64,000 nt of DNA from Bacteroidota bacterium (lineage in GTDB: Bacteria; Bacteroidota; Bacteroidia; Palsa-948). Below, one piece after another: positions 1-64,000 of the stretch (positions are counted from its first letter, which is position 1; the number at the start of each line of letters is the position of its first letter). The notes under the pieces were generated by a model. That model did not search any database and had not been told where the DNA came from. It was given only the letters and a program-made list of their open reading frames with translations. The DNA lies in the NCBI GenBank assembly GCA_003164895.1, contig PLUL01000051.1, positions 691 through 64,690 of the forward strand, given 5' to 3'. The position numbers were made by a program, and so were the translations under genes.

Positions 1-250
1 GAGTTGCAGAGTTATCACATGGCTGGTAAATTGCCCGCGTTAAAAAATCTATCGCAAGTGGAATCTGAAATATACCAAGTCCAACAATCACATCAACTAT
101 AAATGCACCGGGTTTTATTTTTCTATGCGCTTCTCCTTTTGCTGGTTTAGTTTTCTGACATTGAGTTACCTTACCTCCAAAAAGAGTAGCACATCCACAT
201 TGAAAAAACAATACGATTGCAGCAGAAAAAATTAAAAATATTTTTTTCAT
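1..250 (-). CDS. Small lipoprotein of unknown function, 3' end runs off the window
   Basis: Not in the ORF track. Manual translation from ATG at 250: MKKIFLIFSAAIVLFFQCGCATLFGGKVTQCQKTKPAKGEAHRKIKPGAFIVDVIVGLGIFQIPLAIDFLTRAIYQPCDNSAT, open to position 1. Lipobox-like Cys after a hydrophobic stretch. Starts 2 nt after the stop of the WD40-caspase gene. Confidence 0.75.
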   Translation of the reverse strand, partial: MKKIFLIFSAAIVLFFQCGCATLFGGKVTQCQKTKPAKGEAHRKIKPGAFIVDVIVGLGIFQIPLAIDFLTRAIYQPCDNSAT

Positions 251-252
251 TT

Positions 253-2778
253 TTATTTTTTAATAAAAATAAACTGACCGCCTTCATCACCTGTATTTTT
301 AACAGGAGCAAGTTTTGGAGTTTGGTCGGAATTATTGATGACAGGAATTTTTATTTTGTTGTATATCTGCCCTACGTCAAAATATCTGTTTTCGTTGTCG
401 CCAAGACTTTTCAAAAAGTAATAAGCAAATATTGAGTGCCCGTCTTTTCCGCCATCCATCACCGGCTCAAGCCCGCCTGATGTCATCGCCTGTCTTGATG
501 GAAGTCCGTGAACTTCTTTGTAATATTTTTCTGATTCTTCAAACGGAACGGAAACCGTGCTTCCTCTGAAAATATCTCCGCTGAAGCAGGCATCGGCAAC
601 CAGCAAAGTATGCTTCGATTTTATTCCGCCTAAAAACGCCTGAAGGTCGGCATTGGAAATATAATTAGCAACCGAATTGGTCTTGGCATCAACCGGAACC
701 CAGAAACCTTTATTCAATTCTTGTTTGAATTCTCCGTGACCAGAATAGTAAATGAAAACATTGTCTTCCGGCTTTGCATTTTTTGCCAGCCAGTCAAACG
801 CATCAATAATGCCTACACGCGTTGCTTGCTCATCGTACATGGATTTGAAATCATCAAACTTATATTTTGATTTCAACATAGTTTCAATCGCCTTTGCATC
901 AGCCACTGCGGTTTTAAGCGCGGGCCAGGTTCCGGAATATTTATTTACTCCGATGATGAGCGCATAATATTTTCCTATCACCATATCTTTCGATTTGGTA
1001 ACATTCAATCCTTTGAGCGGGTCACCGCTGCCGCGCATTAATGGTTTTTCAGGAAGTTCCACCGGTGCTGTAACCTGCGCAATGGCAATATCAGTGGTTG
1101 GAAGCGCTTCATTCATTTTCACTTCGAGCACATGGTCATTTGCATTTGTATAAGCGCCTTCCAGATTTAATCCGATTCTAATTTTCGGTTTGGTAAATTC
1201 CTTGCTGGCATAGAATTCTACGCTGATTTCTTTTTCTTCTCCCGGAGGAATGGAAGGAATAAATTCCGAAAGTTTATTCACCGCCATCACATTTGGCGGA
1301 AATACATAATTCAATTTTACATTTTTTGCAGGTCCGCTGGAAGTATTTTTTAATTTCAATTTAAGTGTGATGGGCGCGCCTACTTCGGCTTTTCCTGTTG
1401 CAGAACTGTAAGCCGAACTCGTAACCATTACATAACTGTAGCTCACTCCACCGCGAGTTTGAAAAGGAACGGTAAACTGAGGTACAGAAAATCCATTTCC
1501 ATCCGTTATGCTAACCGTAAAAGTTGCAACGGAAGTTTCGAGCGTGGAGTCGGTATAAATAGGAAGAGAAACGGAAGTATATTTATCCGCTTCCAGGTTT
1601 CCTATGGCAACTTCCTTATCGAATTTCAATCCTACAATCGTTTGGTCAACCGAAACTTTTGCTACTATATTATACGCCTGTCCTTTGCCTGAATTTTTAA
1701 GAATGAAAGTAATTGTTGGCTTTTCAGGATTTTCAATGATGCCGTTGTGATTGTCTTCGTTCATCGTAACATTCAAAGTAGAAAGTTTTGGCTCGCCGGC
1801 ATCTTTCATGTATTTTTTCTTTCCTATTTTCAGATTAGAAACATCCCAAATATTCATGCTCATATCTTTACTGACAGAAACAAATAATTTTCCATTATCT
1901 GCAAAAGCAATTCCGGTAACATCACCATCGTGTGCAGGAAATTCTTTCGCCACCGCTTTTGTTTCAATGTTCCAGATGATAATTTTTTTATCAGCACCGC
2001 CGCAGGCAAGATATTGAACATCGGGGCTGATAGAAAGTGAATTCACCTGTGCTTTGAAATTTGTTTCAGCATATTTTGTTACCGCAGCAATGTCCCAGAT
2101 AATTACTGTTCCACTCACGCCACCACTTGCTAAATATTTTCCATCCGCACTCCATGCAAGCGCTGTTACTTCTTTTGAATCGGCATCAATGGATTTTTTC
2201 ATTTCGCCAGTGGTTGCATCCCATAGTTTAATTGTGTTGTCTGCTGAACCAGTTGCAATCATTTTTCCATCTGGACTGAACACCGCGGCATTCACCGTCT
2301 TGGTATGTCCTTTCAAAGAAAATTGTGAACCGCCAGTAACTCCGTCCCAAACTTTTGCAGAGCCGTCTTTCGAAGAACTTACAATGTAATCATTAATCGG
2401 ATTGAACGAAAGTGAAGTAATATCAAGCGTATGCTCTTTGGAAAGAATTTTTTTAATCTTGGATTCTTTTGCATCAAATACAAGAATTTTTCCATCGGCA
2501 GTTCCGGTAGCAAAAAGTTTTCCGTTCGAGCTGTAAGCAACTGCGGTTACTCCGGCAGAATGACCAAACACTTTTGTCTTATCTCCCGATTTCACATCCC
2601 ACATTTGCGCTCGCTTGTCGGCTCCTCCGGTAACGATGGTCGTGGCATCGTTATTAATGGCAACCGAAAGTATTTCGGAAGTATGCGCGGCATCTTTATT
2701 TTTTAATAAATCCTGAGAGAAAACGGCAGATGCAAATACAGCAATCAGGGCGGCAGAAAGCGTAATTTTCTTGGTCAT
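253..2778 (-). CDS. Exported WD40 beta-propeller + Ig-like domains + caspase-family (peptidase C14) protein
   Basis: Sec signal ending VFS-Q. About 7 WD40 repeats (GH...WD, e.g. GHTKTVNAAVFSPDGKMIATGSADNTIKLWD). C-terminal YALIIG start and caspase His-Cys dyad motifs YYSGHG and ADACFSG. Confidence 0.9.
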   Translation of the reverse strand: MTKKITLSAALIAVFASAVFSQDLLKNKDAAHTSEILSVAINNDATTIVTGGADKRAQMWDVKSGDKTKVFGHSAGVTAVAYSSNGKLFATGTADGKILVFDAKESKIKKILSKEHTLDITSLSFNPINDYIVSSSKDGSAKVWDGVTGGSQFSLKGHTKTVNAAVFSPDGKMIATGSADNTIKLWDATTGEMKKSIDADSKEVTALAWSADGKYLASGGVSGTVIIWDIAAVTKYAETNFKAQVNSLSISPDVQYLACGGADKKIIIWNIETKAVAKEFPAHDGDVTGIAFADNGKLFVSVSKDMSMNIWDVSNLKIGKKKYMKDAGEPKLSTLNVTMNEDNHNGIIENPEKPTITFILKNSGKGQAYNIVAKVSVDQTIVGLKFDKEVAIGNLEADKYTSVSLPIYTDSTLETSVATFTVSITDGNGFSVPQFTVPFQTRGGVSYSYVMVTSSAYSSATGKAEVGAPITLKLKLKNTSSGPAKNVKLNYVFPPNVMAVNKLSEFIPSIPPGEEKEISVEFYASKEFTKPKIRIGLNLEGAYTNANDHVLEVKMNEALPTTDIAIAQVTAPVELPEKPLMRGSGDPLKGLNVTKSKDMVIGKYYALIIGVNKYSGTWPALKTAVADAKAIETMLKSKYKFDDFKSMYDEQATRVGIIDAFDWLAKNAKPEDNVFIYYSGHGEFKQELNKGFWVPVDAKTNSVANYISNADLQAFLGGIKSKHTLLVADACFSGDIFRGSTVSVPFEESEKYYKEVHGLPSRQAMTSGGLEPVMDGGKDGHSIFAYYFLKSLGDNENRYFDVGQIYNKIKIPVINNSDQTPKLAPVKNTGDEGGQFIFIKK

Positions 2779-2877
2779 GAAAAATGATTTTTTATGGAGG
2801 CGAAGTTACTAAAAAATATTATTACTTTCGCATTCAATATAACTGCGCTCGTTAACGAGCTAATCAAAATTATTAAG

Positions 2878-4413
2878 ATGAAGAATAAAAAATTGCTTCT
2901 GGCTTCTGGCTTTTTGCTTCTGGCTTCCGGCATTTTCGCACAGATTAATCCAAACTTTAATTACACACAAACTTGTTATGGCAATCAAACTACGTTGCTC
3001 GCTTCTTCCGCATTGCTTGACACATCTATTAAAAGTTGGGTGTGGCATTTGCCCGATAACGGCACACACGACACGATTCAATATGGAAAAATGATTATTT
3101 ATCTTTTTTCTACAAAAGACACCAATGCAGTAAAATTGAAAATCACTCCTAATGTTGGAACACCTGATTCGATTACAAAAAATGTAATTATTGATCCGAT
3201 CCCACAGGTGAATTTTTTTGTAAATAATCTTTGTCAAGGGAAAAATGCAAGCTACATCAGTCAGTCTACAATTTCTTCAGGTAGCATCACAAATTATACT
3301 TGGGATTTTCATAATGACGGATCGGGTTTTGGTACTGGAGACACGGCTATTTATAATAATGGCACTCCCGGCATTTATCAAACCAAACTCACTTGCACTT
3401 CCAACAAAGGATGCCAAGCGTTTGCTGTTAAGACAACTCAAGTCTATCCAACTCCGACTGTTTCATTTAATACTACTAATTTTTGTTTGAACAACATAGC
3501 TACTTTTACGAACACCAGTATTGTAACTAATCTTGATCATTACCTTTGGAATTTTGGAGATGGAAGTCAAGGCACTACCTCTACCAATGGAACTCATATT
3601 TATGCTACTACCGGAAATTATTCCGTTACATTGATTGCTGTTACACAAAGCGGTTGTCGTGACACTACATCATTACCTACTACTATTTTCCCACTTCCTG
3701 TAGTATCCATTTCAGGGAATACACCAACCTGTATGGGAAATGCAGTTATACTCAATGCTTCCGGCGGAACTACTTATTCTTGGAACAACGGCGCAACTAC
3801 TGGAAGTATTACAGATGTTCCAACTGCTACTACTACTTATTCCGTTACTGCTACAAATCCCAATGGATGTTCAAATACGGCAAATGCATTAGTAACTGTA
3901 AATCCGTTACCGATGGTTTCAATTACTTCTCCAGTAGGTCGAGTTTTGTACCCCAACAGCAATGTAATTCTCGTTGCAAACGGAGCAACAAGTTATCAAT
4001 GGTATAAAAATCATATTTCAATTACCGGAGCAATTAACGACAACATCAAAGTTGATTCGAGTGGAATTTATTCTGTAACTGGAACAGATATGAACTCCTG
4101 CATGGCAAAAGACAGTATCAGCATTGTAAATGAAAGTTCAGATACAGTTGCTGTTACCAGCAATATTCTTACTCCGAATGGAGATGCCATAAACGATGTG
4201 CTGATGATTTTTAATATTTCCGCTTATCAAAATTGTCAACTTACTATTTACAATATGTGGAATGATAAAGTATTTCATACTGATCACTATAATAATAATT
4301 GGGATGGCAGATTAAATGGAAGCGGAAATATAGTCCCTTCGGGACCCTATTATTACATCATCAAATGCGATGATAAACCAATCTTGAAAGGAAACATAAA
4401 CGTACTTCATTAA
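2878..4413 (+). CDS. T9SS cargo with PKD/Ig-like domains and type B (gliding motility-associated) C-terminal domain
   Basis: Probable start ATG 2878 (MKNKKLLL...FAQ signal). PKD motif YLWNFGDG. C-terminal NILTPNGDAIND...IYNMW...WDG...GPYYY. Directly followed by a PorP/SprF gene. Confidence 0.88.
   Translation: MKNKKLLLASGFLLLASGIFAQINPNFNYTQTCYGNQTTLLASSALLDTSIKSWVWHLPDNGTHDTIQYGKMIIYLFSTKDTNAVKLKITPNVGTPDSITKNVIIDPIPQVNFFVNNLCQGKNASYISQSTISSGSITNYTWDFHNDGSGFGTGDTAIYNNGTPGIYQTKLTCTSNKGCQAFAVKTTQVYPTPTVSFNTTNFCLNNIATFTNTSIVTNLDHYLWNFGDGSQGTTSTNGTHIYATTGNYSVTLIAVTQSGCRDTTSLPTTIFPLPVVSISGNTPTCMGNAVILNASGGTTYSWNNGATTGSITDVPTATTTYSVTATNPNGCSNTANALVTVNPLPMVSITSPVGRVLYPNSNVILVANGATSYQWYKNHISITGAINDNIKVDSSGIYSVTGTDMNSCMAKDSISIVNESSDTVAVTSNILTPNGDAINDVLMIFNISAYQNCQLTIYNMWNDKVFHTDHYNNNWDGRLNGSGNIVPSGPYYYIIKCDDKPILKGNINVLH
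2895..2929 (+). repeat. Heptamer tandem array GCTTCTG x5 (degenerate) in signal peptide
   Basis: GCTTCTG GCTTCTG GCTTTTT GCTTCTG GCTTCCG, encoding LLASGFLLLASG. Confidence 0.85.
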
Positions 4414-4440
4414 TTTATAGTTTATATTCAAAGTTTAAAG

Positions 4441-5385
4441 ATGAAAAATAAAATTCTACTTCTTGCTAATGGCTTTTGGCTGATGGCTAATGGCTTGTTT
4501 GCTCAACAGCTTCCACTTACCGATCAATACACAGTAAACAAATTTGTTTTGTCGCCTGCGTATGCCGGAACAAGCGAGGCATTTGAAATTTTCGGCACCT
4601 ACAGAAATGAATGGGTTGGAATTTCAGGTGCACCTGATACTAAAATTATTACGGCTGACGGATTGGTTTGTAAAAACATGGGGATTGGAGGAAGTATCAG
4701 CAGTATTGAAGCCGGAATTTTCAGAAATCAATCTGCTTCTTTTACTTACGCTTATCATGCAAAGCTTGGCGCAACACAAACCTTAAGTTTCGGACTTAGT
4801 ATTGGTTTACTCGAAAGTCACGTGGATGTAACAAGTGCCGGTGCACAGACAGATCCGGTTGTTGCAAATGCACAGAATTTTAATTCTCTGGTGCTTGATG
4901 GCGGCTTCGGAATGTTGTATCGCTGCAAAAATTTTCATGCTGCATTTTCATTGCCGCAAATGCTCGGCAGCAAAATAAAAAATGCTGACGGAAATACTAT
5001 TTACGCTCTTGCCATGCAGCCATCCATTAATGTTGGATACAAATATGCGTTCAATTCCGATTGGACAATTGATCCGATTGTGAAAGTAACAAAGGCAATT
5101 AATTCTAACACATCTTTCGAACTCGCGGTTCCCATTATGTACAAACAAAAAGTTTGGCTCGTTCCCATCTACAAAAATACTGCGTTTGGAGTTGGCTTCG
5201 GAGGAATGCCTTACGGAAATTTCATCGCACAATATTCGTATGAATTTTCTTCAACCGGAATGCTTGCACAATCTTCCGGCACGCACGAAATTACTATCGG
5301 TTGGAGAATGCAGTCTTCAAAGAAAAAAACCGATGTGCCTGCTCCCGATTCTAAAAAACCATATTACCAGTGGTTGAATAAGTAA
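4441..5385 (+). CDS. PorP/SprF family T9SS outer-membrane protein
   Basis: QQLP..QY....LSPAYAG, YRNEWVGISGAP and C-terminal YSYE...GTHEITIG motifs typical of PorP/SprF. Lies downstream of a type B CTD cargo. Confidence 0.9.
   Translation: MKNKILLLANGFWLMANGLFAQQLPLTDQYTVNKFVLSPAYAGTSEAFEIFGTYRNEWVGISGAPDTKIITADGLVCKNMGIGGSISSIEAGIFRNQSASFTYAYHAKLGATQTLSFGLSIGLLESHVDVTSAGAQTDPVVANAQNFNSLVLDGGFGMLYRCKNFHAAFSLPQMLGSKIKNADGNTIYALAMQPSINVGYKYAFNSDWTIDPIVKVTKAINSNTSFELAVPIMYKQKVWLVPIYKNTAFGVGFGGMPYGNFIAQYSYEFSSTGMLAQSSGTHEITIGWRMQSSKKKTDVPAPDSKKPYYQWLNK
4465..4499 (+). repeat. Heptamer tandem array GCTAATG-like x5 (degenerate) in signal peptide
   Basis: GCTAATG GCTTTTG GCTGATG GCTAATG GCTTGTT, encoding ANGFWLMANGL. 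Confidence 0.75.
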
Positions 5386-5388
5386 TAA

Positions 5389-6756
5389 ATGGGTTACAAG
5401 TTACAAGTTACAGGTTACAGGTTGAAATCGTTTCATTTTCTGAATGTATTTTTGATTTTACAATTTGCAATCTGCAATTTGCAATCTGCAATCTGCCAAA
5501 CTCCAATTCCCGCTCCTCCGCAAACAAAAAGTATTTTGCTGATGAATGGCATTGCGCACATCGGCAACGGGAAAGTAATTGAGAATTCTGCCATCGGATT
5601 CAAGAATGGAAAAATAGAACTTATTGCAGATGCCACTACCATCCGCCTCATGAAAGGTGCGTATGATACAACTATAAATATTTCGGGCAAACATGTTTAT
5701 CCCGGATTTATCGCACCAAATTCTACGCTTGGATTAAATGAAATTGAAGCCGTGCGCGCTACTCGTGATTTTTCCGAAACAGGAAGTTACAATCCACATG
5801 TTCGAAGCATCGTTGCTTACAACAGCGATTCAAAAATTCCGCCAACGGTGAGAACGAACGGTATTTTACTTGCACAAATTACTCCGCGCAGCGGAACTAT
5901 TTCAGGAACTTCTTCCATTATTGAATTGGACGGATGGAACTGGGAAGACATGGCGCTAAAAACCGATGACGGCATTCACCTCAACTGGCCCAGAATGTTC
6001 AAACGCGAAAGGGAAAAAGATGAGGACTTTAATGAAATGCCTCCGCTGAAAAAAAATGAAGATTACGAAAAACAGAAAAATGAACTTAAAAAGTTTTTTT
6101 CGGATGCAAAAGCATACAACGAAATTCCTGCCGCTGAAAAAAATCTTCGTCTCGAAGCGATGAAAGGAATTTTTTCAAGTGCAAAAATTCTTTACGTTCA
6201 TGTCAATTATGCAAAAGAAATTGAAGATGCCGTTCATTTTTTAAAAGACGCTGGCGTAAAAAAAATGGTGATCGTGGGCGGAACAGATTCGTGGATGGTT
6301 GCCGATTTGCTCAAAGAAAATAATATTCCGGTGATGGTGAACCGCATTCACGATCTGCCAAACAGAACCGATGACGATATAGATCTTCCGTATAAACTGC
6401 CTACACTTTTGCAGAAAGCCGGGGTTTTATTTTGCCTCGAAAATTCGGGCGACATGGAAGAAATGCAGGAGCGCAATCTGCCTTTCAATGCCGGAACTGC
6501 CGCTGCTTACGGACTTACAAAAGAAGAAGCGCTTGCTTCCATTACGCTGAACGCGGCAAAGATTTTAGGAATTGATAACCGCGTTGGTTCGCTCGAAGCC
6601 GGCAAAGATGCCACGCTTTTTATTTCCACCGGTGATGCACTGGATATGAAATCGAACAATGTGGAACTGGCATTTATACGCGGAAAAAAACTTGACCTCT
6701 CCAACGAACAGAAAGCACTGTACGGAAAGTACATGAAGAAGTACGGATTGAAATGA
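5389..6756 (+). CDS. Amidohydrolase-superfamily protein, exported
   Basis: GKHVYPGFI N-terminal strand and C-terminal ITLNAAKILGIDNRVGSLEAGKDA motif. The canonical HxH after PGFI is absent (APNS). Confidence 0.85.
   Translation: MGYKLQVTGYRLKSFHFLNVFLILQFAICNLQSAICQTPIPAPPQTKSILLMNGIAHIGNGKVIENSAIGFKNGKIELIADATTIRLMKGAYDTTINISGKHVYPGFIAPNSTLGLNEIEAVRATRDFSETGSYNPHVRSIVAYNSDSKIPPTVRTNGILLAQITPRSGTISGTSSIIELDGWNWEDMALKTDDGIHLNWPRMFKREREKDEDFNEMPPLKKNEDYEKQKNELKKFFSDAKAYNEIPAAEKNLRLEAMKGIFSSAKILYVHVNYAKEIEDAVHFLKDAGVKKMVIVGGTDSWMVADLLKENNIPVMVNRIHDLPNRTDDDIDLPYKLPTLLQKAGVLFCLENSGDMEEMQERNLPFNAGTAAAYGLTKEEALASITLNAAKILGIDNRVGSLEAGKDATLFISTGDALDMKSNNVELAFIRGKKLDLSNEQKALYGKYMKKYGLK
5393..5423 (+). 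repeat. Heptamer tandem array GTTACAR x4 at gene start
   Basis: GTTACAA GTTACAA GTTACAG GTTACAG GTT, encoding (M)GYKLQVTGYRL. Confidence 0.9.
5461..5495 (+). repeat. Heptamer tandem array CAATYTG x5 in signal peptide
   Basis: CAATTTG CAATCTG CAATTTG CAATCTG CAATCTG, encoding QFAICNLQSAIC. Confidence 0.9.
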
Positions 6757-6795
6757 ATTGTATTGACGGCAAATCACGACCTTTAAATTGCCACA

Positions 6796-8328
6796 ATGAA
6801 AAATTTTAAATTCATTTTTTACAAACTCAGCCCGGATTTGTTCTTTGTTGTTTTTGCATCTTTTTTTGGTTTAATCATATTACTATTAACACCTCCTTTT
6901 CAAATACCTGATGAAATCAACCATTTCTATAGAGCTTATCAGATTTCAGAAGGCACTTTAATTTCGATTAAACAAGACAATCGTGTAGGAGGATTCATAC
7001 CAACAAGTCTTATAAAAATAACAGAACCCTTTTTGTACTTGCGTTGGAATAAGAATGTAAAAACAAATTACAAAACTATTCTTGAACAATTCAAAATACC
7101 ATTAAACCCGGAAGAAAAATGTTTTGCCGATTTTCCAAATACTGCTATGTATTCTCCTATCGCATATTTTCCTCAAGCAATATCTATTTTTACTTTAAGA
7201 AAACTTCATGCCCCACCAATATATTTATTCTATGGAGCAAGGATTTTCACATTAATTTTTTGGATTTGCAGCATATTTTATACTATAAGATTAATGCCTT
7301 TTTTAAAATGGCTATTTGCGCTTATTGCTTTGCTGCCTATGTCTCTGTTTATAAACATGTCATTAAGCGCGGATGTAGTAACTAATTTATTATCGTTTAT
7401 CTTAATAGCATATACCTTCAAATTATCTTTTTTAGAACAAACTATCTCTATAAAAAATTTCATTATTACTTCTTTATTACTATTCGTACTGGCATCTTCC
7501 AAACTCGTTTATACTCCTCTAATACTTTTGTTTCTATTGATTCCCAAAGAAAAATTTATTAATAAAAAAACTTATTACATTAAACTAATATTGCTTTTAA
7601 TTATTTCTTTGGGAACTGTTTTATTTTGGTCAACAATATTAAATAGTCTATATACGCCTTACGCTGAATATAATATTGCATTTCGGGATAATGCAAATTT
7701 GATGCAATGTGCAGATATGCACGAGCAAATGCAATATATATTAAATCATGGATTATATATATTGATTGTTTTTGTTATTTCGATGCTCCATACTTTTAAC
7801 ATGTATTTTCAGAGCTATATTGGCACTTTCGGTTGGCTCGATACAGAATTGCCGATATGGTTTATCTACTTTTCATATGCAATACTTGTATTTGTCGCAA
7901 TTGCAGATAGAGGTAATTCCATTAGTTTGAAGTCATATCATAAAAAAATAATATCTATTAGTTTAATTGCAGTCATCTGTCTGGTGCTTTTATCCCAGCA
8001 TTTAACATGGGATTGTGTTGGAGGCATGATAATTGGCACTATTCAAGGAAGGTATTTTATTCCGGCTTTTCCACTTCTTTTTATTTTACTTTATAATTCA
8101 AAATTTAATCATTCCAAACCAATAGTACCTATAATTATTATCTTCTCATTTCTTAGTTTATTACTGACCATTAAAACCCTGTATACAAGGTATTATGACA
8201 CTACTGAATTTGAATCTACTACAATTATACCAGCAAATTACAACCTCTCAAATCGCTGTTGTCCATCCTGCCAAGCACTTCAAAACTTCCATCTTTATGA
8301 GTTCTTCCCACATCCTGCGTGGCAATGA
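6796..8328 (+). CDS. DUF2142-family polytopic membrane protein (putative GT-C glycosyltransferase)
   Basis: TPPFQIPDEINHFYRAYQIS, YSPIAYFPQAI, IGTFGWLDT and QGRYFIP motifs, with many TM segments. The last 104 nt overlap the convergent gene. Confidence 0.8.
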   Translation: MKNFKFIFYKLSPDLFFVVFASFFGLIILLLTPPFQIPDEINHFYRAYQISEGTLISIKQDNRVGGFIPTSLIKITEPFLYLRWNKNVKTNYKTILEQFKIPLNPEEKCFADFPNTAMYSPIAYFPQAISIFTLRKLHAPPIYLFYGARIFTLIFWICSIFYTIRLMPFLKWLFALIALLPMSLFINMSLSADVVTNLLSFILIAYTFKLSFLEQTISIKNFIITSLLLFVLASSKLVYTPLILLFLLIPKEKFINKKTYYIKLILLLIISLGTVLFWSTILNSLYTPYAEYNIAFRDNANLMQCADMHEQMQYILNHGLYILIVFVISMLHTFNMYFQSYIGTFGWLDTELPIWFIYFSYAILVFVAIADRGNSISLKSYHKKIISISLIAVICLVLLSQHLTWDCVGGMIIGTIQGRYFIPAFPLLFILLYNSKFNHSKPIVPIIIIFSFLSLLLTIKTLYTRYYDTTEFESTTIIPANYNLSNRCCPSCQALQNFHLYEFFPHPAWQ

Positions 8329-9226
8329 ATGAGCAGGAATTAATATTTGCAAGGTCAATAATATTTAACGCTCCGGTTTGTCCGTGTGGTAAAAAAGAGA
8401 ACGGATCGTTTGCATCGCGCACAAAAACTTTCATCCATGGCGGGCATTGAAAAATTCCATCTCCTTTTGAATACGCCTGCGAGAGCAATTCCGTCATTCC
8501 GTATTCGGAATGAATTTTTTTCACACCAAATTTTTTAGAAAGAGTTTTGTGAAGTTCTTCCCGCGTAATTTCCTCGCGCCTTCCTTTCATGCCGCCTGTT
8601 TCGATGATAAAAACCTCACCCTTCATCCCTCTCCTCAAGGAGAGGGAAGTTTTTTCAGTAAGATCCAATAAAGCATAAGATACGCCAAAAAGAATTATTT
8701 TTTTCTTTTCCGAAAGAAGATTTTTCAGTGTAATTAACAATTTTTCTTGCTCTTGCTTTTTATAAAACCGACTTTCTTTTTTTCTGCTACTTTTCATCAA
8801 ATCATTCATCATAAAAAGCAACGAAGAACTCTTGTTTTCATAATAAGATGGAAGAAAAGAAAGAATGGAATATTGTTTTGTATCTCCGTAAAAGATATCA
8901 AAACATTTTCTGAAACTTTTTTCATACAAACTGAGGTCGGAAACAAAATGTTTACTTCGCTCCATTCCGGTGGTTCCGCTGCTTAAAAAGATTTGAGATT
9001 TGAGATTTGAGATTTGAGATTTGCAAACGACTTTCTGTGTTTTGAAAAATTCTATCGGCAAAAAAGGAATTTGATTTACCTCTTTTACTTTTTCAGGTGC
9101 AATTCCAAGCTGCCTGATATAATTTTTATAAACTAAATTATTCGCTGCCTGAAATTGAAAAATTTCAAGGGCTTTTTTTTCAAAGTCCTTTTTAGTTGTG
9201 ATGGAAAAAATATCGGAATGATTCAC
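8225..9226 (-). CDS. LuxE-like acyl-protein synthetase / acyl transferase
   Basis: IPFLPIEFFK, SSGTTG, ETGGMKGRR, SEYGMTELLSQAY and LGRMDNSDLRGCNLL motifs. GTG start. Confidence 0.88.
   Translation of the reverse strand: MNHSDIFSITTKKDFEKKALEIFQFQAANNLVYKNYIRQLGIAPEKVKEVNQIPFLPIEFFKTQKVVCKSQISNLKSQIFLSSGTTGMERSKHFVSDLSLYEKSFRKCFDIFYGDTKQYSILSFLPSYYENKSSSLLFMMNDLMKSSRKKESRFYKKQEQEKLLITLKNLLSEKKKIILFGVSYALLDLTEKTSLSLRRGMKGEVFIIETGGMKGRREEITREELHKTLSKKFGVKKIHSEYGMTELLSQAYSKGDGIFQCPPWMKVFVRDANDPFSFLPHGQTGALNIIDLANINSCSFIATQDVGRTHKDGSFEVLGRMDNSDLRGCNLLV
8614..8648. repeat. REP-like palindromic element inserted in frame in the LuxE-like gene
   Basis: CCTCACCCTTCA followed by the inverted repeat TCCCTCTCCT (8626-8635) / AGGAGAGGGA (8638-8647). 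Translated on the minus strand as TSLSLRRGMKGEV. Confidence 0.75.
8989..9023. repeat. Perfect heptamer array (AGATTTG)x5 in the LuxE-like gene
   Basis: Five exact copies, encoding KSQISNLKSQI on the minus strand just before FLSSGTTG. Confidence 0.95.
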
Positions 9227-9241
9227 AGAAAAAATACTTGT

Positions 9242-9790
9242 TCAGAAAACAAAAACAGGAGTTGAGATTACATTACTCTTGTGCCTTGCTTCATCGTATA
9301 TATAAACTTGATAATATATTGCTTGGTGAAGCAACCATCCATATTTGAATGATCCCCTAGGTATTGAAACCGAAATAATACCTTTCATTGGTTGGGTTGT
9401 GTTTGGAGGCAGAACAACCGGAACACGGTAACGAAGCTCGGCGGTATCGAATGGAATTCCACCTTGCGTTACCCCAACATTAAGATTCCATAAATTCCAA
9501 ATATGAGGATTCCTATTAGGCACAGAATCATAATACAAAATTCCAAAAAAATTTCCTTTTGCAAATATTCCATTCGTATCAGACTGAGCAAATCCAATAT
9601 CTCCTTCCTCATCTTCAAATGTAATAGAAAGTGCAACTGAATCAGGATCAGAGGGATTAACACCATACCGAATAAAATTACTAAATGCTATTAATGGTGT
9701 AGAAGGATAAACCGGCTTCTTCACACAGGAATAAATAATTACTGCTAAAAAAACGAAAAAAATAAATATATATATACCTTTGTCTTTCAC
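9242..9790 (-). CDS. Lipoprotein of unknown function
   Basis: GTG start, hydrophobic signal ending IIYS-C, ITFEDEEGDIG motif. TACATTTG box upstream on the minus strand (9807-9814). Confidence 0.75.
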   Translation of the reverse strand: MKDKGIYIFIFFVFLAVIIYSCVKKPVYPSTPLIAFSNFIRYGVNPSDPDSVALSITFEDEEGDIGFAQSDTNGIFAKGNFFGILYYDSVPNRNPHIWNLWNLNVGVTQGGIPFDTAELRYRVPVVLPPNTTQPMKGIISVSIPRGSFKYGWLLHQAIYYQVYIYDEARHKSNVISTPVFVF

Positions 9791-9896
9791 TACTAATTTA
9801 TGAAAACAAATGTAACGATTATTATTTCAATCATTTTGCCTTTTCAAAAAATATTTGCATCTTTACAGTCTATATTATCTTACAACAACCTTTGAA

Positions 9897-10955
9897 ATGA
9901 AAAAATATTTTCTTTCCCTGCTATTTTTTGTTTTGACACTTGGTTTTTCTTTGAATGCTCAGGATATTCATTTTTCTCAATACAACCTTACACCTATGTT
10001 GATTAATCCAGCACAAGCCGGAGCGTATAAGGACTTTGAATTTATTGCTAATTATAAAACTCAATGGACAAGTATTTCACCTAATGCATATAAAACAATG
10101 ATGTTTTCGTATGATAGTCGCCTGATGCAACAAAAGTGGAAAACAAAATGGCTTGCAGTAGGTTTTAATATTTATAGTGACAAGGCAGGCGATGGTAATA
10201 TGGGTACTACTGAAGCATTGGCTTCAATTGGATATCACACAATGCTTAACAATAAAAACACCCTCGGCGGATGCTTGTTTGGAGGATATGCTCAGCGAAG
10301 TATTAATTATGCAAATTTAACGTGGGATGAACAATATCAAAATGGTATTTACAGTTCTTCCAATTCAAGTGGAGAAACGCTCCTTCAGAACAATAACAAA
10401 TTTGGATATCCCGATTTTGGAATGGGAGTACTTTACCAATATTCAAAAGGGCAAATGTATTCCACGGCAAATGATATGATAGTGGTTCACGCAGGGCTTT
10501 CTCTTTTTCATTTGAATAATCCAAAATATTCGTATTACAATTCCAGCGAAAAATTATACACAAAAATTGTAGGTCATGCAGATGTGCTCATAGGAATAAA
10601 AAACACCAATTTTGCACTCATGCCAGGTATTATTTATATGCAACAAGGTCCTTCAACAGAAATTTATCCCGGATGTTTTTTTCGTTATATGTTGAAGGAG
10701 CAATCAAAATTTACGGGTTACGTGAAAGGTGCTTCCATTATGTTTGGAACACATTTCCGAACAAGTACAATAAACAGTGATGCTTTTGTTCCTTCTATTC
10801 AACTTGAGGTGGCGGAATATACGATTGGAGTAAGTTATGATATGAATATTTCAGGATTAAAAACTGCTACCTCTGGCATGGGTGGTTTTGAAATTTCACT
10901 TCGTTACGGCAACCCAAGCCCATTCTTATATAAATCCGCGGCAAGTTTTCAATGA
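9897..10955 (+). CDS. PorP/SprF family T9SS outer-membrane protein
   Basis: Probable start ATG 9897. QDIHFSQY...INPAQAG, NYKTQW, DKAG and GVSYDMNISGL..A....GGFEISLRY motifs. Confidence 0.88.
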   Translation: MKKYFLSLLFFVLTLGFSLNAQDIHFSQYNLTPMLINPAQAGAYKDFEFIANYKTQWTSISPNAYKTMMFSYDSRLMQQKWKTKWLAVGFNIYSDKAGDGNMGTTEALASIGYHTMLNNKNTLGGCLFGGYAQRSINYANLTWDEQYQNGIYSSSNSSGETLLQNNNKFGYPDFGMGVLYQYSKGQMYSTANDMIVVHAGLSLFHLNNPKYSYYNSSEKLYTKIVGHADVLIGIKNTNFALMPGIIYMQQGPSTEIYPGCFFRYMLKEQSKFTGYVKGASIMFGTHFRTSTINSDAFVPSIQLEVAEYTIGVSYDMNISGLKTATSGMGGFEISLRYGNPSPFLYKSAASFQ

Positions 10956-10974
10956 TATTTATCAGGTTATTTTT

Positions 10975-11006
10975 ACCCCCATGGTGAAAAACTTTGGGGG
11001 TTTTTT
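10975..11006 (+). terminator. Putative intrinsic terminator
   Basis: ACCCCC...GGGGGT followed by a T-run, 20 nt after the PorP/SprF stop. Confidence 0.5.
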
Positions 11007-11030
11007 ATTTCTCCGATTGATTCGCAATAT

Positions 11031-11038
11031 TACATTTG
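11031..11038 (+). promoter_or_regulatory. Bacteroidota -7 promoter box (TAnnTTTG) for sdhCAB
   Basis: TACATTTG about 45 nt upstream of sdhC. Confidence 0.6.
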
Positions 11039-11083
11039 CACCTGCTTTAAAAAAGTTGGAGCAAAAATCTTATCCTATTTTTT

Positions 11084-11767
11084 ATGACCATTGAACAATT
11101 CATCACCTCATCCCTCGGCAGAAAAACGGTAATGGCTGCAACGGGCTTATTCCTCTGCGTGTTTCTGGTGGAACACCTTTATGGAAATCTTCTTCTCTTT
11201 TTTAGTGACGGAGGAGCGGCATTCGTGGCATATTCTCACGATGCAGTACACAGCATCATTATTCGCTCAATAGAAGTTTTTCTATTTGTTGCGATTTTGT
11301 TGCATGTGGTTCAGGCAACGTATCTGACCAGACAAAACTCCGTTGCGCGTCCGGTAAAATATGCTGTTTACAAAGTGAACGAAACATCTTCTTGGTTTTC
11401 GCGCAACATGGGAATCACCGGAAGTTTAATTTTCTTTTTCATCGTAGTTCATCTCTGGCATTTTTTCGTTCCATACAGAATTACCGGAACTGTTGGCGGT
11501 GAAAGTTCGACAAATGTTGCACAAGCAGTGAAAGAAGCTTTTCAAAACGGTTGGTATGTTTCGCTTTATGTTGTAGCAGTTGTTGTTCTTTCTTTTCACC
11601 TCAATCACGGATTTCAATCTGCATTCAGAAGCTTAGGGCTGAACTCAAAAAAATATACACAGTTACTTTCTCTCTTTGGAAGTTTCTTTGCTTTTATAAT
11701 AGTGGGTGTTGGATTCGCATCGTTTCCAATTTTATTTTATTTCGGCATTGCCGGTTCAACTATTTGA
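11084..11767 (+). CDS. sdhC: Succinate dehydrogenase/fumarate reductase cytochrome b subunit
   Basis: SSLGRKTVMAATGLFL...HLYGNL, five TM segments, heme-ligand His residues (HLWHF, HLNHG). First gene of the sdh operon. Confidence 0.93.
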   Translation: MTIEQFITSSLGRKTVMAATGLFLCVFLVEHLYGNLLLFFSDGGAAFVAYSHDAVHSIIIRSIEVFLFVAILLHVVQATYLTRQNSVARPVKYAVYKVNETSSWFSRNMGITGSLIFFFIVVHLWHFFVPYRITGTVGGESSTNVAQAVKEAFQNGWYVSLYVVAVVVLSFHLNHGFQSAFRSLGLNSKKYTQLLSLFGSFFAFIIVGVGFASFPILFYFGIAGSTI

Positions 11768-11770
11768 TAT

Positions 11771-13750
11771 ATGACAAAACTAAATTCAAAAATTCCCGAA
11801 GGAGAACTTCAAACCAAGTGGACGAAATACAAATCCTCCGTTCCGCTTGTAAATCCTTCAAACAAACGCAACATTGAAATTATTGTTGTCGGGTCAGGAC
11901 TTGCAGGAGCATCTGCTGCTGCATCGCTTGCCGAACTTGGTTACAAAGTAAAATGTTTTTGTTTCCAAGATTCTCCGCGCAGAGCGCACTCCATTGCAGC
12001 ACAAGGCGGAATTAACGCGGCAAAAAATTATCAGAACGATGGCGACAGCGTTTACAGATTATTTTACGATACGATTAAAGGTGGCGACTATCGCTCACGC
12101 GAAGGAAACGTTCACCGTCTTGCCGAAGTTTCTTCTGCTATCATTGACCAATGTGTAGCTCAAGGGGTTCCTTTTGCGCGTGAGTACGGAGGATATTTGG
12201 ATAATCGTTCTTTCGGTGGAACACAAGTTCAACGAACTTTTTACGCTGCCGGACAAACCGGTCAGCAGCTTTTGCTCGGAGCATATTCCGCTTTGGAAAG
12301 ACAAATCGGAAAAGGTTCCGTAACAATGCATTCGCGCCACGAGATGTTAGATGTGGTTCTTGTTGACGGAAAAGCACGAGGAATTATTGCAAGAGATTTA
12401 GTTTCAGGAAAACTTGAGCGGCATTTTGGACATGCTGTTTTACTTTGCACAGGTGGTTACGGAAATGTTTTTTATCTCTCTACTAACGCGATGGGCTGCA
12501 ATACTACTGCTATTTGGAAAGCACATAAGAAAGGAGCATTCTTTGGAAATCCTTGCTTCACACAAATTCACCCTACATGCATTCCTGTTTCGGGCGACCA
12601 TCAATCTAAATTAACTTTGATGAGTGAGTCGTTGAGAAATGACGGACGGATATGGGTTCCAAAAGCAAAAGGAGAAACACGTAAGGCAAACGAAATTCCG
12701 GAAGAAGAAAGAGATTATTTTCTTGAAAGAAGATATCCCGCTTTTGGAAATCTTGTTCCGCGCGATGTAGCTTCACGCGCTTCAAAAGAACGCTGCGATG
12801 CCGGTTACGGAGTAGGTGGTTCAAAAATGGCAGTCTATCTCGACTTTGCATTTAACACATTGCGTTACGGGCGAATCGAAGCGAATAAACATAACATCCA
12901 TAATCCTTCAAAGGAAGAATTGGTGAAACTCGGCAGAGAGGTAATCAAAGAAAAATACGGAAACCTCTTCGAGATGTATGAAAAAATTACCGGAGAAAAT
13001 CCGTATGAAGTACCGATGCGCATTTATCCTGCTGCACATTATACCATGGGCGGTTTGTGGGTGGATTACGATTTGATGACAACCGTTCCGGGTTTATATA
13101 CACTCGGTGAAGCTAATTTTTCCGACCACGGAGCGAATCGCCTCGGCGCCTCGGCCCTGATGCAAGGACTGGCTGACGGATATTTTGTCATTCCATATAC
13201 AATAGGAACTTATTTGTCACAAGATATTCGTACCAAAGCAATTTCTACCGATCACGAAGCCTTTATAGAGACAGAGAAAAAAGTTCAGGAGCAAATAGAT
13301 AAGCTGATGAACATAAAAGGCACAAAATCGGTTGACCACTTCCACAAACGACTCGGAAAAATAATGTGGGATAAATGCGGAATGGGTCGCAACGAAAAAG
13401 GATTGACCGAAGCGATTTCCGAAATCCGTGCGCTTCGCGAAGAATTCTGGAAAGATGTCCGCATTACCGGAGCACAAAATGAATTAAATCCTGAATTGGA
13501 AAAAGCAATGCGCGTTGCCGATTTCCTCGAACTCGGAGAACTGATGTGCAAAGATGCTCTTCACAGAAAAGAATCATGTGGAGGACATTTCCGTGAAGAA
13601 TATCAAACCGAAGAAGGCGAAGCAAAACGCGATGATGATAATTTCACCTACGCTGCTGCTTGGGAATTTAAAAATGTTGGCGAATGGGAATTGAATAAAG
13701 AAGACCTGAACTATCAGGTTGTTCATCCGTCACAAAGAAGTTACAAATAA
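11771..13750 (+). CDS. sdhA: Succinate dehydrogenase/fumarate reductase flavoprotein subunit
   Basis: [11 protein letters not shown] motif, [10 protein letters not shown] covalent-FAD His, QIHPT, HYTMGGL, HGANRLG. Confidence 0.97.
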
Positions 13751-13761
13751 AAAATATTATT

Positions 13762-14505
13762 ATGAATTTGACATTAAAAGTCTGGAGACAGAAAAACAAA
13801 AACGACAAAGGTGGTTTCGCAACATATCAAGTTGATGGAATCTCTCACGAGATGTCGTTCCTCGAAATGTTCGATGTACTGAACGAACGCCTTATCCAAA
13901 AAAACGAAGAGCCAATCGCTTTCGACCACGATTGCCGCGAAGGAATTTGCGGAATGTGTTCGATGTTCATCAACGGTCGCGCTCACGGACCATGGACCAG
14001 AACCACTGTGTGTCAACTGCACATGCGCGCATTCAAAGACGGGGAAACGATTGTCATCGAACCATGGAGAGCAAAAGGATTTCCTGTGCTAAAAGATTTG
14101 ATGGTTGACCGTTCTGCTTTTGACCGCATCATTGCTGCCGGAGGATTTGTTTCGGTAAATACCGGAAATGCTCAGGATGCAAATTGCCTTCCTATTCCAA
14201 AACCTGATGCCGATGAATCATTCAGCGCGGCTGCATGTATTGGCTGCGGTGCGTGTGTGGCATCATGCAAAAATTCTTCCGCTATGCTTTTTGTTTCTGC
14301 CAAGGTTTCTCAGCTCGCTCTTCTTCCGCAAGGTCAGGTTGAACGAAAACAACGTGCGCTGGATATGGTTGCGCAAATGGATGCCGAAGGATTTGGCAAT
14401 TGCACCAACACCGGTTCCTGCGAAGCAGAATGTCCGAAAGGAATTTCTCTCACTCACATCGCAAGATTGAATCGAGAATATCTGCTGGCGAATGTGCTAG
14501 AATAA
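13762..14505 (+). CDS. sdhB: Succinate dehydrogenase/fumarate reductase iron-sulfur subunit
   Basis: [20 protein letters not shown] and [12 protein letters not shown] Fe-S motifs. Confidence 0.97.
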
Positions 14506-14523
14506 AATTATCTAAAAACTATC

Positions 14524-14853
14524 ATGGACAAACATAACATCACCACCGCATTTATCTTAGACGGATACAAAATCACAAAAAATCTTGGCATCGTTAGAGG
14601 AATTACCGTTCGTTCAAGAAGCATTTTTGGAAACATTGGCGCGGGATTCCAGGCACTTGTTGGTGGAAATATTTCTATTTATACCGAACTGTGCGAAAAA
14701 GCAAGGGAGGAAGCTTATGAAATATTGATGGTTCACGCAGAAAAAATTGGAGCAAATGCCATTATTGGAATGCGCTACGATGCAAATGAAGTGGCTCAAG
14801 GCATAACCGAAGTTCTTGCTTATGGCACGGCAGTTATCGTGGAGAAAGTTTAG
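14524..14853 (+). CDS. YbjQ (UPF0145) family protein
   Basis: LGIVRGITVRSR...GGNI..Y..L...AREEA...GANAIIGMRYD...EVLAYGTAV signature. Confidence 0.9.
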   Translation: MDKHNITTAFILDGYKITKNLGIVRGITVRSRSIFGNIGAGFQALVGGNISIYTELCEKAREEAYEILMVHAEKIGANAIIGMRYDANEVAQGITEVLAYGTAVIVEKV

Positions 14854-14868
14854 TGCGTATTTTTGTGC

Positions 14869-16797
14869 ATGTCAAAGCCGAAACAAAAAGCCAAGGCAAT
14901 TCCTAAACAAAATTTACATTCAGCAAATTTTCTTTCTGGAAATGAAAAGTATTTCCCATTAATTGTACTCGCTGTAACTTTCATTGTTCTATTTCCTTCC
15001 CTTCAAAATAAATTCGTCAACCTTGACGACCCGCAATATGTTATTGAAAATTCTGTTGTAAAAAACCTGAATTCCGAAAATTTAAAAACTATTTTCTCGG
15101 AGCAATTTGTCGGCAACTATCAGCCAGCAACCATGGTCAGTTATATGCTGGATTATAAACTTTTCGGATTAAATCCGTTTGGATATCATCTTGTGAATTT
15201 AATTTTTCATTTGCTTGGAACTCTTTTTGTATTTCTAATAATCAAAAAAATTTCAGGCAATGATTTGGTTGCTTTTATTACTGCTTTTCTGTTTGGCATT
15301 CATCCTTTACACGTAGAATCAGTTACATGGATAGCTGAAAGAAAAGATGTTTTGTATGGATTTTTCTTTTTAAGCTCGCTTTACTTCTATATTCTGCATT
15401 CAAAGCAAGAAAAACTATTCAGTGCGTTCTTTTTAATCTCATTAATTCTTTTCGTTCTGTCTCTCCTTTCTAAAGCTCAAGCTGTAGTTCTGCCTGTAAT
15501 TTTCTTTGCAGTTGATTTTTTCATGAACAGACAACCAATCAAGAAAACTATTTTGGAAAAAATTCCTTTTTTCGTTCTTGCTATTGCATTTGGATTCATT
15601 GCCATAAAAGTTCAGGGGAAAGCCGGTGCCATGCAGACGTTTCAATATTTTCCTTTTTATGAACGCATTCTTTTTTCTTGTTACGCACTTATGACTTATT
15701 TGTACAAACTAATTCTACCGATAAATCTTTCCTGTTTTTACCCATATCCCGAAACAAACGATAAAATAAATACAGTTTGGGTTTATCTGAGTCCGGCAGT
15801 TCTGCTTGTAATTGCATTTCTCATTTGGAAATATTTCAGGGCATCAAAAGTTGTTTTATTTGGAATTGCGTTCTTCTTGATTTCAATTATCCTTGTTCTG
15901 CAATTACTTCCAATCGGAGACGCACTTTATGCGGACAGATATACTTACATTCCCTCCATCGGAATATTTTTCATTGCTTCGCATTTTCTTGTGTCACATT
16001 TGAAAAATAAAATGGTAATGATATTTTCTTTCATATATATTCTTTGGTTTTGTTTTGCTTCTTTCCAAAGAACAAAAGTTTGGCACGACAGTATTTCACT
16101 TTACACGAATGCGATTGACAATGGTTATAAAGCAGCTATCATCTATAATAACCGAGGAAAAGTTTTATCTGATTCAAGCAGAAATGAAGAAGCACTGAAA
16201 GATTTTTCTTCTCTGGTGGAATTAAAACCTCGCTATCCAAACGGCTGGCGACATAAAGCACTCATTCAGGAACGGCTCGAAAAAAAAGATGAAGCGATAA
16301 AATCTTACACTGAAGAAATAAAATATTTTCCTGACGACACAAAAAATTATTTGAGCAGAGGCACGCTTCTGGAAGGGAAAAATGATTTTGAAAATGCAAT
16401 TAAAGATTTTTCAAAAATCATTGAACTATCTCCTAATACAGGCGAAGGATATTATGCAAGAGCGGAAGCCGAAGGCAAGAGCGGGAAAATGACCGAAGCA
16501 TTAGCAGACATAAACAAAGCAATTGCATTTGCTCCCGATAACGGGCAAGCGTATAATAATCGTGGAATTATTTTCAGCATGAGTGGAAAATTTCAGGAAG
16601 CTGTAAATGATTTTACAAAATCATTGCAACTCAAACCTGATAACTATGGCGCTTACACCAATCGTGCGCTTGCATATAAAGGCATGGGGAAATATTCTGA
16701 AGCACTTCAGGATATGATGACAGCAAGAAAAAAAGGAATTGCTGTAGATGAGAATTCCATTAATGAACTAAAAAAACTGTCAGGAAAAAATCAATGA
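14869..16797 (+). CDS. TMTC-like GT-C membrane protein with C-terminal TPR repeats
   Basis: Probable start ATG 14869, with a TATTTTTG box at 14858. NLDDPQYV, YQP, YHLVNLIFH, HPLHVESVTWIAERKDVL and ADRYTYIP motifs, about 11 TM segments, then about 6 TPRs (YNNRG..., AYNNRG). Confidence 0.85.
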   Translation: MSKPKQKAKAIPKQNLHSANFLSGNEKYFPLIVLAVTFIVLFPSLQNKFVNLDDPQYVIENSVVKNLNSENLKTIFSEQFVGNYQPATMVSYMLDYKLFGLNPFGYHLVNLIFHLLGTLFVFLIIKKISGNDLVAFITAFLFGIHPLHVESVTWIAERKDVLYGFFFLSSLYFYILHSKQEKLFSAFFLISLILFVLSLLSKAQAVVLPVIFFAVDFFMNRQPIKKTILEKIPFFVLAIAFGFIAIKVQGKAGAMQTFQYFPFYERILFSCYALMTYLYKLILPINLSCFYPYPETNDKINTVWVYLSPAVLLVIAFLIWKYFRASKVVLFGIAFFLISIILVLQLLPIGDALYADRYTYIPSIGIFFIASHFLVSHLKNKMVMIFSFIYILWFCFASFQRTKVWHDSISLYTNAIDNGYKAAIIYNNRGKVLSDSSRNEEALKDFSSLVELKPRYPNGWRHKALIQERLEKKDEAIKSYTEEIKYFPDDTKNYLSRGTLLEGKNDFENAIKDFSKIIELSPNTGEGYYARAEAEGKSGKMTEALADINKAIAFAPDNGQAYNNRGIIFSMSGKFQEAVNDFTKSLQLKPDNYGAYTNRALAYKGMGKYSEALQDMMTARKKGIAVDENSINELKKLSGKNQ

Positions 16798-17312
16798 TGG
16801 TGATGTCCTCCTAGTCCATGTACATGTCCATGTGAAAGTTCTTCTTCTGTGGCTGGGCGAACATTAATTACTTCCCCGGTAAAATGCAATTCATGTCCGG
16901 CAAGCGGATGATTAAAATCCATTCTCACATGAACGGCCGTCACTTCAAGAATTTTTCCCTGCAACTGGTTTCCCTGATCATCATTCATGGTAAGCACGTT
17001 GTCAATGCGAATTTCATTGAGATCCAGCGTACCGTCGGGACTTTTAAAGGAATCAATCGGAATGTTCATTACATATTTTTCATTCTTCATTCCATAACCT
17101 TTCTCTGCTGAAATAAAAAAATCAAAGGTGTCTCCTGATTTTTTTCCGCGAATATTGGTTTCAAAATCCGGCAGCAACATTCCTGCACCATAGATAAATA
17201 CAAAAGGGTGTTCGGCAGTAGTTTTTTCAACTTGCTTTTCATCGAGCGACAAACCTGTGCGGGTTTTGAGCGTATAGCCGAGCGTTACAACTGAGTTTTT
17301 TGCAATATTCAT
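16791..17312 (-). CDS. slyD: FKBP-type peptidyl-prolyl isomerase SlyD
   Basis: Probable start ATG 17312 (MNIAKNSVVTLGY). DFNHPLAGHELHF motif and His-rich tail HGHVHGLGGHHHH. TACCTTTG box at 17331-17338 on the minus strand. Confidence 0.92.
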   Translation of the reverse strand: MNIAKNSVVTLGYTLKTRTGLSLDEKQVEKTTAEHPFVFIYGAGMLLPDFETNIRGKKSGDTFDFFISAEKGYGMKNEKYVMNIPIDSFKSPDGTLDLNEIRIDNVLTMNDDQGNQLQGKILEVTAVHVRMDFNHPLAGHELHFTGEVINVRPATEEELSHGHVHGLGGHHHH

Positions 17313-17380
17313 AATTGAATTTTTAGACGGCAAAGGTAATTTTTTTTTGAAAAGTGATTTGCAAAAATACAAACGAAAAC

Positions 17381-18337
17381 TTACTGCGCTTTGGGGGCAA
17401 CCTTCGCACCAGCAGTTTTGAAATGAAGAGCAATATAAAGCTCATGGGTTCCATTAGCATATCGCTTCAAGCTGGATGTGGTGAGATCATAAGCGTAACC
17501 AAAAGAAAGATTGTCTTTGTAAATATATCCAGTCATGAAAGATATGGCATCCTGCAAACGATATGTTACAGCAAGCCATGCTTTTTTAATATAAATAACT
17601 CGAGCACCGATATCCACTTGAACCGGAGTAGGGCTCACATCTTGCACAAGGAAAGAAGGTTCAACGGCAAATTCGTCTGTCAGAAATAATTTATATCCGC
17701 CTGTAATAAACAAATGCGTGGCAAGTGTTCCTGTCTGAACAGGAGTTTGATCAAGGTTGAGCTTTGCCTGAAACAATTGCGGTACATATCCGCCAAACCA
17801 CCAGCTGCTAGCTCCATTTTCTTTTGGAAGTCCGTAGAGATAAAAGGAAGTTCCAAGATCGGGAACAATAACCGAGTGATACAAATTCAAAGCATAATCA
17901 GTAGGATCGTTCAGCGTAAGTTTGGATCCATCAATTGCAAATTGTTCTACTCCGGCAGAAATTGAAAGCGATAATTTTATTTTTTCTTGAAGTTTGATGT
18001 GATAGGAGTACGAACCACTTGCTCCTGTTCTTCTCGTAGGACCGGAAATGTCCGAATAGATATATCCGCCAACACCCATATTTGTTTTGGGAATCGATCC
18101 ATCCATGCTGAAACAATACGTGCGCGGTGCATCGGTAATGCCCACCCATTGCAAACGATTGATGGAAACAGCTTCAAAATAATTTCTGCTTCCGGCAACA
18201 GCAGGATTCTGAAAATAATCGTTCAGCATATATTGGCTGAAAGTGGGCAGTTGCTGCGCGATTGCAGATTGCAGATTGCAGATTAGAAATTGCAAAATGA
18301 AAAGCGAAACAACAATTTTTAATTTTTCATTTTTCAT
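17381..18337 (-). CDS. PorP/SprF family T9SS outer-membrane protein (SprF-like partner of the upstream adhesin)
   Basis: QQLPTFSQYM....QNPAVAG, RLQWVGITDAPRT and GYAYDLTTS.L.....GTHE motifs. Starts 11 nt after the SprB-like gene. Confidence 0.92.
   Translation of the reverse strand: MKNEKLKIVVSLFILQFLICNLQSAIAQQLPTFSQYMLNDYFQNPAVAGSRNYFEAVSINRLQWVGITDAPRTYCFSMDGSIPKTNMGVGGYIYSDISGPTRRTGASGSYSYHIKLQEKIKLSLSISAGVEQFAIDGSKLTLNDPTDYALNLYHSVIVPDLGTSFYLYGLPKENGASSWWFGGYVPQLFQAKLNLDQTPVQTGTLATHLFITGGYKLFLTDEFAVEPSFLVQDVSPTPVQVDIGARVIYIKKAWLAVTYRLQDAISFMTGYIYKDNLSFGYAYDLTTSSLKRYANGTHELYIALHFKTAGAKVAPKAQ
18260..18294 (-). repeat. Heptamer tandem array TGCAATC x5 (coding strand, degenerate) in signal peptide
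   Basis: Plus strand GATTGCA GATTGCA GATTGCA GATTAGA AATTGCA, encoding QFLICNLQSAI. A second array, ATTTTTM x3 at 18315-18335, encodes the N-terminal KNEKLKI. Confidence 0.9.
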
Positions 18338-18348
18338 TATTAATTATT

Positions 18349-21300
18349 TTATCTCATTATCGTTATTGGTCCGGTAATAGGAGTTGGAGATGATGCGCTA
18401 TTCAAATTGATGGTATAATAATATGTCCCAACCGATAAATCTTTTCCTTTGAATTTACCATCCCATCCACTTGAATTTTTATATCCTGTTTGGCTGAAAA
18501 TTAATTGTCCCCATCGGTTGTAAACATCCACCACACATTCAGGGTAAAGGTCGATGCCCGGAATTACCCATGTATCATTTTTCCCGTCTCCGTTTGGAGA
18601 AATGCCATCATTCGGAATAATAACAGGAACAAGAATTACTTTTACTGAATCTGAAGAGGTGCAACCGTTTCCATCCGTCACAACAAGTGTATAAGTAGTA
18701 GATACCGTTGGACTCGCCGAAGGATTTGCACAGGTAGTGCAACTGAGTCCGGTTGAAGGAGACCATAAGAAAGTTCCGCTTCCTGATCCGTTCAATTGAG
18801 CTGTGCCTCCGGCAAGAATTGTGGTATTACTTCCCGCACTTACAGAAGGAGAAGGAAATATTGTTACAGCAATTGTATCTGTATCATTACACATTCCATT
18901 GGTTGCTATGAGCGCATAATCTGTACTTAGAAATGGATTTTCATTGACACAGTTTGTTGAACCAATGTTTGTCCAAGTTGGGTTTTGAATTTGATACCAA
19001 GCAATAGAAGTTGCGTTCGTACTGCTGTTGCAAAGTATTACGGTTCCACCTGAACAGAAAGAAGTATCTTTTCCTGCATGAGCAATTACCGAAATTGTCG
19101 CGCTAACTGTCATTGAATAAGTAACAGAACATCCATGTGTATCGGTGATGGTAACTGAATCATTTCCGGTGCAAAGTCCCGAAATATTTTGAGTGGTTTG
19201 TCCTCCAAGCATCCAGTGGTAAGTATCTGCTCCTGTTCCGCCAGATGGAGTAATATTAATAGCGCCATTACAAACATTTGAACATGCAGAATTAGTAACG
19301 GTATAAGTGGAACTCAATACAATTGGATTAGTGAGAACAAACGTATTTGTAGAAGAGCAATGATGTGCGTCTGTAACAGTAAGCGTGTAGTTGCTTGCAC
19401 ACAATCCTGTAATTGCAGAAGTAGTTGCTCCGCCTGGATTCCATAAATAACTATATGGAGAAGTTCCTCCGCTTGGAAAAGCTGATGCAGAACCATCGCA
19501 AGAATTATTACACATCGGATTTATTACTGAAACACTTGAAGTAAGAACAGTAGGTTGACTTATGATGGCAGAATCAATACGCAAACATCCAATGGCATCT
19601 GTTACAGTTATGGTAAATGTACCGGCGCATAAACTATTTACGGCAGAAGTTGTTTGCCCGCCAGTCCACGAATAATTATAAGGAAATGTTCCTCCAAAAA
19701 TATTTATTTCCGCAGTTCCATCGCACAAAGCATTGCACGAATCATTTGTGGATGTTACCGTAGAAGTAAGAATCGTATTCTGTCCTATGGTCATTGTTGT
19801 TGTAAGAGTACAACCTTTTGAATCAATAATATCCACAGTATAATTTCCGGCACATTGCAATGAAATTGAAGATGTAGTTTGTCCTCCTGGCATCCAGTTA
19901 TAAGAATAAGGCGGATTTCCACCGGAAGGACTTAATGTGATTCCTCCAGTACATAAACCAAAACAAGTTGCGTTTGTTATTGTAGGATTAGATGCAAGCG
20001 GTCCTGGTTGATAGACATTAATAGGTGAAAGAGTTTTACATCCGTTACCATCGGTTACGGTAACAATATATTGTGCCGGATTAGGATTAGCACACAAACC
20101 TGTTGCTGTTACAGTTGTTTGCCCACCAGGGAACCATAAATAATTCCATGGAGGACCATTACCTGTTGCAGAAGCAACCGTTGCAGTTCCATTGCAAGCA
20201 TTATTACAAGTAACATTTGTTGAACTTAACGTGATAGTTGGACCCGTTGTATTGCTGATAGAAATGGTATCAACAGTAAAACAACCATTTATATCTTTTA
20301 TCGTATCTATATAAATACCTGCACAAAGCCCGGTAATGAGGTTTGTTGTTTGTACTGGAGTAGTATTCCAGGAATAAAAATAAGGTGATGTTCCACCAAA
20401 TGCAACTACAGAAATACTTCCATTACAAACCAAACAAGTTGCTTGTGCAATACCAGGAACGGTGCTAATAGGAATAGGCGAAGAAATTATTGTTGTCTGA
20501 ACAATAGAACAACCGTTTACATCAGAAAGAGTAAGCGTATAAGTTCCTGCACAAAGCCCTGTTGCTGTCGAAGTTGTTTGTCCGTTGCTCCACAAATAAT
20601 TGTAAGGAGATATACCGCCTTGAGGAGAAGAGGTTGCAGTTCCATTGCATCCTCCGGAACATGTAGGAGGAACTGGAGTAATGCTTGCCATTAATTGTGC
20701 AGGAGAAGAAATAGCAAAAATAGTATTGGTAGTACAACCATGTAAATCCGAAACAGAAAGTGTGTAGGAGCCAGTACATAATCCTGTTGCTGTGGAAGTA
20801 GTTTGTCCACTTGGAGTCCACAAATAAGCATAAGGAGCAGTACCACCGCTCGGACTTGCTGAAGCAGTACCATTACATCCTCCGAAACAGCTTGCATTAG
20901 TGGATGAAACAGTTACAGTGAGAGCAGTTGGTTGTGTAATAACAACAGATTGTGTGGAAATACATCCGTGTACATCTGTTACTGTTCCATCGTAATTACC
21001 TGCACAAAGTCCTGTAATGATAGCCGTTATTTGTGCAGGCGAAGTATTCCATGAATATGAATAAGGCGTGGATCCGCCGGAAGCTGTTATTGTTGCTGTT
21101 CCATCACAAATCAAATTGCAAAGATCATTGGTTGAAGAAATAGTTGTAGTCAATATTGCGGGTTGTGTAATAACAACACTTGCTGTGGCAATACATCCAT
21201 GGCTATCTGTAATGGTAATACTATAAGTTGGAGGTGAAGCAGACAGTCCTACAATTGAAGGTAAAAAGGAACCATTACTCCAAGCATAAGTATAAGGAGA

Positions 21301-24300
21301 TGTTCCTCCTGCTACATTCGCTGTCGCGGTTCCATCTCCATTTCCATTACATGTTACATTTGTCGCAGAAATGCTTACAGTAAGTATTGCAGGTTGTGTA
21401 ACTGCTATTGCAACAGTATCATCGCATCCAACATTATCCGTAATGACAACCGAATAAGTTCCTGATGTTAATCCTGATAAGCAAGAAGTTGTTTGCCCAA
21501 CAGGCAACCATTTATAAGTATATGGTGAATTCCCCCCCGATGGAGATAAACAAATATTCCCATTACTACCACCATTACAAGAAACGTTTGTAATAGTAGG
21601 GTTGGCACTCATCTGAACTGGATTAGTCAGGGTGGTAGATGAAAATGTAGAACAAAGAACATTGTCAGTTACTTTTACTATGTATGTCCCTGCACAAAGT
21701 GCTGAAATTGACGTGGTGGTTTGATTACCTGGATTCCACAAATAGCTATATGGCGGACTGACTCCGGCAACAGAAACAGCAATAGAACCATTACAACTTG
21801 CATTGCAAGTTGGATTAACGGAAAAGGTAACTGTAACCGTTGGACCCGTTGTGTTGCTAAGAGGAATGATAAATGGCTTTGAGCATCCTCCCGCATCAGA
21901 AATTGTTACAGTATAAATTCCGGCAGTAAGACCTGTAACGCAGGAAGATGTTGAAGCCCCGGGCGACCACAAATAAGTATAGCCAGGAGTTCCACCTGAT
22001 GGCGAAAGACAAATTGCTCCGTTATTTCCACCACACGCAGTAAGAGTAGTTGATGCGCCATCGCTTATCACAGAAATATTTCCTACAGTAACTGTATTTG
22101 TTGTCATACAATTATTTGCATCTTTAAGTGTAACAGTATAATTGCCAGAACACAATCCAGTTGCAGTTGCAGTATTTTGAACAGGAAATCCTGACCAAGA
22201 ATAAGAATATGCTCCAGTGCCACCCGAAGGAATTACTGTTGCAGTTCCATTGCATAATCCACAAGATGCGGATGAACTGCTCATTGCAGCGGAAAGTACA
22301 GGAGGATTTGTAAATGTAACCGTGTTTGTTAACACACATCCTGCATGATCATTAATTGAAACAGTATAAGTTCCGGCACATATTCCGGTTGCCGATTGTG
22401 TTGTTTGAACTGGCGAAGTATTCCAAGAATAAGTGTACGGAGCACTTCCTCCGGATGGATTTGCAGTTGCACTTCCATCACACGAACCTGGACAACTTAC
22501 ACTTGCTCCTGATTGTGTGATTGAAGAAGAAATCACAGGAGAAATAGTAACGGGAACAGAATTTGTACATCCATTTGCATCTGCCACAGTTACAGAATAC
22601 GTTCCGGTACATAAACCAGTAGCCGAAATATTGGTTTGTCCACCCGCAGTCCATAAATAAGTATAGGTCGGTGTTCCTCCACCGGTTGTTACAGTAGCAG
22701 CACCATTGCATAAAGAACAGTTAGGGGTAATGGATGATATAAAAGAACCAAGAGGGAAAGGTTGATTAATAATAACACCACTAATTGCAGAACATCCGTG
22801 TGCATCTGTTACCTGAACATTTATTAATCCTGCTCCTAATCCAGTTACAGTTTGAGAAGTACTTCCACCTGCCCACAAATAAGTATATGGAGAAGTTCCA
22901 CCTGCCGGATTTACAGTTGCTGAACCGTCATGTAGTCCTGAACACGAAACATTTTTTACAACTGATGCGTTTACAGTAAGTGTTGATGGTGCAGTAAGCG
23001 TTACAGTTTGTATGTTAGAGCAACCCTTGCTGTCAGTAACAGTAAATATATCACTACCTGCCCACAGACCGGAAATACTTGAAGTAGTTTGATTACTCGG
23101 TAGCCACGAATATGTGTAATTGGGTGTTCCTCCACCTACTGATAGTGAAATTACACCATCACCAACTCCGTTACATGTTGGGTTTGTTGCAGAAATTGAA
23201 ACAGTAAGAACAGCTGGTTGTGAAAAAGTAACTGATGTGGTTGTAGTGCATCCATGTAAATCTGTAGCCAAAAGAGAATAGGTGCCAACACTTAAACCTG
23301 TAATCGCTTGAGTAGTTTGACCATTACTCCATGAATATGTATAACCCGGAGTTCCACCATTAGGCGAAGATGTTGCCGTTCCATTATTATCACCATTGCA
23401 ATTTAAAGGATTAGGAGTAGCTGATAAAATTGATACTGTGAAAACAGGAGGTTGCGCAACAGTTATTGTCCCGGTAGCAGAACATCCGTGTTGATCAATC
23501 AATGTGAGCGTATAAGTACCAGCTGCAAGATTCGAGCAAGAGGAAGTGGTGCATCCACTTGACCAGTTATATGCATAGGGCGAAGTTCCTCCAGAAGCAA
23601 AAGAAGTTACACTTCCATTACTGCTGCCATGGCACAATTCTGCTACGCTGGAAAGATTTGGTGATAGTGCCCCAGGAGAAGAAACAGTAACGCTTGAGGT
23701 GGCAATACAACCATTCATATCAGTAACTGTAATAGAATAAGTTCCAACACCCAATCCTGCGCATGCAGAGGTAGTACATCCACTTGACCAATTAAACGAG
23801 TATGGAGAAGTTCCACCTGCAACCGTTGCGCTTACGCTTCCATCATGTAAACCGACACAACTTACATCGGTTTCTGATGGAGTAACTGTCAATAATGCTG
23901 GTTGAGAAAGTGTAACCGTTCCGGTAGCCATACAACCATTTATGTCATTTACATTTACAGTATATGTTCCAGTTCCCAATCCTGCACAGGCTGAAGTCGT
24001 ACATCCACTTGGAGACCAAGCGTAAATATATGGGGCTGTTCCACCCCCTACAGACGCATTCACTGTTCCGTTTAGCTGACCAAAACAGGAAATATTTGTT
24101 CCTGTTGGAGCAACAGAAAGTGCAGTTGGCTGAGTGATGGATATTGTACCCGTTTTAATACATCCATTTGCATCCGTAACAGTCAATGAATAAGTATTTG
24201 CACCGAGACCAGTACAAGCAGATGTTGTATATCCTCCGGGAGCCCATAAATATGAATAGGCTGGTGTTCCTCCTGAAACTATAGCTATTACAGATCCGGT

Positions 24301-25188
24301 AGGTGCTCCATTACATAGAAGATTACTTCCTGTTATTGTTATGGTAAGTGCCGGTGGAGAAGTAATAGTTGTGGTATAAGTTGCAACACAGCTATGTGAA
24401 TCTGAAACTGTGCATGTATACGGTCCGATACATAATCCTGTTATAGAAGAAGTGGTTTTTCCACCAGGAGCCCATGAATAAATATAAGGAGAAGTTCCTC
24501 CTGATGGAGCAACCCACGCTGTTCCGTTACAACTCCCAGCACAATTAATTGTAGTAGAATTCCCCATTGCAGCTAAAGGATTTGGTGGTACAAGATTAAT
24601 TGTCTTTGTTGCAACGCATCCGTTGCCATCTGTCACTGTTACTGTATGAAACCCACCGCCTAACCCCGTTGCAGTAGCAGCCGTCTGTACAGGTATGGTA
24701 TTCCACGAATAAGTATACGGAGATGTTCCTGTGCCTGTGGGATTGGCTGTTGCTGTGCCATCGACAAATCCAAAGCATGAAGGTGGAATAGGTGCAGGGC
24801 TTGCATTTATAATAAGAGAAGGAGGTTCGTTAAGACTGATATTAGCAATACAGTCATTCCCTCCGGTATCCCATACTTCTACGCTAATATTTCCGACAGC
24901 TAATCCTGTGGCTGTAGCTGTAGTTTGATGTGCTGGGTCATACCAATAATATGTATAGTTACCTGAAGGACTTGATGCAACAACAGTTGCCGTACCACTA
25001 AAATCACCCTTGCATTTAAGATCAGTTTCACTAATAACAAGAGTCATAGTACCACAAGTAACAGTTGCTGAAGAAAGAGCCTGCGGTTGAGTAGCATTTA
25101 ATAACGAATCACCAAAAAAATATTTCTGTGCAAAAGTACCTTGTACAAAGGCAAAAGAAAAAAGTAAGTATAAGAGTATTTTTTTCAA
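18349..25188 (-). CDS. Large SprB-like surface adhesin with SprB repeats and type B T9SS CTD
   Basis: TTG start with signal ending TFA-Q. About 26 units of roughly 75 aa (C....G......GG..PY.Y.W......T....GL..G.Y.VTVTD..GC) counted by eye. C-terminal IPNDGISPNGDGKNDTW...YNRWG...WDG...GTYYY. Confidence 0.92.
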   Translation of the reverse strand: MKKILLYLLFSFAFVQGTFAQKYFFGDSLLNATQPQALSSATVTCGTMTLVISETDLKCKGDFSGTATVVASSPSGNYTYYWYDPAHQTTATATGLAVGNISVEVWDTGGNDCIANISLNEPPSLIINASPAPIPPSCFGFVDGTATANPTGTGTSPYTYSWNTIPVQTAATATGLGGGFHTVTVTDGNGCVATKTINLVPPNPLAAMGNSTTINCAGSCNGTAWVAPSGGTSPYIYSWAPGGKTTSSITGLCIGPYTCTVSDSHSCVATYTTTITSPPALTITITGSNLLCNGAPTGSVIAIVSGGTPAYSYLWAPGGYTTSACTGLGANTYSLTVTDANGCIKTGTISITQPTALSVAPTGTNISCFGQLNGTVNASVGGGTAPYIYAWSPSGCTTSACAGLGTGTYTVNVNDINGCMATGTVTLSQPALLTVTPSETDVSCVGLHDGSVSATVAGGTSPYSFNWSSGCTTSACAGLGVGTYSITVTDMNGCIATSSVTVSSPGALSPNLSSVAELCHGSSNGSVTSFASGGTSPYAYNWSSGCTTSSCSNLAAGTYTLTLIDQHGCSATGTITVAQPPVFTVSILSATPNPLNCNGDNNGTATSSPNGGTPGYTYSWSNGQTTQAITGLSVGTYSLLATDLHGCTTTTSVTFSQPAVLTVSISATNPTCNGVGDGVISLSVGGGTPNYTYSWLPSNQTTSSISGLWAGSDIFTVTDSKGCSNIQTVTLTAPSTLTVNASVVKNVSCSGLHDGSATVNPAGGTSPYTYLWAGGSTSQTVTGLGAGLINVQVTDAHGCSAISGVIINQPFPLGSFISSITPNCSLCNGAATVTTGGGTPTYTYLWTAGGQTNISATGLCTGTYSVTVADANGCTNSVPVTISPVISSSITQSGASVSCPGSCDGSATANPSGGSAPYTYSWNTSPVQTTQSATGICAGTYTVSINDHAGCVLTNTVTFTNPPVLSAAMSSSSASCGLCNGTATVIPSGGTGAYSYSWSGFPVQNTATATGLCSGNYTVTLKDANNCMTTNTVTVGNISVISDGASTTLTACGGNNGAICLSPSGGTPGYTYLWSPGASTSSCVTGLTAGIYTVTISDAGGCSKPFIIPLSNTTGPTVTVTFSVNPTCNASCNGSIAVSVAGVSPPYSYLWNPGNQTTTSISALCAGTYIVKVTDNVLCSTFSSTTLTNPVQMSANPTITNVSCNGGSNGNICLSPSGGNSPYTYKWLPVGQTTSCLSGLTSGTYSVVITDNVGCDDTVAIAVTQPAILTVSISATNVTCNGNGDGTATANVAGGTSPYTYAWSNGSFLPSIVGLSASPPTYSITITDSHGCIATASVVITQPAILTTTISSTNDLCNLICDGTATITASGGSTPYSYSWNTSPAQITAIITGLCAGNYDGTVTDVHGCISTQSVVITQPTALTVTVSSTNASCFGGCNGTASASPSGGTAPYAYLWTPSGQTTSTATGLCTGSYTLSVSDLHGCTTNTIFAISSPAQLMASITPVPPTCSGGCNGTATSSPQGGISPYNYLWSNGQTTSTATGLCAGTYTLTLSDVNGCSIVQTTIISSPIPISTVPGIAQATCLVCNGSISVVAFGGTSPYFYSWNTTPVQTTNLITGLCAGIYIDTIKDINGCFTVDTISISNTTGPTITLSSTNVTCNNACNGTATVASATGNGPPWNYLWFPGGQTTVTATGLCANPNPAQYIVTVTDGNGCKTLSPINVYQPGPLASNPTITNATCFGLCTGGITLSPSGGNPPYSYNWMPGGQTTSSISLQCAGNYTVDIIDSKGCTLTTTMTIGQNTILTSTVTSTNDSCNALCDGTAEINIFGGTFPYNYSWTGGQTTSAVNSLCAGTFTITVTDAIGCLRIDSAIISQPTVLTSSVSVINPMCNNSCDGSASAFPSGGTSPYSYLWNPGGATTSAITGLCASNYTLTVTDAHHCSSTNTFVLTNPIVLSSTYTVTNSACSNVCNGAINITPSGGTGADTYHWMLGGQTTQNISGLCTGNDSVTITDTHGCSVTYSMTVSATISVIAHAGKDTSFCSGGTVILCNSSTNATSIAWYQIQNPTWTNIGSTNCVNENPFLSTDYALIATNGMCNDTDTIAVTIFPSPSVSAGSNTTILAGGTAQLNGSGSGTFLWSPSTGLSCTTCANPSASPTVSTTYTLVVTDGNGCTSSDSVKVILVPVIIPNDGISPNGDGKNDTWVIPGIDLYPECVVDVYNRWGQLIFSQTGYKNSSGWDGKFKGKDLSVGTYYYTINLNSASSPTPITGPITIMR

Positions 25189-25356
25189 ACCCGATAAATG
25201 TTATTGTTAATTAGAACCTTGTACGCTATAAAGGCAAATATGTTACAAATTTAGCAGTTGAAATTATTCGAAAAATATAGTTTTAAACTATCAAATGTGG
25301 AAATCGGGCTCAAATGAAAAAGAATGCCTACACAAAATCAGCTAACTACCATTTTC

Positions 25357-25599
25357 TTATCTATAAGGATTTTCTCTCCTCCTTTTGCCAGGATTAAATT
25401 TTTTCCATCGCTTAAACATTTGTCTTCTGTATTGTCTTTTCGCTTTTTTAGATGAACTGGCAAACTCTTTTGCTATTTCGCTGGGCTTTTCATCCGAATG
25501 AAGCCCATTGCGTTCGATATGTTCTTTTCGTGTATGGCAAGAAAAAATTCCAAGCAACAGAAAAATGCAAATAACAAAATATTTAATTCGGGAATACAT
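25357..25599 (-). CDS. Small basic lipoprotein of unknown function
   Basis: Probable start ATG 25599 (MYSRIKYFVICIFLLLGIFS-C, lipobox), K/R-rich C-terminus. The longer track ORF overlaps the upstream gene. Confidence 0.55.
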   Translation of the reverse strand: MYSRIKYFVICIFLLLGIFSCHTRKEHIERNGLHSDEKPSEIAKEFASSSKKAKRQYRRQMFKRWKKFNPGKRRRENPYR

Positions 25600-25651
25600 T
25601 TTACAAATAACAAAAACAGGAAACAAAAAAATCAGAAAACGAAACGAATGT

Positions 25652-26677
25652 TTACCATTCAAGTATATAAGCAAACATAAGCGGAGCCACAATGCTTGCA
25701 TCCGATTCAATGACAAAACGCGGAGTTGCAGGATTTAGTTTTCCCCATGTAATTTTTTCATTCGGCACAGCACCTGAATACGAACCATAACTTGTAGTGG
25801 AATCAGAAATCTGGCAGAAGTATGCCCAGAACGGAGTATCTTTTCTTTTTAGATCCTGAATGAGCATCGGCACAACGCAAATAGGAAAATCACCTGCAAT
25901 TCCGCCTCCAATCTGAAAAAATCCAACACCTTTTCCTTTGCAATTTTTTGTGTACCAATCCGCAAGAAAAGTCATGTATTCAATTCCGGATTTTATGATA
26001 GTAGCTTTTAAATCTCCGGTTACACAATAAGATGCAAAAACATTTCCAAGTGTGGAATCTTCCCATCCCGGAACAATGAGTGGAAGATTTTTTTCTGCGG
26101 CGGCAAGTAGCCAGGAATCTTTCGGATCAATTTGATAATATTGTTTAAGCTCTCCGCCTAAAAGAAGTTTGTAAAAAAATTCGTGCGGCAAATAGCTTTC
26201 GCCCTTTTCCATCGCACCTTTCCAAAGTTTGATAATGTGGCGTTCAATTCTTCGCATCGCTTCTTCTTCAGGAATACACGTGTCGGTAACACGATTAAAT
26301 CCTTTTTCAAAAAGAACTTGCTCATCTTGCGGGCTTAAATCGCGATAACCCGGAATGCGTTGATAATGATCGTGCGCAACAAGATTGAAAACGTCTTCTT
26401 CCAAGTTTGCTCCTGTGCAGGAAATTATCTGAACCTTTCCATTTCGAATCATTTCTGCCAAAGAAACTCCGAGTTCCGCAGTGCTCATTGCGCCGGCAAG
26501 CGTAACCATCATTTTGCCGCCGCCCTCAATGTGTTCTTTGTATGCTTTTGAAGCATCCACCACCGTAGCCGCATTGAAATGGCGATAATGCTTTTCAATA
26601 AATGTGGAGATAAGCTTTTTTGTGTTGCTTGGTTTTGTTACCAGCGTTTCAACGGATGTGTTTGCAGTTGTACTCAT
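25652..26677 (-). CDS. Deoxyhypusine synthase-like protein (probably polyamine/homospermidine pathway)
   Basis: LAGAMSTAELG, TGANLEED, NRVTDT, GGGIAGDF and YGSYSGAVPNEKITWGK (catalytic Lys region) motifs. TATTTTTG box at 26714-26721 on the minus strand. Confidence 0.9.
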   Translation of the reverse strand: MSTTANTSVETLVTKPSNTKKLISTFIEKHYRHFNAATVVDASKAYKEHIEGGGKMMVTLAGAMSTAELGVSLAEMIRNGKVQIISCTGANLEEDVFNLVAHDHYQRIPGYRDLSPQDEQVLFEKGFNRVTDTCIPEEEAMRRIERHIIKLWKGAMEKGESYLPHEFFYKLLLGGELKQYYQIDPKDSWLLAAAEKNLPLIVPGWEDSTLGNVFASYCVTGDLKATIIKSGIEYMTFLADWYTKNCKGKGVGFFQIGGGIAGDFPICVVPMLIQDLKRKDTPFWAYFCQISDSTTSYGSYSGAVPNEKITWGKLNPATPRFVIESDASIVAPLMFAYILEW

Positions 26678-26856
26678 GTTTGATAAATTTTATTTCTCAA
26701 AAAAATTAGTTTGCAAAAATATTTATTCTTCGGCACACTCACAAGGAAATTAAAAAAATAATTTTCAATCTTTACGGATGGAAAATAAATTCAAAATCAA
26801 AAAAATTTGAAAAAATTTATTTTGAATATTTAATTTTGACTTTCCCCATGAGGAAT

Positions 26857-28413
26857 TTATCCCGCAATAAGGATTTTAATTTTTTGTCCGGGGACAATTT
26901 TTCCGTCAGGAATATTATTCCACTGTTTGATTTGGTCAATCGTAACTCCGTTAATCTGCGCAATGTTCCAAAGTGAATCTCCTTTTTGTACTGTGTAATA
27001 TTTTAGTTTCCCATTTGAAGGTGTGGAAACAGCTGTAGAATCTACCGATGTTTTTGTCGCGGAATTTGTTTTTGAAGCATTAGCGGAATTTGAAACTCCT
27101 GAATTTACTTTTGAAGCTTGAGTTTGCGAAGAAGAATTTTTTACTGAAATATAAACCGTAAGTTTTTGTCCCGGTTTCAGTTTCGGGCTTTTTAAATGAT
27201 TCCATGAAATAATGTCTTCCGGGGTGCAGCCGTATTTTTTTGCAACCTTGCTGATGATTTCGCCTTTCTTCACGATATGTGTCTTTGGCACTTCCTGCAC
27301 CGCGAGCGATTGCATCAACGAATCTTTTTTAGCGTATTCATAAATTTGCGCTTCATTCGTAATGAAACTTCCTATTTTGGATGTAGGAAGACAAAGTGCG
27401 TAGCAATAATCATCCGAATGAGGAACCGTGCATCTTTTATAACACGGATTCAGATATTGAATTTCTTCCAAGGGCATTCCCAACACTTTTGCAATCTGTT
27501 GAAATGAAAGTTCTTTTTTTATAATTACAGTATCCACATCTGAAAATGTAATTCGCGGAACGGCAGGATATAAATTGTGTTCTTCGGCGTGCGACATCAC
27601 ATAATTTACAGCGATGAAAGCCGGAACATATCCTTGCGTTTCTTTTGGAAGATATGGTCGGATTTCCCAGTAAGTTGTTTTTCCGCCTGAACGCCTGATA
27701 GCTTTGCTCACCGTCCCGGGTCCGCTGTTATAAGCGGCAAGTACCATTTGCCAGTCTCCGAACATATCGTAAAGAAATTGTAAATATTCGCAAGCTGATT
27801 CAGTGGATTTATACGGGTCGCAACGCTCATCCACATAAGATGAAATTTTTAATCCCATCATTTTTCCAGTGCCGTACATGAATTGCCACAAACCCATCGC
27901 ACCGGCGCGGGAACGTGCACTTGGATTTAATGCAGATTCCACAATGGCAAGATATTTCAGTTCGAGAGGCATTTTATGTTTATCTAAAATTTCTTCCAGA
28001 ATCGGAAAATAAAGTTGTGTCATTCCCAGCACGCGGGAAACCATGGCGCGTTTTCGCACTGCATATAATTCGATATAACTCCGCACCGCGCTGTTGTAAA
28101 TTAAATCAAACGGAGATTCGGCATCCAATTTTGCAAGACGCATTGCGTAAATTGAATCGGAATAATTAGGAATAGAATCAAGAGGAAAACCATATTTGTT
28201 CGGAGTGATTTGCAAAGTAAGTTTGTCAAAAAATTTCAAGCGAGATAAACTATCCAGCATATAAGCAATTGGGTCATCGGCAAATATTCCGGTAGTATCT
28301 TTTGCGAGAGTATCGCTTGTTTTTGTATGCGTTAATGCAAAAGAGTTTTTTCCAAAAAGAAAAACAAAAGAGAACAAAAAAAATGCTGATAAAGTATATA
28401 TCCTATTTCTCAT
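26857..28413 (-). CDS. mltD: Membrane-bound lytic murein transglycosylase D with two LysM domains
   Basis: LAIVESALNP catalytic Glu, GLWQFM, LAAYNSG, LPKETQGYVP. Two LysM domains (HIVKKGE..., YTVQKGDSLWNIA). Confidence 0.9.
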   Translation of the reverse strand: MRNRIYTLSAFFLFSFVFLFGKNSFALTHTKTSDTLAKDTTGIFADDPIAYMLDSLSRLKFFDKLTLQITPNKYGFPLDSIPNYSDSIYAMRLAKLDAESPFDLIYNSAVRSYIELYAVRKRAMVSRVLGMTQLYFPILEEILDKHKMPLELKYLAIVESALNPSARSRAGAMGLWQFMYGTGKMMGLKISSYVDERCDPYKSTESACEYLQFLYDMFGDWQMVLAAYNSGPGTVSKAIRRSGGKTTYWEIRPYLPKETQGYVPAFIAVNYVMSHAEEHNLYPAVPRITFSDVDTVIIKKELSFQQIAKVLGMPLEEIQYLNPCYKRCTVPHSDDYCYALCLPTSKIGSFITNEAQIYEYAKKDSLMQSLAVQEVPKTHIVKKGEIISKVAKKYGCTPEDIISWNHLKSPKLKPGQKLTVYISVKNSSSQTQASKVNSGVSNSANASKTNSATKTSVDSTAVSTPSNGKLKYYTVQKGDSLWNIAQINGVTIDQIKQWNNIPDGKIVPGQKIKILIAG

Positions 28414-28425
28414 AAGTAATTAAAC

Positions 28426-28533
28426 GAAATTCGCTCCAATAAGTTTGCTCATTGGGCGTAATTTCTACAATGATAATCGAAAAAAACAATCAATTGGTCT
28501 AAGCATCGGACGTACTTATGAACGAATGATTGT
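28426..28533 (-). promoter_or_regulatory. Two stem-loops in the mltD upstream region, the first followed by a U7 run
   Basis: ACAATCA (28486-92) / TGATTGT (28527-33) with an inner stem, adjacent to A7 at 28480-86. Second imperfect hairpin GAAATT-CGC-T-CCAAT / ATTGG-GCG-T-AATTTC at 28426-28465. Confidence 0.5.
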
Positions 28534-28630
28534 GAATTAAGAATTTGCAGAAAAAATATTTGATGACCTTTTTCTCTCTGATAACTTACAATAGCGCACC
28601 CGGAAAATTTCCGATATTTACTTTTACAAA

Positions 28631-29272
28631 TTGACTGCATCAATAAACATAAAAGATTGTTCCGACACAGAACTCGTTCTGAAGTTTCAGCAATCGCGGG
28701 ATAATGCGATAATCGGTGAATTATTTCAGCGCTACACACATTTGGTGTTTGGCGTGTGCATGAAATATTTAAAAGATGAAGATGAAGCGAAAGACGGAGT
28801 GATGCAGATCTTCGAAAAGATTCTGACAGATTTACACAGACATACTATAGATAATTTTAAAGGCTGGCTTTACATGGTGGCGAAGAATCACTGCCTGATG
28901 TATTTCCGCAGTAAAAAAATTCATGTTGAACTTCCGGGAAATCTCACCAGAGATTTTGACGATACCCATTCGGATGAAGATTTTTCCTCATCGGGTGGAA
29001 GTGATGCAGTTGGGATCCCTGTGGAATTGACTTCTAATTTGCATCTTAATGGGAATGACAAAGAAAAACAACTTACTTTGATGGAATCTTCAATTAAAGA
29101 ATTGAATCCGGAGCAAAAGGTATGCATAGAACTCTTTTATTTGCAGGAGAAATCGTATGAAGAAGTAGCTAAGATGACGGGATATTCCATGAAAGAAGTG
29201 AAAAGTTATATTCAAAATGGAAAAAGAAATTTGAAAATTATTATGACCACTCAGCGTGAAAAAAGCAAATAA
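28631..29272 (+). CDS. ECF RNA polymerase sigma-70 factor
   Basis: LFQRY...VCMKYL...AKDGVMQIF (region 2), FKGWLYMVAKNHC, and L.PEQK.CIELFY...SYEEVA...VKSYIQNGKRNL (region 4). TTG start. Confidence 0.92.
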   Translation: MTASINIKDCSDTELVLKFQQSRDNAIIGELFQRYTHLVFGVCMKYLKDEDEAKDGVMQIFEKILTDLHRHTIDNFKGWLYMVAKNHCLMYFRSKKIHVELPGNLTRDFDDTHSDEDFSSSGGSDAVGIPVELTSNLHLNGNDKEKQLTLMESSIKELNPEQKVCIELFYLQEKSYEEVAKMTGYSMKEVKSYIQNGKRNLKIIMTTQREKSK

Positions 29273-30905
29273 CATATTTGAACATACAGATTGTATTTCA
29301 GAAGAAAAACTTTTGAAATATATTTCTAATACACTTTCTCCTGCCGAAAAACACGAGGTGGAAAAACATTTGATTGATTGCGAACTATGTTCAGATGCGG
29401 TGGAAGGTCTGCAAATGATTTCGGATAAGAAAAAAATTACCAGAATTACTGCAGAGTTAAATCAGAAAATTGAACAGCGGGTCGAAAAAAAAGAAGTTAA
29501 AGTAATTTTTCTTAAACAATACCGCACTCCTCTTGCTGTTGCTGCTTCTGTCATACTGATTGTCGGATTAGTTTGGTTTTTCCGAAGCAATATGAAAGAA
29601 ATGGATACGGTATCTTCTGAAAAAATATTTGCCGACAAGTTCGTTCCTCCTCCTGCCGAAAAACAGATGGAAGAAAAAGAAAAGGTTGCTGCCGGGAAAG
29701 AACAAACGGAAACAGATAATATTGCTGCTCCAGCTACAACCGTTGAACGCAACTTAGAGCATGAACCGTCTACAGGATTACTTTCTGACAAACAAGATGA
29801 AAAAACAAAAGTTACTTTGCAGGAGAAAAAAGGGAAAGACGTTTCATCAGGAGAAAGTTTTGGCTGGTCTACAACATCTTCTAACAATACTCAAGCTGCT
29901 CCATCTCAGAAATCACAGCAAATAGTTACAAAAGGAGAAAAAGCGGAAGAAGATTACCGTTACAATAAAACTGATGCGGCTGCAAAAGAAAATTCAAATT
30001 CCACTACAACTCCAGATGTATCTGCTAAGAATGCGAATATGAATTTTCGCAGTGAAGATATTGCGTTGAGCCGCAAAGAAGTTTCTAAAAATCAGAATGC
30101 ATTAATTCCTCAGAGCGATAAAGATAAAAAAGACGAAGCCAAAAAACCTGAATCCGCTCCATCAATTACAGCTACCGGCGCGACAGCAGGTGCGTATGAC
30201 CAGCCCGTTGACAAAAAAGTTACGCTTGCAAAACAAGAAAATAAAAAATCAACAGACGACCGAGAACGCGCACAAAAACAGGAAGGCGATGCGCTGGCTC
30301 TTAAAACAGAAAAATTGAGCGAAACAAAATCTGTTTCAGAAGAAAAATCAAAAATAAAAAATTTCAAAAAAGAAAAAGAAGCATCGCCTAAAAAAGTTTC
30401 GGAAGGATATTATGAAACACAGACTATTACTACTGCTGCTCCTGTTCCCCAATCACAAACTATAACTAAGCAATCGGAAATAAACGGAAAGATGCTTGAT
30501 TCTGTTTCTGTGTCATCAGCACTTACATCAAATGATGTTACTTCAAACCAAACAAATCCATCCGATGATGCAATGGCAAAATATGACAAACAGGATTATA
30601 CAGGAGCAATCACAGAGTTTGAGCAAACGCTGAAACAAAATCCGAATGATGAAAAATCTTTATTCTATTCGGCGGTTTCCTATTTAAGTTTAGGACAACC
30701 CGACAAAGCAATCACCAACTTCAATAAAGTTTTACAAAATAAAAACAGTAATTATTTTGATGATGCACAATGGTATCTTTCTCTCGCTTACATAAAAAAG
30801 AAAGATTCTCAAAACGCAAAAAGAAATTTAATTGAGATTCAAAATAATTCCAAAAGCAAATATCAGAAACAGGCGAATGAAACGTTGAAGGAGATGAATA
30901 AGTAA
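29256..30905 (+). CDS. Anti-sigma factor: zf-HC2 + TM + long charged linker + TPR
   Basis: HLIDCELC (HxxxCxxC), TM LAVAASVILIVGLVWFF, C-terminal TPRs (AQWYLSLAY). Overlaps the sigma gene by 17 nt. Confidence 0.85.
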   Translation: MKKANNIFEHTDCISEEKLLKYISNTLSPAEKHEVEKHLIDCELCSDAVEGLQMISDKKKITRITAELNQKIEQRVEKKEVKVIFLKQYRTPLAVAASVILIVGLVWFFRSNMKEMDTVSSEKIFADKFVPPPAEKQMEEKEKVAAGKEQTETDNIAAPATTVERNLEHEPSTGLLSDKQDEKTKVTLQEKKGKDVSSGESFGWSTTSSNNTQAAPSQKSQQIVTKGEKAEEDYRYNKTDAAAKENSNSTTTPDVSAKNANMNFRSEDIALSRKEVSKNQNALIPQSDKDKKDEAKKPESAPSITATGATAGAYDQPVDKKVTLAKQENKKSTDDRERAQKQEGDALALKTEKLSETKSVSEEKSKIKNFKKEKEASPKKVSEGYYETQTITTAAPVPQSQTITKQSEINGKMLDSVSVSSALTSNDVTSNQTNPSDDAMAKYDKQDYTGAITEFEQTLKQNPNDEKSLFYSAVSYLSLGQPDKAITNFNKVLQNKNSNYFDDAQWYLSLAYIKKKDSQNAKRNLIEIQNNSKSKYQKQANETLKEMNK

Positions 30906-31913
<1,008 letters not shown>

Positions 31914-31918
31914 GGGAA

Positions 31919-33394
31919 TTATTTTTGAAGCTCCCAAGTTGTGCCTTCTTTGGAATCTTTTATTGAAATTTTTGTTTTTGCAAGTCCGTCGCGAATCTTG
32001 TCAGAAGTAGAAAAATCTTTTTTTGCTTTCGCTTCGTTCCTTATTTCAAGAATTAGATTCATTAAATTATTGGCGAGTTCATCATTGTTTGATGCTGATT
32101 CTTCTTCTTTCAACCCTAGAACATCAAAAACAAAATCATGAAAAGTTTTTTTCAATAAATCCAAATCTTCTTTCGAAATGGTCTCTGTTCCTGCATGAGT
32201 TGAATTGATAATTTTTACTCCATCAAATAAATGAGCCAGCAAAATCGGGCTATTGAAATCATCGTTCATTGCCGAATAGCATTTTGCATGAAGCGGTTTA
32301 ATATCTGAGGAGGATTTTTCCGAAGTCTTTAATTTCTCCAATGTATTTACAGCATTCATCAATCGTTCAAATCCTTTTTCAGATGCCTGCAATGCTTCAT
32401 TGGAAAAATCCAGCGTGCTCCTGTAATGTGTTTGCAACATAAAAAAACGCACAGACATCGGAGAATATCCTTTCTCCAAAAGTTTATGGTTGCCCGTAAA
32501 AAGTTCCATCGGCAGAAAACCATTCCCCGCACTTTTTGACATCCTGACACCATTCACGGTAAGCATGTTGGTGTGCATCCAGTATTTCACCGGCTCGCAA
32601 TGATTGCATGCCTGCGACTGTGCAATCTCGTTTGTATGATGCGTTGCAATTAAATCCATCCCTCCTCCGTGAATATCGAAAGTAGTTCCCAGATATTTGG
32701 TACTCATAGCAGAACATTCAATGTGCCATCCTGGAAATCCACTGCCCCAAGGCGAGGGCCAGCGCATGATGTGTTCGGGTTTTGCTTTTATCCAAAGTGC
32801 AAAATCCAGTCTGCCTTTCTTTTCATCCTGACCGCCAAGTTCGCGCGTGCCTTCTAAAAGTTCTTCTAGTTTTCTGTTCGACAATAACCCGTAATTATTT
32901 TTTTGAGAATATTTTTCCACATCAAAATAAACGGTGCCGTTCGATTCATAAGCCAAACCTGATGCAATGATTTGTTTTGTCATTTCAATCTGCTCTAAAA
33001 TATGTCCGGTCGCAGTGGGTTCAATGCTTGGTGAAAGTGTATTGAACATTCGCATCACATCACGAAAGCCAAGAGTATATTTCTGCACGATCTCCATTGG
33101 TTCAACTTGTTCGAGTTTTGCTTTTTTGGCAAATTTATCTTCTCCTTCATCGCGGTCGCCTTCCAGATGTCCGGCATCGGTGATGTTGCGCACATAGCGA
33201 ACTTTATATCCCGCGTGAACAAGATAACGGTAAATCAAATCAAAAGAAATAAATGTGCGACAATTTCCAAGATGCACATCGCTGTAAACCGTTGGACCGC
33301 AAACATACATTCCAACAAAAGGAGGATTGATGGGAACAAACTTTTCCTTCTTGCGAGTGAGCGTGTTAAATATTTCTATTTGCTGCAGTGTCAT
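31919..33394 (-). CDS. cysS: Cysteine--tRNA ligase
   Basis: YVCGPTVY, HLGN, GFPGWHIECSAM, DIHGGG and MSKS motifs. Confidence 0.97.
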   Translation of the reverse strand: MTLQQIEIFNTLTRKKEKFVPINPPFVGMYVCGPTVYSDVHLGNCRTFISFDLIYRYLVHAGYKVRYVRNITDAGHLEGDRDEGEDKFAKKAKLEQVEPMEIVQKYTLGFRDVMRMFNTLSPSIEPTATGHILEQIEMTKQIIASGLAYESNGTVYFDVEKYSQKNNYGLLSNRKLEELLEGTRELGGQDEKKGRLDFALWIKAKPEHIMRWPSPWGSGFPGWHIECSAMSTKYLGTTFDIHGGGMDLIATHHTNEIAQSQACNHCEPVKYWMHTNMLTVNGVRMSKSAGNGFLPMELFTGNHKLLEKGYSPMSVRFFMLQTHYRSTLDFSNEALQASEKGFERLMNAVNTLEKLKTSEKSSSDIKPLHAKCYSAMNDDFNSPILLAHLFDGVKIINSTHAGTETISKEDLDLLKKTFHDFVFDVLGLKEEESASNNDELANNLMNLILEIRNEAKAKKDFSTSDKIRDGLAKTKISIKDSKEGTTWELQK

Positions 33395-33419
33395 AAATGA
33401 AAGCGAAAGTAGATAAAAA

Positions 33420-33453
33420 AATTAGTCCCGATAAAAACTTACCGGGACTAATT
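33420..33453 (-). terminator. Intrinsic terminator of the MORN-repeat gene
   Basis: 11-bp inverted repeat AATTAGTCCCG / CGGGACTAATT with a T-run on the minus strand. Confidence 0.75.
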
Positions 33454-33475
33454 CAAAAAATATATCTTAAAATTT

Positions 33476-34357
33476 TTATTTGTCTTTTTGCTCTATTGGA
33501 GCTTCGCCTACATATCTGCCATCTCTATAAACTGAAATCTTTTCAAGAATACCGTCCTTATTATATATATAATCTTTTCCATTAATGAGACGGTATTTAT
33601 GAAACTCTCCATCTTTGGAAAGTTGTTTGTTCATATTAAAGAGTTTTGCATACCCATCACCGTTAAAGGGTGGCTGTCCAACATTAACTGCCTCGGCTTT
33701 TGTATCAATCACTTTTGCAGGTTCAGTTGATACTGGTTCCTCTTTTTTCGGAGGGAGTGGTTGTTTATTGGCATAAATTTCTGTATTTGCCGGGTCTAAT
33801 GTTCCATCGTTGAATGCTTTTTTCGCACGCAAATCTCCGTTTTCATAATGTTCTTCCCAAACCCCTGCTTCTTTTCCATCGTGCATGGTGCCTTCCATCA
33901 TTTTCTGCCCGTTATCGTAAAAATATTGTTGATTCCCTTCGCGCTTTCCGCTATTATTGTATTTAAAATTATAAAAAGTCTGTCCATTTTCATAGTAGGA
34001 TTTGTAATCACCTACCCACCGATTATTTTCCCACATTCCTTCTTCCTGGAGTTTTCCATTGTCATAATACATTTTTGCGTATCCTTTGGGGCGGTTATCA
34101 GTATAGGTGATTTCGCTTTTAATATTTCCGTTTGGAAAATACATTTTCCAAACTCCAATTTTTTTGTTGTCGGCAAACTTGCCTTCTTCTACTTTGGCTT
34201 CAGCAGGGTAATTAGGAAGTTTTTTTATGTCATTTTTTACAATCCAGTAACCTTGTTTTAAACCCGTGTTTGGATCAATCTGGTTAAGCGTATCACTATT
34301 AGAAGATTGAGCGAGAGCTATTCGGCAGGTAAATATAAGAAGTAAAAATCCTTTCAT
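33476..34357 (-). CDS. Exported MORN-variant repeat protein (YwqK-like)
   Basis: Probable start ATG 34357 (signal ending ALA-Q). Repeats G.W..Y..NG.L..EG. Confidence 0.8.
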   Translation of the reverse strand: MKGFLLLIFTCRIALAQSSNSDTLNQIDPNTGLKQGYWIVKNDIKKLPNYPAEAKVEEGKFADNKKIGVWKMYFPNGNIKSEITYTDNRPKGYAKMYYDNGKLQEEGMWENNRWVGDYKSYYENGQTFYNFKYNNSGKREGNQQYFYDNGQKMMEGTMHDGKEAGVWEEHYENGDLRAKKAFNDGTLDPANTEIYANKQPLPPKKEEPVSTEPAKVIDTKAEAVNVGQPPFNGDGYAKLFNMNKQLSKDGEFHKYRLINGKDYIYNKDGILEKISVYRDGRYVGEAPIEQKDK

Positions 34358-34428
34358 AAATTTTCTTTTATTTCTTGGCATAAATATAGGCGGTTTTTTG
34401 CATTCAGACAATGACATAAACTTGGTTT

Positions 34429-34453
34429 TAGACGAATGATGGTTTTTAGACGA
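34429..34453. promoter_or_regulatory. Direct repeat TAGACGA with 18-bp period, possible operator
   Basis: GGTTTTAGACGA and GGTTTTTAGACGA in the intergenic region upstream of the MORN-repeat gene. Confidence 0.35.
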
Positions 34454-34512
34454 TGTTTCATGATATTTCATCGTTTAAATTATGGTTATTTTCATGTTAA
34501 ATGCTATATTTT

Positions 34513-35460
34513 TTACTTTTTTGACAATGTTAAATGCGCAAGCATATCTTTTACCATTTCACTTAATGTTACTTTATTTTTCCAATTCCAATCTCGATTT
34601 GCGAAAGAATCGTCAATACTTTTAGGCCATGAATTTGCAATACTTTGGCGAAAATCGGGTTTATATTCAATCTTGAATTTCGAAATATGTTTTTTTATTT
34701 CTTCCGCAATTTCTTTTGGAGAAAAACTCATTGCTGCAATATTATATGAAGATCGCACTTTAACATTCTTCGCATCAGTTTCCATCAATTCAATAGTGGC
34801 TCTTAACGCATCGGGCATGTACATCATAGGAAGAACTGTATCTTCTTTTAAAAAACATTGATAATTTTCTTTTTCAATCGCCTGATAAAAAATATCTACT
34901 GCATAATCTGTAGTTCCACCTCCAGGAGGCGAAGTATAACTAATTAAGCCAGGGTATCTCAAACTTCTTACATCCACTCCATGTTTCAAAAAATAATATT
35001 CGCACCATCTTTCGCCGGCAAGTTTACTGATTCCGTAAACTGTTGTCGGATCCATAACTGTAAACTGAGGAACATTTTCTTTTGGCGTGGATGGTCCGAA
35101 AACGGCAATGGAACTGGGCCAGTAAATTTTATTTATTTTTTTTTCTTTTGCCAGATCCAGCACATTGAACAAACTATTCATGTTAAGTTTCCAGGCAAAC
35201 TGCGGATTTTTTTCAGCAGTCGCTGAAAGAAGAGCCGCCAAAAGATAAACTTGGGATATTTTGTGCTTTGAAACTATTTCACCTAACCTCTTTTCGTCCA
35301 GCACATCAAGTTCTTCAAATGCTCCCGAAAAGTTTTTCGATTTTTTTAAATCAGAAGCAACCACACTGTTCTCGTTATAAATTTTCTGAAGCTGTGCCGT
35401 AAGTTCTGTTCCAATCTGACCGGAAGAACCAATGACGAGTATTTTTTCTGATGAAGACAT
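34513..35460 (-). CDS. NAD-dependent epimerase/dehydratase family, probable L-threonine 3-dehydrogenase (SDR type)
   Basis: ILVIGSSGQIG, LAALLSATAE, YGISK, RYPGLIS and PGGGTTDYAV motifs. Confidence 0.88.
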   Translation of the reverse strand: MSSSEKILVIGSSGQIGTELTAQLQKIYNENSVVASDLKKSKNFSGAFEELDVLDEKRLGEIVSKHKISQVYLLAALLSATAEKNPQFAWKLNMNSLFNVLDLAKEKKINKIYWPSSIAVFGPSTPKENVPQFTVMDPTTVYGISKLAGERWCEYYFLKHGVDVRSLRYPGLISYTSPPGGGTTDYAVDIFYQAIEKENYQCFLKEDTVLPMMYMPDALRATIELMETDAKNVKVRSSYNIAAMSFSPKEIAEEIKKHISKFKIEYKPDFRQSIANSWPKSIDDSFANRDWNWKNKVTLSEMVKDMLAHLTLSKK

Positions 35461-35541
35461 ATTTGTTTGGAACGCGAAAGTATAAAAATCTTAACTTTGA
35501 GTAGAACCAATCGTAGATAATAATTAGCATTCTCTTAGCCG

Positions 35542-36579
35542 ATGAAAGTTCAAAAATTTCCTTCCCGAAAAGAATTGCTGAATCGCCTTCACGAAGAACC
35601 GTTTAAAAGGATTACACTTTCATTTTATAGATATGTAATAATTGATGAGCCCGAAAATCTTCGCAATGAGCTATTTCGCAAATGGAGTGAATTAAATATT
35701 TTCGGCAGAATTTATCTTGCTCGTGAAGGAATCAATGCACAAATGAACATTCCTGAAACTAATTTTGAAAAATTTCAAACCCAATTGTATTCCGATAAAA
35801 GATTTAAAGATGTGCCCTTCAAAATCGCAGTTGAAGATAACGGCAAATCATTTTACAAACTCATCATCAAGACAAGAAATAAAATTGTTGCCGATGGATT
35901 GAAAGATGATTCATTTGACGTAACAAATGTGGGCAAACATTTATCTGCCAAAGAGTGGAATAAAGAAATGCAGAAAAAAAATACTATCGTGGTTGACATG
36001 CGGAACTTTTATGAAAGCGAAGTGGGAAAATTTGAAAATGCAATCTGTCCCGAAGCACATAGTTTTCGCCAGGAACTTCCCATGGTAAAAGAGATTCTGC
36101 AAGGAAAAGAAAACGAAAAAATATTATTGTATTGTACCGGAGGAATCCGCTGTGAGAAAGCAAGCGCATTCTTGAAACATCACGGATTTAAAGATGTGAA
36201 CCAATTGCATGGCGGTATCATTGAATATGCTCGGCAGGTGAAATTAAAAGGATTAGAATCAAAATTCAAAGGAAAAAATTTTGTATTTGACGAAAGAATG
36301 GGCGAACGCATTACTGATGAAGTCATCAGCAAATGCCATCAATGCGGAAACCTATGCGACTCGCATTACAATTGCGCCAACGATGGCTGCCATCTGCTTT
36401 TCATACAATGCGAAACATGTAAAGAAAAATATGAAGGTTGCTGTTCGGTTGAATGTCAGAAAATAATTCACCTTCCAATTGAAGAACAGAAAAAAATCCA
36501 AAGAGAAACTGCAAAAGATGTTCCTTCAAGTGTTTTTTCCAGCAGGAAAAGAGTGAAGTCTTCGTTCTTAAAGAGATAA
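35542..36579 (+). CDS. trhO: Rhodanese-related tRNA uridine(34) hydroxylase TrhO (YceA/UPF0176)
   Basis: [50 protein letters not shown] and a C-terminal Cys cluster. TAACTTTG box at 35492. Confidence 0.88.
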
Positions 36580-36582
36580 AAC

Positions 36583-36594
36583 TGATTAATATCA
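36583..36594. promoter_or_regulatory. Crp/Fnr-like palindrome upstream of hemA
   Basis: TGAT-TAAT-ATCA matches the core of TTGAT-N4-ATCAA, about 80 nt before hemA. Confidence 0.4.
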
Positions 36595-36676
36595 TATCGG
36601 CTCAATCTCCTTTTGACAATTCCATGACAGTTTAACCTCATTCATTTTCGAGATTTGCATTGAAGGAAAAGAAAGT

Positions 36677-37906
36677 ATGAATCATTTCAAAATCATCGCG
36701 GTAACTCACAAACATTTCGATGTTAGCCATATCGGAAAATTTCACATTGAAGAAAGTCAATGGGGAAATCGCCTTTCCGATTTGAAATCAATGATGCAAA
36801 TTGATGAGCTGATGTTTCTCTCCACCTGCAACCGAATTGAATTTCTCCTTAACACTTCGCAGCAAATTGATAAAAGTTTTTTGAAAAATTTTATTCTTTC
36901 CATCTATCCACAAATTAAAAATGAAGATGCCGAAAGAACAGTTTCTTCTGCTGTGATTTTTGAAGGAGAAGAAGCGTTCAAACATCTTTTTCATGTTGCA
37001 TCTTCGCTCGATTCATTGGTGGTTGGCGAACGCGAAATCATTACACAGGTTCGCAATTCTTACGAGTTGTGCAAAAAATTAAATCTGACCGGAGATATGA
37101 TTCGCCTCGTGATTCAGAAAACGATTGAGTGTGCAAAAGAAATTTATACACACACAAATATTTCCCGAAATCCTGTTTCGGTGGTTTCGCTTGCCTACAG
37201 AAAGTTAAAAGATTTGAATGTAAAACTCGATGCAAAGTTTCTCATTATCGGTTCAGGTGTTACAAATACGAGCATGGCAAAATATCTGAAGAAACATGGC
37301 TTTACAAATTTTGTTGTCTTCAATCGCACTCTTTCAAATGCAGAACCTCTCGCAAATGAACTTAACGGAAAAGCGCTTCCTCTTTCCGATTTAAAAAATT
37401 ATAAAAATGGTTTTGATGTGATTGTTTCCTGCACCGGCTCCAGCGAATACATTATCACAAAAGAAATTTATTCTTCACTTGTTGGAAATGACAAGAGCAA
37501 AAAAGTAGTGATTGATTTGGCTGTGCCGAATGATTTAGACGAAGCTATATTGAAAAATTACGAAGTGAATTTGATTTCCGTAAATAATTTACAGGAGATA
37601 GCAAAGAAAAATTTATTGGAGCGCGAAAAGGAATTATCTGCCTGCGAAAAGATAATTGAAAAAAATATTGAAGAGTTCCGTCAGGAATTCAAAGAAAGAA
37701 AATTGGAACGCGCAATGAGCAATGTTCCGAAAAAAGTAAAAGAAATTCGCGAAATTGCTGTGAACGAAGTTTTCGCGAAAGACATTCAAAAGCTGGATGA
37801 GCAATCGAAAGAAACGCTCGACAAAGTAATTGCTTACCTCGAAAAGAAATATATCAGCGTACCTATGAAAATGGCGCGTGAGATACTGATTGAAGAAGGA
37901 GCATAA
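36677..37906 (+). CDS. hemA: Glutamyl-tRNA reductase
   Basis: LSTCNRIE catalytic Cys, VASSLDSLVVGEREI..Q, IDLAVP.D. Confidence 0.95.
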   Translation: MNHFKIIAVTHKHFDVSHIGKFHIEESQWGNRLSDLKSMMQIDELMFLSTCNRIEFLLNTSQQIDKSFLKNFILSIYPQIKNEDAERTVSSAVIFEGEEAFKHLFHVASSLDSLVVGEREIITQVRNSYELCKKLNLTGDMIRLVIQKTIECAKEIYTHTNISRNPVSVVSLAYRKLKDLNVKLDAKFLIIGSGVTNTSMAKYLKKHGFTNFVVFNRTLSNAEPLANELNGKALPLSDLKNYKNGFDVIVSCTGSSEYIITKEIYSSLVGNDKSKKVVIDLAVPNDLDEAILKNYEVNLISVNNLQEIAKKNLLEREKELSACEKIIEKNIEEFRQEFKERKLERAMSNVPKKVKEIREIAVNEVFAKDIQKLDEQSKETLDKVIAYLEKKYISVPMKMAREILIEEGA

Positions 37907-37921
37907 AATTCTTTCTTCCCC

Positions 37922-39502
37922 ATGACAAATCGAAAAATTATAATCGGAAGCCGCGGAAGCGACCTCGCACTCTGGCAGGCAAATTTTGTTTTGGCTGAAC
38001 TGAAAAAACTAAAGATAGATGCTGAACTGAAGATCATCAAAACACAAGGAGATCAAATTCAGAATTTAAGTTTTGATAAACTGGAAGGCAAAGGATTTTT
38101 CACAAAAGAAATTGAAGATGCTTTGCTGAAAAAAGATATTGACCTTGCCGTTCACTCGCATAAAGATTTGCCTACCGAATCTCCCGAAGGATTAATGATT
38201 GCCGCTGTTTCTGAGCGCGAAGACCCGAGCGAACTTTTGCTAATAAATAAAAATGCAGTTGATGAAAAACAAAAGTTTTCATTAAAACAAAATGCACTTG
38301 TCGGAACTTCATCAGCCAGAAGAAAATCACAACTTTTGGCTTGGAGAAATGATTTGAAAATTGAAGACCTGCGAGGAAATGTCCCTACACGAATTCAAAA
38401 ACTCAGAGATAAAAAATACGATGCCATATTAATTGCAAATGCCGGAGTTTCACGTCTGGAAATTGATTTGAGTGAATTTTATTGCGAGAAATTAGATGTG
38501 AAAGAATTTATTGCCGCGCCTGCACAAGGAGTTCTCGCTCTGCAAATTCGCGAAAGCGACAAAGAATTATTTGAAAAACTTCAACCTTTAAATCACAAGG
38601 AAGTTGCAGAAACGATTGGCGTGGAAAGAAAAATCCTGAATTTGTTTGATGGCGGCTGCCAGCTTCCGCTTGGGGTTTACTGCGAGAAAGATGAGAATCA
38701 AAATGGCGAAACTATTTTCAAAGTAAGAGTTGCAAAAGCGGAAAACGCGAACTCTTTTCCAAAATATTTTTATTTCGAATCGAAGAAAATTGATGGTCTT
38801 GCAGAAAAAATTGTTGAGAAAATAAAGAACATAAAAGGAAATTCTGTTTTTATTTCCCGTGATGAAAAGAAAAACGATTTCTTCAAAAGATGTCTGGAAG
38901 CAAACGGCTACAAAGTCTTTGCTCAATCGTTAATTGCGATAAAACAAATTCCCATCCGGAAATATAAAAAATGCGATTGGATTTTCTTCTCCAGCAAAAA
39001 TGCGGTGCAACATTTCTTTGAGCAAAAACCCGATGTGGAAGGAGTGAAATTTGGCGCGGTAGGAAAATCTACTGCGGAAGAAATTCGCAAGTTTGGCAAA
39101 CGCGCTGAGTTCATCGGCAATTCGGATGATACGCGCATGACCGGAAAAAAATTCTCCGCGCTGGTAGGAAATAAAACTGTTTTGTTCCCGCAGGCGAAAG
39201 AAAGTATGAAAACGATTCAGTTCCAGTTGCCGAGAAAAGAAAATGTGGTTGACCTCATTGTTTACGAAACATTAAAAATCAAGAACTGCCAACTGCCTAT
39301 TGCCGACTGCCAACTTCTTATTTTTACAAGCCCTTCAAATGTGGAAACCTTTTTCGAAAAAAACAAAATAAGCGCTGAGCAAAAAGTAATTGCAATGGGA
39401 GATGCCACGGCAAATGCAGTAAAAAAACACGGAGTGAAAGCAAACAAACAACCTGCATCGTTTGATGATTTAGGATTGGTGCAGGCGGTGATGTCTATAT
39501 AA
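37922..39502 (+). CDS. hemC: Hydroxymethylbilane synthase fused to uroporphyrinogen-III synthase (HemC-HemD)
   Basis: IGSRGSDLALWQA, KGFFTKEIE, AVHSHKD, GTSSARR, RGNV.TR, GGCQLPLG. The C-terminal ~220 aa carry HemD motifs WIFFSSKNAV, AVGKSTA, VYET, FTSPSNV, AMG.ATA. Confidence 0.92.
   Translation: MTNRKIIIGSRGSDLALWQANFVLAELKKLKIDAELKIIKTQGDQIQNLSFDKLEGKGFFTKEIEDALLKKDIDLAVHSHKDLPTESPEGLMIAAVSEREDPSELLLINKNAVDEKQKFSLKQNALVGTSSARRKSQLLAWRNDLKIEDLRGNVPTRIQKLRDKKYDAILIANAGVSRLEIDLSEFYCEKLDVKEFIAAPAQGVLALQIRESDKELFEKLQPLNHKEVAETIGVERKILNLFDGGCQLPLGVYCEKDENQNGETIFKVRVAKAENANSFPKYFYFESKKIDGLAEKIVEKIKNIKGNSVFISRDEKKNDFFKRCLEANGYKVFAQSLIAIKQIPIRKYKKCDWIFFSSKNAVQHFFEQKPDVEGVKFGAVGKSTAEEIRKFGKRAEFIGNSDDTRMTGKKFSALVGNKTVLFPQAKESMKTIQFQLPRKENVVDLIVYETLKIKNCQLPIADCQLLIFTSPSNVETFFEKNKISAEQKVIAMGDATANAVKKHGVKANKQPASFDDLGLVQAVMSI
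39284..39318 (+). repeat. Heptamer tandem array AACTGCC x5 (degenerate) in the HemD domain
   Basis: AACTGCC AACTGCC TATTGCC GACTGCC AACTTCT, encoding NCQLPIADCQLL between VYET and IFTSPS. Confidence 0.85.
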
Positions 39503-39508
39503 TGTACA

Positions 39509-40456
39509 ATGAAGAATAATTTTTTTATCATCCCATTAATGCTTCTCTCCAGCACATTACTTGCCCAAGGCAATAATATTTGGATTGCATTTGACAAAAA
39601 TTATTATGTAACTAAATCAGGGAAAATTATTGGCAGAGACAGTTTGTACATGTTTGACAACAAACCTGATTGCGAGAATGAAGGGTTTATTCGTTTCAGA
39701 AATAAAAAGACTGACAATGTAGGATTGTTTAATAGAAAAGGAGAAGTAGCTATCCCGGCAGAATATAATGAGTTGACTGAAGTGGCAAATGGAGTAATGA
39801 TGGCGTTAAAGGGCGCTGAAAAAAAGTACTATGAAGGTGGTGAACACTATCGATGGTTGGGAGGGAAGAAATTTCTTATTGATACTACTAATAAAATCAT
39901 AGCAGAAAATTTTGAATTTGATAATGATATAAATTTTTTCTCATTGAAAACTTCTTCACTGCCAAATCCCGATACAACTAAACAAAATTTTATAACTACA
40001 AATCGGCAATATATTTCGTTCACAAATTATAAAAAGGAATTTAGCAAATGGCTAAGAGATTCTCTACTGAAAAATCTTTCAAAGGATAATTTCCTTAATG
40101 TATCTTTCAACAAAGTAACTTATTGGGAAAAGAATAAAGGTTGGATAAGTGAAATAAAAAATATTTTCATTGAAAGAAATTACGAACTATTTAAAGTAAA
40201 ACTCATTCAATTAAATAATAAAAATTGTGATTATAATATTTTTAATCAAGGACTCAATCCTTTTATTTTTAACACGGATGATTATAGAGATTTTTTCAAT
40301 AATTGCGGTGAGTCAAAAGACTGGAAATATCCAGTAATGCTTATTGCGATTAACTATCAGAATAAAAAAGAGTTGCAAGACCATTTTGAATTTTTGAAAA
40401 CGGAAAATGGATATAAACTTATTTCCGTTTCACTTAGTGAAGGAGAAATAAAATGA
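39509..40456 (+). CDS. Exported hypothetical protein with WG-repeat-like segment
   Basis: Signal ending LLA-Q. DCENEGFIRFR...VGLFNRKGEVAIPAEY resembles a WG repeat. N/K-rich. Confidence 0.7.
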   Translation: MKNNFFIIPLMLLSSTLLAQGNNIWIAFDKNYYVTKSGKIIGRDSLYMFDNKPDCENEGFIRFRNKKTDNVGLFNRKGEVAIPAEYNELTEVANGVMMALKGAEKKYYEGGEHYRWLGGKKFLIDTTNKIIAENFEFDNDINFFSLKTSSLPNPDTTKQNFITTNRQYISFTNYKKEFSKWLRDSLLKNLSKDNFLNVSFNKVTYWEKNKGWISEIKNIFIERNYELFKVKLIQLNNKNCDYNIFNQGLNPFIFNTDDYRDFFNNCGESKDWKYPVMLIAINYQNKKELQDHFEFLKTENGYKLISVSLSEGEIK

Positions 40457-40464
40457 AAAAATAA

Positions 40465-40553
40465 TTCGCGTGAGGGGATTGCAGCGTAAATCCTTTTCCG
40501 CGCTTCGCGGAAAAGATTGAAGCGGAAAGCGCGACCCGAAGGGGAACGCCCAA
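40465..40553. repeat. Structured intergenic palindromic element (REP/MITE-like)
   Basis: Direct repeats GATTGCAGCGTAAA (40477-90) and GATTGAAGCGGAAA (40515-28) flank a 10-bp hairpin CTTTTCCGCG-CTT-CGCGGAAAAG. These are followed by CCC-GAA-GGG and GAACGCCC. GC-rich island in AT-rich DNA. Confidence 0.7.
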
Positions 40554-40568
40554 ACAAAAAATAAAAAT

Positions 40569-41537
40569 ATGATACAACGACCAAGACGACTTAGAAAAAA
40601 ACCCATCATCCGCGAGATGATAGCGGAAACAAGATTGAGCAAAAATATGTTCATCTATCCGTATTTTGTGGTGCCCGGAAAAAAAGAAAAACATTCTATT
40701 GCCGCGATGCCGGGAATTCATCATTTTTCGGTGGATGAATTATTGAAAGATGCTGAGAAAGGATTGAAACATGGAGTGGATAAATTTTTGCTGTTTGGGG
40801 TTAACGAAGAAAAAACCAAGGATGCGAGTTCATCGTTCAGCAATAATTCGGTGGTGGTGAAAGCAATTAAGGAGTTAAAGAAAAATTTTGGCGAAGATAT
40901 TTATGTGATTACGGATGTGTGCGTGTGCGCATACACCACGCATGGGCATTGCGGAATTCTGCACGATGATTATGTGCACAACGATTCTTCGGTGGAAGTG
41001 CTGGCAAAAATGGCGCTTGCTCACGCGCAGGCGGGCGCGGATATGGTGGCGCCTTCGGATATGATGGACGGAAGAGTTGGCGCGATAAGAGAAATCTTGG
41101 ATGGAGATGGATTTGAAAATACAGCGATAATGTCTTACGCGGTGAAATTTGCTTCGGCATTTTATGGTCCGTTTAGAGAGGCGGCAGATTCTGCTCCACA
41201 AAAAGGAGACCGTAAATCTTACCAGATGGATTTCAGAAACGGTAGAGAAGCAATGAAAGAAGCAATGCTGGATGAACAGGAAGGCTCAGATATTTTAATG
41301 GTGAAACCTGCTCTTGCTTACATGGATGTGATATCGAATCTCCGCACGAATACGTTGCTGCCCGTTGCGTGTTACAATGTTTCTGGTGAATATTCCATGG
41401 TGAAAGCAGCAGCCAAGAACGGCTGGATAGACGAGCAAAAAATTGTGATGGAAAATATGCACGCATTCGCACGCGCAGGTGCGGATATAATTATTTCATA
41501 CCACACCAGAGATATTTTTGAGAAGAATTGGATTTAG
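40569..41537 (+). CDS. hemB: Porphobilinogen synthase (delta-aminolevulinic acid dehydratase)
   Basis: RPRRLR, DVCVCAYTTHGHCG Zn site, APSDMMDGR, SAFYGPFREAA, MVKPAL, YNVSGEY. Confidence 0.97.
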   Translation: MIQRPRRLRKKPIIREMIAETRLSKNMFIYPYFVVPGKKEKHSIAAMPGIHHFSVDELLKDAEKGLKHGVDKFLLFGVNEEKTKDASSSFSNNSVVVKAIKELKKNFGEDIYVITDVCVCAYTTHGHCGILHDDYVHNDSSVEVLAKMALAHAQAGADMVAPSDMMDGRVGAIREILDGDGFENTAIMSYAVKFASAFYGPFREAADSAPQKGDRKSYQMDFRNGREAMKEAMLDEQEGSDILMVKPALAYMDVISNLRTNTLLPVACYNVSGEYSMVKAAAKNGWIDEQKIVMENMHAFARAGADIIISYHTRDIFEKNWI

Positions 41538-41558
41538 TTTTCTTCCCTATCTTCGTGC

Positions 41559-42704
41559 ATGCTTATTGCAGTAAACACGCGCCTCTTATTAAAAGACAAG
41601 CTCGAAGGAATCGGCTGGTTCACCTACGAATCGCTGAAGCAGATAACAAAAAATCATCCTGAACACCAGTTTCTATTTTTGTTCGACCGACCGTTCAGCG
41701 AGGAATTTATTTTTTCGGATAATATAACTCCGATAGTTGTTGGTCCGCAGGCGCGTCATCCATTTCTTTGGTATTGGTGGTTCGAGCAATCGCTTCCAAA
41801 AGTTTTTCATAAACACGAACCTGATCTTTTCCTTTCACCCGACGGTTTTCTTTCGTTGAGTGCTGCATATCCAGCGGGCATGAAAAAATTCAAATCACTT
41901 GCAGTTATTCACGATCTAAATTTTGAGCACTATCCACAGGATATTCCTTTTCTTGCCCGAAAATATTTTCAAAAATATTTTCCGCAGTATGCAAGAAAAG
42001 CAGATCGCATTGCAACGGTTTCGGAATATTCTAAACAAGATATTTCAAAAACTTATAAGATATCGCTTGAAAAAATTGATGTGGTATATGACGGAGCAAA
42101 TGAATTATTCAAACCGAGTTCGGAAGATGCAAGGAAAAAGATTCAGTTGAAATATACAAGTGGCGAAAAATATTTTCTTTTCGTTGGCGCGCTTTCTCCT
42201 CGAAAAAATGTGACAAGATTGCTTCAAGCATTTGATGAATTTAAAAAATCAGAGCCATCAAAAATAAAGTTGGTAGTTGCAGGTGGAAAAATGTTCATGA
42301 CGAGCGAAATAGAAAATGTGTACAATAAAATGCAATTTAAGAACGATGTGATTTTTACCGGAAGATTAGGCACCGATGATCTGAAAGATGTGATGGCGGG
42401 TGCTGTATCTTTGGTTTTTGTTCCTTACTTTGAAGGTTTCGGAATTCCGATTGTGGAAGCGATGTATTGCGATGTGCCGTTGATAACTTCTAATGTAACA
42501 TCTATGCCCGAAGTGGCAGGCAATGCAGGATTGCTGGTTGATCCTTTCTCGGTGGATTCCATCAAAGATGGTATGCTGAAAATTTATAAAGATGAAGCGT
42601 TGAGAAATCAACTGATAGAAAACGGAAGAAAACAGAGAGAGAAATTTTCATGGGATAAGACGGCAGATAAGCTTTGGAAGTCAATAGAGAAAACTTTAGG
42701 ATAA
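41559..42704 (+). CDS. Glycosyltransferase family 4 (GT-B)
   Basis: EGIG, VIHDL, TVSEYSK, FVGALSPRKN and EGFGIPIVEAM motifs. Confidence 0.9.
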   Translation: MLIAVNTRLLLKDKLEGIGWFTYESLKQITKNHPEHQFLFLFDRPFSEEFIFSDNITPIVVGPQARHPFLWYWWFEQSLPKVFHKHEPDLFLSPDGFLSLSAAYPAGMKKFKSLAVIHDLNFEHYPQDIPFLARKYFQKYFPQYARKADRIATVSEYSKQDISKTYKISLEKIDVVYDGANELFKPSSEDARKKIQLKYTSGEKYFLFVGALSPRKNVTRLLQAFDEFKKSEPSKIKLVVAGGKMFMTSEIENVYNKMQFKNDVIFTGRLGTDDLKDVMAGAVSLVFVPYFEGFGIPIVEAMYCDVPLITSNVTSMPEVAGNAGLLVDPFSVDSIKDGMLKIYKDEALRNQLIENGRKQREKFSWDKTADKLWKSIEKTLG

Positions 42705-42738
42705 ATTTTTTCTACTCTTGCAAATAGTTGAATCTTAA

Positions 42739-43377
42739 ATGCTCAAACCTTATTTAGATAAATCTCTGTTAGAAGCTGGCTGTGATGAAGCAGGCAGAGG
42801 TTGTCTTGCCGGTCCGGTTTATGCGGCTGCAGTAATTCTTCCGAAACAATCAAAAAAAGAATTAAAAGTTCTTGAAAAGGTAAACGACTCCAAAAAGCTT
42901 TCAGATGAAGTGCGTAGAGAATTGCGTCCGCTCATTGAGAAAATTTCCGTCTCATTTGCAATCGGAATTGCAAGTGTGGAAGAAATTGACAAACTAAATA
43001 TTCTAAACGCATCCATTCTTGCCATGCACCGTGCCATTGCAAAACTTAAAGTAAAACCGGAATTACTTTTAATTGACGGAAATCGTTTTAAAAAGTATTT
43101 TACAAAATCAGGGAAATTTATTCCTCACGAATGTATTATTCAAGGTGACGGGAAATTTCTTGCCATCGCCTGCGCATCCATTCTCGCCAAAACTTACCGC
43201 GATGATTACATGAATGAACTTCACGAAAAATTTCCGAAATACAATTGGAATCAAAACAAGGCGTATGCAACACGCTTGCATCGTGCAGCAATAAAAAAAT
43301 ACGGCGCAACCGAGCATCATCGCAAGAGTTTCACGCTTCTGCCATCTCAATTAAACTTGGACTTCGGTAAAAAATAA
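42739..43377 (+). CDS. rnhB: Ribonuclease HII
   Basis: GCDEAGRGCLAGPV, NDSKKL, LIDGN, GD...IACASILAK..RD and HRKSF motifs. Confidence 0.95.
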   Translation: MLKPYLDKSLLEAGCDEAGRGCLAGPVYAAAVILPKQSKKELKVLEKVNDSKKLSDEVRRELRPLIEKISVSFAIGIASVEEIDKLNILNASILAMHRAIAKLKVKPELLLIDGNRFKKYFTKSGKFIPHECIIQGDGKFLAIACASILAKTYRDDYMNELHEKFPKYNWNQNKAYATRLHRAAIKKYGATEHHRKSFTLLPSQLNLDFGKK

Positions 43378-43432
43378 ACTTCTGCTTAATTCCTAAATCT
43401 CTGTATCTTAGCAATCACAAAAACATTGAACC

Positions 43433-45073
43433 ATGAAAAAAGGCATATCAAAAAAATCAATGATCCTGATTGCTTCGCTCCTTTTTATGGCAATCATTAT
43501 TTTTTCTATTCAATCGTGTATAAAAGATAATTTTCAACTAAACAAACTTGCAAAAACGGATTACACCCCAAATCTTGCTGCGCCATTGATTTATTCTTCA
43601 ATTACTATTCAGGATCTTCTTAATAACTCTGGTCATAACGGAATTGTTTCTGTGGGAAGCGATAATTTTTGTACTATAATATATAAAGGAAATTTATTTT
43701 CGCTTCTTGCATCTGATTTGATAACAATCCCCAACCAAACTCCTCCTGCCTATTCGGCTTCTCTCACGGCTGCACAAATTGCATCCTTTCCTACATCGGG
43801 TACTTTTACTGTTGCCTATAGTCAAACGGTAAATTTTAATTCGGGAACAGTTAAAATTGATTCTTTGATCTTTAAAAGCGGAATGCTTAATATCTCTCTT
43901 AATTCCAGTTTAAAATTCAGCGGACAAATAGCAATTAATATTCCTTCTGCTAAAAAAAACGGAGTTCCTTTTTCTCAAACGCTGCCTTTCACATATTCCG
44001 GAACTGTTCCGGTTATGACCAATGCTAATTATGATCTTTCCGGGTACGATGTGGACATGACATTAGGAGGAACCACAAACAATCAATTTGTAGTAAATTA
44101 TGTTTTAACGATTACGTGTAACGGAACATCACCGTCAATTACAGATATGATGACGCTCAACCAATCTTTCAGTAATTTGAATTTTAATAAATTATTTGGA
44201 GATATCGGGCAACTCGCTTTGTCGCCAACTCAAGATACAGTTGCACTTTCTATTTTTAAAAACTCCTTGGGGCTTGGCACTTTCACATTGGTAAATCCAT
44301 CTGCAAAAGTTGTGATTTCAAATTCTTATGGAGTGCCTATAAATGCAACCATTGCTGCACTTAATGGCTTTAATCCACCGGCAACCACTTATCCAATTAC
44401 CGGTTATCCTACCCCACTTCCAATTTTAAGTCCGACTTTTTCTCAAATAGGACAAATACTCAAAGATTCATTTTCTCTAACCAACTCCAATAGTAACATT
44501 GTACAGGTTATTAATAATACTCCCAAGTTTGTTATTTACAAAATAAATTCATTGTCAAATCCACCCAGCTTACCAGTTCAGAAAAATTTTGTAATTGACA
44601 CCAGTCGTTTTAAAGTTGATTTGGAACTTGATTTGCCCCTTTATGGAACCGCTAAAGATTTTACACTAATGGATACTTTGGCATTTACAATGGATTCCAG
44701 TATTTCCAGCAATGTTGTATCCGCGTTATTTAGAATTTACAATTCAAATGGATTTCCTTTTGATATTAATATGCAAGCATATTTCACGGACAGTCTTTAT
44801 CATAAACTCGATTCATTAATAATTCCCAATCAGTTAATTTTACAATCTGCTATTGTTAGCCCTACGACAGGAATGGTAATTTCGCCCACTCAAAAAACGT
44901 ATGACGCAAATGTTAGCCAAGCCAGATTTTTACATTTGAAAACATCCAAACATATTTTGCTAAAAGCGGTGGCAGCCACTACCAACGGCGGAAATACAAA
45001 TGTTAAAATTTATGCTAATTATAAATTAGATGTTAAACTTGGCGTGCAAGTTCAGATCAAGACAAAAATTTAA
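43433..45073 (+). CDS. Beta-rich lipoprotein of unknown function
   Basis: Lipobox IQS-C, P.LAAPL motif, recurring N..P motifs (SNSYGVP, NSNGFP). Co-oriented, 12 nt before the DUF5723 gene. Confidence 0.75.
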   Translation: MKKGISKKSMILIASLLFMAIIIFSIQSCIKDNFQLNKLAKTDYTPNLAAPLIYSSITIQDLLNNSGHNGIVSVGSDNFCTIIYKGNLFSLLASDLITIPNQTPPAYSASLTAAQIASFPTSGTFTVAYSQTVNFNSGTVKIDSLIFKSGMLNISLNSSLKFSGQIAINIPSAKKNGVPFSQTLPFTYSGTVPVMTNANYDLSGYDVDMTLGGTTNNQFVVNYVLTITCNGTSPSITDMMTLNQSFSNLNFNKLFGDIGQLALSPTQDTVALSIFKNSLGLGTFTLVNPSAKVVISNSYGVPINATIAALNGFNPPATTYPITGYPTPLPILSPTFSQIGQILKDSFSLTNSNSNIVQVINNTPKFVIYKINSLSNPPSLPVQKNFVIDTSRFKVDLELDLPLYGTAKDFTLMDTLAFTMDSSISSNVVSALFRIYNSNGFPFDINMQAYFTDSLYHKLDSLIIPNQLILQSAIVSPTTGMVISPTQKTYDANVSQARFLHLKTSKHILLKAVAATTNGGNTNVKIYANYKLDVKLGVQVQIKTKI

Positions 45074-45085
45074 AGACTCAAAGAA

Positions 45086-47677
45086 TTGAACCAACCTGTG
45101 ATGTTCAGATTTTCATTTATAAAAAAAATAATTTATTTTATTTTTGTTCTTGTTACCTTTCCATCTGAAGATTCATTATTCGCTCAGCAAGATCTCACTT
45201 TATATAATATGGATGTAGTTCCTCAGCGGATGTATGATAATCCGGCATTTAAACCATCTTACAGCACAGTAAACATCGGGTTGCCGCTTATTTCCTCGCA
45301 ATATTTTAATTTCAGCAATACCGGTTTTAAATATTCTGACTTGATTAAACATGGATCGGATGATTCTCTTCATCTTAATGTTCCCAACATGTTAAAAAAA
45401 TTAGCAAAGAATAATTACCTTTCTGTTGCCTACCGCACCGATCTTCTTTCCTTCGGATTTCAGGTGAAGAAAAAAAATTATTTCAGCTTTAATGCTACAG
45501 AAAAAATTGATGTTCGCTTTCGTTATCCAAAAGATTTTATGAATCTTCTTTGGAATGGAAATGGCGCTATGATGGGACAGGATGTAAATTTAAATTTTAC
45601 AATTAATGCCACTCATTACCGTGAATATGGTTTCGGATTTTCCCGTGAAATAAATGATAAACTTACTATTGGCGTTAAGTTAAAATATCTTTATGGAATG
45701 GAAAATGTTTCGACTAATCTGTCAAATATCACGCTTAACACCGATCCAAATTATTTTGCTTTAACAGCAAAATCAAACGTAAGCGTTAACACTTCCGGTA
45801 TAGATAGTAACGAGTTTAAAAATATCAATGTTATTAATTATCTTTTTAAAAAACAAAACAATGGTGCAGGAATTGATCTGGGTGGCGTTTATAAATTGAA
45901 CAAAAAATTTACATTCTCTGCGAGTATAACTGATCTTGGATTTATTCACTGGCAAAGTTCAACCACAAATCTTCAAAGCGCAAATTCTCAAGGAACATTT
46001 GTTTATCAAGGCATTGATGCTGCGCAATTTATTGGCAATCCCACATTATCGGTTCAAGATGCCATGAATACCTTGAAAGATTCTGTAGTCAAAGCATTAA
46101 AAATTGATACCGTTCATCATAGCTACACCACTATGATTACTTCCAAAATATATCTTGGAGCAAATTATAATGTGACAGAAAAAAGCAATGCAGGTTTTTT
46201 ATTTTATAGCGAGATATTTGATAAATCCATTCATCCGGGAATTTCTTTTTCATTTAATCAGAAAGTTGGTAGATGGTTATGTGCGTCGGCTTCATATTCC
46301 ATTTTTAATCGCAATTATGAAAATGTTGGATTGGGATTGGCACTTAACGGAGGTCCTGTTCAATTTTATGTTGTGAGTGATAATCTTTTGGCAGCATTCT
46401 ATCCTCAAAACGCACAAAATATACATGTCCATTTTGGAATTAATTTAACATTTGGCAGAAAACTTCCTGACCGAGATAAAGATGGAATTCCTGATAAAAA
46501 AGATCGTTGTCCTGATGTTCCGGGATTAAAAGAGTTTGATGGCTGTCCTGACAGAGATGGGGATCATATTCCTGATTATCTGGATTCCTGTCCTGATCAA
46601 GCCGGCTTACCAAAATTCAACGGGTGTCCCGATCGTGATGGCGACGGAATCATTGATAAAAAAGATTCTTGTCCAGATTCTGCTGGCTTGCCGCAATTTA
46701 ACGGTTGCCCAGACAAAGATGGTGATGGTATCATTGACAAAAAAGATTCCTGTCCCGATGTTGCCGGCTTGCCGCAATTCAACGGCTGTCCCGATCGTGA
46801 CGGTGATGGTATCATTGATAAAAAAGATTCTTGTCCAGATGCTGCCGGTTTGCCGCAATTCAACGGCTGCCCCGATCGCGATGGCGATGGCATCATTGAT
46901 AAAAAAGATTCTTGTCCAGATGTTCCCGGAGTTCCCGAATTAAATGGATGTCCGGATAAAGATGGCGATGGTGTTACCGATGCAAAAGACCGATGTCCTG
47001 ATGTTCCTGGTCCGAAAGAAAATGATGGCTGTCCGCTTGCAAAACTTCACTTGCTTGATGAAAAAGGAAATATTATTGCAACAGCTACCATAGGAAAAGA
47101 TGGTAAATTTAATTTTACTGAACTACCGCCTGACGAAAAAGTTCTTTTAAAATTAGAATCGTACGATGTGCTTATGGTGAACGAAATTACCGTTGGATCT
47201 GGCAGCAACCTACATGTTGCCCGAAGAAGTGTGGATGGTTTTTTCCATTTTGAAAAACTTAGTGCCGATGAAAACAAACTCGGAAAAATGGATGCGCCCG
47301 ATATACAAATTAAATTAAAAGCTGAAGAAGCGCAAACGGTAAAAGATGCGATGGAAAATCTGGAATTCGATTTTGGAAAAGAAGGAATTCGCACCACTTC
47401 AAATTCAGGACTCGATAAACTTACCAACCTAATGATAAAAAATCCTACATGGAGATTAAAACTTTCAGGGCATACAGATAATGTTTCTTCCATGAAATTC
47501 AATATGACACTTTCTAAAAAACGTGTAGAATCGGTGAAAAAATATTTGGTAAGCAAAGGGATTTCTGGTGACAGAATCGTACTCAAATGGTACGGACCAA
47601 CGAAACCTGTTGCTTCAAATAATACGGAGGAAGGCAAACAGAAAAATCGCAGGGTAGAGTTTCTGATTATTCAGTAA
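45086..47677 (+). CDS. DUF5723-like beta-barrel + thrombospondin type 3 repeats + OmpA C-terminal domain
   Basis: NPAF, G.GIDLG, SASITDLGFIHW barrel region. Seven DxDxDG..D..D.CP repeats. OmpA motifs GHTD, N..LS..R and NRRVE. Start may be ATG 45101. Confidence 0.88.
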   Translation: MNQPVMFRFSFIKKIIYFIFVLVTFPSEDSLFAQQDLTLYNMDVVPQRMYDNPAFKPSYSTVNIGLPLISSQYFNFSNTGFKYSDLIKHGSDDSLHLNVPNMLKKLAKNNYLSVAYRTDLLSFGFQVKKKNYFSFNATEKIDVRFRYPKDFMNLLWNGNGAMMGQDVNLNFTINATHYREYGFGFSREINDKLTIGVKLKYLYGMENVSTNLSNITLNTDPNYFALTAKSNVSVNTSGIDSNEFKNINVINYLFKKQNNGAGIDLGGVYKLNKKFTFSASITDLGFIHWQSSTTNLQSANSQGTFVYQGIDAAQFIGNPTLSVQDAMNTLKDSVVKALKIDTVHHSYTTMITSKIYLGANYNVTEKSNAGFLFYSEIFDKSIHPGISFSFNQKVGRWLCASASYSIFNRNYENVGLGLALNGGPVQFYVVSDNLLAAFYPQNAQNIHVHFGINLTFGRKLPDRDKDGIPDKKDRCPDVPGLKEFDGCPDRDGDHIPDYLDSCPDQAGLPKFNGCPDRDGDGIIDKKDSCPDSAGLPQFNGCPDKDGDGIIDKKDSCPDVAGLPQFNGCPDRDGDGIIDKKDSCPDAAGLPQFNGCPDRDGDGIIDKKDSCPDVPGVPELNGCPDKDGDGVTDAKDRCPDVPGPKENDGCPLAKLHLLDEKGNIIATATIGKDGKFNFTELPPDEKVLLKLESYDVLMVNEITVGSGSNLHVARRSVDGFFHFEKLSADENKLGKMDAPDIQIKLKAEEAQTVKDAMENLEFDFGKEGIRTTSNSGLDKLTNLMIKNPTWRLKLSGHTDNVSSMKFNMTLSKKRVESVKKYLVSKGISGDRIVLKWYGPTKPVASNNTEEGKQKNRRVEFLIIQ
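46469..47035 (+). repeat. Seven 81-bp tandem coding repeats (TSP3)
   Basis: 27-aa unit DRDGDGIIDKKDSCPDxAGLPQFNGCP. Units 3-6 are nearly identical at DNA level. Confidence 0.92.
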
Positions 47678-47723
47678 TTCTCTAATTTTTTTCAACTAAA
47701 TATCTGTGGAGTTATAATGGATT

Positions 47724-48359
47724 ATGATTATAAAACCTTTCAAAATAAAATTAGCGCAAAAATATTTATTGGATGCTGAACTGAATATTTTAGATGTTGG
47801 TGCCGGAAGTCATTCAGCAAGTATTACAAAACAATGGTTGCCGAAATGCCATTACACCGGAATAGATATTTCAAAAACTTATGATAACGATGAAAGCGAT
47901 TTTAAAATGATGGACGAATTCATCGAAATGGATCTAACGAAACTTGATTTTGAAAAAATTCCTGAAAATAAATACGACATGATTGTTATGTGCCATGTCA
48001 TCGAACATTTGCACAACGGAGATAAAGTAATTTCAGGGTTGCTCTCCAAATTAAAAAAAGGTGGAATTATTTATTTGGAATTTCCTTCCGAAAGAAGCGT
48101 TCATTTCCCTTCCAAACGCGAAACTTTGAATTTTTATGACGATCCCACGCATTGTAGAATTTTTTCGGTTAAAGAAGTTTCAGATATTCTGAAACAAAAT
48201 CACCTGATTATTTTATCTGCCGGAATCCGAAGACAAATCATGAATATTTTTTTAATGCCATTCAAAATAATTTATCAGTCCATCACCAAAGGATATGTGA
48301 GAGGTGGGGTTTATTGGGATTATTACGGTTTTGCTGATTATGTTATTGCTAAAAGATAA
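47724..48359 (+). CDS. Class I SAM-dependent methyltransferase
   Basis: ILDVGAG, YTGID, HVIEHL, LKKGG and D.TH motifs. Confidence 0.88.
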   Translation: MIIKPFKIKLAQKYLLDAELNILDVGAGSHSASITKQWLPKCHYTGIDISKTYDNDESDFKMMDEFIEMDLTKLDFEKIPENKYDMIVMCHVIEHLHNGDKVISGLLSKLKKGGIIYLEFPSERSVHFPSKRETLNFYDDPTHCRIFSVKEVSDILKQNHLIILSAGIRRQIMNIFLMPFKIIYQSITKGYVRGGVYWDYYGFADYVIAKR

Positions 48360-48383
48360 TTTTAAAATTGCGATAGAAAAAAG

Positions 48384-49835
48384 ATGAGCGTCATACAAAA
48401 AAAATTCGTTTACAACCTTGCATTTCTTCTTTTGTTGAATCTACTTATCAAGCCATTTCATGTACTTTTTATTGATGTGCATTGGCAGAAAGAAGTGCAG
48501 GCAGAAAATTTCGGACTTTATTTTGCGCTTCTTAATTTTTCTTTCGTGTTGAATACCATTCTCGATTTCGGCATCACTAATTTTAATAATATAAACATCG
48601 CGCAGAATAATCATCTGCTCACAAAACATTTTTCTTCTCTCGTTGTTCTGAAATTACTCCTCGCGATAGTTTACATCGTCCTTGCATTTATCATAGGGCT
48701 AATAATCAAGTATGATTACCGCTTGATGAAACTGATGCTTCTGCTCGGCTTCAATCAGTTTTTGATTTCGTTTATCGCTTACCTGCGTTCAAACATTGCG
48801 GGGCTGCTTCTTTTTTGGGTGGATAGTATTGTGTCAGTATTAGACCGCGTCATCCTGATTACCATCAGTTGTTTTTTACTTTTCGGAAGCGTGCTTGGAA
48901 GAAAACCTGATATTATGGATTATGTGTATGCTCAAACAATTGCATACGGTTCCACAGCCATCATCGCATTTTTTATTGTGTTTAGTAAAACTACGTTTGC
49001 AAAATTCAAACTATCCCGGGCATTTGCCATGATGATTTTCAAAAAAAGTTTTCCATTTGCTATTCTCGGAATGTTAATGGCATGTTATAATCGTTTAGAC
49101 ACAGTAATGGTAGAGCGAATGCTTCCCAATGGAGCGGAACAAGCTGGAATTTATGCCCAAGGATTCCGTCTTCTTGATGCGACTAATATGCTTTCGGTTC
49201 TTTTTGCCGGACTGCTTCTTCCTATTTTTGCACGAATGCTTAAGCTTAAAGAATCTATTGAACCACTACTAAAAACAGCATTCATACTTCTTATAACTCC
49301 AGGTATTGTTGTTGCGGTGGGATGCTGGTTTTATTCCACAGAACTAATGCAGTTGTTGTACGGTAAGGAACACCTCGAGCAGGCATCTGCCATTTTTCCA
49401 ATATTGATGTCCTGTTTTGTTGCAACTTCCACTACCTATATTTTTGGAACATTACTAACAGCAAATGGAAATCTAAGAGAACTTAATTTGATGGCTGTAA
49501 GTGGCATTCTGATAAATGTTACCATGAATTTATTTTTGATTCCCAGATACCAAGCAGTCGGCTCTGCTGTTTCGAGTTTAACAACACAATTTTTTACTGC
49601 CCTCATACAAGTTCTTATAGCGCAAAGTGTTTTCAAATTCAAAATTAATTACAGATTGCTTTTGATTTTAATTATTTTCATAGCTGGTATCGTTTTAATA
49701 AATTATTTCTCGAAAAATATTTTTCATAATTGGCAGATGAATTTTGTAATCATGGTTATAGCATCCGGCATTTGGGCTTTTGCGAGCCGAATGCTTAACA
49801 TTAAATCCATGTTGAGGATTGTAAAATATAAGTAA
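48384..49835 (+). CDS. Wzx-like polysaccharide flippase
   Basis: NLLIKPF, FGLYF, LDFGI, RLDTVM and AGIYAQ..RL motifs, about 14 TM segments. Confidence 0.85.
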   Translation: MSVIQKKFVYNLAFLLLLNLLIKPFHVLFIDVHWQKEVQAENFGLYFALLNFSFVLNTILDFGITNFNNINIAQNNHLLTKHFSSLVVLKLLLAIVYIVLAFIIGLIIKYDYRLMKLMLLLGFNQFLISFIAYLRSNIAGLLLFWVDSIVSVLDRVILITISCFLLFGSVLGRKPDIMDYVYAQTIAYGSTAIIAFFIVFSKTTFAKFKLSRAFAMMIFKKSFPFAILGMLMACYNRLDTVMVERMLPNGAEQAGIYAQGFRLLDATNMLSVLFAGLLLPIFARMLKLKESIEPLLKTAFILLITPGIVVAVGCWFYSTELMQLLYGKEHLEQASAIFPILMSCFVATSTTYIFGTLLTANGNLRELNLMAVSGILINVTMNLFLIPRYQAVGSAVSSLTTQFFTALIQVLIAQSVFKFKINYRLLLILIIFIAGIVLINYFSKNIFHNWQMNFVIMVIASGIWAFASRMLNIKSMLRIVKYK

Positions 49836-49853
49836 CTAACTCACTTTTGTTTT

Positions 49854-50615
49854 CTACAGAAGCAAGTGTAACCCATCAAATGCCAGCTTAATATTTTCCA
49901 GTAAGTCCTCTTGCACTTCTTCGTGCAAACCAATTTGATGACTCATGTGAATGAGGTAAGCCGTTTTGGGTTTCAATTCGTTGATAAGGGCAACGGCTTC
50001 GTCAAGCGTGAAATGTGATAGATGCGTTTCTTTTCTTAGAGCATTTAGTACAAGAATTTCAGAGCCATAAATTTTTTTCTTCTCTTCTTCGGAAATAAAA
50101 TTTGCATCGGTGATGTAAGTAAAATTACCGACACGAAACCCAAATACAGAAAGATGCATATGTTTTACAAGAATTGGAATAAATTCCACTCCTTCAATTA
50201 TGAACGGTTTATTTTCAATCGTATGAAGAGTGATTTCAGGAATGCCAGGATATTTTTTTTCTTTAAAGATATAATTGAATTGATCGTGAATTCCTTTCTG
50301 CACTTGTTCGCTGGCATACAAATCCATACTTTTTTTCATGATAAAATTAAAAGCACGAATATCATCTAATCCGGCAACATGGTCGCGGTGATCATGTGTG
50401 TAAATCACAGCGTCAATGCGATCAACTCTTTCCCGCAGCATTTGTTGGCGAAAATCAGGACTGGTATCTATCACAAATCTTTTTCCATCAGTTTCAATCA
50501 TTACCGATGAACGCAAACGTTTATCTTTTGGATTTAACGAATTACAAACTCTGCACATACATCCTATTACCGGAACGCCTTGTGAAGTGCCTGTGCCAAG
50601 AAAAGTAATTTTCAT
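49854..50615 (-). CDS. MBL-fold metallo-hydrolase (PhnP-like)
   Basis: FLGTGTSQGVP, DTSPDFRQQ, THDHRDHVAGLDD, AFDG. Confidence 0.9.
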   Translation of the reverse strand: MKITFLGTGTSQGVPVIGCMCRVCNSLNPKDKRLRSSVMIETDGKRFVIDTSPDFRQQMLRERVDRIDAVIYTHDHRDHVAGLDDIRAFNFIMKKSMDLYASEQVQKGIHDQFNYIFKEKKYPGIPEITLHTIENKPFIIEGVEFIPILVKHMHLSVFGFRVGNFTYITDANFISEEEKKKIYGSEILVLNALRKETHLSHFTLDEAVALINELKPKTAYLIHMSHQIGLHEEVQEDLLENIKLAFDGLHLLL

Positions 50616-50640
50616 TAATGAAATAATTTTATCGGAAAAT

Positions 50641-50671
50641 AAAAAAGCCCCTGAATTTCTCCAGAGGCTTT
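50641..50671 (-). terminator. Intrinsic terminator of the gldKLMN operon
   Basis: Minus strand AAAGCCTCTGG-AGAAATT-CAGGGGCTTTTTT, just after the gldN stop. Confidence 0.75.
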
Positions 50672-50687
50672 AATTAAATTTTCTCCA

Positions 50688-51593
50688 TTAGTAATTCCAC
50701 ATATCGTGTTCGAATTTAAATATATTATCCTTAATCTCCTCGGATTTCAGAAGAGCATCTACACCTTGCGCTTCAGTAACAATTGGACGATTATATACAT
50801 TTGATTCTTCTTTTATGTAACTGCTGAACTGGCGTTTGTGAAATACTTCATCATAGGTTCTCCATTCCGCATCATTGTATGGATTATAACATTGATATCT
50901 TGAAAACAAATTTCTACATCCAGGATAATAAAGCCAGAAAAGAACTTTATAACTTTTAAATTGACCTTTGTCATCCGTGGCTTCAATTACAGGAGCAATG
51001 CCAAGAATTCTAACATCCATAATGGAACGTTGCTTATCAAAAAACCAATCTTCTTTTACCCAATATTGCTTGATGTCAGAAGGTTTTATTGTATCAGGAG
51101 CAGTTACAGAAGTCATTTCTCCAGTAACAGTATCTTGTTTCATAAAAGTTACTTCACGAGAAAATGCTTTTTGAGCTTCACTATATGGTTCTTCAATTTT
51201 AAATTCTTCATCCGGGTCGTAAACAGAAGGATTGGGATCGTAAACTGATAATTCATGACTAATGATTCCTTGTTTAATAACAGAAAACAACGATGGCCTT
51301 TTAGCAGATACCTCATCTGTAGGATAATAAAGTGGATGATTAATCTTTTCACGAAGATCAATAACTCTCCAAATTCTGTGCTGCCATATTACATCTGCTT
51401 CCCTAAGTGGAACATAAGGAATTGGTTTACGATTTGGCAAATGCTCGGGGATATAAACTCCATTATTCACCGATGGACCAAGTGTTGTAGAAGATTGTTG
51501 ATGTGGAGGCGGATTGTTAGGAGTAATAGTTTGTGCAAATCCACAAATAGAAGATGCTGCAACAAACACGCCCAATAATTTTAGGTTTTTCAT
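50688..51593 (-). CDS. gldN: Gliding motility/T9SS protein GldN (PorN)
   Basis: PIPYVPLREADVIW..RIWRVIDLREKINHPLYYP, KEDWFFDKQRS..DVRILGIAP, FEHDMWNY. Confidence 0.95.
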   Translation of the reverse strand: MKNLKLLGVFVAASSICGFAQTITPNNPPPHQQSSTTLGPSVNNGVYIPEHLPNRKPIPYVPLREADVIWQHRIWRVIDLREKINHPLYYPTDEVSAKRPSLFSVIKQGIISHELSVYDPNPSVYDPDEEFKIEEPYSEAQKAFSREVTFMKQDTVTGEMTSVTAPDTIKPSDIKQYWVKEDWFFDKQRSIMDVRILGIAPVIEATDDKGQFKSYKVLFWLYYPGCRNLFSRYQCYNPYNDAEWRTYDEVFHKRQFSSYIKEESNVYNRPIVTEAQGVDALLKSEEIKDNIFKFEHDMWNY

Positions 51594-51603
51594 AGTGTTT
51601 TTT

Positions 51604-53259
51604 TTAGATAACTTTCAAGTTAACACTTCCAACCGTTTTAACTGTTCCGTCCGGTTTTCTAACTTTAACATTTTCTATATATACTTTATTTCCTTTTTTG
51701 GCTTTCGAAAGCATCGCACTTTGTTTAGCCGTCAAAACAGAACTAGTAGATACCTCTTCAACTTCCTGACCATTTACGTTCATGGATACAGAAAATGAAA
51801 CAACAGGAAACTTAAGGTCAAATTCAAAATTATCCAACTTTGCAATTACTGCACCGGCTCCTTTCAAAGCAACTTGTTGAATTACATCTGTACCACGTTT
51901 TCCCGCAAATTCTGCCACAGGATCGGGAACAGATTTAACACGAAATTTCACTCCTTGCCCCATTGACTTAACCCCGCTTTTCGTTTTTGCAGAAACATTT
52001 ACAGCAACCTCTTTCCCAGCACTCGCAGCAGTTACCTTTACAACATACTTTCCTCTTGCACCTGAAATGCTACCTCCTCCAGACATGGAAGGTTGAATAT
52101 CTTCTGTCGCAATTCCAGGAACAGAAATAGAAACTGGATTATCAACTCCAATATAAAACACATTCATCTTATCCGGTGATACAACAATTGCAGGACGTGC
52201 AGCTTTAAACTCCGAATGAAAAGGATAATAAAGCATATGCTTTGGATCCTGAGGATCTTTCATACCTATTAATCCTCCATATTTAACTGTTCCTTCCGCT
52301 GTAGGGGAAATCGAATAATAGCCCACACCTTTTGATACTTTTACGGATGAAGTGTCTTTAGGTCCTTTAATCGTGTTGGTAACAGTATCCACTTCGCCCA
52401 AAGCAACAGAAGGATTAGAAGTTGAACTGAATGCCGCTAAAAATATTTCTGCACGATACTCTTCGCCTAAAAGAACATAATTTGAATTTGCAATTACACG
52501 TGAAGAAAGTGTGTCAAATTTAAATGAAGATACGTCAATTCTCCTGTAAAGCGCATTGATAATATCCGACTCGCTGTTTTTTACATCGTTTTGTAGCTTT
52601 GTAAGAATTGCAATATCTGCCACGGCAGGAACATGATAAAAATTGCTAAACTCCCATGGTACTTCCTTTTCTTCGTGGGCATCGTAAACAGACCTTGTGT
52701 CCATTCCCAAATGGATATTAGGTCTGTCTTTTTCAGGAACCTGTGCTATTAAATCATCTTTAAATTTTTTAATTTTATCCTTTAAATCGAACGATTTGTT
52801 TCCCGGCTCAGCTTTTTCTGCCGTTCCAAAAAAATAATTAGTAGGAGTGGAATAATCATCTTTATTTTCGAGGTGCATAATATCCGATATGGTTTTAACA
52901 ACACTATCCTTGCCATTTGCCCCCTTAACTTCTGCTTCATCCTTTTTGTCCACTGCAAGAATCACCTCTTTTTTAATGCTTTCGATATACTCAAACATTT
53001 CCTGCGAGCGTTTTTTTACAGCCTGTGCACGATCCCAGTATTGACGTACCTTGTTAGGGTCGCCAGACAATGCTTTATCAAACTGGTCATAAGTAACCTG
53101 ATTTTTGATCGCAAAGTTTATGTTTGTTTTTACCAAACCATTATTCATAATCGCAAAAGCATTAAGAACTTCTTTTGATACGTTCATTGCAAGCAGAGCC
53201 AACAAGACGAGATACATCAAGTTAATCATCTTTTGCCTGGGTGATCCACCTCCTGCCAT
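51604..53259 (-). CDS. gldM: Gliding motility/T9SS motor protein GldM (PorM)
   Basis: SPRQKMINLMYLVLLALLAMNVSKEVL, DKMNVFYIGVDNPVSISVPG, FRVK.VPDP. Confidence 0.96.
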   Translation of the reverse strand: MAGGGSPRQKMINLMYLVLLALLAMNVSKEVLNAFAIMNNGLVKTNINFAIKNQVTYDQFDKALSGDPNKVRQYWDRAQAVKKRSQEMFEYIESIKKEVILAVDKKDEAEVKGANGKDSVVKTISDIMHLENKDDYSTPTNYFFGTAEKAEPGNKSFDLKDKIKKFKDDLIAQVPEKDRPNIHLGMDTRSVYDAHEEKEVPWEFSNFYHVPAVADIAILTKLQNDVKNSESDIINALYRRIDVSSFKFDTLSSRVIANSNYVLLGEEYRAEIFLAAFSSTSNPSVALGEVDTVTNTIKGPKDTSSVKVSKGVGYYSISPTAEGTVKYGGLIGMKDPQDPKHMLYYPFHSEFKAARPAIVVSPDKMNVFYIGVDNPVSISVPGIATEDIQPSMSGGGSISGARGKYVVKVTAASAGKEVAVNVSAKTKSGVKSMGQGVKFRVKSVPDPVAEFAGKRGTDVIQQVALKGAGAVIAKLDNFEFDLKFPVVSFSVSMNVNGQEVEEVSTSSVLTAKQSAMLSKAKKGNKVYIENVKVRKPDGTVKTVGSVNLKVI

Positions 53260-53310
53260 ATATTAATTTGTTTTAAAAATTATTATTTACTTTTTTCTTC
53301 TAATCAGAAT

Positions 53311-54339
53311 TTATTTTCTGCCAATGCTCATTGCTGTCAGCATATTTCCATATACTGTATTCAATGCACCAAGATTTTCTGACATCGCCGCTAATTGCAC
53401 TTTAAATTTCTTAGCATCCTCTGTTGTGTCACCTAAACTTGACATCGATTTTTCAAAATTAGCATACGCTTGATTTGCCTTGCCTAAAGTTTGCAATTGC
53501 AATTCATAAGCAGCATTAAGTGATTCAACATTGCCGGATGATTTTTTCAAATGCTCTCCGTAAGAAACTGCATCGCGCTGAGATGCCTGCATAGAAGCCT
53601 CAAGAACAGAAAGAAGTTTTTGAATTCCTGCATTGGCTTGTGTTGCGGCTTTAATATTTTCGTTTGAATTTTGCAATTGAAGTTCATAAGCGCTATTTAA
53701 GGAACCTAAATTTTTAGAAACTTTTTGCAGTTGTTCGCTGTAAGTACCCGCTTGCTGCTCTGTTGAATTTGTAATCAGATCAAGTGCCTGAGAAGTTTTG
53801 CTTGAAGCTTTTTCCAAATCACTGATTGATCCGCTGATTGAACTGGAAGCTTTATCATAGGTTTCTGACAGCGTACCAATTTTTTTAGAAGCTGATTTCA
53901 TATTATCTGTAAAATCATTCGCTGCAACACTTGCATCTGACAAGTTTGTAAGTTTTGCTGTATTGTCGCTAAGACTTTTCAATCCTGAACCTAAACTTTC
54001 AATAAGATCAGGACCTATCTTTGCTTCTTCAAGCATATTATCCAATTGTTCTGTGATAGATTTTTTGTCCTCACTTGCTCCTGCTTCGTCATGCATTCCA
54101 GCTAATTCAGGATATACAAGCGACCAATCCAAATCCATGTGTACCTGTGTAGGGTCAATGGCAAAAATACAGAACACAAACACTTCTGTACCCATACCTA
54201 AGTTAAGCATAAAATTAGCCCCAGGCCAGTGTTGAATTTTGAAAAGTGCACCCGCAATAACTACTGCGGCACCTAAACTATAAATATAGTTCATGATGGT
54301 TTTGAATTTTTTGGTTTCGGCAAATTCTGCAAATGTCAT
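53311..54339 (-). CDS. gldL: Gliding motility/T9SS motor protein GldL (PorL)
   Basis: YSLGAAVVIAGALFKIQHWPGA, GMGTEV, DWSLVYPEL, C-terminal LNTVYGNMLTAM. Confidence 0.95.
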   Translation of the reverse strand: MTFAEFAETKKFKTIMNYIYSLGAAVVIAGALFKIQHWPGANFMLNLGMGTEVFVFCIFAIDPTQVHMDLDWSLVYPELAGMHDEAGASEDKKSITEQLDNMLEEAKIGPDLIESLGSGLKSLSDNTAKLTNLSDASVAANDFTDNMKSASKKIGTLSETYDKASSSISGSISDLEKASSKTSQALDLITNSTEQQAGTYSEQLQKVSKNLGSLNSAYELQLQNSNENIKAATQANAGIQKLLSVLEASMQASQRDAVSYGEHLKKSSGNVESLNAAYELQLQTLGKANQAYANFEKSMSSLGDTTEDAKKFKVQLAAMSENLGALNTVYGNMLTAMSIGRK

Positions 54340-54357
54340 AAAATTGGGTTTTTTAGA

Positions 54358-54376
54358 TTGTTTGTTTGTTTGTTTG
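54358..54376. repeat. TTG(TTTG)4 simple repeat between gldK and gldL
   Basis: TTGTTTGTTTGTTTGTTTG, read as CAAA repeats in the gldL leader. Confidence 0.6.
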
Positions 54377-54397
54377 CTTATTTAAATTCTATTCATT

Positions 54398-55852
54398 TTA
54401 TTTTACTCCAAGTTTTGAACCCTCCTGTGCATTTAGGTCATCTCCTTTAGCGCGACCCAAATAAGTCATTGCACAACGGAAACCAATGTAACATTTTGCG
54501 GTATCCTGATATTCGTATGTTCTGCTGCTCGTTTGCAAATAGAATCCTACATCTTTCCAAGATCCTCCGCGAATAACTTTTCGTTGGCGAACGGATTGAT
54601 ATTTTTCATCTTCTCCCGGCTCAGTTGTATAATCCGGATTCAAGTCGTGCGCGAAATCGTAAGCTCCTTCTTCAAATGTGTTGCTTGTCCATTCAGCAGC
54701 ATTACCAGCCATGTTATAAAATCCCCATTCATTTGGTGAATATGAGAAGATATGTACAGTATGAAATCCTCCGTCATCAATATAACTTCCTCGCATCGGT
54801 TTAAAGTTTCCAAGAAAACAACCGCGTGAATTACGAATATAAGGACCACCCCATGGATATGGACTCATTGCTAATCCACCGCGAGCTCCATATTCCCATT
54901 CTGCTTCTGTAGGCAACCGAAAATCATTTACGCTCGCATGTCCTATTTCGGCAAGATAACTATTTAAATATTGGGTTCTCCATACGCAAAAAGCACGGCA
55001 CTGTTTCCAATTCACTCCAACCACTGGATAATCATCGTAAGCTGGATGCCAGAAATAATTATTTGTCATCGGTTCATTAAATGAATATGTAAAATCATGA
55101 ACCCATGCAAGAGTGTCAGGGTATACATTAATAATGTCTTTTATAATAAAAACGCTTCGGTCTTTTTTAGGCGCTTTGTTGTCTATCATATAATAACCCA
55201 ATCCGTCTTTTGTGCTATCAGCTGCCGGATGACCGGTTCCGTTAGGAAACAATCTGCCTTGTTCATCGGCAGTCATATTCTGTTTGAAACGATTGGTTTT
55301 TCTTGCCGCTTTGTGCAAATCAATACGATAATAAGTGAAATTAAATTTCCGTGTATCAAATTGTTTTTGATTATAAAATCTTTCCTGCTGAGGAAGATAC
55401 AAATCGCTTAGTGTAGCTCTTACTGCTTCGTCCTTATCATCGTAGTCAAGTTTTGACTGCCAGATCAAATTATGTCCGCCATCTTCTCGCTCAACACCAT
55501 ATTGATCCATTTTATTCCACCACTTTTCCTCATCCTGTGCTCCAAGCAATTCACGGGCAATGGAATCGCGAACCCAGTAAACAAACTGACGGTATTCATT
55601 GTTTGAAATTTCTGTCTGATCCATGTAAAATGCCTGAACAGAAACCATTCTTGCTTTTTGTGTAAAAGCATAAGGAATGTCCTGATCACTTTGTCCCATG
55701 TGATAACTTCCCATAGGGCAATAAAGCATTCCAAAGGGATCCGCATAGAACCAAGGCTCTCTACCTTGTACACCAACAAGTTCTCCGTGATCACCTTGGC
55801 TACATGCACTTAACATGCTTGCCAACAATCCAAAGAAAAGGAACTTTTTCAT
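54398..55852 (-). CDS. gldK: Gliding motility/T9SS lipoprotein GldK (PorK)
   Basis: Probable start ATG 55852. Lipobox LSA-C, GELVGV, TEISNNEYRQFV, YPDT..W, YPVVGVNW, FRLPTEAEWEY, RGGSWKD. Confidence 0.95.
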   Translation of the reverse strand: MKKFLFFGLLASMLSACSQGDHGELVGVQGREPWFYADPFGMLYCPMGSYHMGQSDQDIPYAFTQKARMVSVQAFYMDQTEISNNEYRQFVYWVRDSIARELLGAQDEEKWWNKMDQYGVEREDGGHNLIWQSKLDYDDKDEAVRATLSDLYLPQQERFYNQKQFDTRKFNFTYYRIDLHKAARKTNRFKQNMTADEQGRLFPNGTGHPAADSTKDGLGYYMIDNKAPKKDRSVFIIKDIINVYPDTLAWVHDFTYSFNEPMTNNYFWHPAYDDYPVVGVNWKQCRAFCVWRTQYLNSYLAEIGHASVNDFRLPTEAEWEYGARGGLAMSPYPWGGPYIRNSRGCFLGNFKPMRGSYIDDGGFHTVHIFSYSPNEWGFYNMAGNAAEWTSNTFEEGAYDFAHDLNPDYTTEPGEDEKYQSVRQRKVIRGGSWKDVGFYLQTSSRTYEYQDTAKCYIGFRCAMTYLGRAKGDDLNAQEGSKLGVK

Positions 55853-55994
55853 AGTTTTTATTTTATGTTTCAATTTCCGATTTAATATTAACGAAAGATT
55901 CTAAACTTTATTTTATTTAACAACTACTCTTTAAAAAATACGATACAAAAGACGACCTGATTTACAAGTCTATTAATTTTAAATAAACATTATC

Positions 55995-56960
55995 TTACCC
56001 CTTCAAAAACCTAGGATTAATATGACTTTGAGTCTTTGACTTCGGAGTTATTTTAATACAATAGTTCAGCAAAATTTCATGCGTATTACTATGATATGAT
56101 TTTAAATCGGATGTTCCAAGGTCATATGCATAACCAATTTTTAAAGTTGATTTTGCATTCGGACTCCACGCAAATCCCAGCATAGGAACAATAGCATCCT
56201 GTAATCGGTAAGAAACTCCCACCCATAGCATATTGTTCCAAAGTATATTTACATTTGCATCAAATGTTGTAACCGATGCATCACTTTTAACGAGGACTGA
56301 AGGTCTTAGCGTAAGAGCACTCGAAAGAAAAAAATCATATCCCGCCATTATATAATAATGCCTCGCAGCTGTGTAATCCAAATCCTGTGCTTTCAATTGT
56401 TGTTGTGGAAGATGTGAAGCAGAAATTCCAACATATAATTGATTTGTTCTATAGTATAATCCTAATCCAACATCATAAGTCATTTTTGTTATTCCAGCGG
56501 CAGGAATTGCATTGTCTTGCGCACTCCCATTGTGTCCGTTTGTTCCATCGGGAGCAAGCCAATTATCGGCAAAATGTGTTTGATAAATTCCAGCATCAAT
56601 TCCAATACCAAGTTTTCCTTCTGGTCCAACAGAAAGATGATACGAATAAGCACCACGTACCCAAGTGTTATACAAATTACCCAACTGATCATTCATTACC
56701 GTAAGACCAACTCCTCCGTGCAATGCTTGTATAGGAGCATCTGCACTGAAAAAAATAGTTTTGGGAGCACCCGGAAATCCAACCCATTGTGTTCTATATA
56801 CAGCGGTTGCGCAAATCGCACCATTAATTCCAGCGTAACCTGGATTTATTGGTAATTTAATAAACATATTTTGACTGAACTGCGGGTCTTGTTGTGCAAT
56901 ACCATTTATTAAAAAGCAGAAATTAAAAACTAAAAATAGGGGGATGAACGTTTTTCTCAT
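55995..56960 (-). CDS. porP: PorP/SprF family T9SS outer-membrane protein (canonical porP position)
   Basis: QQDPQFSQNMF...INPGYAG, YRTQWVGFPGAPKT, GYAYD...THE. Immediately upstream of gldK. Confidence 0.88.
   Translation of the reverse strand: MRKTFIPLFLVFNFCFLINGIAQQDPQFSQNMFIKLPINPGYAGINGAICATAVYRTQWVGFPGAPKTIFFSADAPIQALHGGVGLTVMNDQLGNLYNTWVRGAYSYHLSVGPEGKLGIGIDAGIYQTHFADNWLAPDGTNGHNGSAQDNAIPAAGITKMTYDVGLGLYYRTNQLYVGISASHLPQQQLKAQDLDYTAARHYYIMAGYDFFLSSALTLRPSVLVKSDASVTTFDANVNILWNNMLWVGVSYRLQDAIVPMLGFAWSPNAKSTLKIGYAYDLGTSDLKSYHSNTHEILLNYCIKITPKSKTQSHINPRFLKG
56909..56936 (-). repeat. Degenerate heptamer array (TTTTTAA-like x4) in the porP signal peptide
   Basis: Coding strand TTTTTAG TTTTTAA TTTCTGC TTTTTAA, encoding FLVFNFCFL. 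Low complexity makes chance harder to exclude. Confidence 0.45.
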
Positions 56961-57161
56961 AGTAACTCTTTAGTTTGTAACGAATAATTATATTGTTAAT
57001 TACGACTAATTTTGTTAACAACTTTTTTTACAACCTCATGCAACCAATTGAATCAGGGCACTAAGGTAGGACTTTAATAAATTCTGTGCAAATATTTATT
57101 TATATAATTTTTTTGTGCCTTTTTTTGCGAAATTTTAAGCGTTTCATAATAAATGTTAATA

Positions 57162-57207
57162 AAATTCCCCTGAAGTTACACGTAATATTTACACTTCAGG
57201 GGAATTT
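57162..57207. terminator. Long inverted repeat / terminator
   Basis: 15-bp perfect stem AAATTCCCCTGAAGT / ACTTCAGGGGAATTT, 16 nt after the stop of the 57224 gene. Confidence 0.75.
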
Positions 57208-57223
57208 CTAATAAAATAAATAT

Positions 57224-58219
57224 TTACTTAGTTACAATAAACTTACTGGTTAGTTGAGATTTATCAGTTTTAATTGTATAATAATAATTTCCTGAAGAAA
57301 GATTTTTAGCAGAAACTTTAATGTCATGATTTCCTGAAGAAAGATTTTCAGATGACTTTTCAATTACGCGACCTGTTAAATCAAATACTTCAATAGAAAC
57401 TGTAGAAGGTTCTTCCAAGCGGTAGCGAAGAGTTGTAAAATCATTTGCAGGATTTGGATAAGCACCCAACAAACTTAGTCCGTTTGAAGAATATTCGTTT
57501 ACTCCAACGTTAACATCTCCAACTGCCAAAATACTAATGTCTGTATTACTGCCAAAGACAGTGGGAACATTCATCCACCCTCCAAAACTTGGCACATTTA
57601 ACCATGAAAGAGAATCGGTTGTAGAGCAACCCATTTTATTAGAAACAATACCAATAGTATCGCCAGCTGTAGTGGGCAACACAACTGCTGCAAAAAATCC
57701 ATTTGTTACAGTTATAGAAGTGGTAAATGTATATGCGGTGAATCCTGTCGTGGTGATGCTGCCAGTAGTTACTGCTGAAGTTGTACCCGATAATGCTTGT
57801 GGTTTTCTAGTGGCAGGATTAATAGAATAAATTTCTCCATAGGTATTTCCGGTTGTACCCGCTTTATGACCAACTCTAACTAATAATTGGCTGATACTGC
57901 CGGTGTAGTTTAAATATTTTTGGGCACATCCGGTTTCTCCATACACGTTATTACCAAAAACATATCCTGAATCAACAACAATAGGTCTTACTATATTAAA
58001 TGAATATAACGCTTGAGTTGAAGCACAAGTGTAGCTGTAAGAAGTAGGTACCAGAGTGGTGGTGGTTAATGGTTGAGGAATATTGCCTGAAAGCGGAAAT
58101 AGTTGAACGGTAGAATAAGAAAGCGAACCTAATTCAGTTTTTGATTGAGTTAATTGCGCATTTGCTGTCATAAACAGACAAGAGACAAACAATGCAATGG
58201 CAGTGTAAATTTTTTTCAT
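57224..58219 (-). CDS. T9SS cargo with type A C-terminal sorting domain
   Basis: Signal ending ANA-Q. C-terminal AYPNPA...VFDLTGR...LSSGNYY...SKFIVTK. Confidence 0.88.
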   Translation of the reverse strand: MKKIYTAIALFVSCLFMTANAQLTQSKTELGSLSYSTVQLFPLSGNIPQPLTTTTLVPTSYSYTCASTQALYSFNIVRPIVVDSGYVFGNNVYGETGCAQKYLNYTGSISQLLVRVGHKAGTTGNTYGEIYSINPATRKPQALSGTTSAVTTGSITTTGFTAYTFTTSITVTNGFFAAVVLPTTAGDTIGIVSNKMGCSTTDSLSWLNVPSFGGWMNVPTVFGSNTDISILAVGDVNVGVNEYSSNGLSLLGAYPNPANDFTTLRYRLEEPSTVSIEVFDLTGRVIEKSSENLSSGNHDIKVSAKNLSSGNYYYTIKTDKSQLTSKFIVTK

Positions 58220-58254
58220 AATGATTTTGTTTTTGTGGTTATTGTAGTTAATTT

Positions 58255-58518
58255 TTATTTACCAGATAATTTCATATTTGCTTTTGGAGGAGGTAACTTT
58301 TTTTTCTTGCCCTTTGTTGCTGTTTTAGTTGAACCATTATTAGCTGCGGCAGGAGCAGCAGTTCGTTTGCTTGGAGCACCCGGATCACTCACCGCAATCT
58401 GGCTGGGTGTTGCTGTACTTGCTTTGCTTTGTTTCTCCTGTTGTGCTGGAACGTTGGTTTGCGCAAACAATACTGCTGAAATCAGGAGCAGAAATACCGA
58501 CGAAACAACTTTTTTCAC
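58255..58518 (-). CDS. Small exported Ala/Lys/Thr-rich protein
   Basis: Probable GTG start 58518 (MKKVVSSVFLLLISAVLFA-Q), low-complexity mature part, fills the gap between two T9SS cargos. Confidence 0.6.
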   Translation of the reverse strand: MKKVVSSVFLLLISAVLFAQTNVPAQQEKQSKASTATPSQIAVSDPGAPSKRTAAPAAANNGSTKTATKGKKKKLPPPKANMKLSGK

Positions 58519-58611
58519 TATGTCTTTTTTATTAACTATTGCTTGGTAGAGAGCAAATGTAAAATAAAATATCGAAAGGCAAATTTTTTCAGTATAATAT
58601 TTCGTCATAAA

Positions 58612-58645
58612 AAAAGCCCTTCCGAAATATTCCGAAAGGGCTTTT
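58612..58645 (-). terminator. Intrinsic terminator
   Basis: AAAAGCCCTT / AAGGGCTTTT stem with a T-run on the minus strand, after the 58665 stop. Confidence 0.8.
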
Positions 58646-58664
58646 ATGAAAGAAAAAGATTTTA

Positions 58665-59744
58665 TTATCTCACAACCGTAATTTTGCTTGTCATTTTATT
58701 ATCTCCAGCAATAATAGTATAGAAATACATTCCTGAAGAAAGATTTGATACATCAAGTTTTACGTTATGATTTCCGGCAGATTGTATGCCTTGGCTAAGG
58801 TCTGACAATTTTTTTCCGGCAATATCATATACAGTCAAGTTAACATTTGCTGTCTCTTTCAATGAATAACTAATCATTGTGTTATTGCTTGCAGGGTTAG
58901 GATAATTTTGAAGCGCGGAAATGTTTGAATTAAATTCATTTACTCCAGCGTTTGTTACATTTAAAACTGGATAAACCGCAAGAGCAAGACTTAAACCCCA
59001 GTCTGCTTTAAAGGAAGCCCATGTTCCCGGTGCTGGAGTATACAATTCAAAAGTATGAGTAGAATCCTTAAACTCTGCACCTCTGGTTGTAATCAATCCA
59101 GCAGAATCACCAGCAGCATCATAAGTAATGGTAAATCCCGCCCAAAAAGTATGGTTCACAGGAATTGAAATGGTGGTAGTGAAGGTCGCGTTTATATTAT
59201 ATATGCCCATAGGACCAGATGATGGACCTATGAGGTGTTTTGCAGCAATTGAAGTATCCATAAGTGCAACAGTAACAGGAGTTGCAGTGCCAAGAACCGT
59301 TCCTGGTACACCTGCATTATCAGCCCAAATAGTAGGAATCCACGATGCATTTCCAGGAGTTGTTCCTAATTTTTTGTCTCCAACCCACATAAGCAAATTG
59401 GTGATAGTGCCACTCGCGTTTGCAACACCATATTGTGAATCAAATTTTTGTGCTTTTGCCATATCTCCGTACTGGTTGTGCCCGGCAAGATAACTGTGTT
59501 TAGTAGGAGAACAAGTATATAAAGTAGCAGTGTCAACCGATGGGTATGGAAGAATCCTCCCCCAATGAGCAGTGATGGTGTCGCTCACGGTTGACATCGG
59601 CTGAACAGATGATTGGTTTTTTTCTGCTCCTTGCAAAGCAGATAAATTAATTGGATTACTTTGTGCAGCTCTCTTGTTTTGGGCAAAGCCGTTTGCCACA
59701 AAAAGAAAACAAGATGCTACAACTAAATAGTAAACTTTTTTCAT
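58665..59744 (-). CDS. T9SS cargo with type A C-terminal sorting domain
   Basis: Probable start ATG 59744. Signal ending GFA-Q. QNYPNPA...VYDIAGK...LSSGMYFY...SKITVVR. TATATTTG box at 59845-59852 on the minus strand. Confidence 0.88.
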   Translation of the reverse strand: MKKVYYLVVASCFLFVANGFAQNKRAAQSNPINLSALQGAEKNQSSVQPMSTVSDTITAHWGRILPYPSVDTATLYTCSPTKHSYLAGHNQYGDMAKAQKFDSQYGVANASGTITNLLMWVGDKKLGTTPGNASWIPTIWADNAGVPGTVLGTATPVTVALMDTSIAAKHLIGPSSGPMGIYNINATFTTTISIPVNHTFWAGFTITYDAAGDSAGLITTRGAEFKDSTHTFELYTPAPGTWASFKADWGLSLALAVYPVLNVTNAGVNEFNSNISALQNYPNPASNNTMISYSLKETANVNLTVYDIAGKKLSDLSQGIQSAGNHNVKLDVSNLSSGMYFYTIIAGDNKMTSKITVVR

Positions 59745-59870
59745 AGTGTGTGTTTTTAAGTTATTGTTTTTTGAATGGTTTGATGGATTAAAAATCAAAA
59801 GGTTTAATTTCGATTTTTTCCAACTAAAAATTTATTGACGACTGCAAATATAAAACATTTTCTAAAACGG

Positions 59871-62753
59871 CTATATCATTTCTTTTTCATACTGCTCAAT
59901 GGGCGGGCAAGCGCAAATTAAATTCCTGTCGCCATGCGCATTGTCTATTTTTCCTACTGATGGCCAGAATTTATTTTCACGCACCCATTTTAATGGATAC
60001 GCTGCCTTTTCCCTTGAATAAGAATGTTTCCATTCATCGGCAATCAAAACTTTAGCCGTGTGCGGAGCATTTTTCAAAACGTTATCTGCTTTATCTGTTT
60101 TTCCTGAAACGATCTCATCAATTTCTTTTTTAATTGAAATGAGCGCATCGCAAAATTTGTCAAGTTCTTCTTTCGATTCGCTTTCAGTAGGTTCAACCAT
60201 TAATGTATCGTGTACCGGAAACGAAACCGTTGGTGCATGAAAGCCGTAGTCCATCAATCGTTTTGCAATGTCTCCCACCTCTACTCCCGAAGCGCGTTTA
60301 ATTTCTGCACAATCCAAGATCATTTCGTGCGCAACGTGGCCGCTCTTTCCAACATATAAAATTGGAAAATGTTTTTTCAAAATATCCTTCATGTAATTTG
60401 CATTGAGGATCGCATAGCGGGTTGCATCAGTCACTCCTTTTCCGCCAAGCATTTTTATATACGCGTAAGAAATAAGAAGAATAAGCGCGCTACCAAATGG
60501 AGCTGCTGAAACAGCTGCCACCGTGTTTGGATTTGCGTTATGAGATTTTAAAAACGGATGCGATGGAAGAAATGGTGCAAGATGCGAAGCCACGCCAATT
60601 GGTCCAACTCCGGGTCCACCTCCTCCGTGAGGAATTGCAAATGTTTTATGAAGATTCAAATGGCAAACATCGGCACCGATAGTGGCTGGACTTGTTAGTC
60701 CGACCTGTGCATTCATGTTTGCTCCGTCCATGTAAACCTGTCCGCCATTAGCGTGAATTATTTTTGTGATCTCGGTAATTGCTTCTTCAAACACTCCGTG
60801 TGTGGAAGGATATGTGACCATGAGGCAGGAAAGATTTGCTTTGTGTTTTTCTGCTTTCTCTTTCAGATCATTTACATCCACATTTCCCATCGCATCGCAT
60901 TTCACAATTACGATATCCATTCCAGCCATTGCTGCGCTCGCAGGATTTGTTCCGTGTGCGGAAGAAGGAATTAATACCACTTTTCTGTGAGTATCCCCTT
61001 TGCTACGATGATACGCCTGGATCACAAGTAGCCCTGCATATTCTCCAGAAGCTCCGCTGTTCGGCTGAAATGAAATGGCAGAAAATCCGGTGATCTCACA
61101 AAGGAATTTTTCAAGTTCGGAAATTACAATCTTGTAACCTTCCGCCTGATCCATCGGAACAAACGGATGAATGTTTGCAAATTCGTTCCAAGTGATCGGA
61201 TATAATTCTGCGGCAGCATTTAATTTCATAGTGCAGGAACCCAGAGAGATCATGGAATGTGTAAGCGATAAATCTTTATTCTCCAAACGCTTGATGTAGC
61301 GCATCATTTCCGTTTCCGAATGATAGGAATTAAAAACAGGATGCGTCAAGTATTTTGACTGACGATTGAAAGAAGAATTCTTGATCACACTTTTATTTGT
61401 TTCTCCATTCAATGCAGGAACTGAACTATTTTTTCCAAGGGCTTCAGCAAAAACTTCCACGATTTCTTTTGCATCTTTTCCTGACGTGGTTTCGTCAATG
61501 CTGATGGAAATGTTTTTTTCGGTATAGGAGAAATTGATTTGTTTCCCTTCAGCGATTGTTTTTATTTTCTGCATCAGAATTTTATCCGCAACAGAAACTG
61601 AAATAGTGTCGAAGAAATTTTTATTCTCGTTCTTCAAGCCAAATTTTTCCAGTTGCTCCGACATTCCGCAGGCGAGATGATGAATCTTCTCAGCGATCGC
61701 TTTTACTCCGTGCGGACCGTGATAAACTCCGTACATGCTTGCCATGATAGCGAGCAATGCCTGTGCAGTGCAAATATTTGAAGTCGCTTTTTCCCTGCGG
61801 ATGTGTTGCTCGCGAGTTTGCAACGCCATGCGAAGTGCGGGATTTCCGGATGAATCTACCGACACACCAATGATTCTTCCGGGCAGTAAACGTTTGAAAT
61901 CTTCTTTCGCAGCAAAGAATGCTGCATGTGGTCCGCCATATCCCATCGGCACACCAAAGCGCTGAGAATTTCCGAGCACCACATCAGCGCCCCATTCTCC
62001 CGGAGGAACGAGTAAAGTCAAACTCATCAGATCAGCGGCAACAGCTACAAACGCATTTGCAAAATGAATTTTATTTACAAATTCTTTGTAATCGGAAATA
62101 TTTCCGTTTGTGTCGGGATATTGAACAAGTGCTCCGAAAATATTTTCTGCTGTGGAAATTTTTGAATGATCCCCAACAACAACTTCGATTCCCAAAAGCA
62201 ATGCACGTGTTTTCACCACATCAATTGTCTGAGGGAAACAGGTGGAAGAAACGAAAAAAGTATTTGCCGAAGATTTTGTTTTCGGGCGGGAATTATGAAA
62301 CAGGATCATCGCTTCGGCTGCAGCAGTTGCTTCATCCAAAAGAGAAGCGTTTGCAATTGGCAAACCTGTAAGATCAATTACCATCGTTTGGAAATTCAGA
62401 AGCGCTTCCAATCTTCCCTGTGAAATTTCTGCCTGATAAGGTGTGTAGGCGGTGTACCAACCCGGGTTTTCCAAAATATTCCGCTGAACAACAGGAGGAA
62501 CGATGCAGTTATAATATCCGAGCCCGATATAAGATTTAAAGACTTTGTTTTTAGCAGCAACACTTTTTAATTCCTTCAAGTATTCGTATTCACTCATTCC
62601 TTCAGGAATATTAAGCGGTTTTTTCAAACGAATGTTTGAGGGAACAGTTTGGTTAATGAGTTCATCAAGCGATGACGCTCCGATCTTCTGAAGCATTGAT
62701 TTTACATCCTTGTCCCTGGGTCCGATGTGTCGCGCTGCGAATGATTGATTCAT
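59871..62753 (-). CDS. gcvP: Glycine dehydrogenase (decarboxylating), glycine cleavage P protein
   Basis: [52 protein letters not shown] (PLP Lys), EPTESE. Confidence 0.97.
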
Positions 62754-62858
62754 AGTTTGGATTCTAAAAATTTAGTGGCAAATATAAAATAAATGGCAGA
62801 TAAAATTTATGACGGGCGAAAAAACTTAATGGTACATTTAACAAATTATTGCATTGTT

Positions 62859-63734
62859 GTGAACCCAAAAACCCGCAATTTATTTCTTCTGCATTTCATC
62901 GTTTTCGTTTGGGGATGGACGGCTGTGCTCGGGAAAATAATTACGCTTCCGGCTCTGCAAATGATCTGGCTTCGAGTGATGATCTCATTTATTGGAATTT
63001 TTGGTTACGCCTTGTACAAAAAAACTTCTCTCCTCCCATCCCGAAAAATTATTTTACAGCTTCTTGGGATCGGAATAATTGTGGGGTTGCATTGGATCTG
63101 TTTTTACAGTGCCGTGAAAGTCAGCAATGTTTCCGTTACGCTTGCATGTTTTTCTACCGGAACTTTATTTACCTCTTTAATAGAACCTGTTTTTTATAAA
63201 AGAAAAGTTTTGTGGTATGAAATTTTTTTCGGACTCGTGGTGATCGGTGCATTGCTGATGATCTTTAATGTCGAAACAAAATATACGCTGGGAATTCTTC
63301 TGGGTATTGGAGCTGCGCTTACTTCCTCCATCATGGCGGTGGTGAACAGCATTATGAGTCGAAAAAATATTGGAGCAGATGTAATTTCTGTTTACGAAAT
63401 GATCGGATGCTGGGCGTGTATTTCGATTTTTATTTTCTTGCTGGAACCGGGCACTGCAACTTTTTCAGGCATCAGCACACACGATTGGTTTTATCTTTTA
63501 GTACTTGCCATTTTATGCACCACGGTTCCTTTTGTGATTGGCGTGGCAATTCTGCGAAACATCAGTCCTTACACCATGTCGCTCACTTTAAACCTTGAAA
63601 CTATTTACGGAATTTTATTTGCATTTTTTATTTTCAAAAACAGCGAAGTGATGTCGCCAACATTTTACATTGGAGTAGCAATTATTCTTTCAACTATTGT
63701 TGCGGATACAATTATGAAACGTTATATAAAATAA
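62859..63734 (+). CDS. DMT/EamA family transporter
   Basis: LHFIVFVWGWTAVLGK, HWICFY, NLE.IYGI, 10 TM segments. Probable GTG start 62859. Confidence 0.85.
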   Translation: MNPKTRNLFLLHFIVFVWGWTAVLGKIITLPALQMIWLRVMISFIGIFGYALYKKTSLLPSRKIILQLLGIGIIVGLHWICFYSAVKVSNVSVTLACFSTGTLFTSLIEPVFYKRKVLWYEIFFGLVVIGALLMIFNVETKYTLGILLGIGAALTSSIMAVVNSIMSRKNIGADVISVYEMIGCWACISIFIFLLEPGTATFSGISTHDWFYLLVLAILCTTVPFVIGVAILRNISPYTMSLTLNLETIYGILFAFFIFKNSEVMSPTFYIGVAIILSTIVADTIMKRYIK

Positions 63735-63748
63735 TATCTGGTTTTCCA

Positions 63749-63756
63749 TAACTTTG
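63749..63756 (+). promoter_or_regulatory. Bacteroidota -7 promoter box for ispG
   Basis: TAACTTTG 5 nt before the ATG, which would give a nearly leaderless transcript. Confidence 0.55.
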
Positions 63757-63761
63757 CAGGA

Positions 63762-64000
63762 ATGATCACGCTCCAGAAAAAAAATATTTACTGCAATTCC
63801 CTTTTTGAATATTCGCGTTTAAAAACCCGCGAAGTGAAAGTCGGTGAACTGGGAATTGGCGGCAATAATCCCATTCGTATTCAGTCCATGACAACGACGG
63901 ATACGATGGATACTATCAAAACCGTTGAGCAATCTATTCGAATGATTAAAGCAGGATGCGAATTGGTACGAATTACGGCGCCAAGTTTGAACGAAGCAAA
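63762..64000 (+). CDS. ispG: (E)-4-hydroxy-3-methylbut-2-enyl-diphosphate synthase, 5' part
   Basis: Not in the ORF track. Manual translation MITLQKKNIYCNSLFEYSRLKTREVKVGELGIGGNNPIRIQSMTTTDTMDT...AGCELVRITAPS. Confidence 0.93.
   Translation, partial: MITLQKKNIYCNSLFEYSRLKTREVKVGELGIGGNNPIRIQSMTTTDTMDTIKTVEQSIRMIKAGCELVRITAPSLNEA

Follow-up and report, generated by a model that had tools for sequence, protein, structure and literature searches.

The window, by which we mean the whole 64,000-nucleotide stretch analysed here, lies on one contig (PLUL01000051.1, our C10) of an uncultured peat bacterium of the Bacteroidia. Its genes for a T9SS cargo protein, an amidohydrolase, a LuxE-type synthetase, an M28 peptidase, a HemC-HemD fusion and several PorP/SprF proteins hold short tandem repeats, which were called with Tandem Repeats Finder (TRF) and placed by translation and Pfam (Table 1). 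Nine of them are strong period-7 arrays, and all nine lie where a first-pass annotation of the letters had put them. The same annotation assigned seven to the n- or h-regions of signal peptides and two to loops, and translation, Pfam and alignments uphold this, the two loops being in enzymes. The periodic peptides that it quoted, including AICNLQSAIC and AYCLLPTAYC, are also correct. A weaker array announced at 56,909 exists as a tract, but it is called with a period of 14 and not of 7. Three PorP/SprF proteins of the window carry an array or tract in the h-region, and the signal peptide of the M28 peptidase is of the lipoprotein type. In the LuxE-type synthetase the array-bearing loop precedes an SSGTTG motif. 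Read on the respective coding strand, the arrays at 5461 and 18260 have the same unit.

Table 1. Heptamer arrays, weaker tracts and host genes in the window (units on the gene strand; the TRF unit is added where it differs)
Feature	Positions	Strand	Placement
CHU_C/PKD T9SS cargo ORF	2794-4413	+	ATG at 2878 is the likely start
GCTTCTG x5.3	2895-2931	+	h-region (LLLASGFLLLASG) of the CHU_C/PKD T9SS cargo protein
GCTAATG x4.4	4465-4495	+	h-region (ANGFWLMANGL) of PorP/SprF protein 4441-5385
GTTACAA x4.4	5393-5423	+	basic n-region (GYKLQVTGYRL) of amidohydrolase 5389-6756
CAATCTG x5.1	5461-5496 (period-14 row to 5508)	+	h-region (QFAICNLQSAIC) of amidohydrolase 5389-6756
CAAATCT (TRF AGATTTG) x5.0, 100% matches	8989-9023	-	loop (KSQISNLKSQI) of LuxE-type acyl-protein synthetase 8225-9226
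CAATCTG (TRF GATTGCA) x3.6, 100% matches	18260-18284 (TRF; feature to 18294)	-	h-region (LICNLQSAI) of PorP/SprF protein 17381-18337
AAAAATG/AAAAATT (TRF AATTTTT) x4.6	18314-18345	-	start codon and n-region (MKNEKLKI) of PorP/SprF protein 17381-18337
AAAAATC x2.9 (weak)	30343-30362	+	inside ORF 29256-30905; absent from the first-pass list
CTGCCTA (TRF GCAGTAG) x4.6, 100% matches	31860-31891	-	h-region (SAYCLLPTAYC) of M28 peptidase 30906-31937
AACTGCC x4.6	39284-39315	+	loop (NCQLPIADCQL) in the HemD half of HemC-HemD fusion 37922-39502
Period-14 tract, 2.1 copies, 81% (weak)	56908-56937	-	h-region (LFLVFNFCFLI) of PorP/SprF protein 55995-56960

Heptamer arrays occur far above chance in this bacterium and its relatives, and they are mainly intragenic. 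Across the genome, TRF called 304 arrays of period 7 with at least three copies, compared with 80 of period 6, 38 of period 8 and 40 of period 9. Three shuffles that preserve dinucleotides yielded 28, 23 and 16 period-7 arrays; codon shuffles of all called coding sequences yielded 9, 14, 17 and 7, against 228 in the real ones, and this coding excess persists when shuffling is confined to blocks of 20 codons. The fixed-period excess that the first-pass annotation expected across the genome stands up to these controls. Being head-to-tail 7-nt units in at least three copies and in excess over composition, the arrays qualify as heptanucleotide long simple-sequence repeats (LSSRs). Most are imperfect: only 55 out of about 300 are perfect over at least three copies (31 with three full copies, 17 with four, 7 with five and none with more). 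The lengths of perfect arrays peak at 18, 25 and 32 nt (7k+4), which is what a 4-nt microhomology at 7-nt spacing would produce. Among 286 arrays, 117 strand-free unit types were counted, which bears out the claim that the units are too varied for one mobile element. In-frame palindromic insertion elements of the RPE or MITE type consist of dispersed copies of one element with inverted ends; here, no sequence apart from the 7-nt period is common to the arrays, and only 16 of 290 have an inverted partner.

Merging of overlapping TRF rows gave 290 arrays, of which 229 are in coding sequences and 61 are intergenic. Nearly half of the coding arrays (112 of 229) begin in the first 40 codons, against an expected 11.7%. 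N-terminal arrays occur in 101 genes, and our own heuristic classes 80 of these as signal-peptide-like (odds ratio 8.2, Fisher p 7.5e-22). The first-pass annotation had named two outcomes that would count against it, no excess of period 7 and no enrichment in signal peptides and loops; both were looked for and neither was found. The encoded peptides differ by position, with a mean hydropathy of +1.02 for N-terminal and -0.75 for inner arrays, and stop codons on both strands are present in 28 of 59 intergenic arrays versus 13% of random heptamers. Arrays are also found in housekeeping enzymes, such as HemC-HemD and the LuxE-type synthetase, and in the 5' leaders of ribosomal-protein genes. One further array-bearing N-terminus presumably belongs to methionyl-tRNA synthetase. 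Among the upstream intergenic arrays, 27 of 40 end no more than 16 nt before a start codon; judged by their N-termini, we take the genes downstream of start-proximal arrays to include rpsB, rpsH, mreB, mutL, coaBC and a ferredoxin gene.

By a rough estimate, array density is about 1.1-1.3 per kb in signal-peptide codons (80 arrays over roughly 938 x 75 nt) and 0.24 per kb in intergenic DNA (61 arrays over about 251 kb). A pure tolerance filter is therefore insufficient, and the proposal that arrays survive only where the protein sequence is tolerant was too strong. Unit usage is also narrower than in our simple model: of 240 admissible units, 32 account for the 65 hydrophobic N-terminal arrays (simulation mean 54.8, minimum 44), and of 1608, 53 account for the 85 inner arrays (simulation 81.9). 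Furthermore, 49 of 107 arrays of relatives share units with this genome. The narrow usage and the recurrence across genomes could reflect a preference for certain sequences or the copying of arrays from one locus to another.

Comparison with sampled relatives revealed a change of units at constant sites. Array density is 9.6-18 per 100 kb in five members of the genus and 10-12 in three other families, and it drops to 0-2 in five further families. Orthologues within the genus carry different units at the equivalent site and differ in length by steps of 21 or 42 bp, while outgroup orthologues mostly have plain, non-repeat sequence there; the expectation that arrays replace ordinary sequence was thus confirmed by alignment. 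For example, the orthologue of the CHU_C/PKD cargo protein in G003 has a plain signal peptide, and the signal peptides of outgroup amidohydrolases are about 16 aa shorter and non-periodic. The PorP/SprF protein at 4441-5385 has a G007 orthologue with GGCTTCT x4 in the equivalent place, and the signal peptide of the one at 17381-18337 is built from four different units in four species (CAATCTG here, CCTTCTG x5 in G004, GGCTTCT x4 in G005 and CTTTTnC in G007). The LuxE loop contains CCCCCGT, CTCCGCA, CAAGTCA, CAGTCGT or GTCACAA arrays in other species, which amounts to six units across six species of the genus; it is longer by 14 aa (6 units) in G004 and is a non-periodic loop of 24 aa in wider relatives. 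The HemD loop has TTCGAAT in G002, AAGTCAC in G004 and AGTTGAA in G006, giving four unit families together with AACTGCC, and it is 2-3 aa shorter and non-periodic in outgroups. In the M28 peptidase, the G004 signal peptide is shorter by 7 aa (3 units), and unrelated arrays occupy the N-terminus in G013 and G012, which belong to two other families. Arrays are homogenised and replaced between species, yet they appear fixed within the sampled population. That one site is sometimes swapped to an unrelated unit speaks against simple slippage; slippage of an existing array would not suffice for such a swap, unless the array decays and a fresh one starts.

Considering the excess, placement, hydropathy sorting, turnover and 21- or 42-bp steps that are observed, we regard it as fairly probable that the arrays arise by tandem duplication with a period of seven, most likely through slipped-strand mispairing from short local seeds, and that they are filtered by reading frame and peptide tolerance. 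We infer both that slippage is at work and why its step is seven; no slippage event was seen directly, and assembled contigs of public runs contained no length variants. A duplication process that strongly favours a 7-base step would act across the whole genome in this genus of peat Bacteroidia, and the same process may be active in some, although not all, related families. The unit would differ from place to place because each array grows out of local sequence. Since 7 and 3 have no common factor, successive units are translated in each of the three frames; an array yields a single 7-residue periodic peptide regardless of frame, and only the strand matters. Selection would then keep net changes that are divisible by 3, with three units corresponding to 21 bp and 7 aa, and would retain stop-free units in genes, leaving stop-containing ones to intergenic DNA. 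It would also keep the peptides that a site tolerates: T-rich units in hydrophobic h-regions, A-rich units in basic n-regions, and polar units where a surface loop or the end of a protein is encoded.

Parts of this picture are already known. According to the summary in PMC4679880, Mrazek, Guo and Shah (PNAS, 2007) found heptanucleotide LSSRs to be over-represented in prokaryotes, with 7-nt units the most abundant among repeats of 5-11 nt and scattered across phyla, and attributed them to slippage, for which a polymerase footprint of 7 nt was proposed. With the excess and a slippage explanation in print, it was too strong of the first-pass annotation to call the process unknown. The footprint is the sole proposal that we found for the preference for 7 (PMC4679880). 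In contrast to the present genome, where 229 of 290 period-7 arrays are intragenic and half of these start within the first 40 codons, the intragenic repeats of that study mainly have unit lengths divisible by 3, and its summary in PMC4679880 mentions neither the building of signal peptides nor the replacement of units between species. Similarly, the TAACTGA direct repeats of marine Beggiatoaceae, cyanobacteria and five Bacteroidetes (MacGregor 2015, PMC4679880) comprise 2-6 heptamer copies that are often located a few nucleotides before starts, like our intergenic arrays; they are built from a single unit, mostly intergenic, and horizontal spread was suggested for them, whereas the arrays described here are diverse and mostly translated. 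The STRRs (short tandemly repeated repetitive sequences) of filamentous cyanobacteria share the period of 7 and the many dispersed arrays per genome. They consist, however, of a few fixed unit sequences and are mostly intergenic, which contrasts with the 117 unit types and 79% coding arrays found here.

Alternatively, the arrays could derive from hairpin elements with inverted heptamer-array stems, either as paired arms or as single arms left behind. The clearest form of such an element is a cassette with a PF05635 gene (23S-rRNA-IVS-protein/Avd-like four-helix bundle) in the loop; the stem-building process or the PF05635 protein would then be the source of all arrays. A search for a flanked gene family had been recommended, and its four-helix-bundle part was rewarded: 9 of 12 PF05635 loci in relatives are bordered on either side by arrays of period 7 or 14, mutually complementary and with a unit that differs per locus, and the remaining three have a period of 8, 8-9 or 21. 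The RT-like part drew a blank, as the search of this 100%-complete genome gave no reverse transcriptase (PF00078). The genome's two PF05635 genes, on contigs C18 and C35, both lie between inverted arms that have a period of 7-8 nt, and where G005 has one of its cassettes, this genome retains only a degenerate TAATACT-like remnant. PF05635 copy number correlates with heptamer density (Spearman 0.76 over 20 genomes; 0.64, p 0.035, with one genome for each of 11 families), although relatives are not independent in either case. The 22 adjacent array pairs, among which about 10 show arm-on-arm folding at z <= -2, fit a one-array model poorly, as do the 16 of 290 arrays with an inverted partner within 150 nt (1 in the control). 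Nonetheless, these 16 are a small fraction, and the two PF05635 genes stand against 290 arrays, none of which adjoins one. In the window, no array pair encloses a PF05635 gene in the manner of the relatives' cassettes, and the arrays at 5393 and 5461 pair weakly (12 arm-arm pairs, z -2.0). The arrays of enzyme loops and h-regions are single, without a cassette in their orthologues, and the cassettes occupy conserved syntenic sites across families and thus do not look very mobile. Hairpin arms are a minority of the arrays, and we consider this an unlikely origin for all of them.

A further possibility, also raised in the first-pass annotation, is that the arrays evolved to turn secreted and surface proteins on and off, since adding or removing one or two units would shift the frame right after the start. 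The models are the Neisseria opa genes, in which CTCTT repeats in the leader-peptide coding region encode the hydrophobic leader of an outer-membrane protein and unit changes shift the frame (PMC3960869), and E. coli K1 neuO, in which AAGACTC repeats two bases past the start codon are translated into 7-residue heptads and the protein is ON solely at multiples of 3 (PMC3046976), the same 3-unit quantum as inferred here. The layout fits, with a unit that is not a multiple of 3, a 5' coding position (the 112 early arrays), often a leader peptide, and exported products. The copy numbers and host genes do not. The opa repeats have a variable copy number and a switching rate of about 1e-3 per generation (PMC3960869), and neuO, a single gene of a prophage, has 2-93 copies and switches at high frequency (PMC3046976), whereas hundreds of loci here have 3-5 mostly imperfect copies, lack long perfect tracts, and include housekeeping enzymes and ribosomal-protein leaders; no switching was seen. 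Six arrays (2895, 4465, 5393, 5461, 18260 and 18314) are identical in independent peat-metagenome contigs from four runs of four studies, a comparison in which contigs drop rare variants. Inspection by eye of 39 start-proximal intergenic arrays gave about one candidate frameshifted gene, for a lipoprotein (C49:4440-4460), and the best genus matches to five window proteins have no internal stops except one TAG in the M28 match of G001. Phase variation is thus unsupported and very unlikely, and the first-pass interpretation as a whole is partly supported.

Also very improbable is a selected function as 7-nt-register sites for an RNA- or ssDNA-binding protein of the cold-shock-domain or S1 type, or as unstructured leaders that aid translation start: Bacteroidota lack Shine-Dalgarno sites and many upstream arrays end close to start codons, including those of ribosomal-protein genes, but the unit types are too varied for sequence-specific binding, no common trinucleotide motif stood out (best enrichment 1.66-fold), density in the 40 nt before starts is by our own estimate about that of other intergenic DNA, and the predicted mRNA folding energy (-20 to +80) of signal-peptide genes is alike with arrays (-12.4 kcal/mol, n=77) and without (-12.6 kcal/mol, n=757; p 0.65). 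Cold-shock-domain/S1 binding was proposed for the TAACTGA repeats, which are reported to have the same layout in Beggiatoaceae and Flexibacter litoralis (MacGregor 2015, PMC4679880).

Beyond period-7 slippage with a filter, we entertain as a long shot that a dedicated repeat-writer linked to PF05635 lays 7-nt tracts at gene boundaries and thereby repeatedly makes and overwrites signal peptides de novo. If so, export signals in these bacteria would be the by-product of a specific molecular machine and not of ordinary replication error.

Tandem Repeats Finder recovered every array listed in the first-pass annotation in its place in the window, with 3.6-5.3 copies, and three of them (8989, 18260 and 31860, each named by its window start) showed 100% matches. 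According to ORF translation and Pfam, the hosts are a PKD/CHU_C T9SS cargo protein, three PorP/SprF outer-membrane proteins, an amidohydrolase, an M28 peptidase with a lipoprotein-type N-terminus, a LuxE-type acyl-protein synthetase and a HemC-HemD fusion. In the exported hosts, the hydrophobic core of the signal peptide is array-encoded; in two of these cases the array provides the basic n-region or crosses the start codon. In both enzymes (LuxE-type and HemC-HemD), alignments place the array in a loop. The window also carries a WD40-caspase protein, an 81-bp repeat whose consensus, by our impression, is Asp-/Gly-rich and resembles the calcium-binding repeats of OmpA-type proteins, and a very long ORF that may encode a giant T9SS cargo protein partnered with the adjoining PorP (table).

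The genome (G000; 3.25 Mb in 80 contigs, 37% G+C, with the window at C10:691-64690) contains 304 period-7 arrays of at least three copies by Tandem Repeats Finder, compared to 80, 38 and 40 arrays for periods 6, 8 and 9. Three dinucleotide-preserving shuffles in 1-kb blocks left 28, 23 and 16 period-7 arrays. The codon-shuffled control proposed in the first-pass annotation bore out the excess, with 228 arrays in real coding sequences and 7-17 in shuffled ones: shuffling codons within genes yielded 9 and 14 arrays, and shuffling within 20-codon blocks, which preserves the local composition of signal peptides, yielded 17 and 7. Perfect arrays are few and short, with 3, 4 and 5 full copies in 31, 17 and 7 arrays, respectively, and none in the genome exceeds five full copies.

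Genes were called with a greedy ORF caller of our own, which returned 2854 genes (92% coding) and is crude, most of all at start codons. After merging overlapping rows, 290 arrays remained, of which 229 are located in coding sequences and 61 are intergenic. Almost half of the coding arrays (112/229; expectation 11.7%) start within the first 40 codons, 25/229 lie at most 30 codons from the gene end (8.6% expected) and 92 are found deeper inside. The encoded heptads are hydrophobic at the N-terminus, with a mean Kyte-Doolittle value of +1.02, and polar inside (-0.75) and at the C-terminus (-1.03). A simple heuristic of our own classified 938 of 2810 genes as signal-peptide-like. Genes that carry an array at the N-terminus number 101, and 80 of them fall into this class (odds ratio 8.2, Fisher p 7.5e-22), although the test has a circular component, since the hydrophobic stretch is supplied by the array. 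By the same heuristic, an array is present in 8.5% of signal-peptide-like genes and in 1.1% of the remainder. Independently of the heuristic, Pfam assigns each of the six window genes with an N-terminal array to an exported family, and outgroup orthologues have ordinary signal peptides in the same place. The first-pass annotation had proposed that some process writes heptamer arrays, which then survive solely where the protein is tolerant. This is supported in outline, but tolerance alone does not account for the array density in signal-peptide codons, which we estimate to be several-fold above that of intergenic DNA.

Stop codons on both strands occur in 28 of 59 intergenic arrays, versus 13% of random genomic heptamers. 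In a number of cases, a stop-containing, A/T-rich array ends 3-7 nt before the start codon of a housekeeping gene; examples are located in front of genes that we take, by their N-termini, to be rpsH, rpsB, mreB, mutL and a ferredoxin. This layout is the same as reported for TAACTGA repeats, which adjoin start codons according to the excerpt of PMC4679880.

Positions and units of the arrays and associated features (C plus number, contig of G000; L plus number, locus fetched from a relative; G001 and higher numbers, genomes of relatives; other positions refer to the window)
Feature	Genome or locus	Position	Detail
Tenth tract	G000	56908	weak, called period-14 by Tandem Repeats Finder
Additional array	G000	30343	weak, called by Tandem Repeats Finder
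WD40-caspase protein	G000	253-2778 (-)	841 aa; seven WD40 repeats and C-terminal caspase (Peptidase_C14) domain by Pfam
81-bp repeat	G000	46583-46972	4.8 copies, 80% matches; within ORF 45086-47677
Long ORF	G000	18349-25188 (-)	2279 aa; immediately upstream of PorP/SprF gene 17381-18337, same strand
Start-codon-proximal array	G000	C12:46786-46813	
Start-codon-proximal array	G000	C23:50950-50977	
Start-codon-proximal array	G000	C48:33200-33236	
Start-codon-proximal array	G000	C1:41134-41158	
Start-codon-proximal array	G000	C19:11935-11969	
Strong complementary pair	G000	C59:44812-44873	long hairpin, fold z -7.0
Strong complementary pair	G000	C15:10642-10713	long hairpin, fold z -6.8
Strong complementary pair	G000	C51:12546-12620	long hairpin, fold z -4.4
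PF05635 gene	G000	C18:19743-20060	
PF05635 gene	G000	C35:35946-36254	
Frameshift candidate	G000	C49:4440-4460	TTACTTT x3.0
LuxE loop	G000, G002, G003, G005, G007		CAAATCT x5; CCCCCGT; CTCCGCA; CAAGTCA; CAGTCGT, respectively
LuxE loop	G004		at least 9 GTCACAA-type units
HemD loop	G000, G003, G005, G007, G008		AACTGCC-type units
HemD loop	G002, G004, G006		TTCGAAT; AAGTCAC; AGTTGAA, respectively
PorP/SprF 17381 signal peptide	G000, G004, G005		CAATCTG; CCTTCTG x5, perfect; GGCTTCT x4, respectively
PorP/SprF 17381 signal peptide	G007		AATTCAC array in n-region, CTTTTnC array in h-region
M28 lipoprotein signal peptide	genus		CTGCCTA-type array
M28 lipoprotein signal peptide	G013, G012 (two other families)		unrelated arrays: ATCGGTT x5; GTGGGCA x4, respectively
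GC-rich inserts	L334, L328 (G003)		orthologues of the PorP genes at 17381 and 4441, respectively
GC-rich inserts	L002, L004, L011, L017		HemC-HemD
GC-rich insert	L023		LuxE

Comparison of orthologues at the DNA level revealed that the unit at a given site changes from species to species (table). The LuxE-loop array is absent from G001, G006, G008, G009 and the outgroups, and the wider set of metagenomic relatives has a non-periodic loop, 24 aa long in 13 of 17 pattern-matched loci. A metagenome scan for close strains returned only relatives of at most 69% identity, too distant to reveal recent indel events. For the M28 signal peptide, the remaining outgroups are plain. Two length differences in G004 are exact multiples of three units, with +14 aa in the LuxE loop and -7 aa in the M28 signal peptide. 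Arrays are uniform internally yet different among species, and they must therefore have undergone repeated contraction and expansion.

GC-rich in-frame inserts are present at the same tolerant spots in relatives, most of all in G003. They encode peptides such as SPLLRRGAGGEV, PPFGRVGVG and TPNPSPSERG, two of them, both located in signal peptides, look palindromic by eye, and the inserts may represent a second kind of small element within coding sequence.

Of the genomes of relatives, eight share the genus (G001-G008), one more shares the family (G009) and 21 belong to other families of the class; densities were determined on 20-100 kb from each of 19 of them. Period-7 arrays per 100 kb amount to 9.4 in G000, to 18, 15, 15, 12 and 9.6 in five members of the genus and to 5, 4 and 3.5 in the other three. 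G009 has none within 20 kb, and genomes of other families reach 12, 10 and 10, then 4.9 and 4, and finally 2, 1.7, 1, 1 and 0. In 80 additional loci around HemC-HemD homologues (1.4 Mb), 62 period-7 arrays were found, compared to 24 for period 6 and 24 for period 8. The period-7 trait thus extends across the clade, with a patchy distribution. The relatives of the HemC-HemD protein that have a name all come from uncultured Bacteroidia/Bacteroidota MAGs.

The arrays were most likely written by slippage. The length distribution of perfect arrays has maxima at 18, 25 and 32 nt (7k+4), as expected if arrays grow unit by unit from a 4-nt microhomology at 7-nt spacing. Unit usage is narrower than a simple model permits, and units seen in this genome recur in 49 of 107 arrays of relatives. 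The GCTTCTG-type array 2895 has at least 11 short matches of 84-93% identity elsewhere in five genomes of the genus. This narrow and recurrent usage may reflect unmodelled coding constraints or may result from copying between loci.

The first-pass annotation had also considered the arrays as contingency loci for phase variation. The closest functional analogues are the CTCTT repeat in the leader peptide of opa (excerpt of PMC3960869) and the AAGACTC repeat of neuO, which follows a multiple-of-three rule (excerpt of PMC3046976). The arrays described here do not reach the length of these repeats and showed no such variability in assembled contigs, and the contingency reading is not supported. 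The window segment 2800-9100 was found in peat and soil metagenome runs of 13 studies, and contigs from four runs of four studies showed no differences or indels across arrays 2895, 4465, 5393, 5461, 18260 and 18314, although rare length variants would escape this comparison of assembled Logan contigs over window 2700-22000. Contigs break at array 8989, where other contigs with the same unit accumulate and the summed depth is 10-19, versus about 2-8 in adjacent bins. At window 5461-5494 and 8987-9023, several other peat contigs match the array only and diverge on both sides; these units must therefore also exist elsewhere, be it at further loci or in other community members. A single frameshift candidate was encountered among the start-proximal intergenic arrays inspected: at C49:4440-4460, the frame of an MKHFIKYYFLLFIFF start differs from that of an FLFSSC lipobox, and the two could be the halves of a frameshifted lipoprotein signal peptide.

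Further candidates were rejected. A transposon footprint of repeated 7-bp target-site duplications predicts whole copy numbers, which is not what the 7k+4 peaks show. The idea of an unstructured leader fails because signal-peptide genes with and without an array do not differ in predicted folding energy between -20 and +80 of the start (-12.4 versus -12.6 kcal/mol, n=77 and n=757, p 0.65). The units have no strong motif in common; the trinucleotide CAA, which seemed common by eye, is only 1.35-fold over background, is present in 19% of intergenic arrays, and its frequency is put down to coding constraint. As regards writing by a reverse transcriptase, no PF00078 match was found in this genome. 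The other gene family that the first-pass annotation had named as a possible companion of the arrays, four-helix-bundle genes, does occur between inverted heptamer arrays in the form of PF05635.

PF05635 is the family of 23S-rRNA-IVS-protein / Avd-like four-helix-bundle proteins, and both of its genes in G000 are flanked by inverted arms with 7-8-nt periodicity. Matches to PF05635 are present in 26 of the 30 relatives (1-23 each) and absent in four, and in 9 of 12 fetched loci (L293-L304) the gene is flanked by mutually complementary period-7 or period-14 arrays, with a different unit at each locus; some PF05635 genes have arms of 8-nt repeats. The cassettes occupy conserved syntenic sites, one of which is empty in G000 and another a degenerate remnant. 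PF05635 copy number correlates with heptamer density (Spearman 0.76, n=20), also with one genome per family (Spearman 0.64, n=11, p 0.035), bearing in mind that relatives are not independent. The association is real, though it covers a small minority of arrays. A literature search on PF05635 returned DGR/Avd papers and a CPR rRNA-insertion paper, and nothing that tied this family to heptamer arrays.

Inverted arrangements also exist more widely. An inverted partner lies within 150 nt of 16 of the 290 arrays, compared to one in a control placed 1 kb off, and about 10 of the 22 adjacent array pairs fold arm on arm with z -2 or lower; the window pair 5393/5461 folds weakly (z -2.0). Three strong pairs are located directly past stop codons, namely those of a gene that we take to be rpoC, of convergent genes between which the pair lies, and of a gene for a lysine-rich protein, and they look like repeat-built terminators.

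We class the arrays as a coding form of heptanucleotide simple-sequence repeats that builds signal peptides and turns over rapidly. According to Mrazek et al. (2007), as summarised in the excerpt of PMC4679880, heptanucleotide repeats outnumber every other 5-11-nt class in most genomes; these authors proposed slippage as the cause, with the polymerase contacting 7 nt, and described the unit lengths of intragenic repeats as mostly divisible by three. Signal peptides built from heptamers or their replacement between species were not found in the searched literature on repeats, although the supplements of Mrazek et al. may bear on coding locations. The preference for period 7 was raised as a question in the same study (Mrazek et al., 2007, via the excerpt of PMC4679880), and an answer was not found in that literature; the arrays offer a natural system for studying why bacterial tandem duplication favours a 7-base step. 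Array-built N-termini are of low complexity and change quickly, and errors can result when start codons are called, when orthologues are assigned and when phase variation is deduced from repeats.

By our heuristic, 7-base repeats write about one predicted signal peptide in twelve in this genome (80/938), and one orthologous signal peptide uses four repeat units in four species of a single genus. Signal peptides are usually thought to change through point mutation. Heptamer arrays represent a fast and non-standard route to making and remaking export signals and surface loops.
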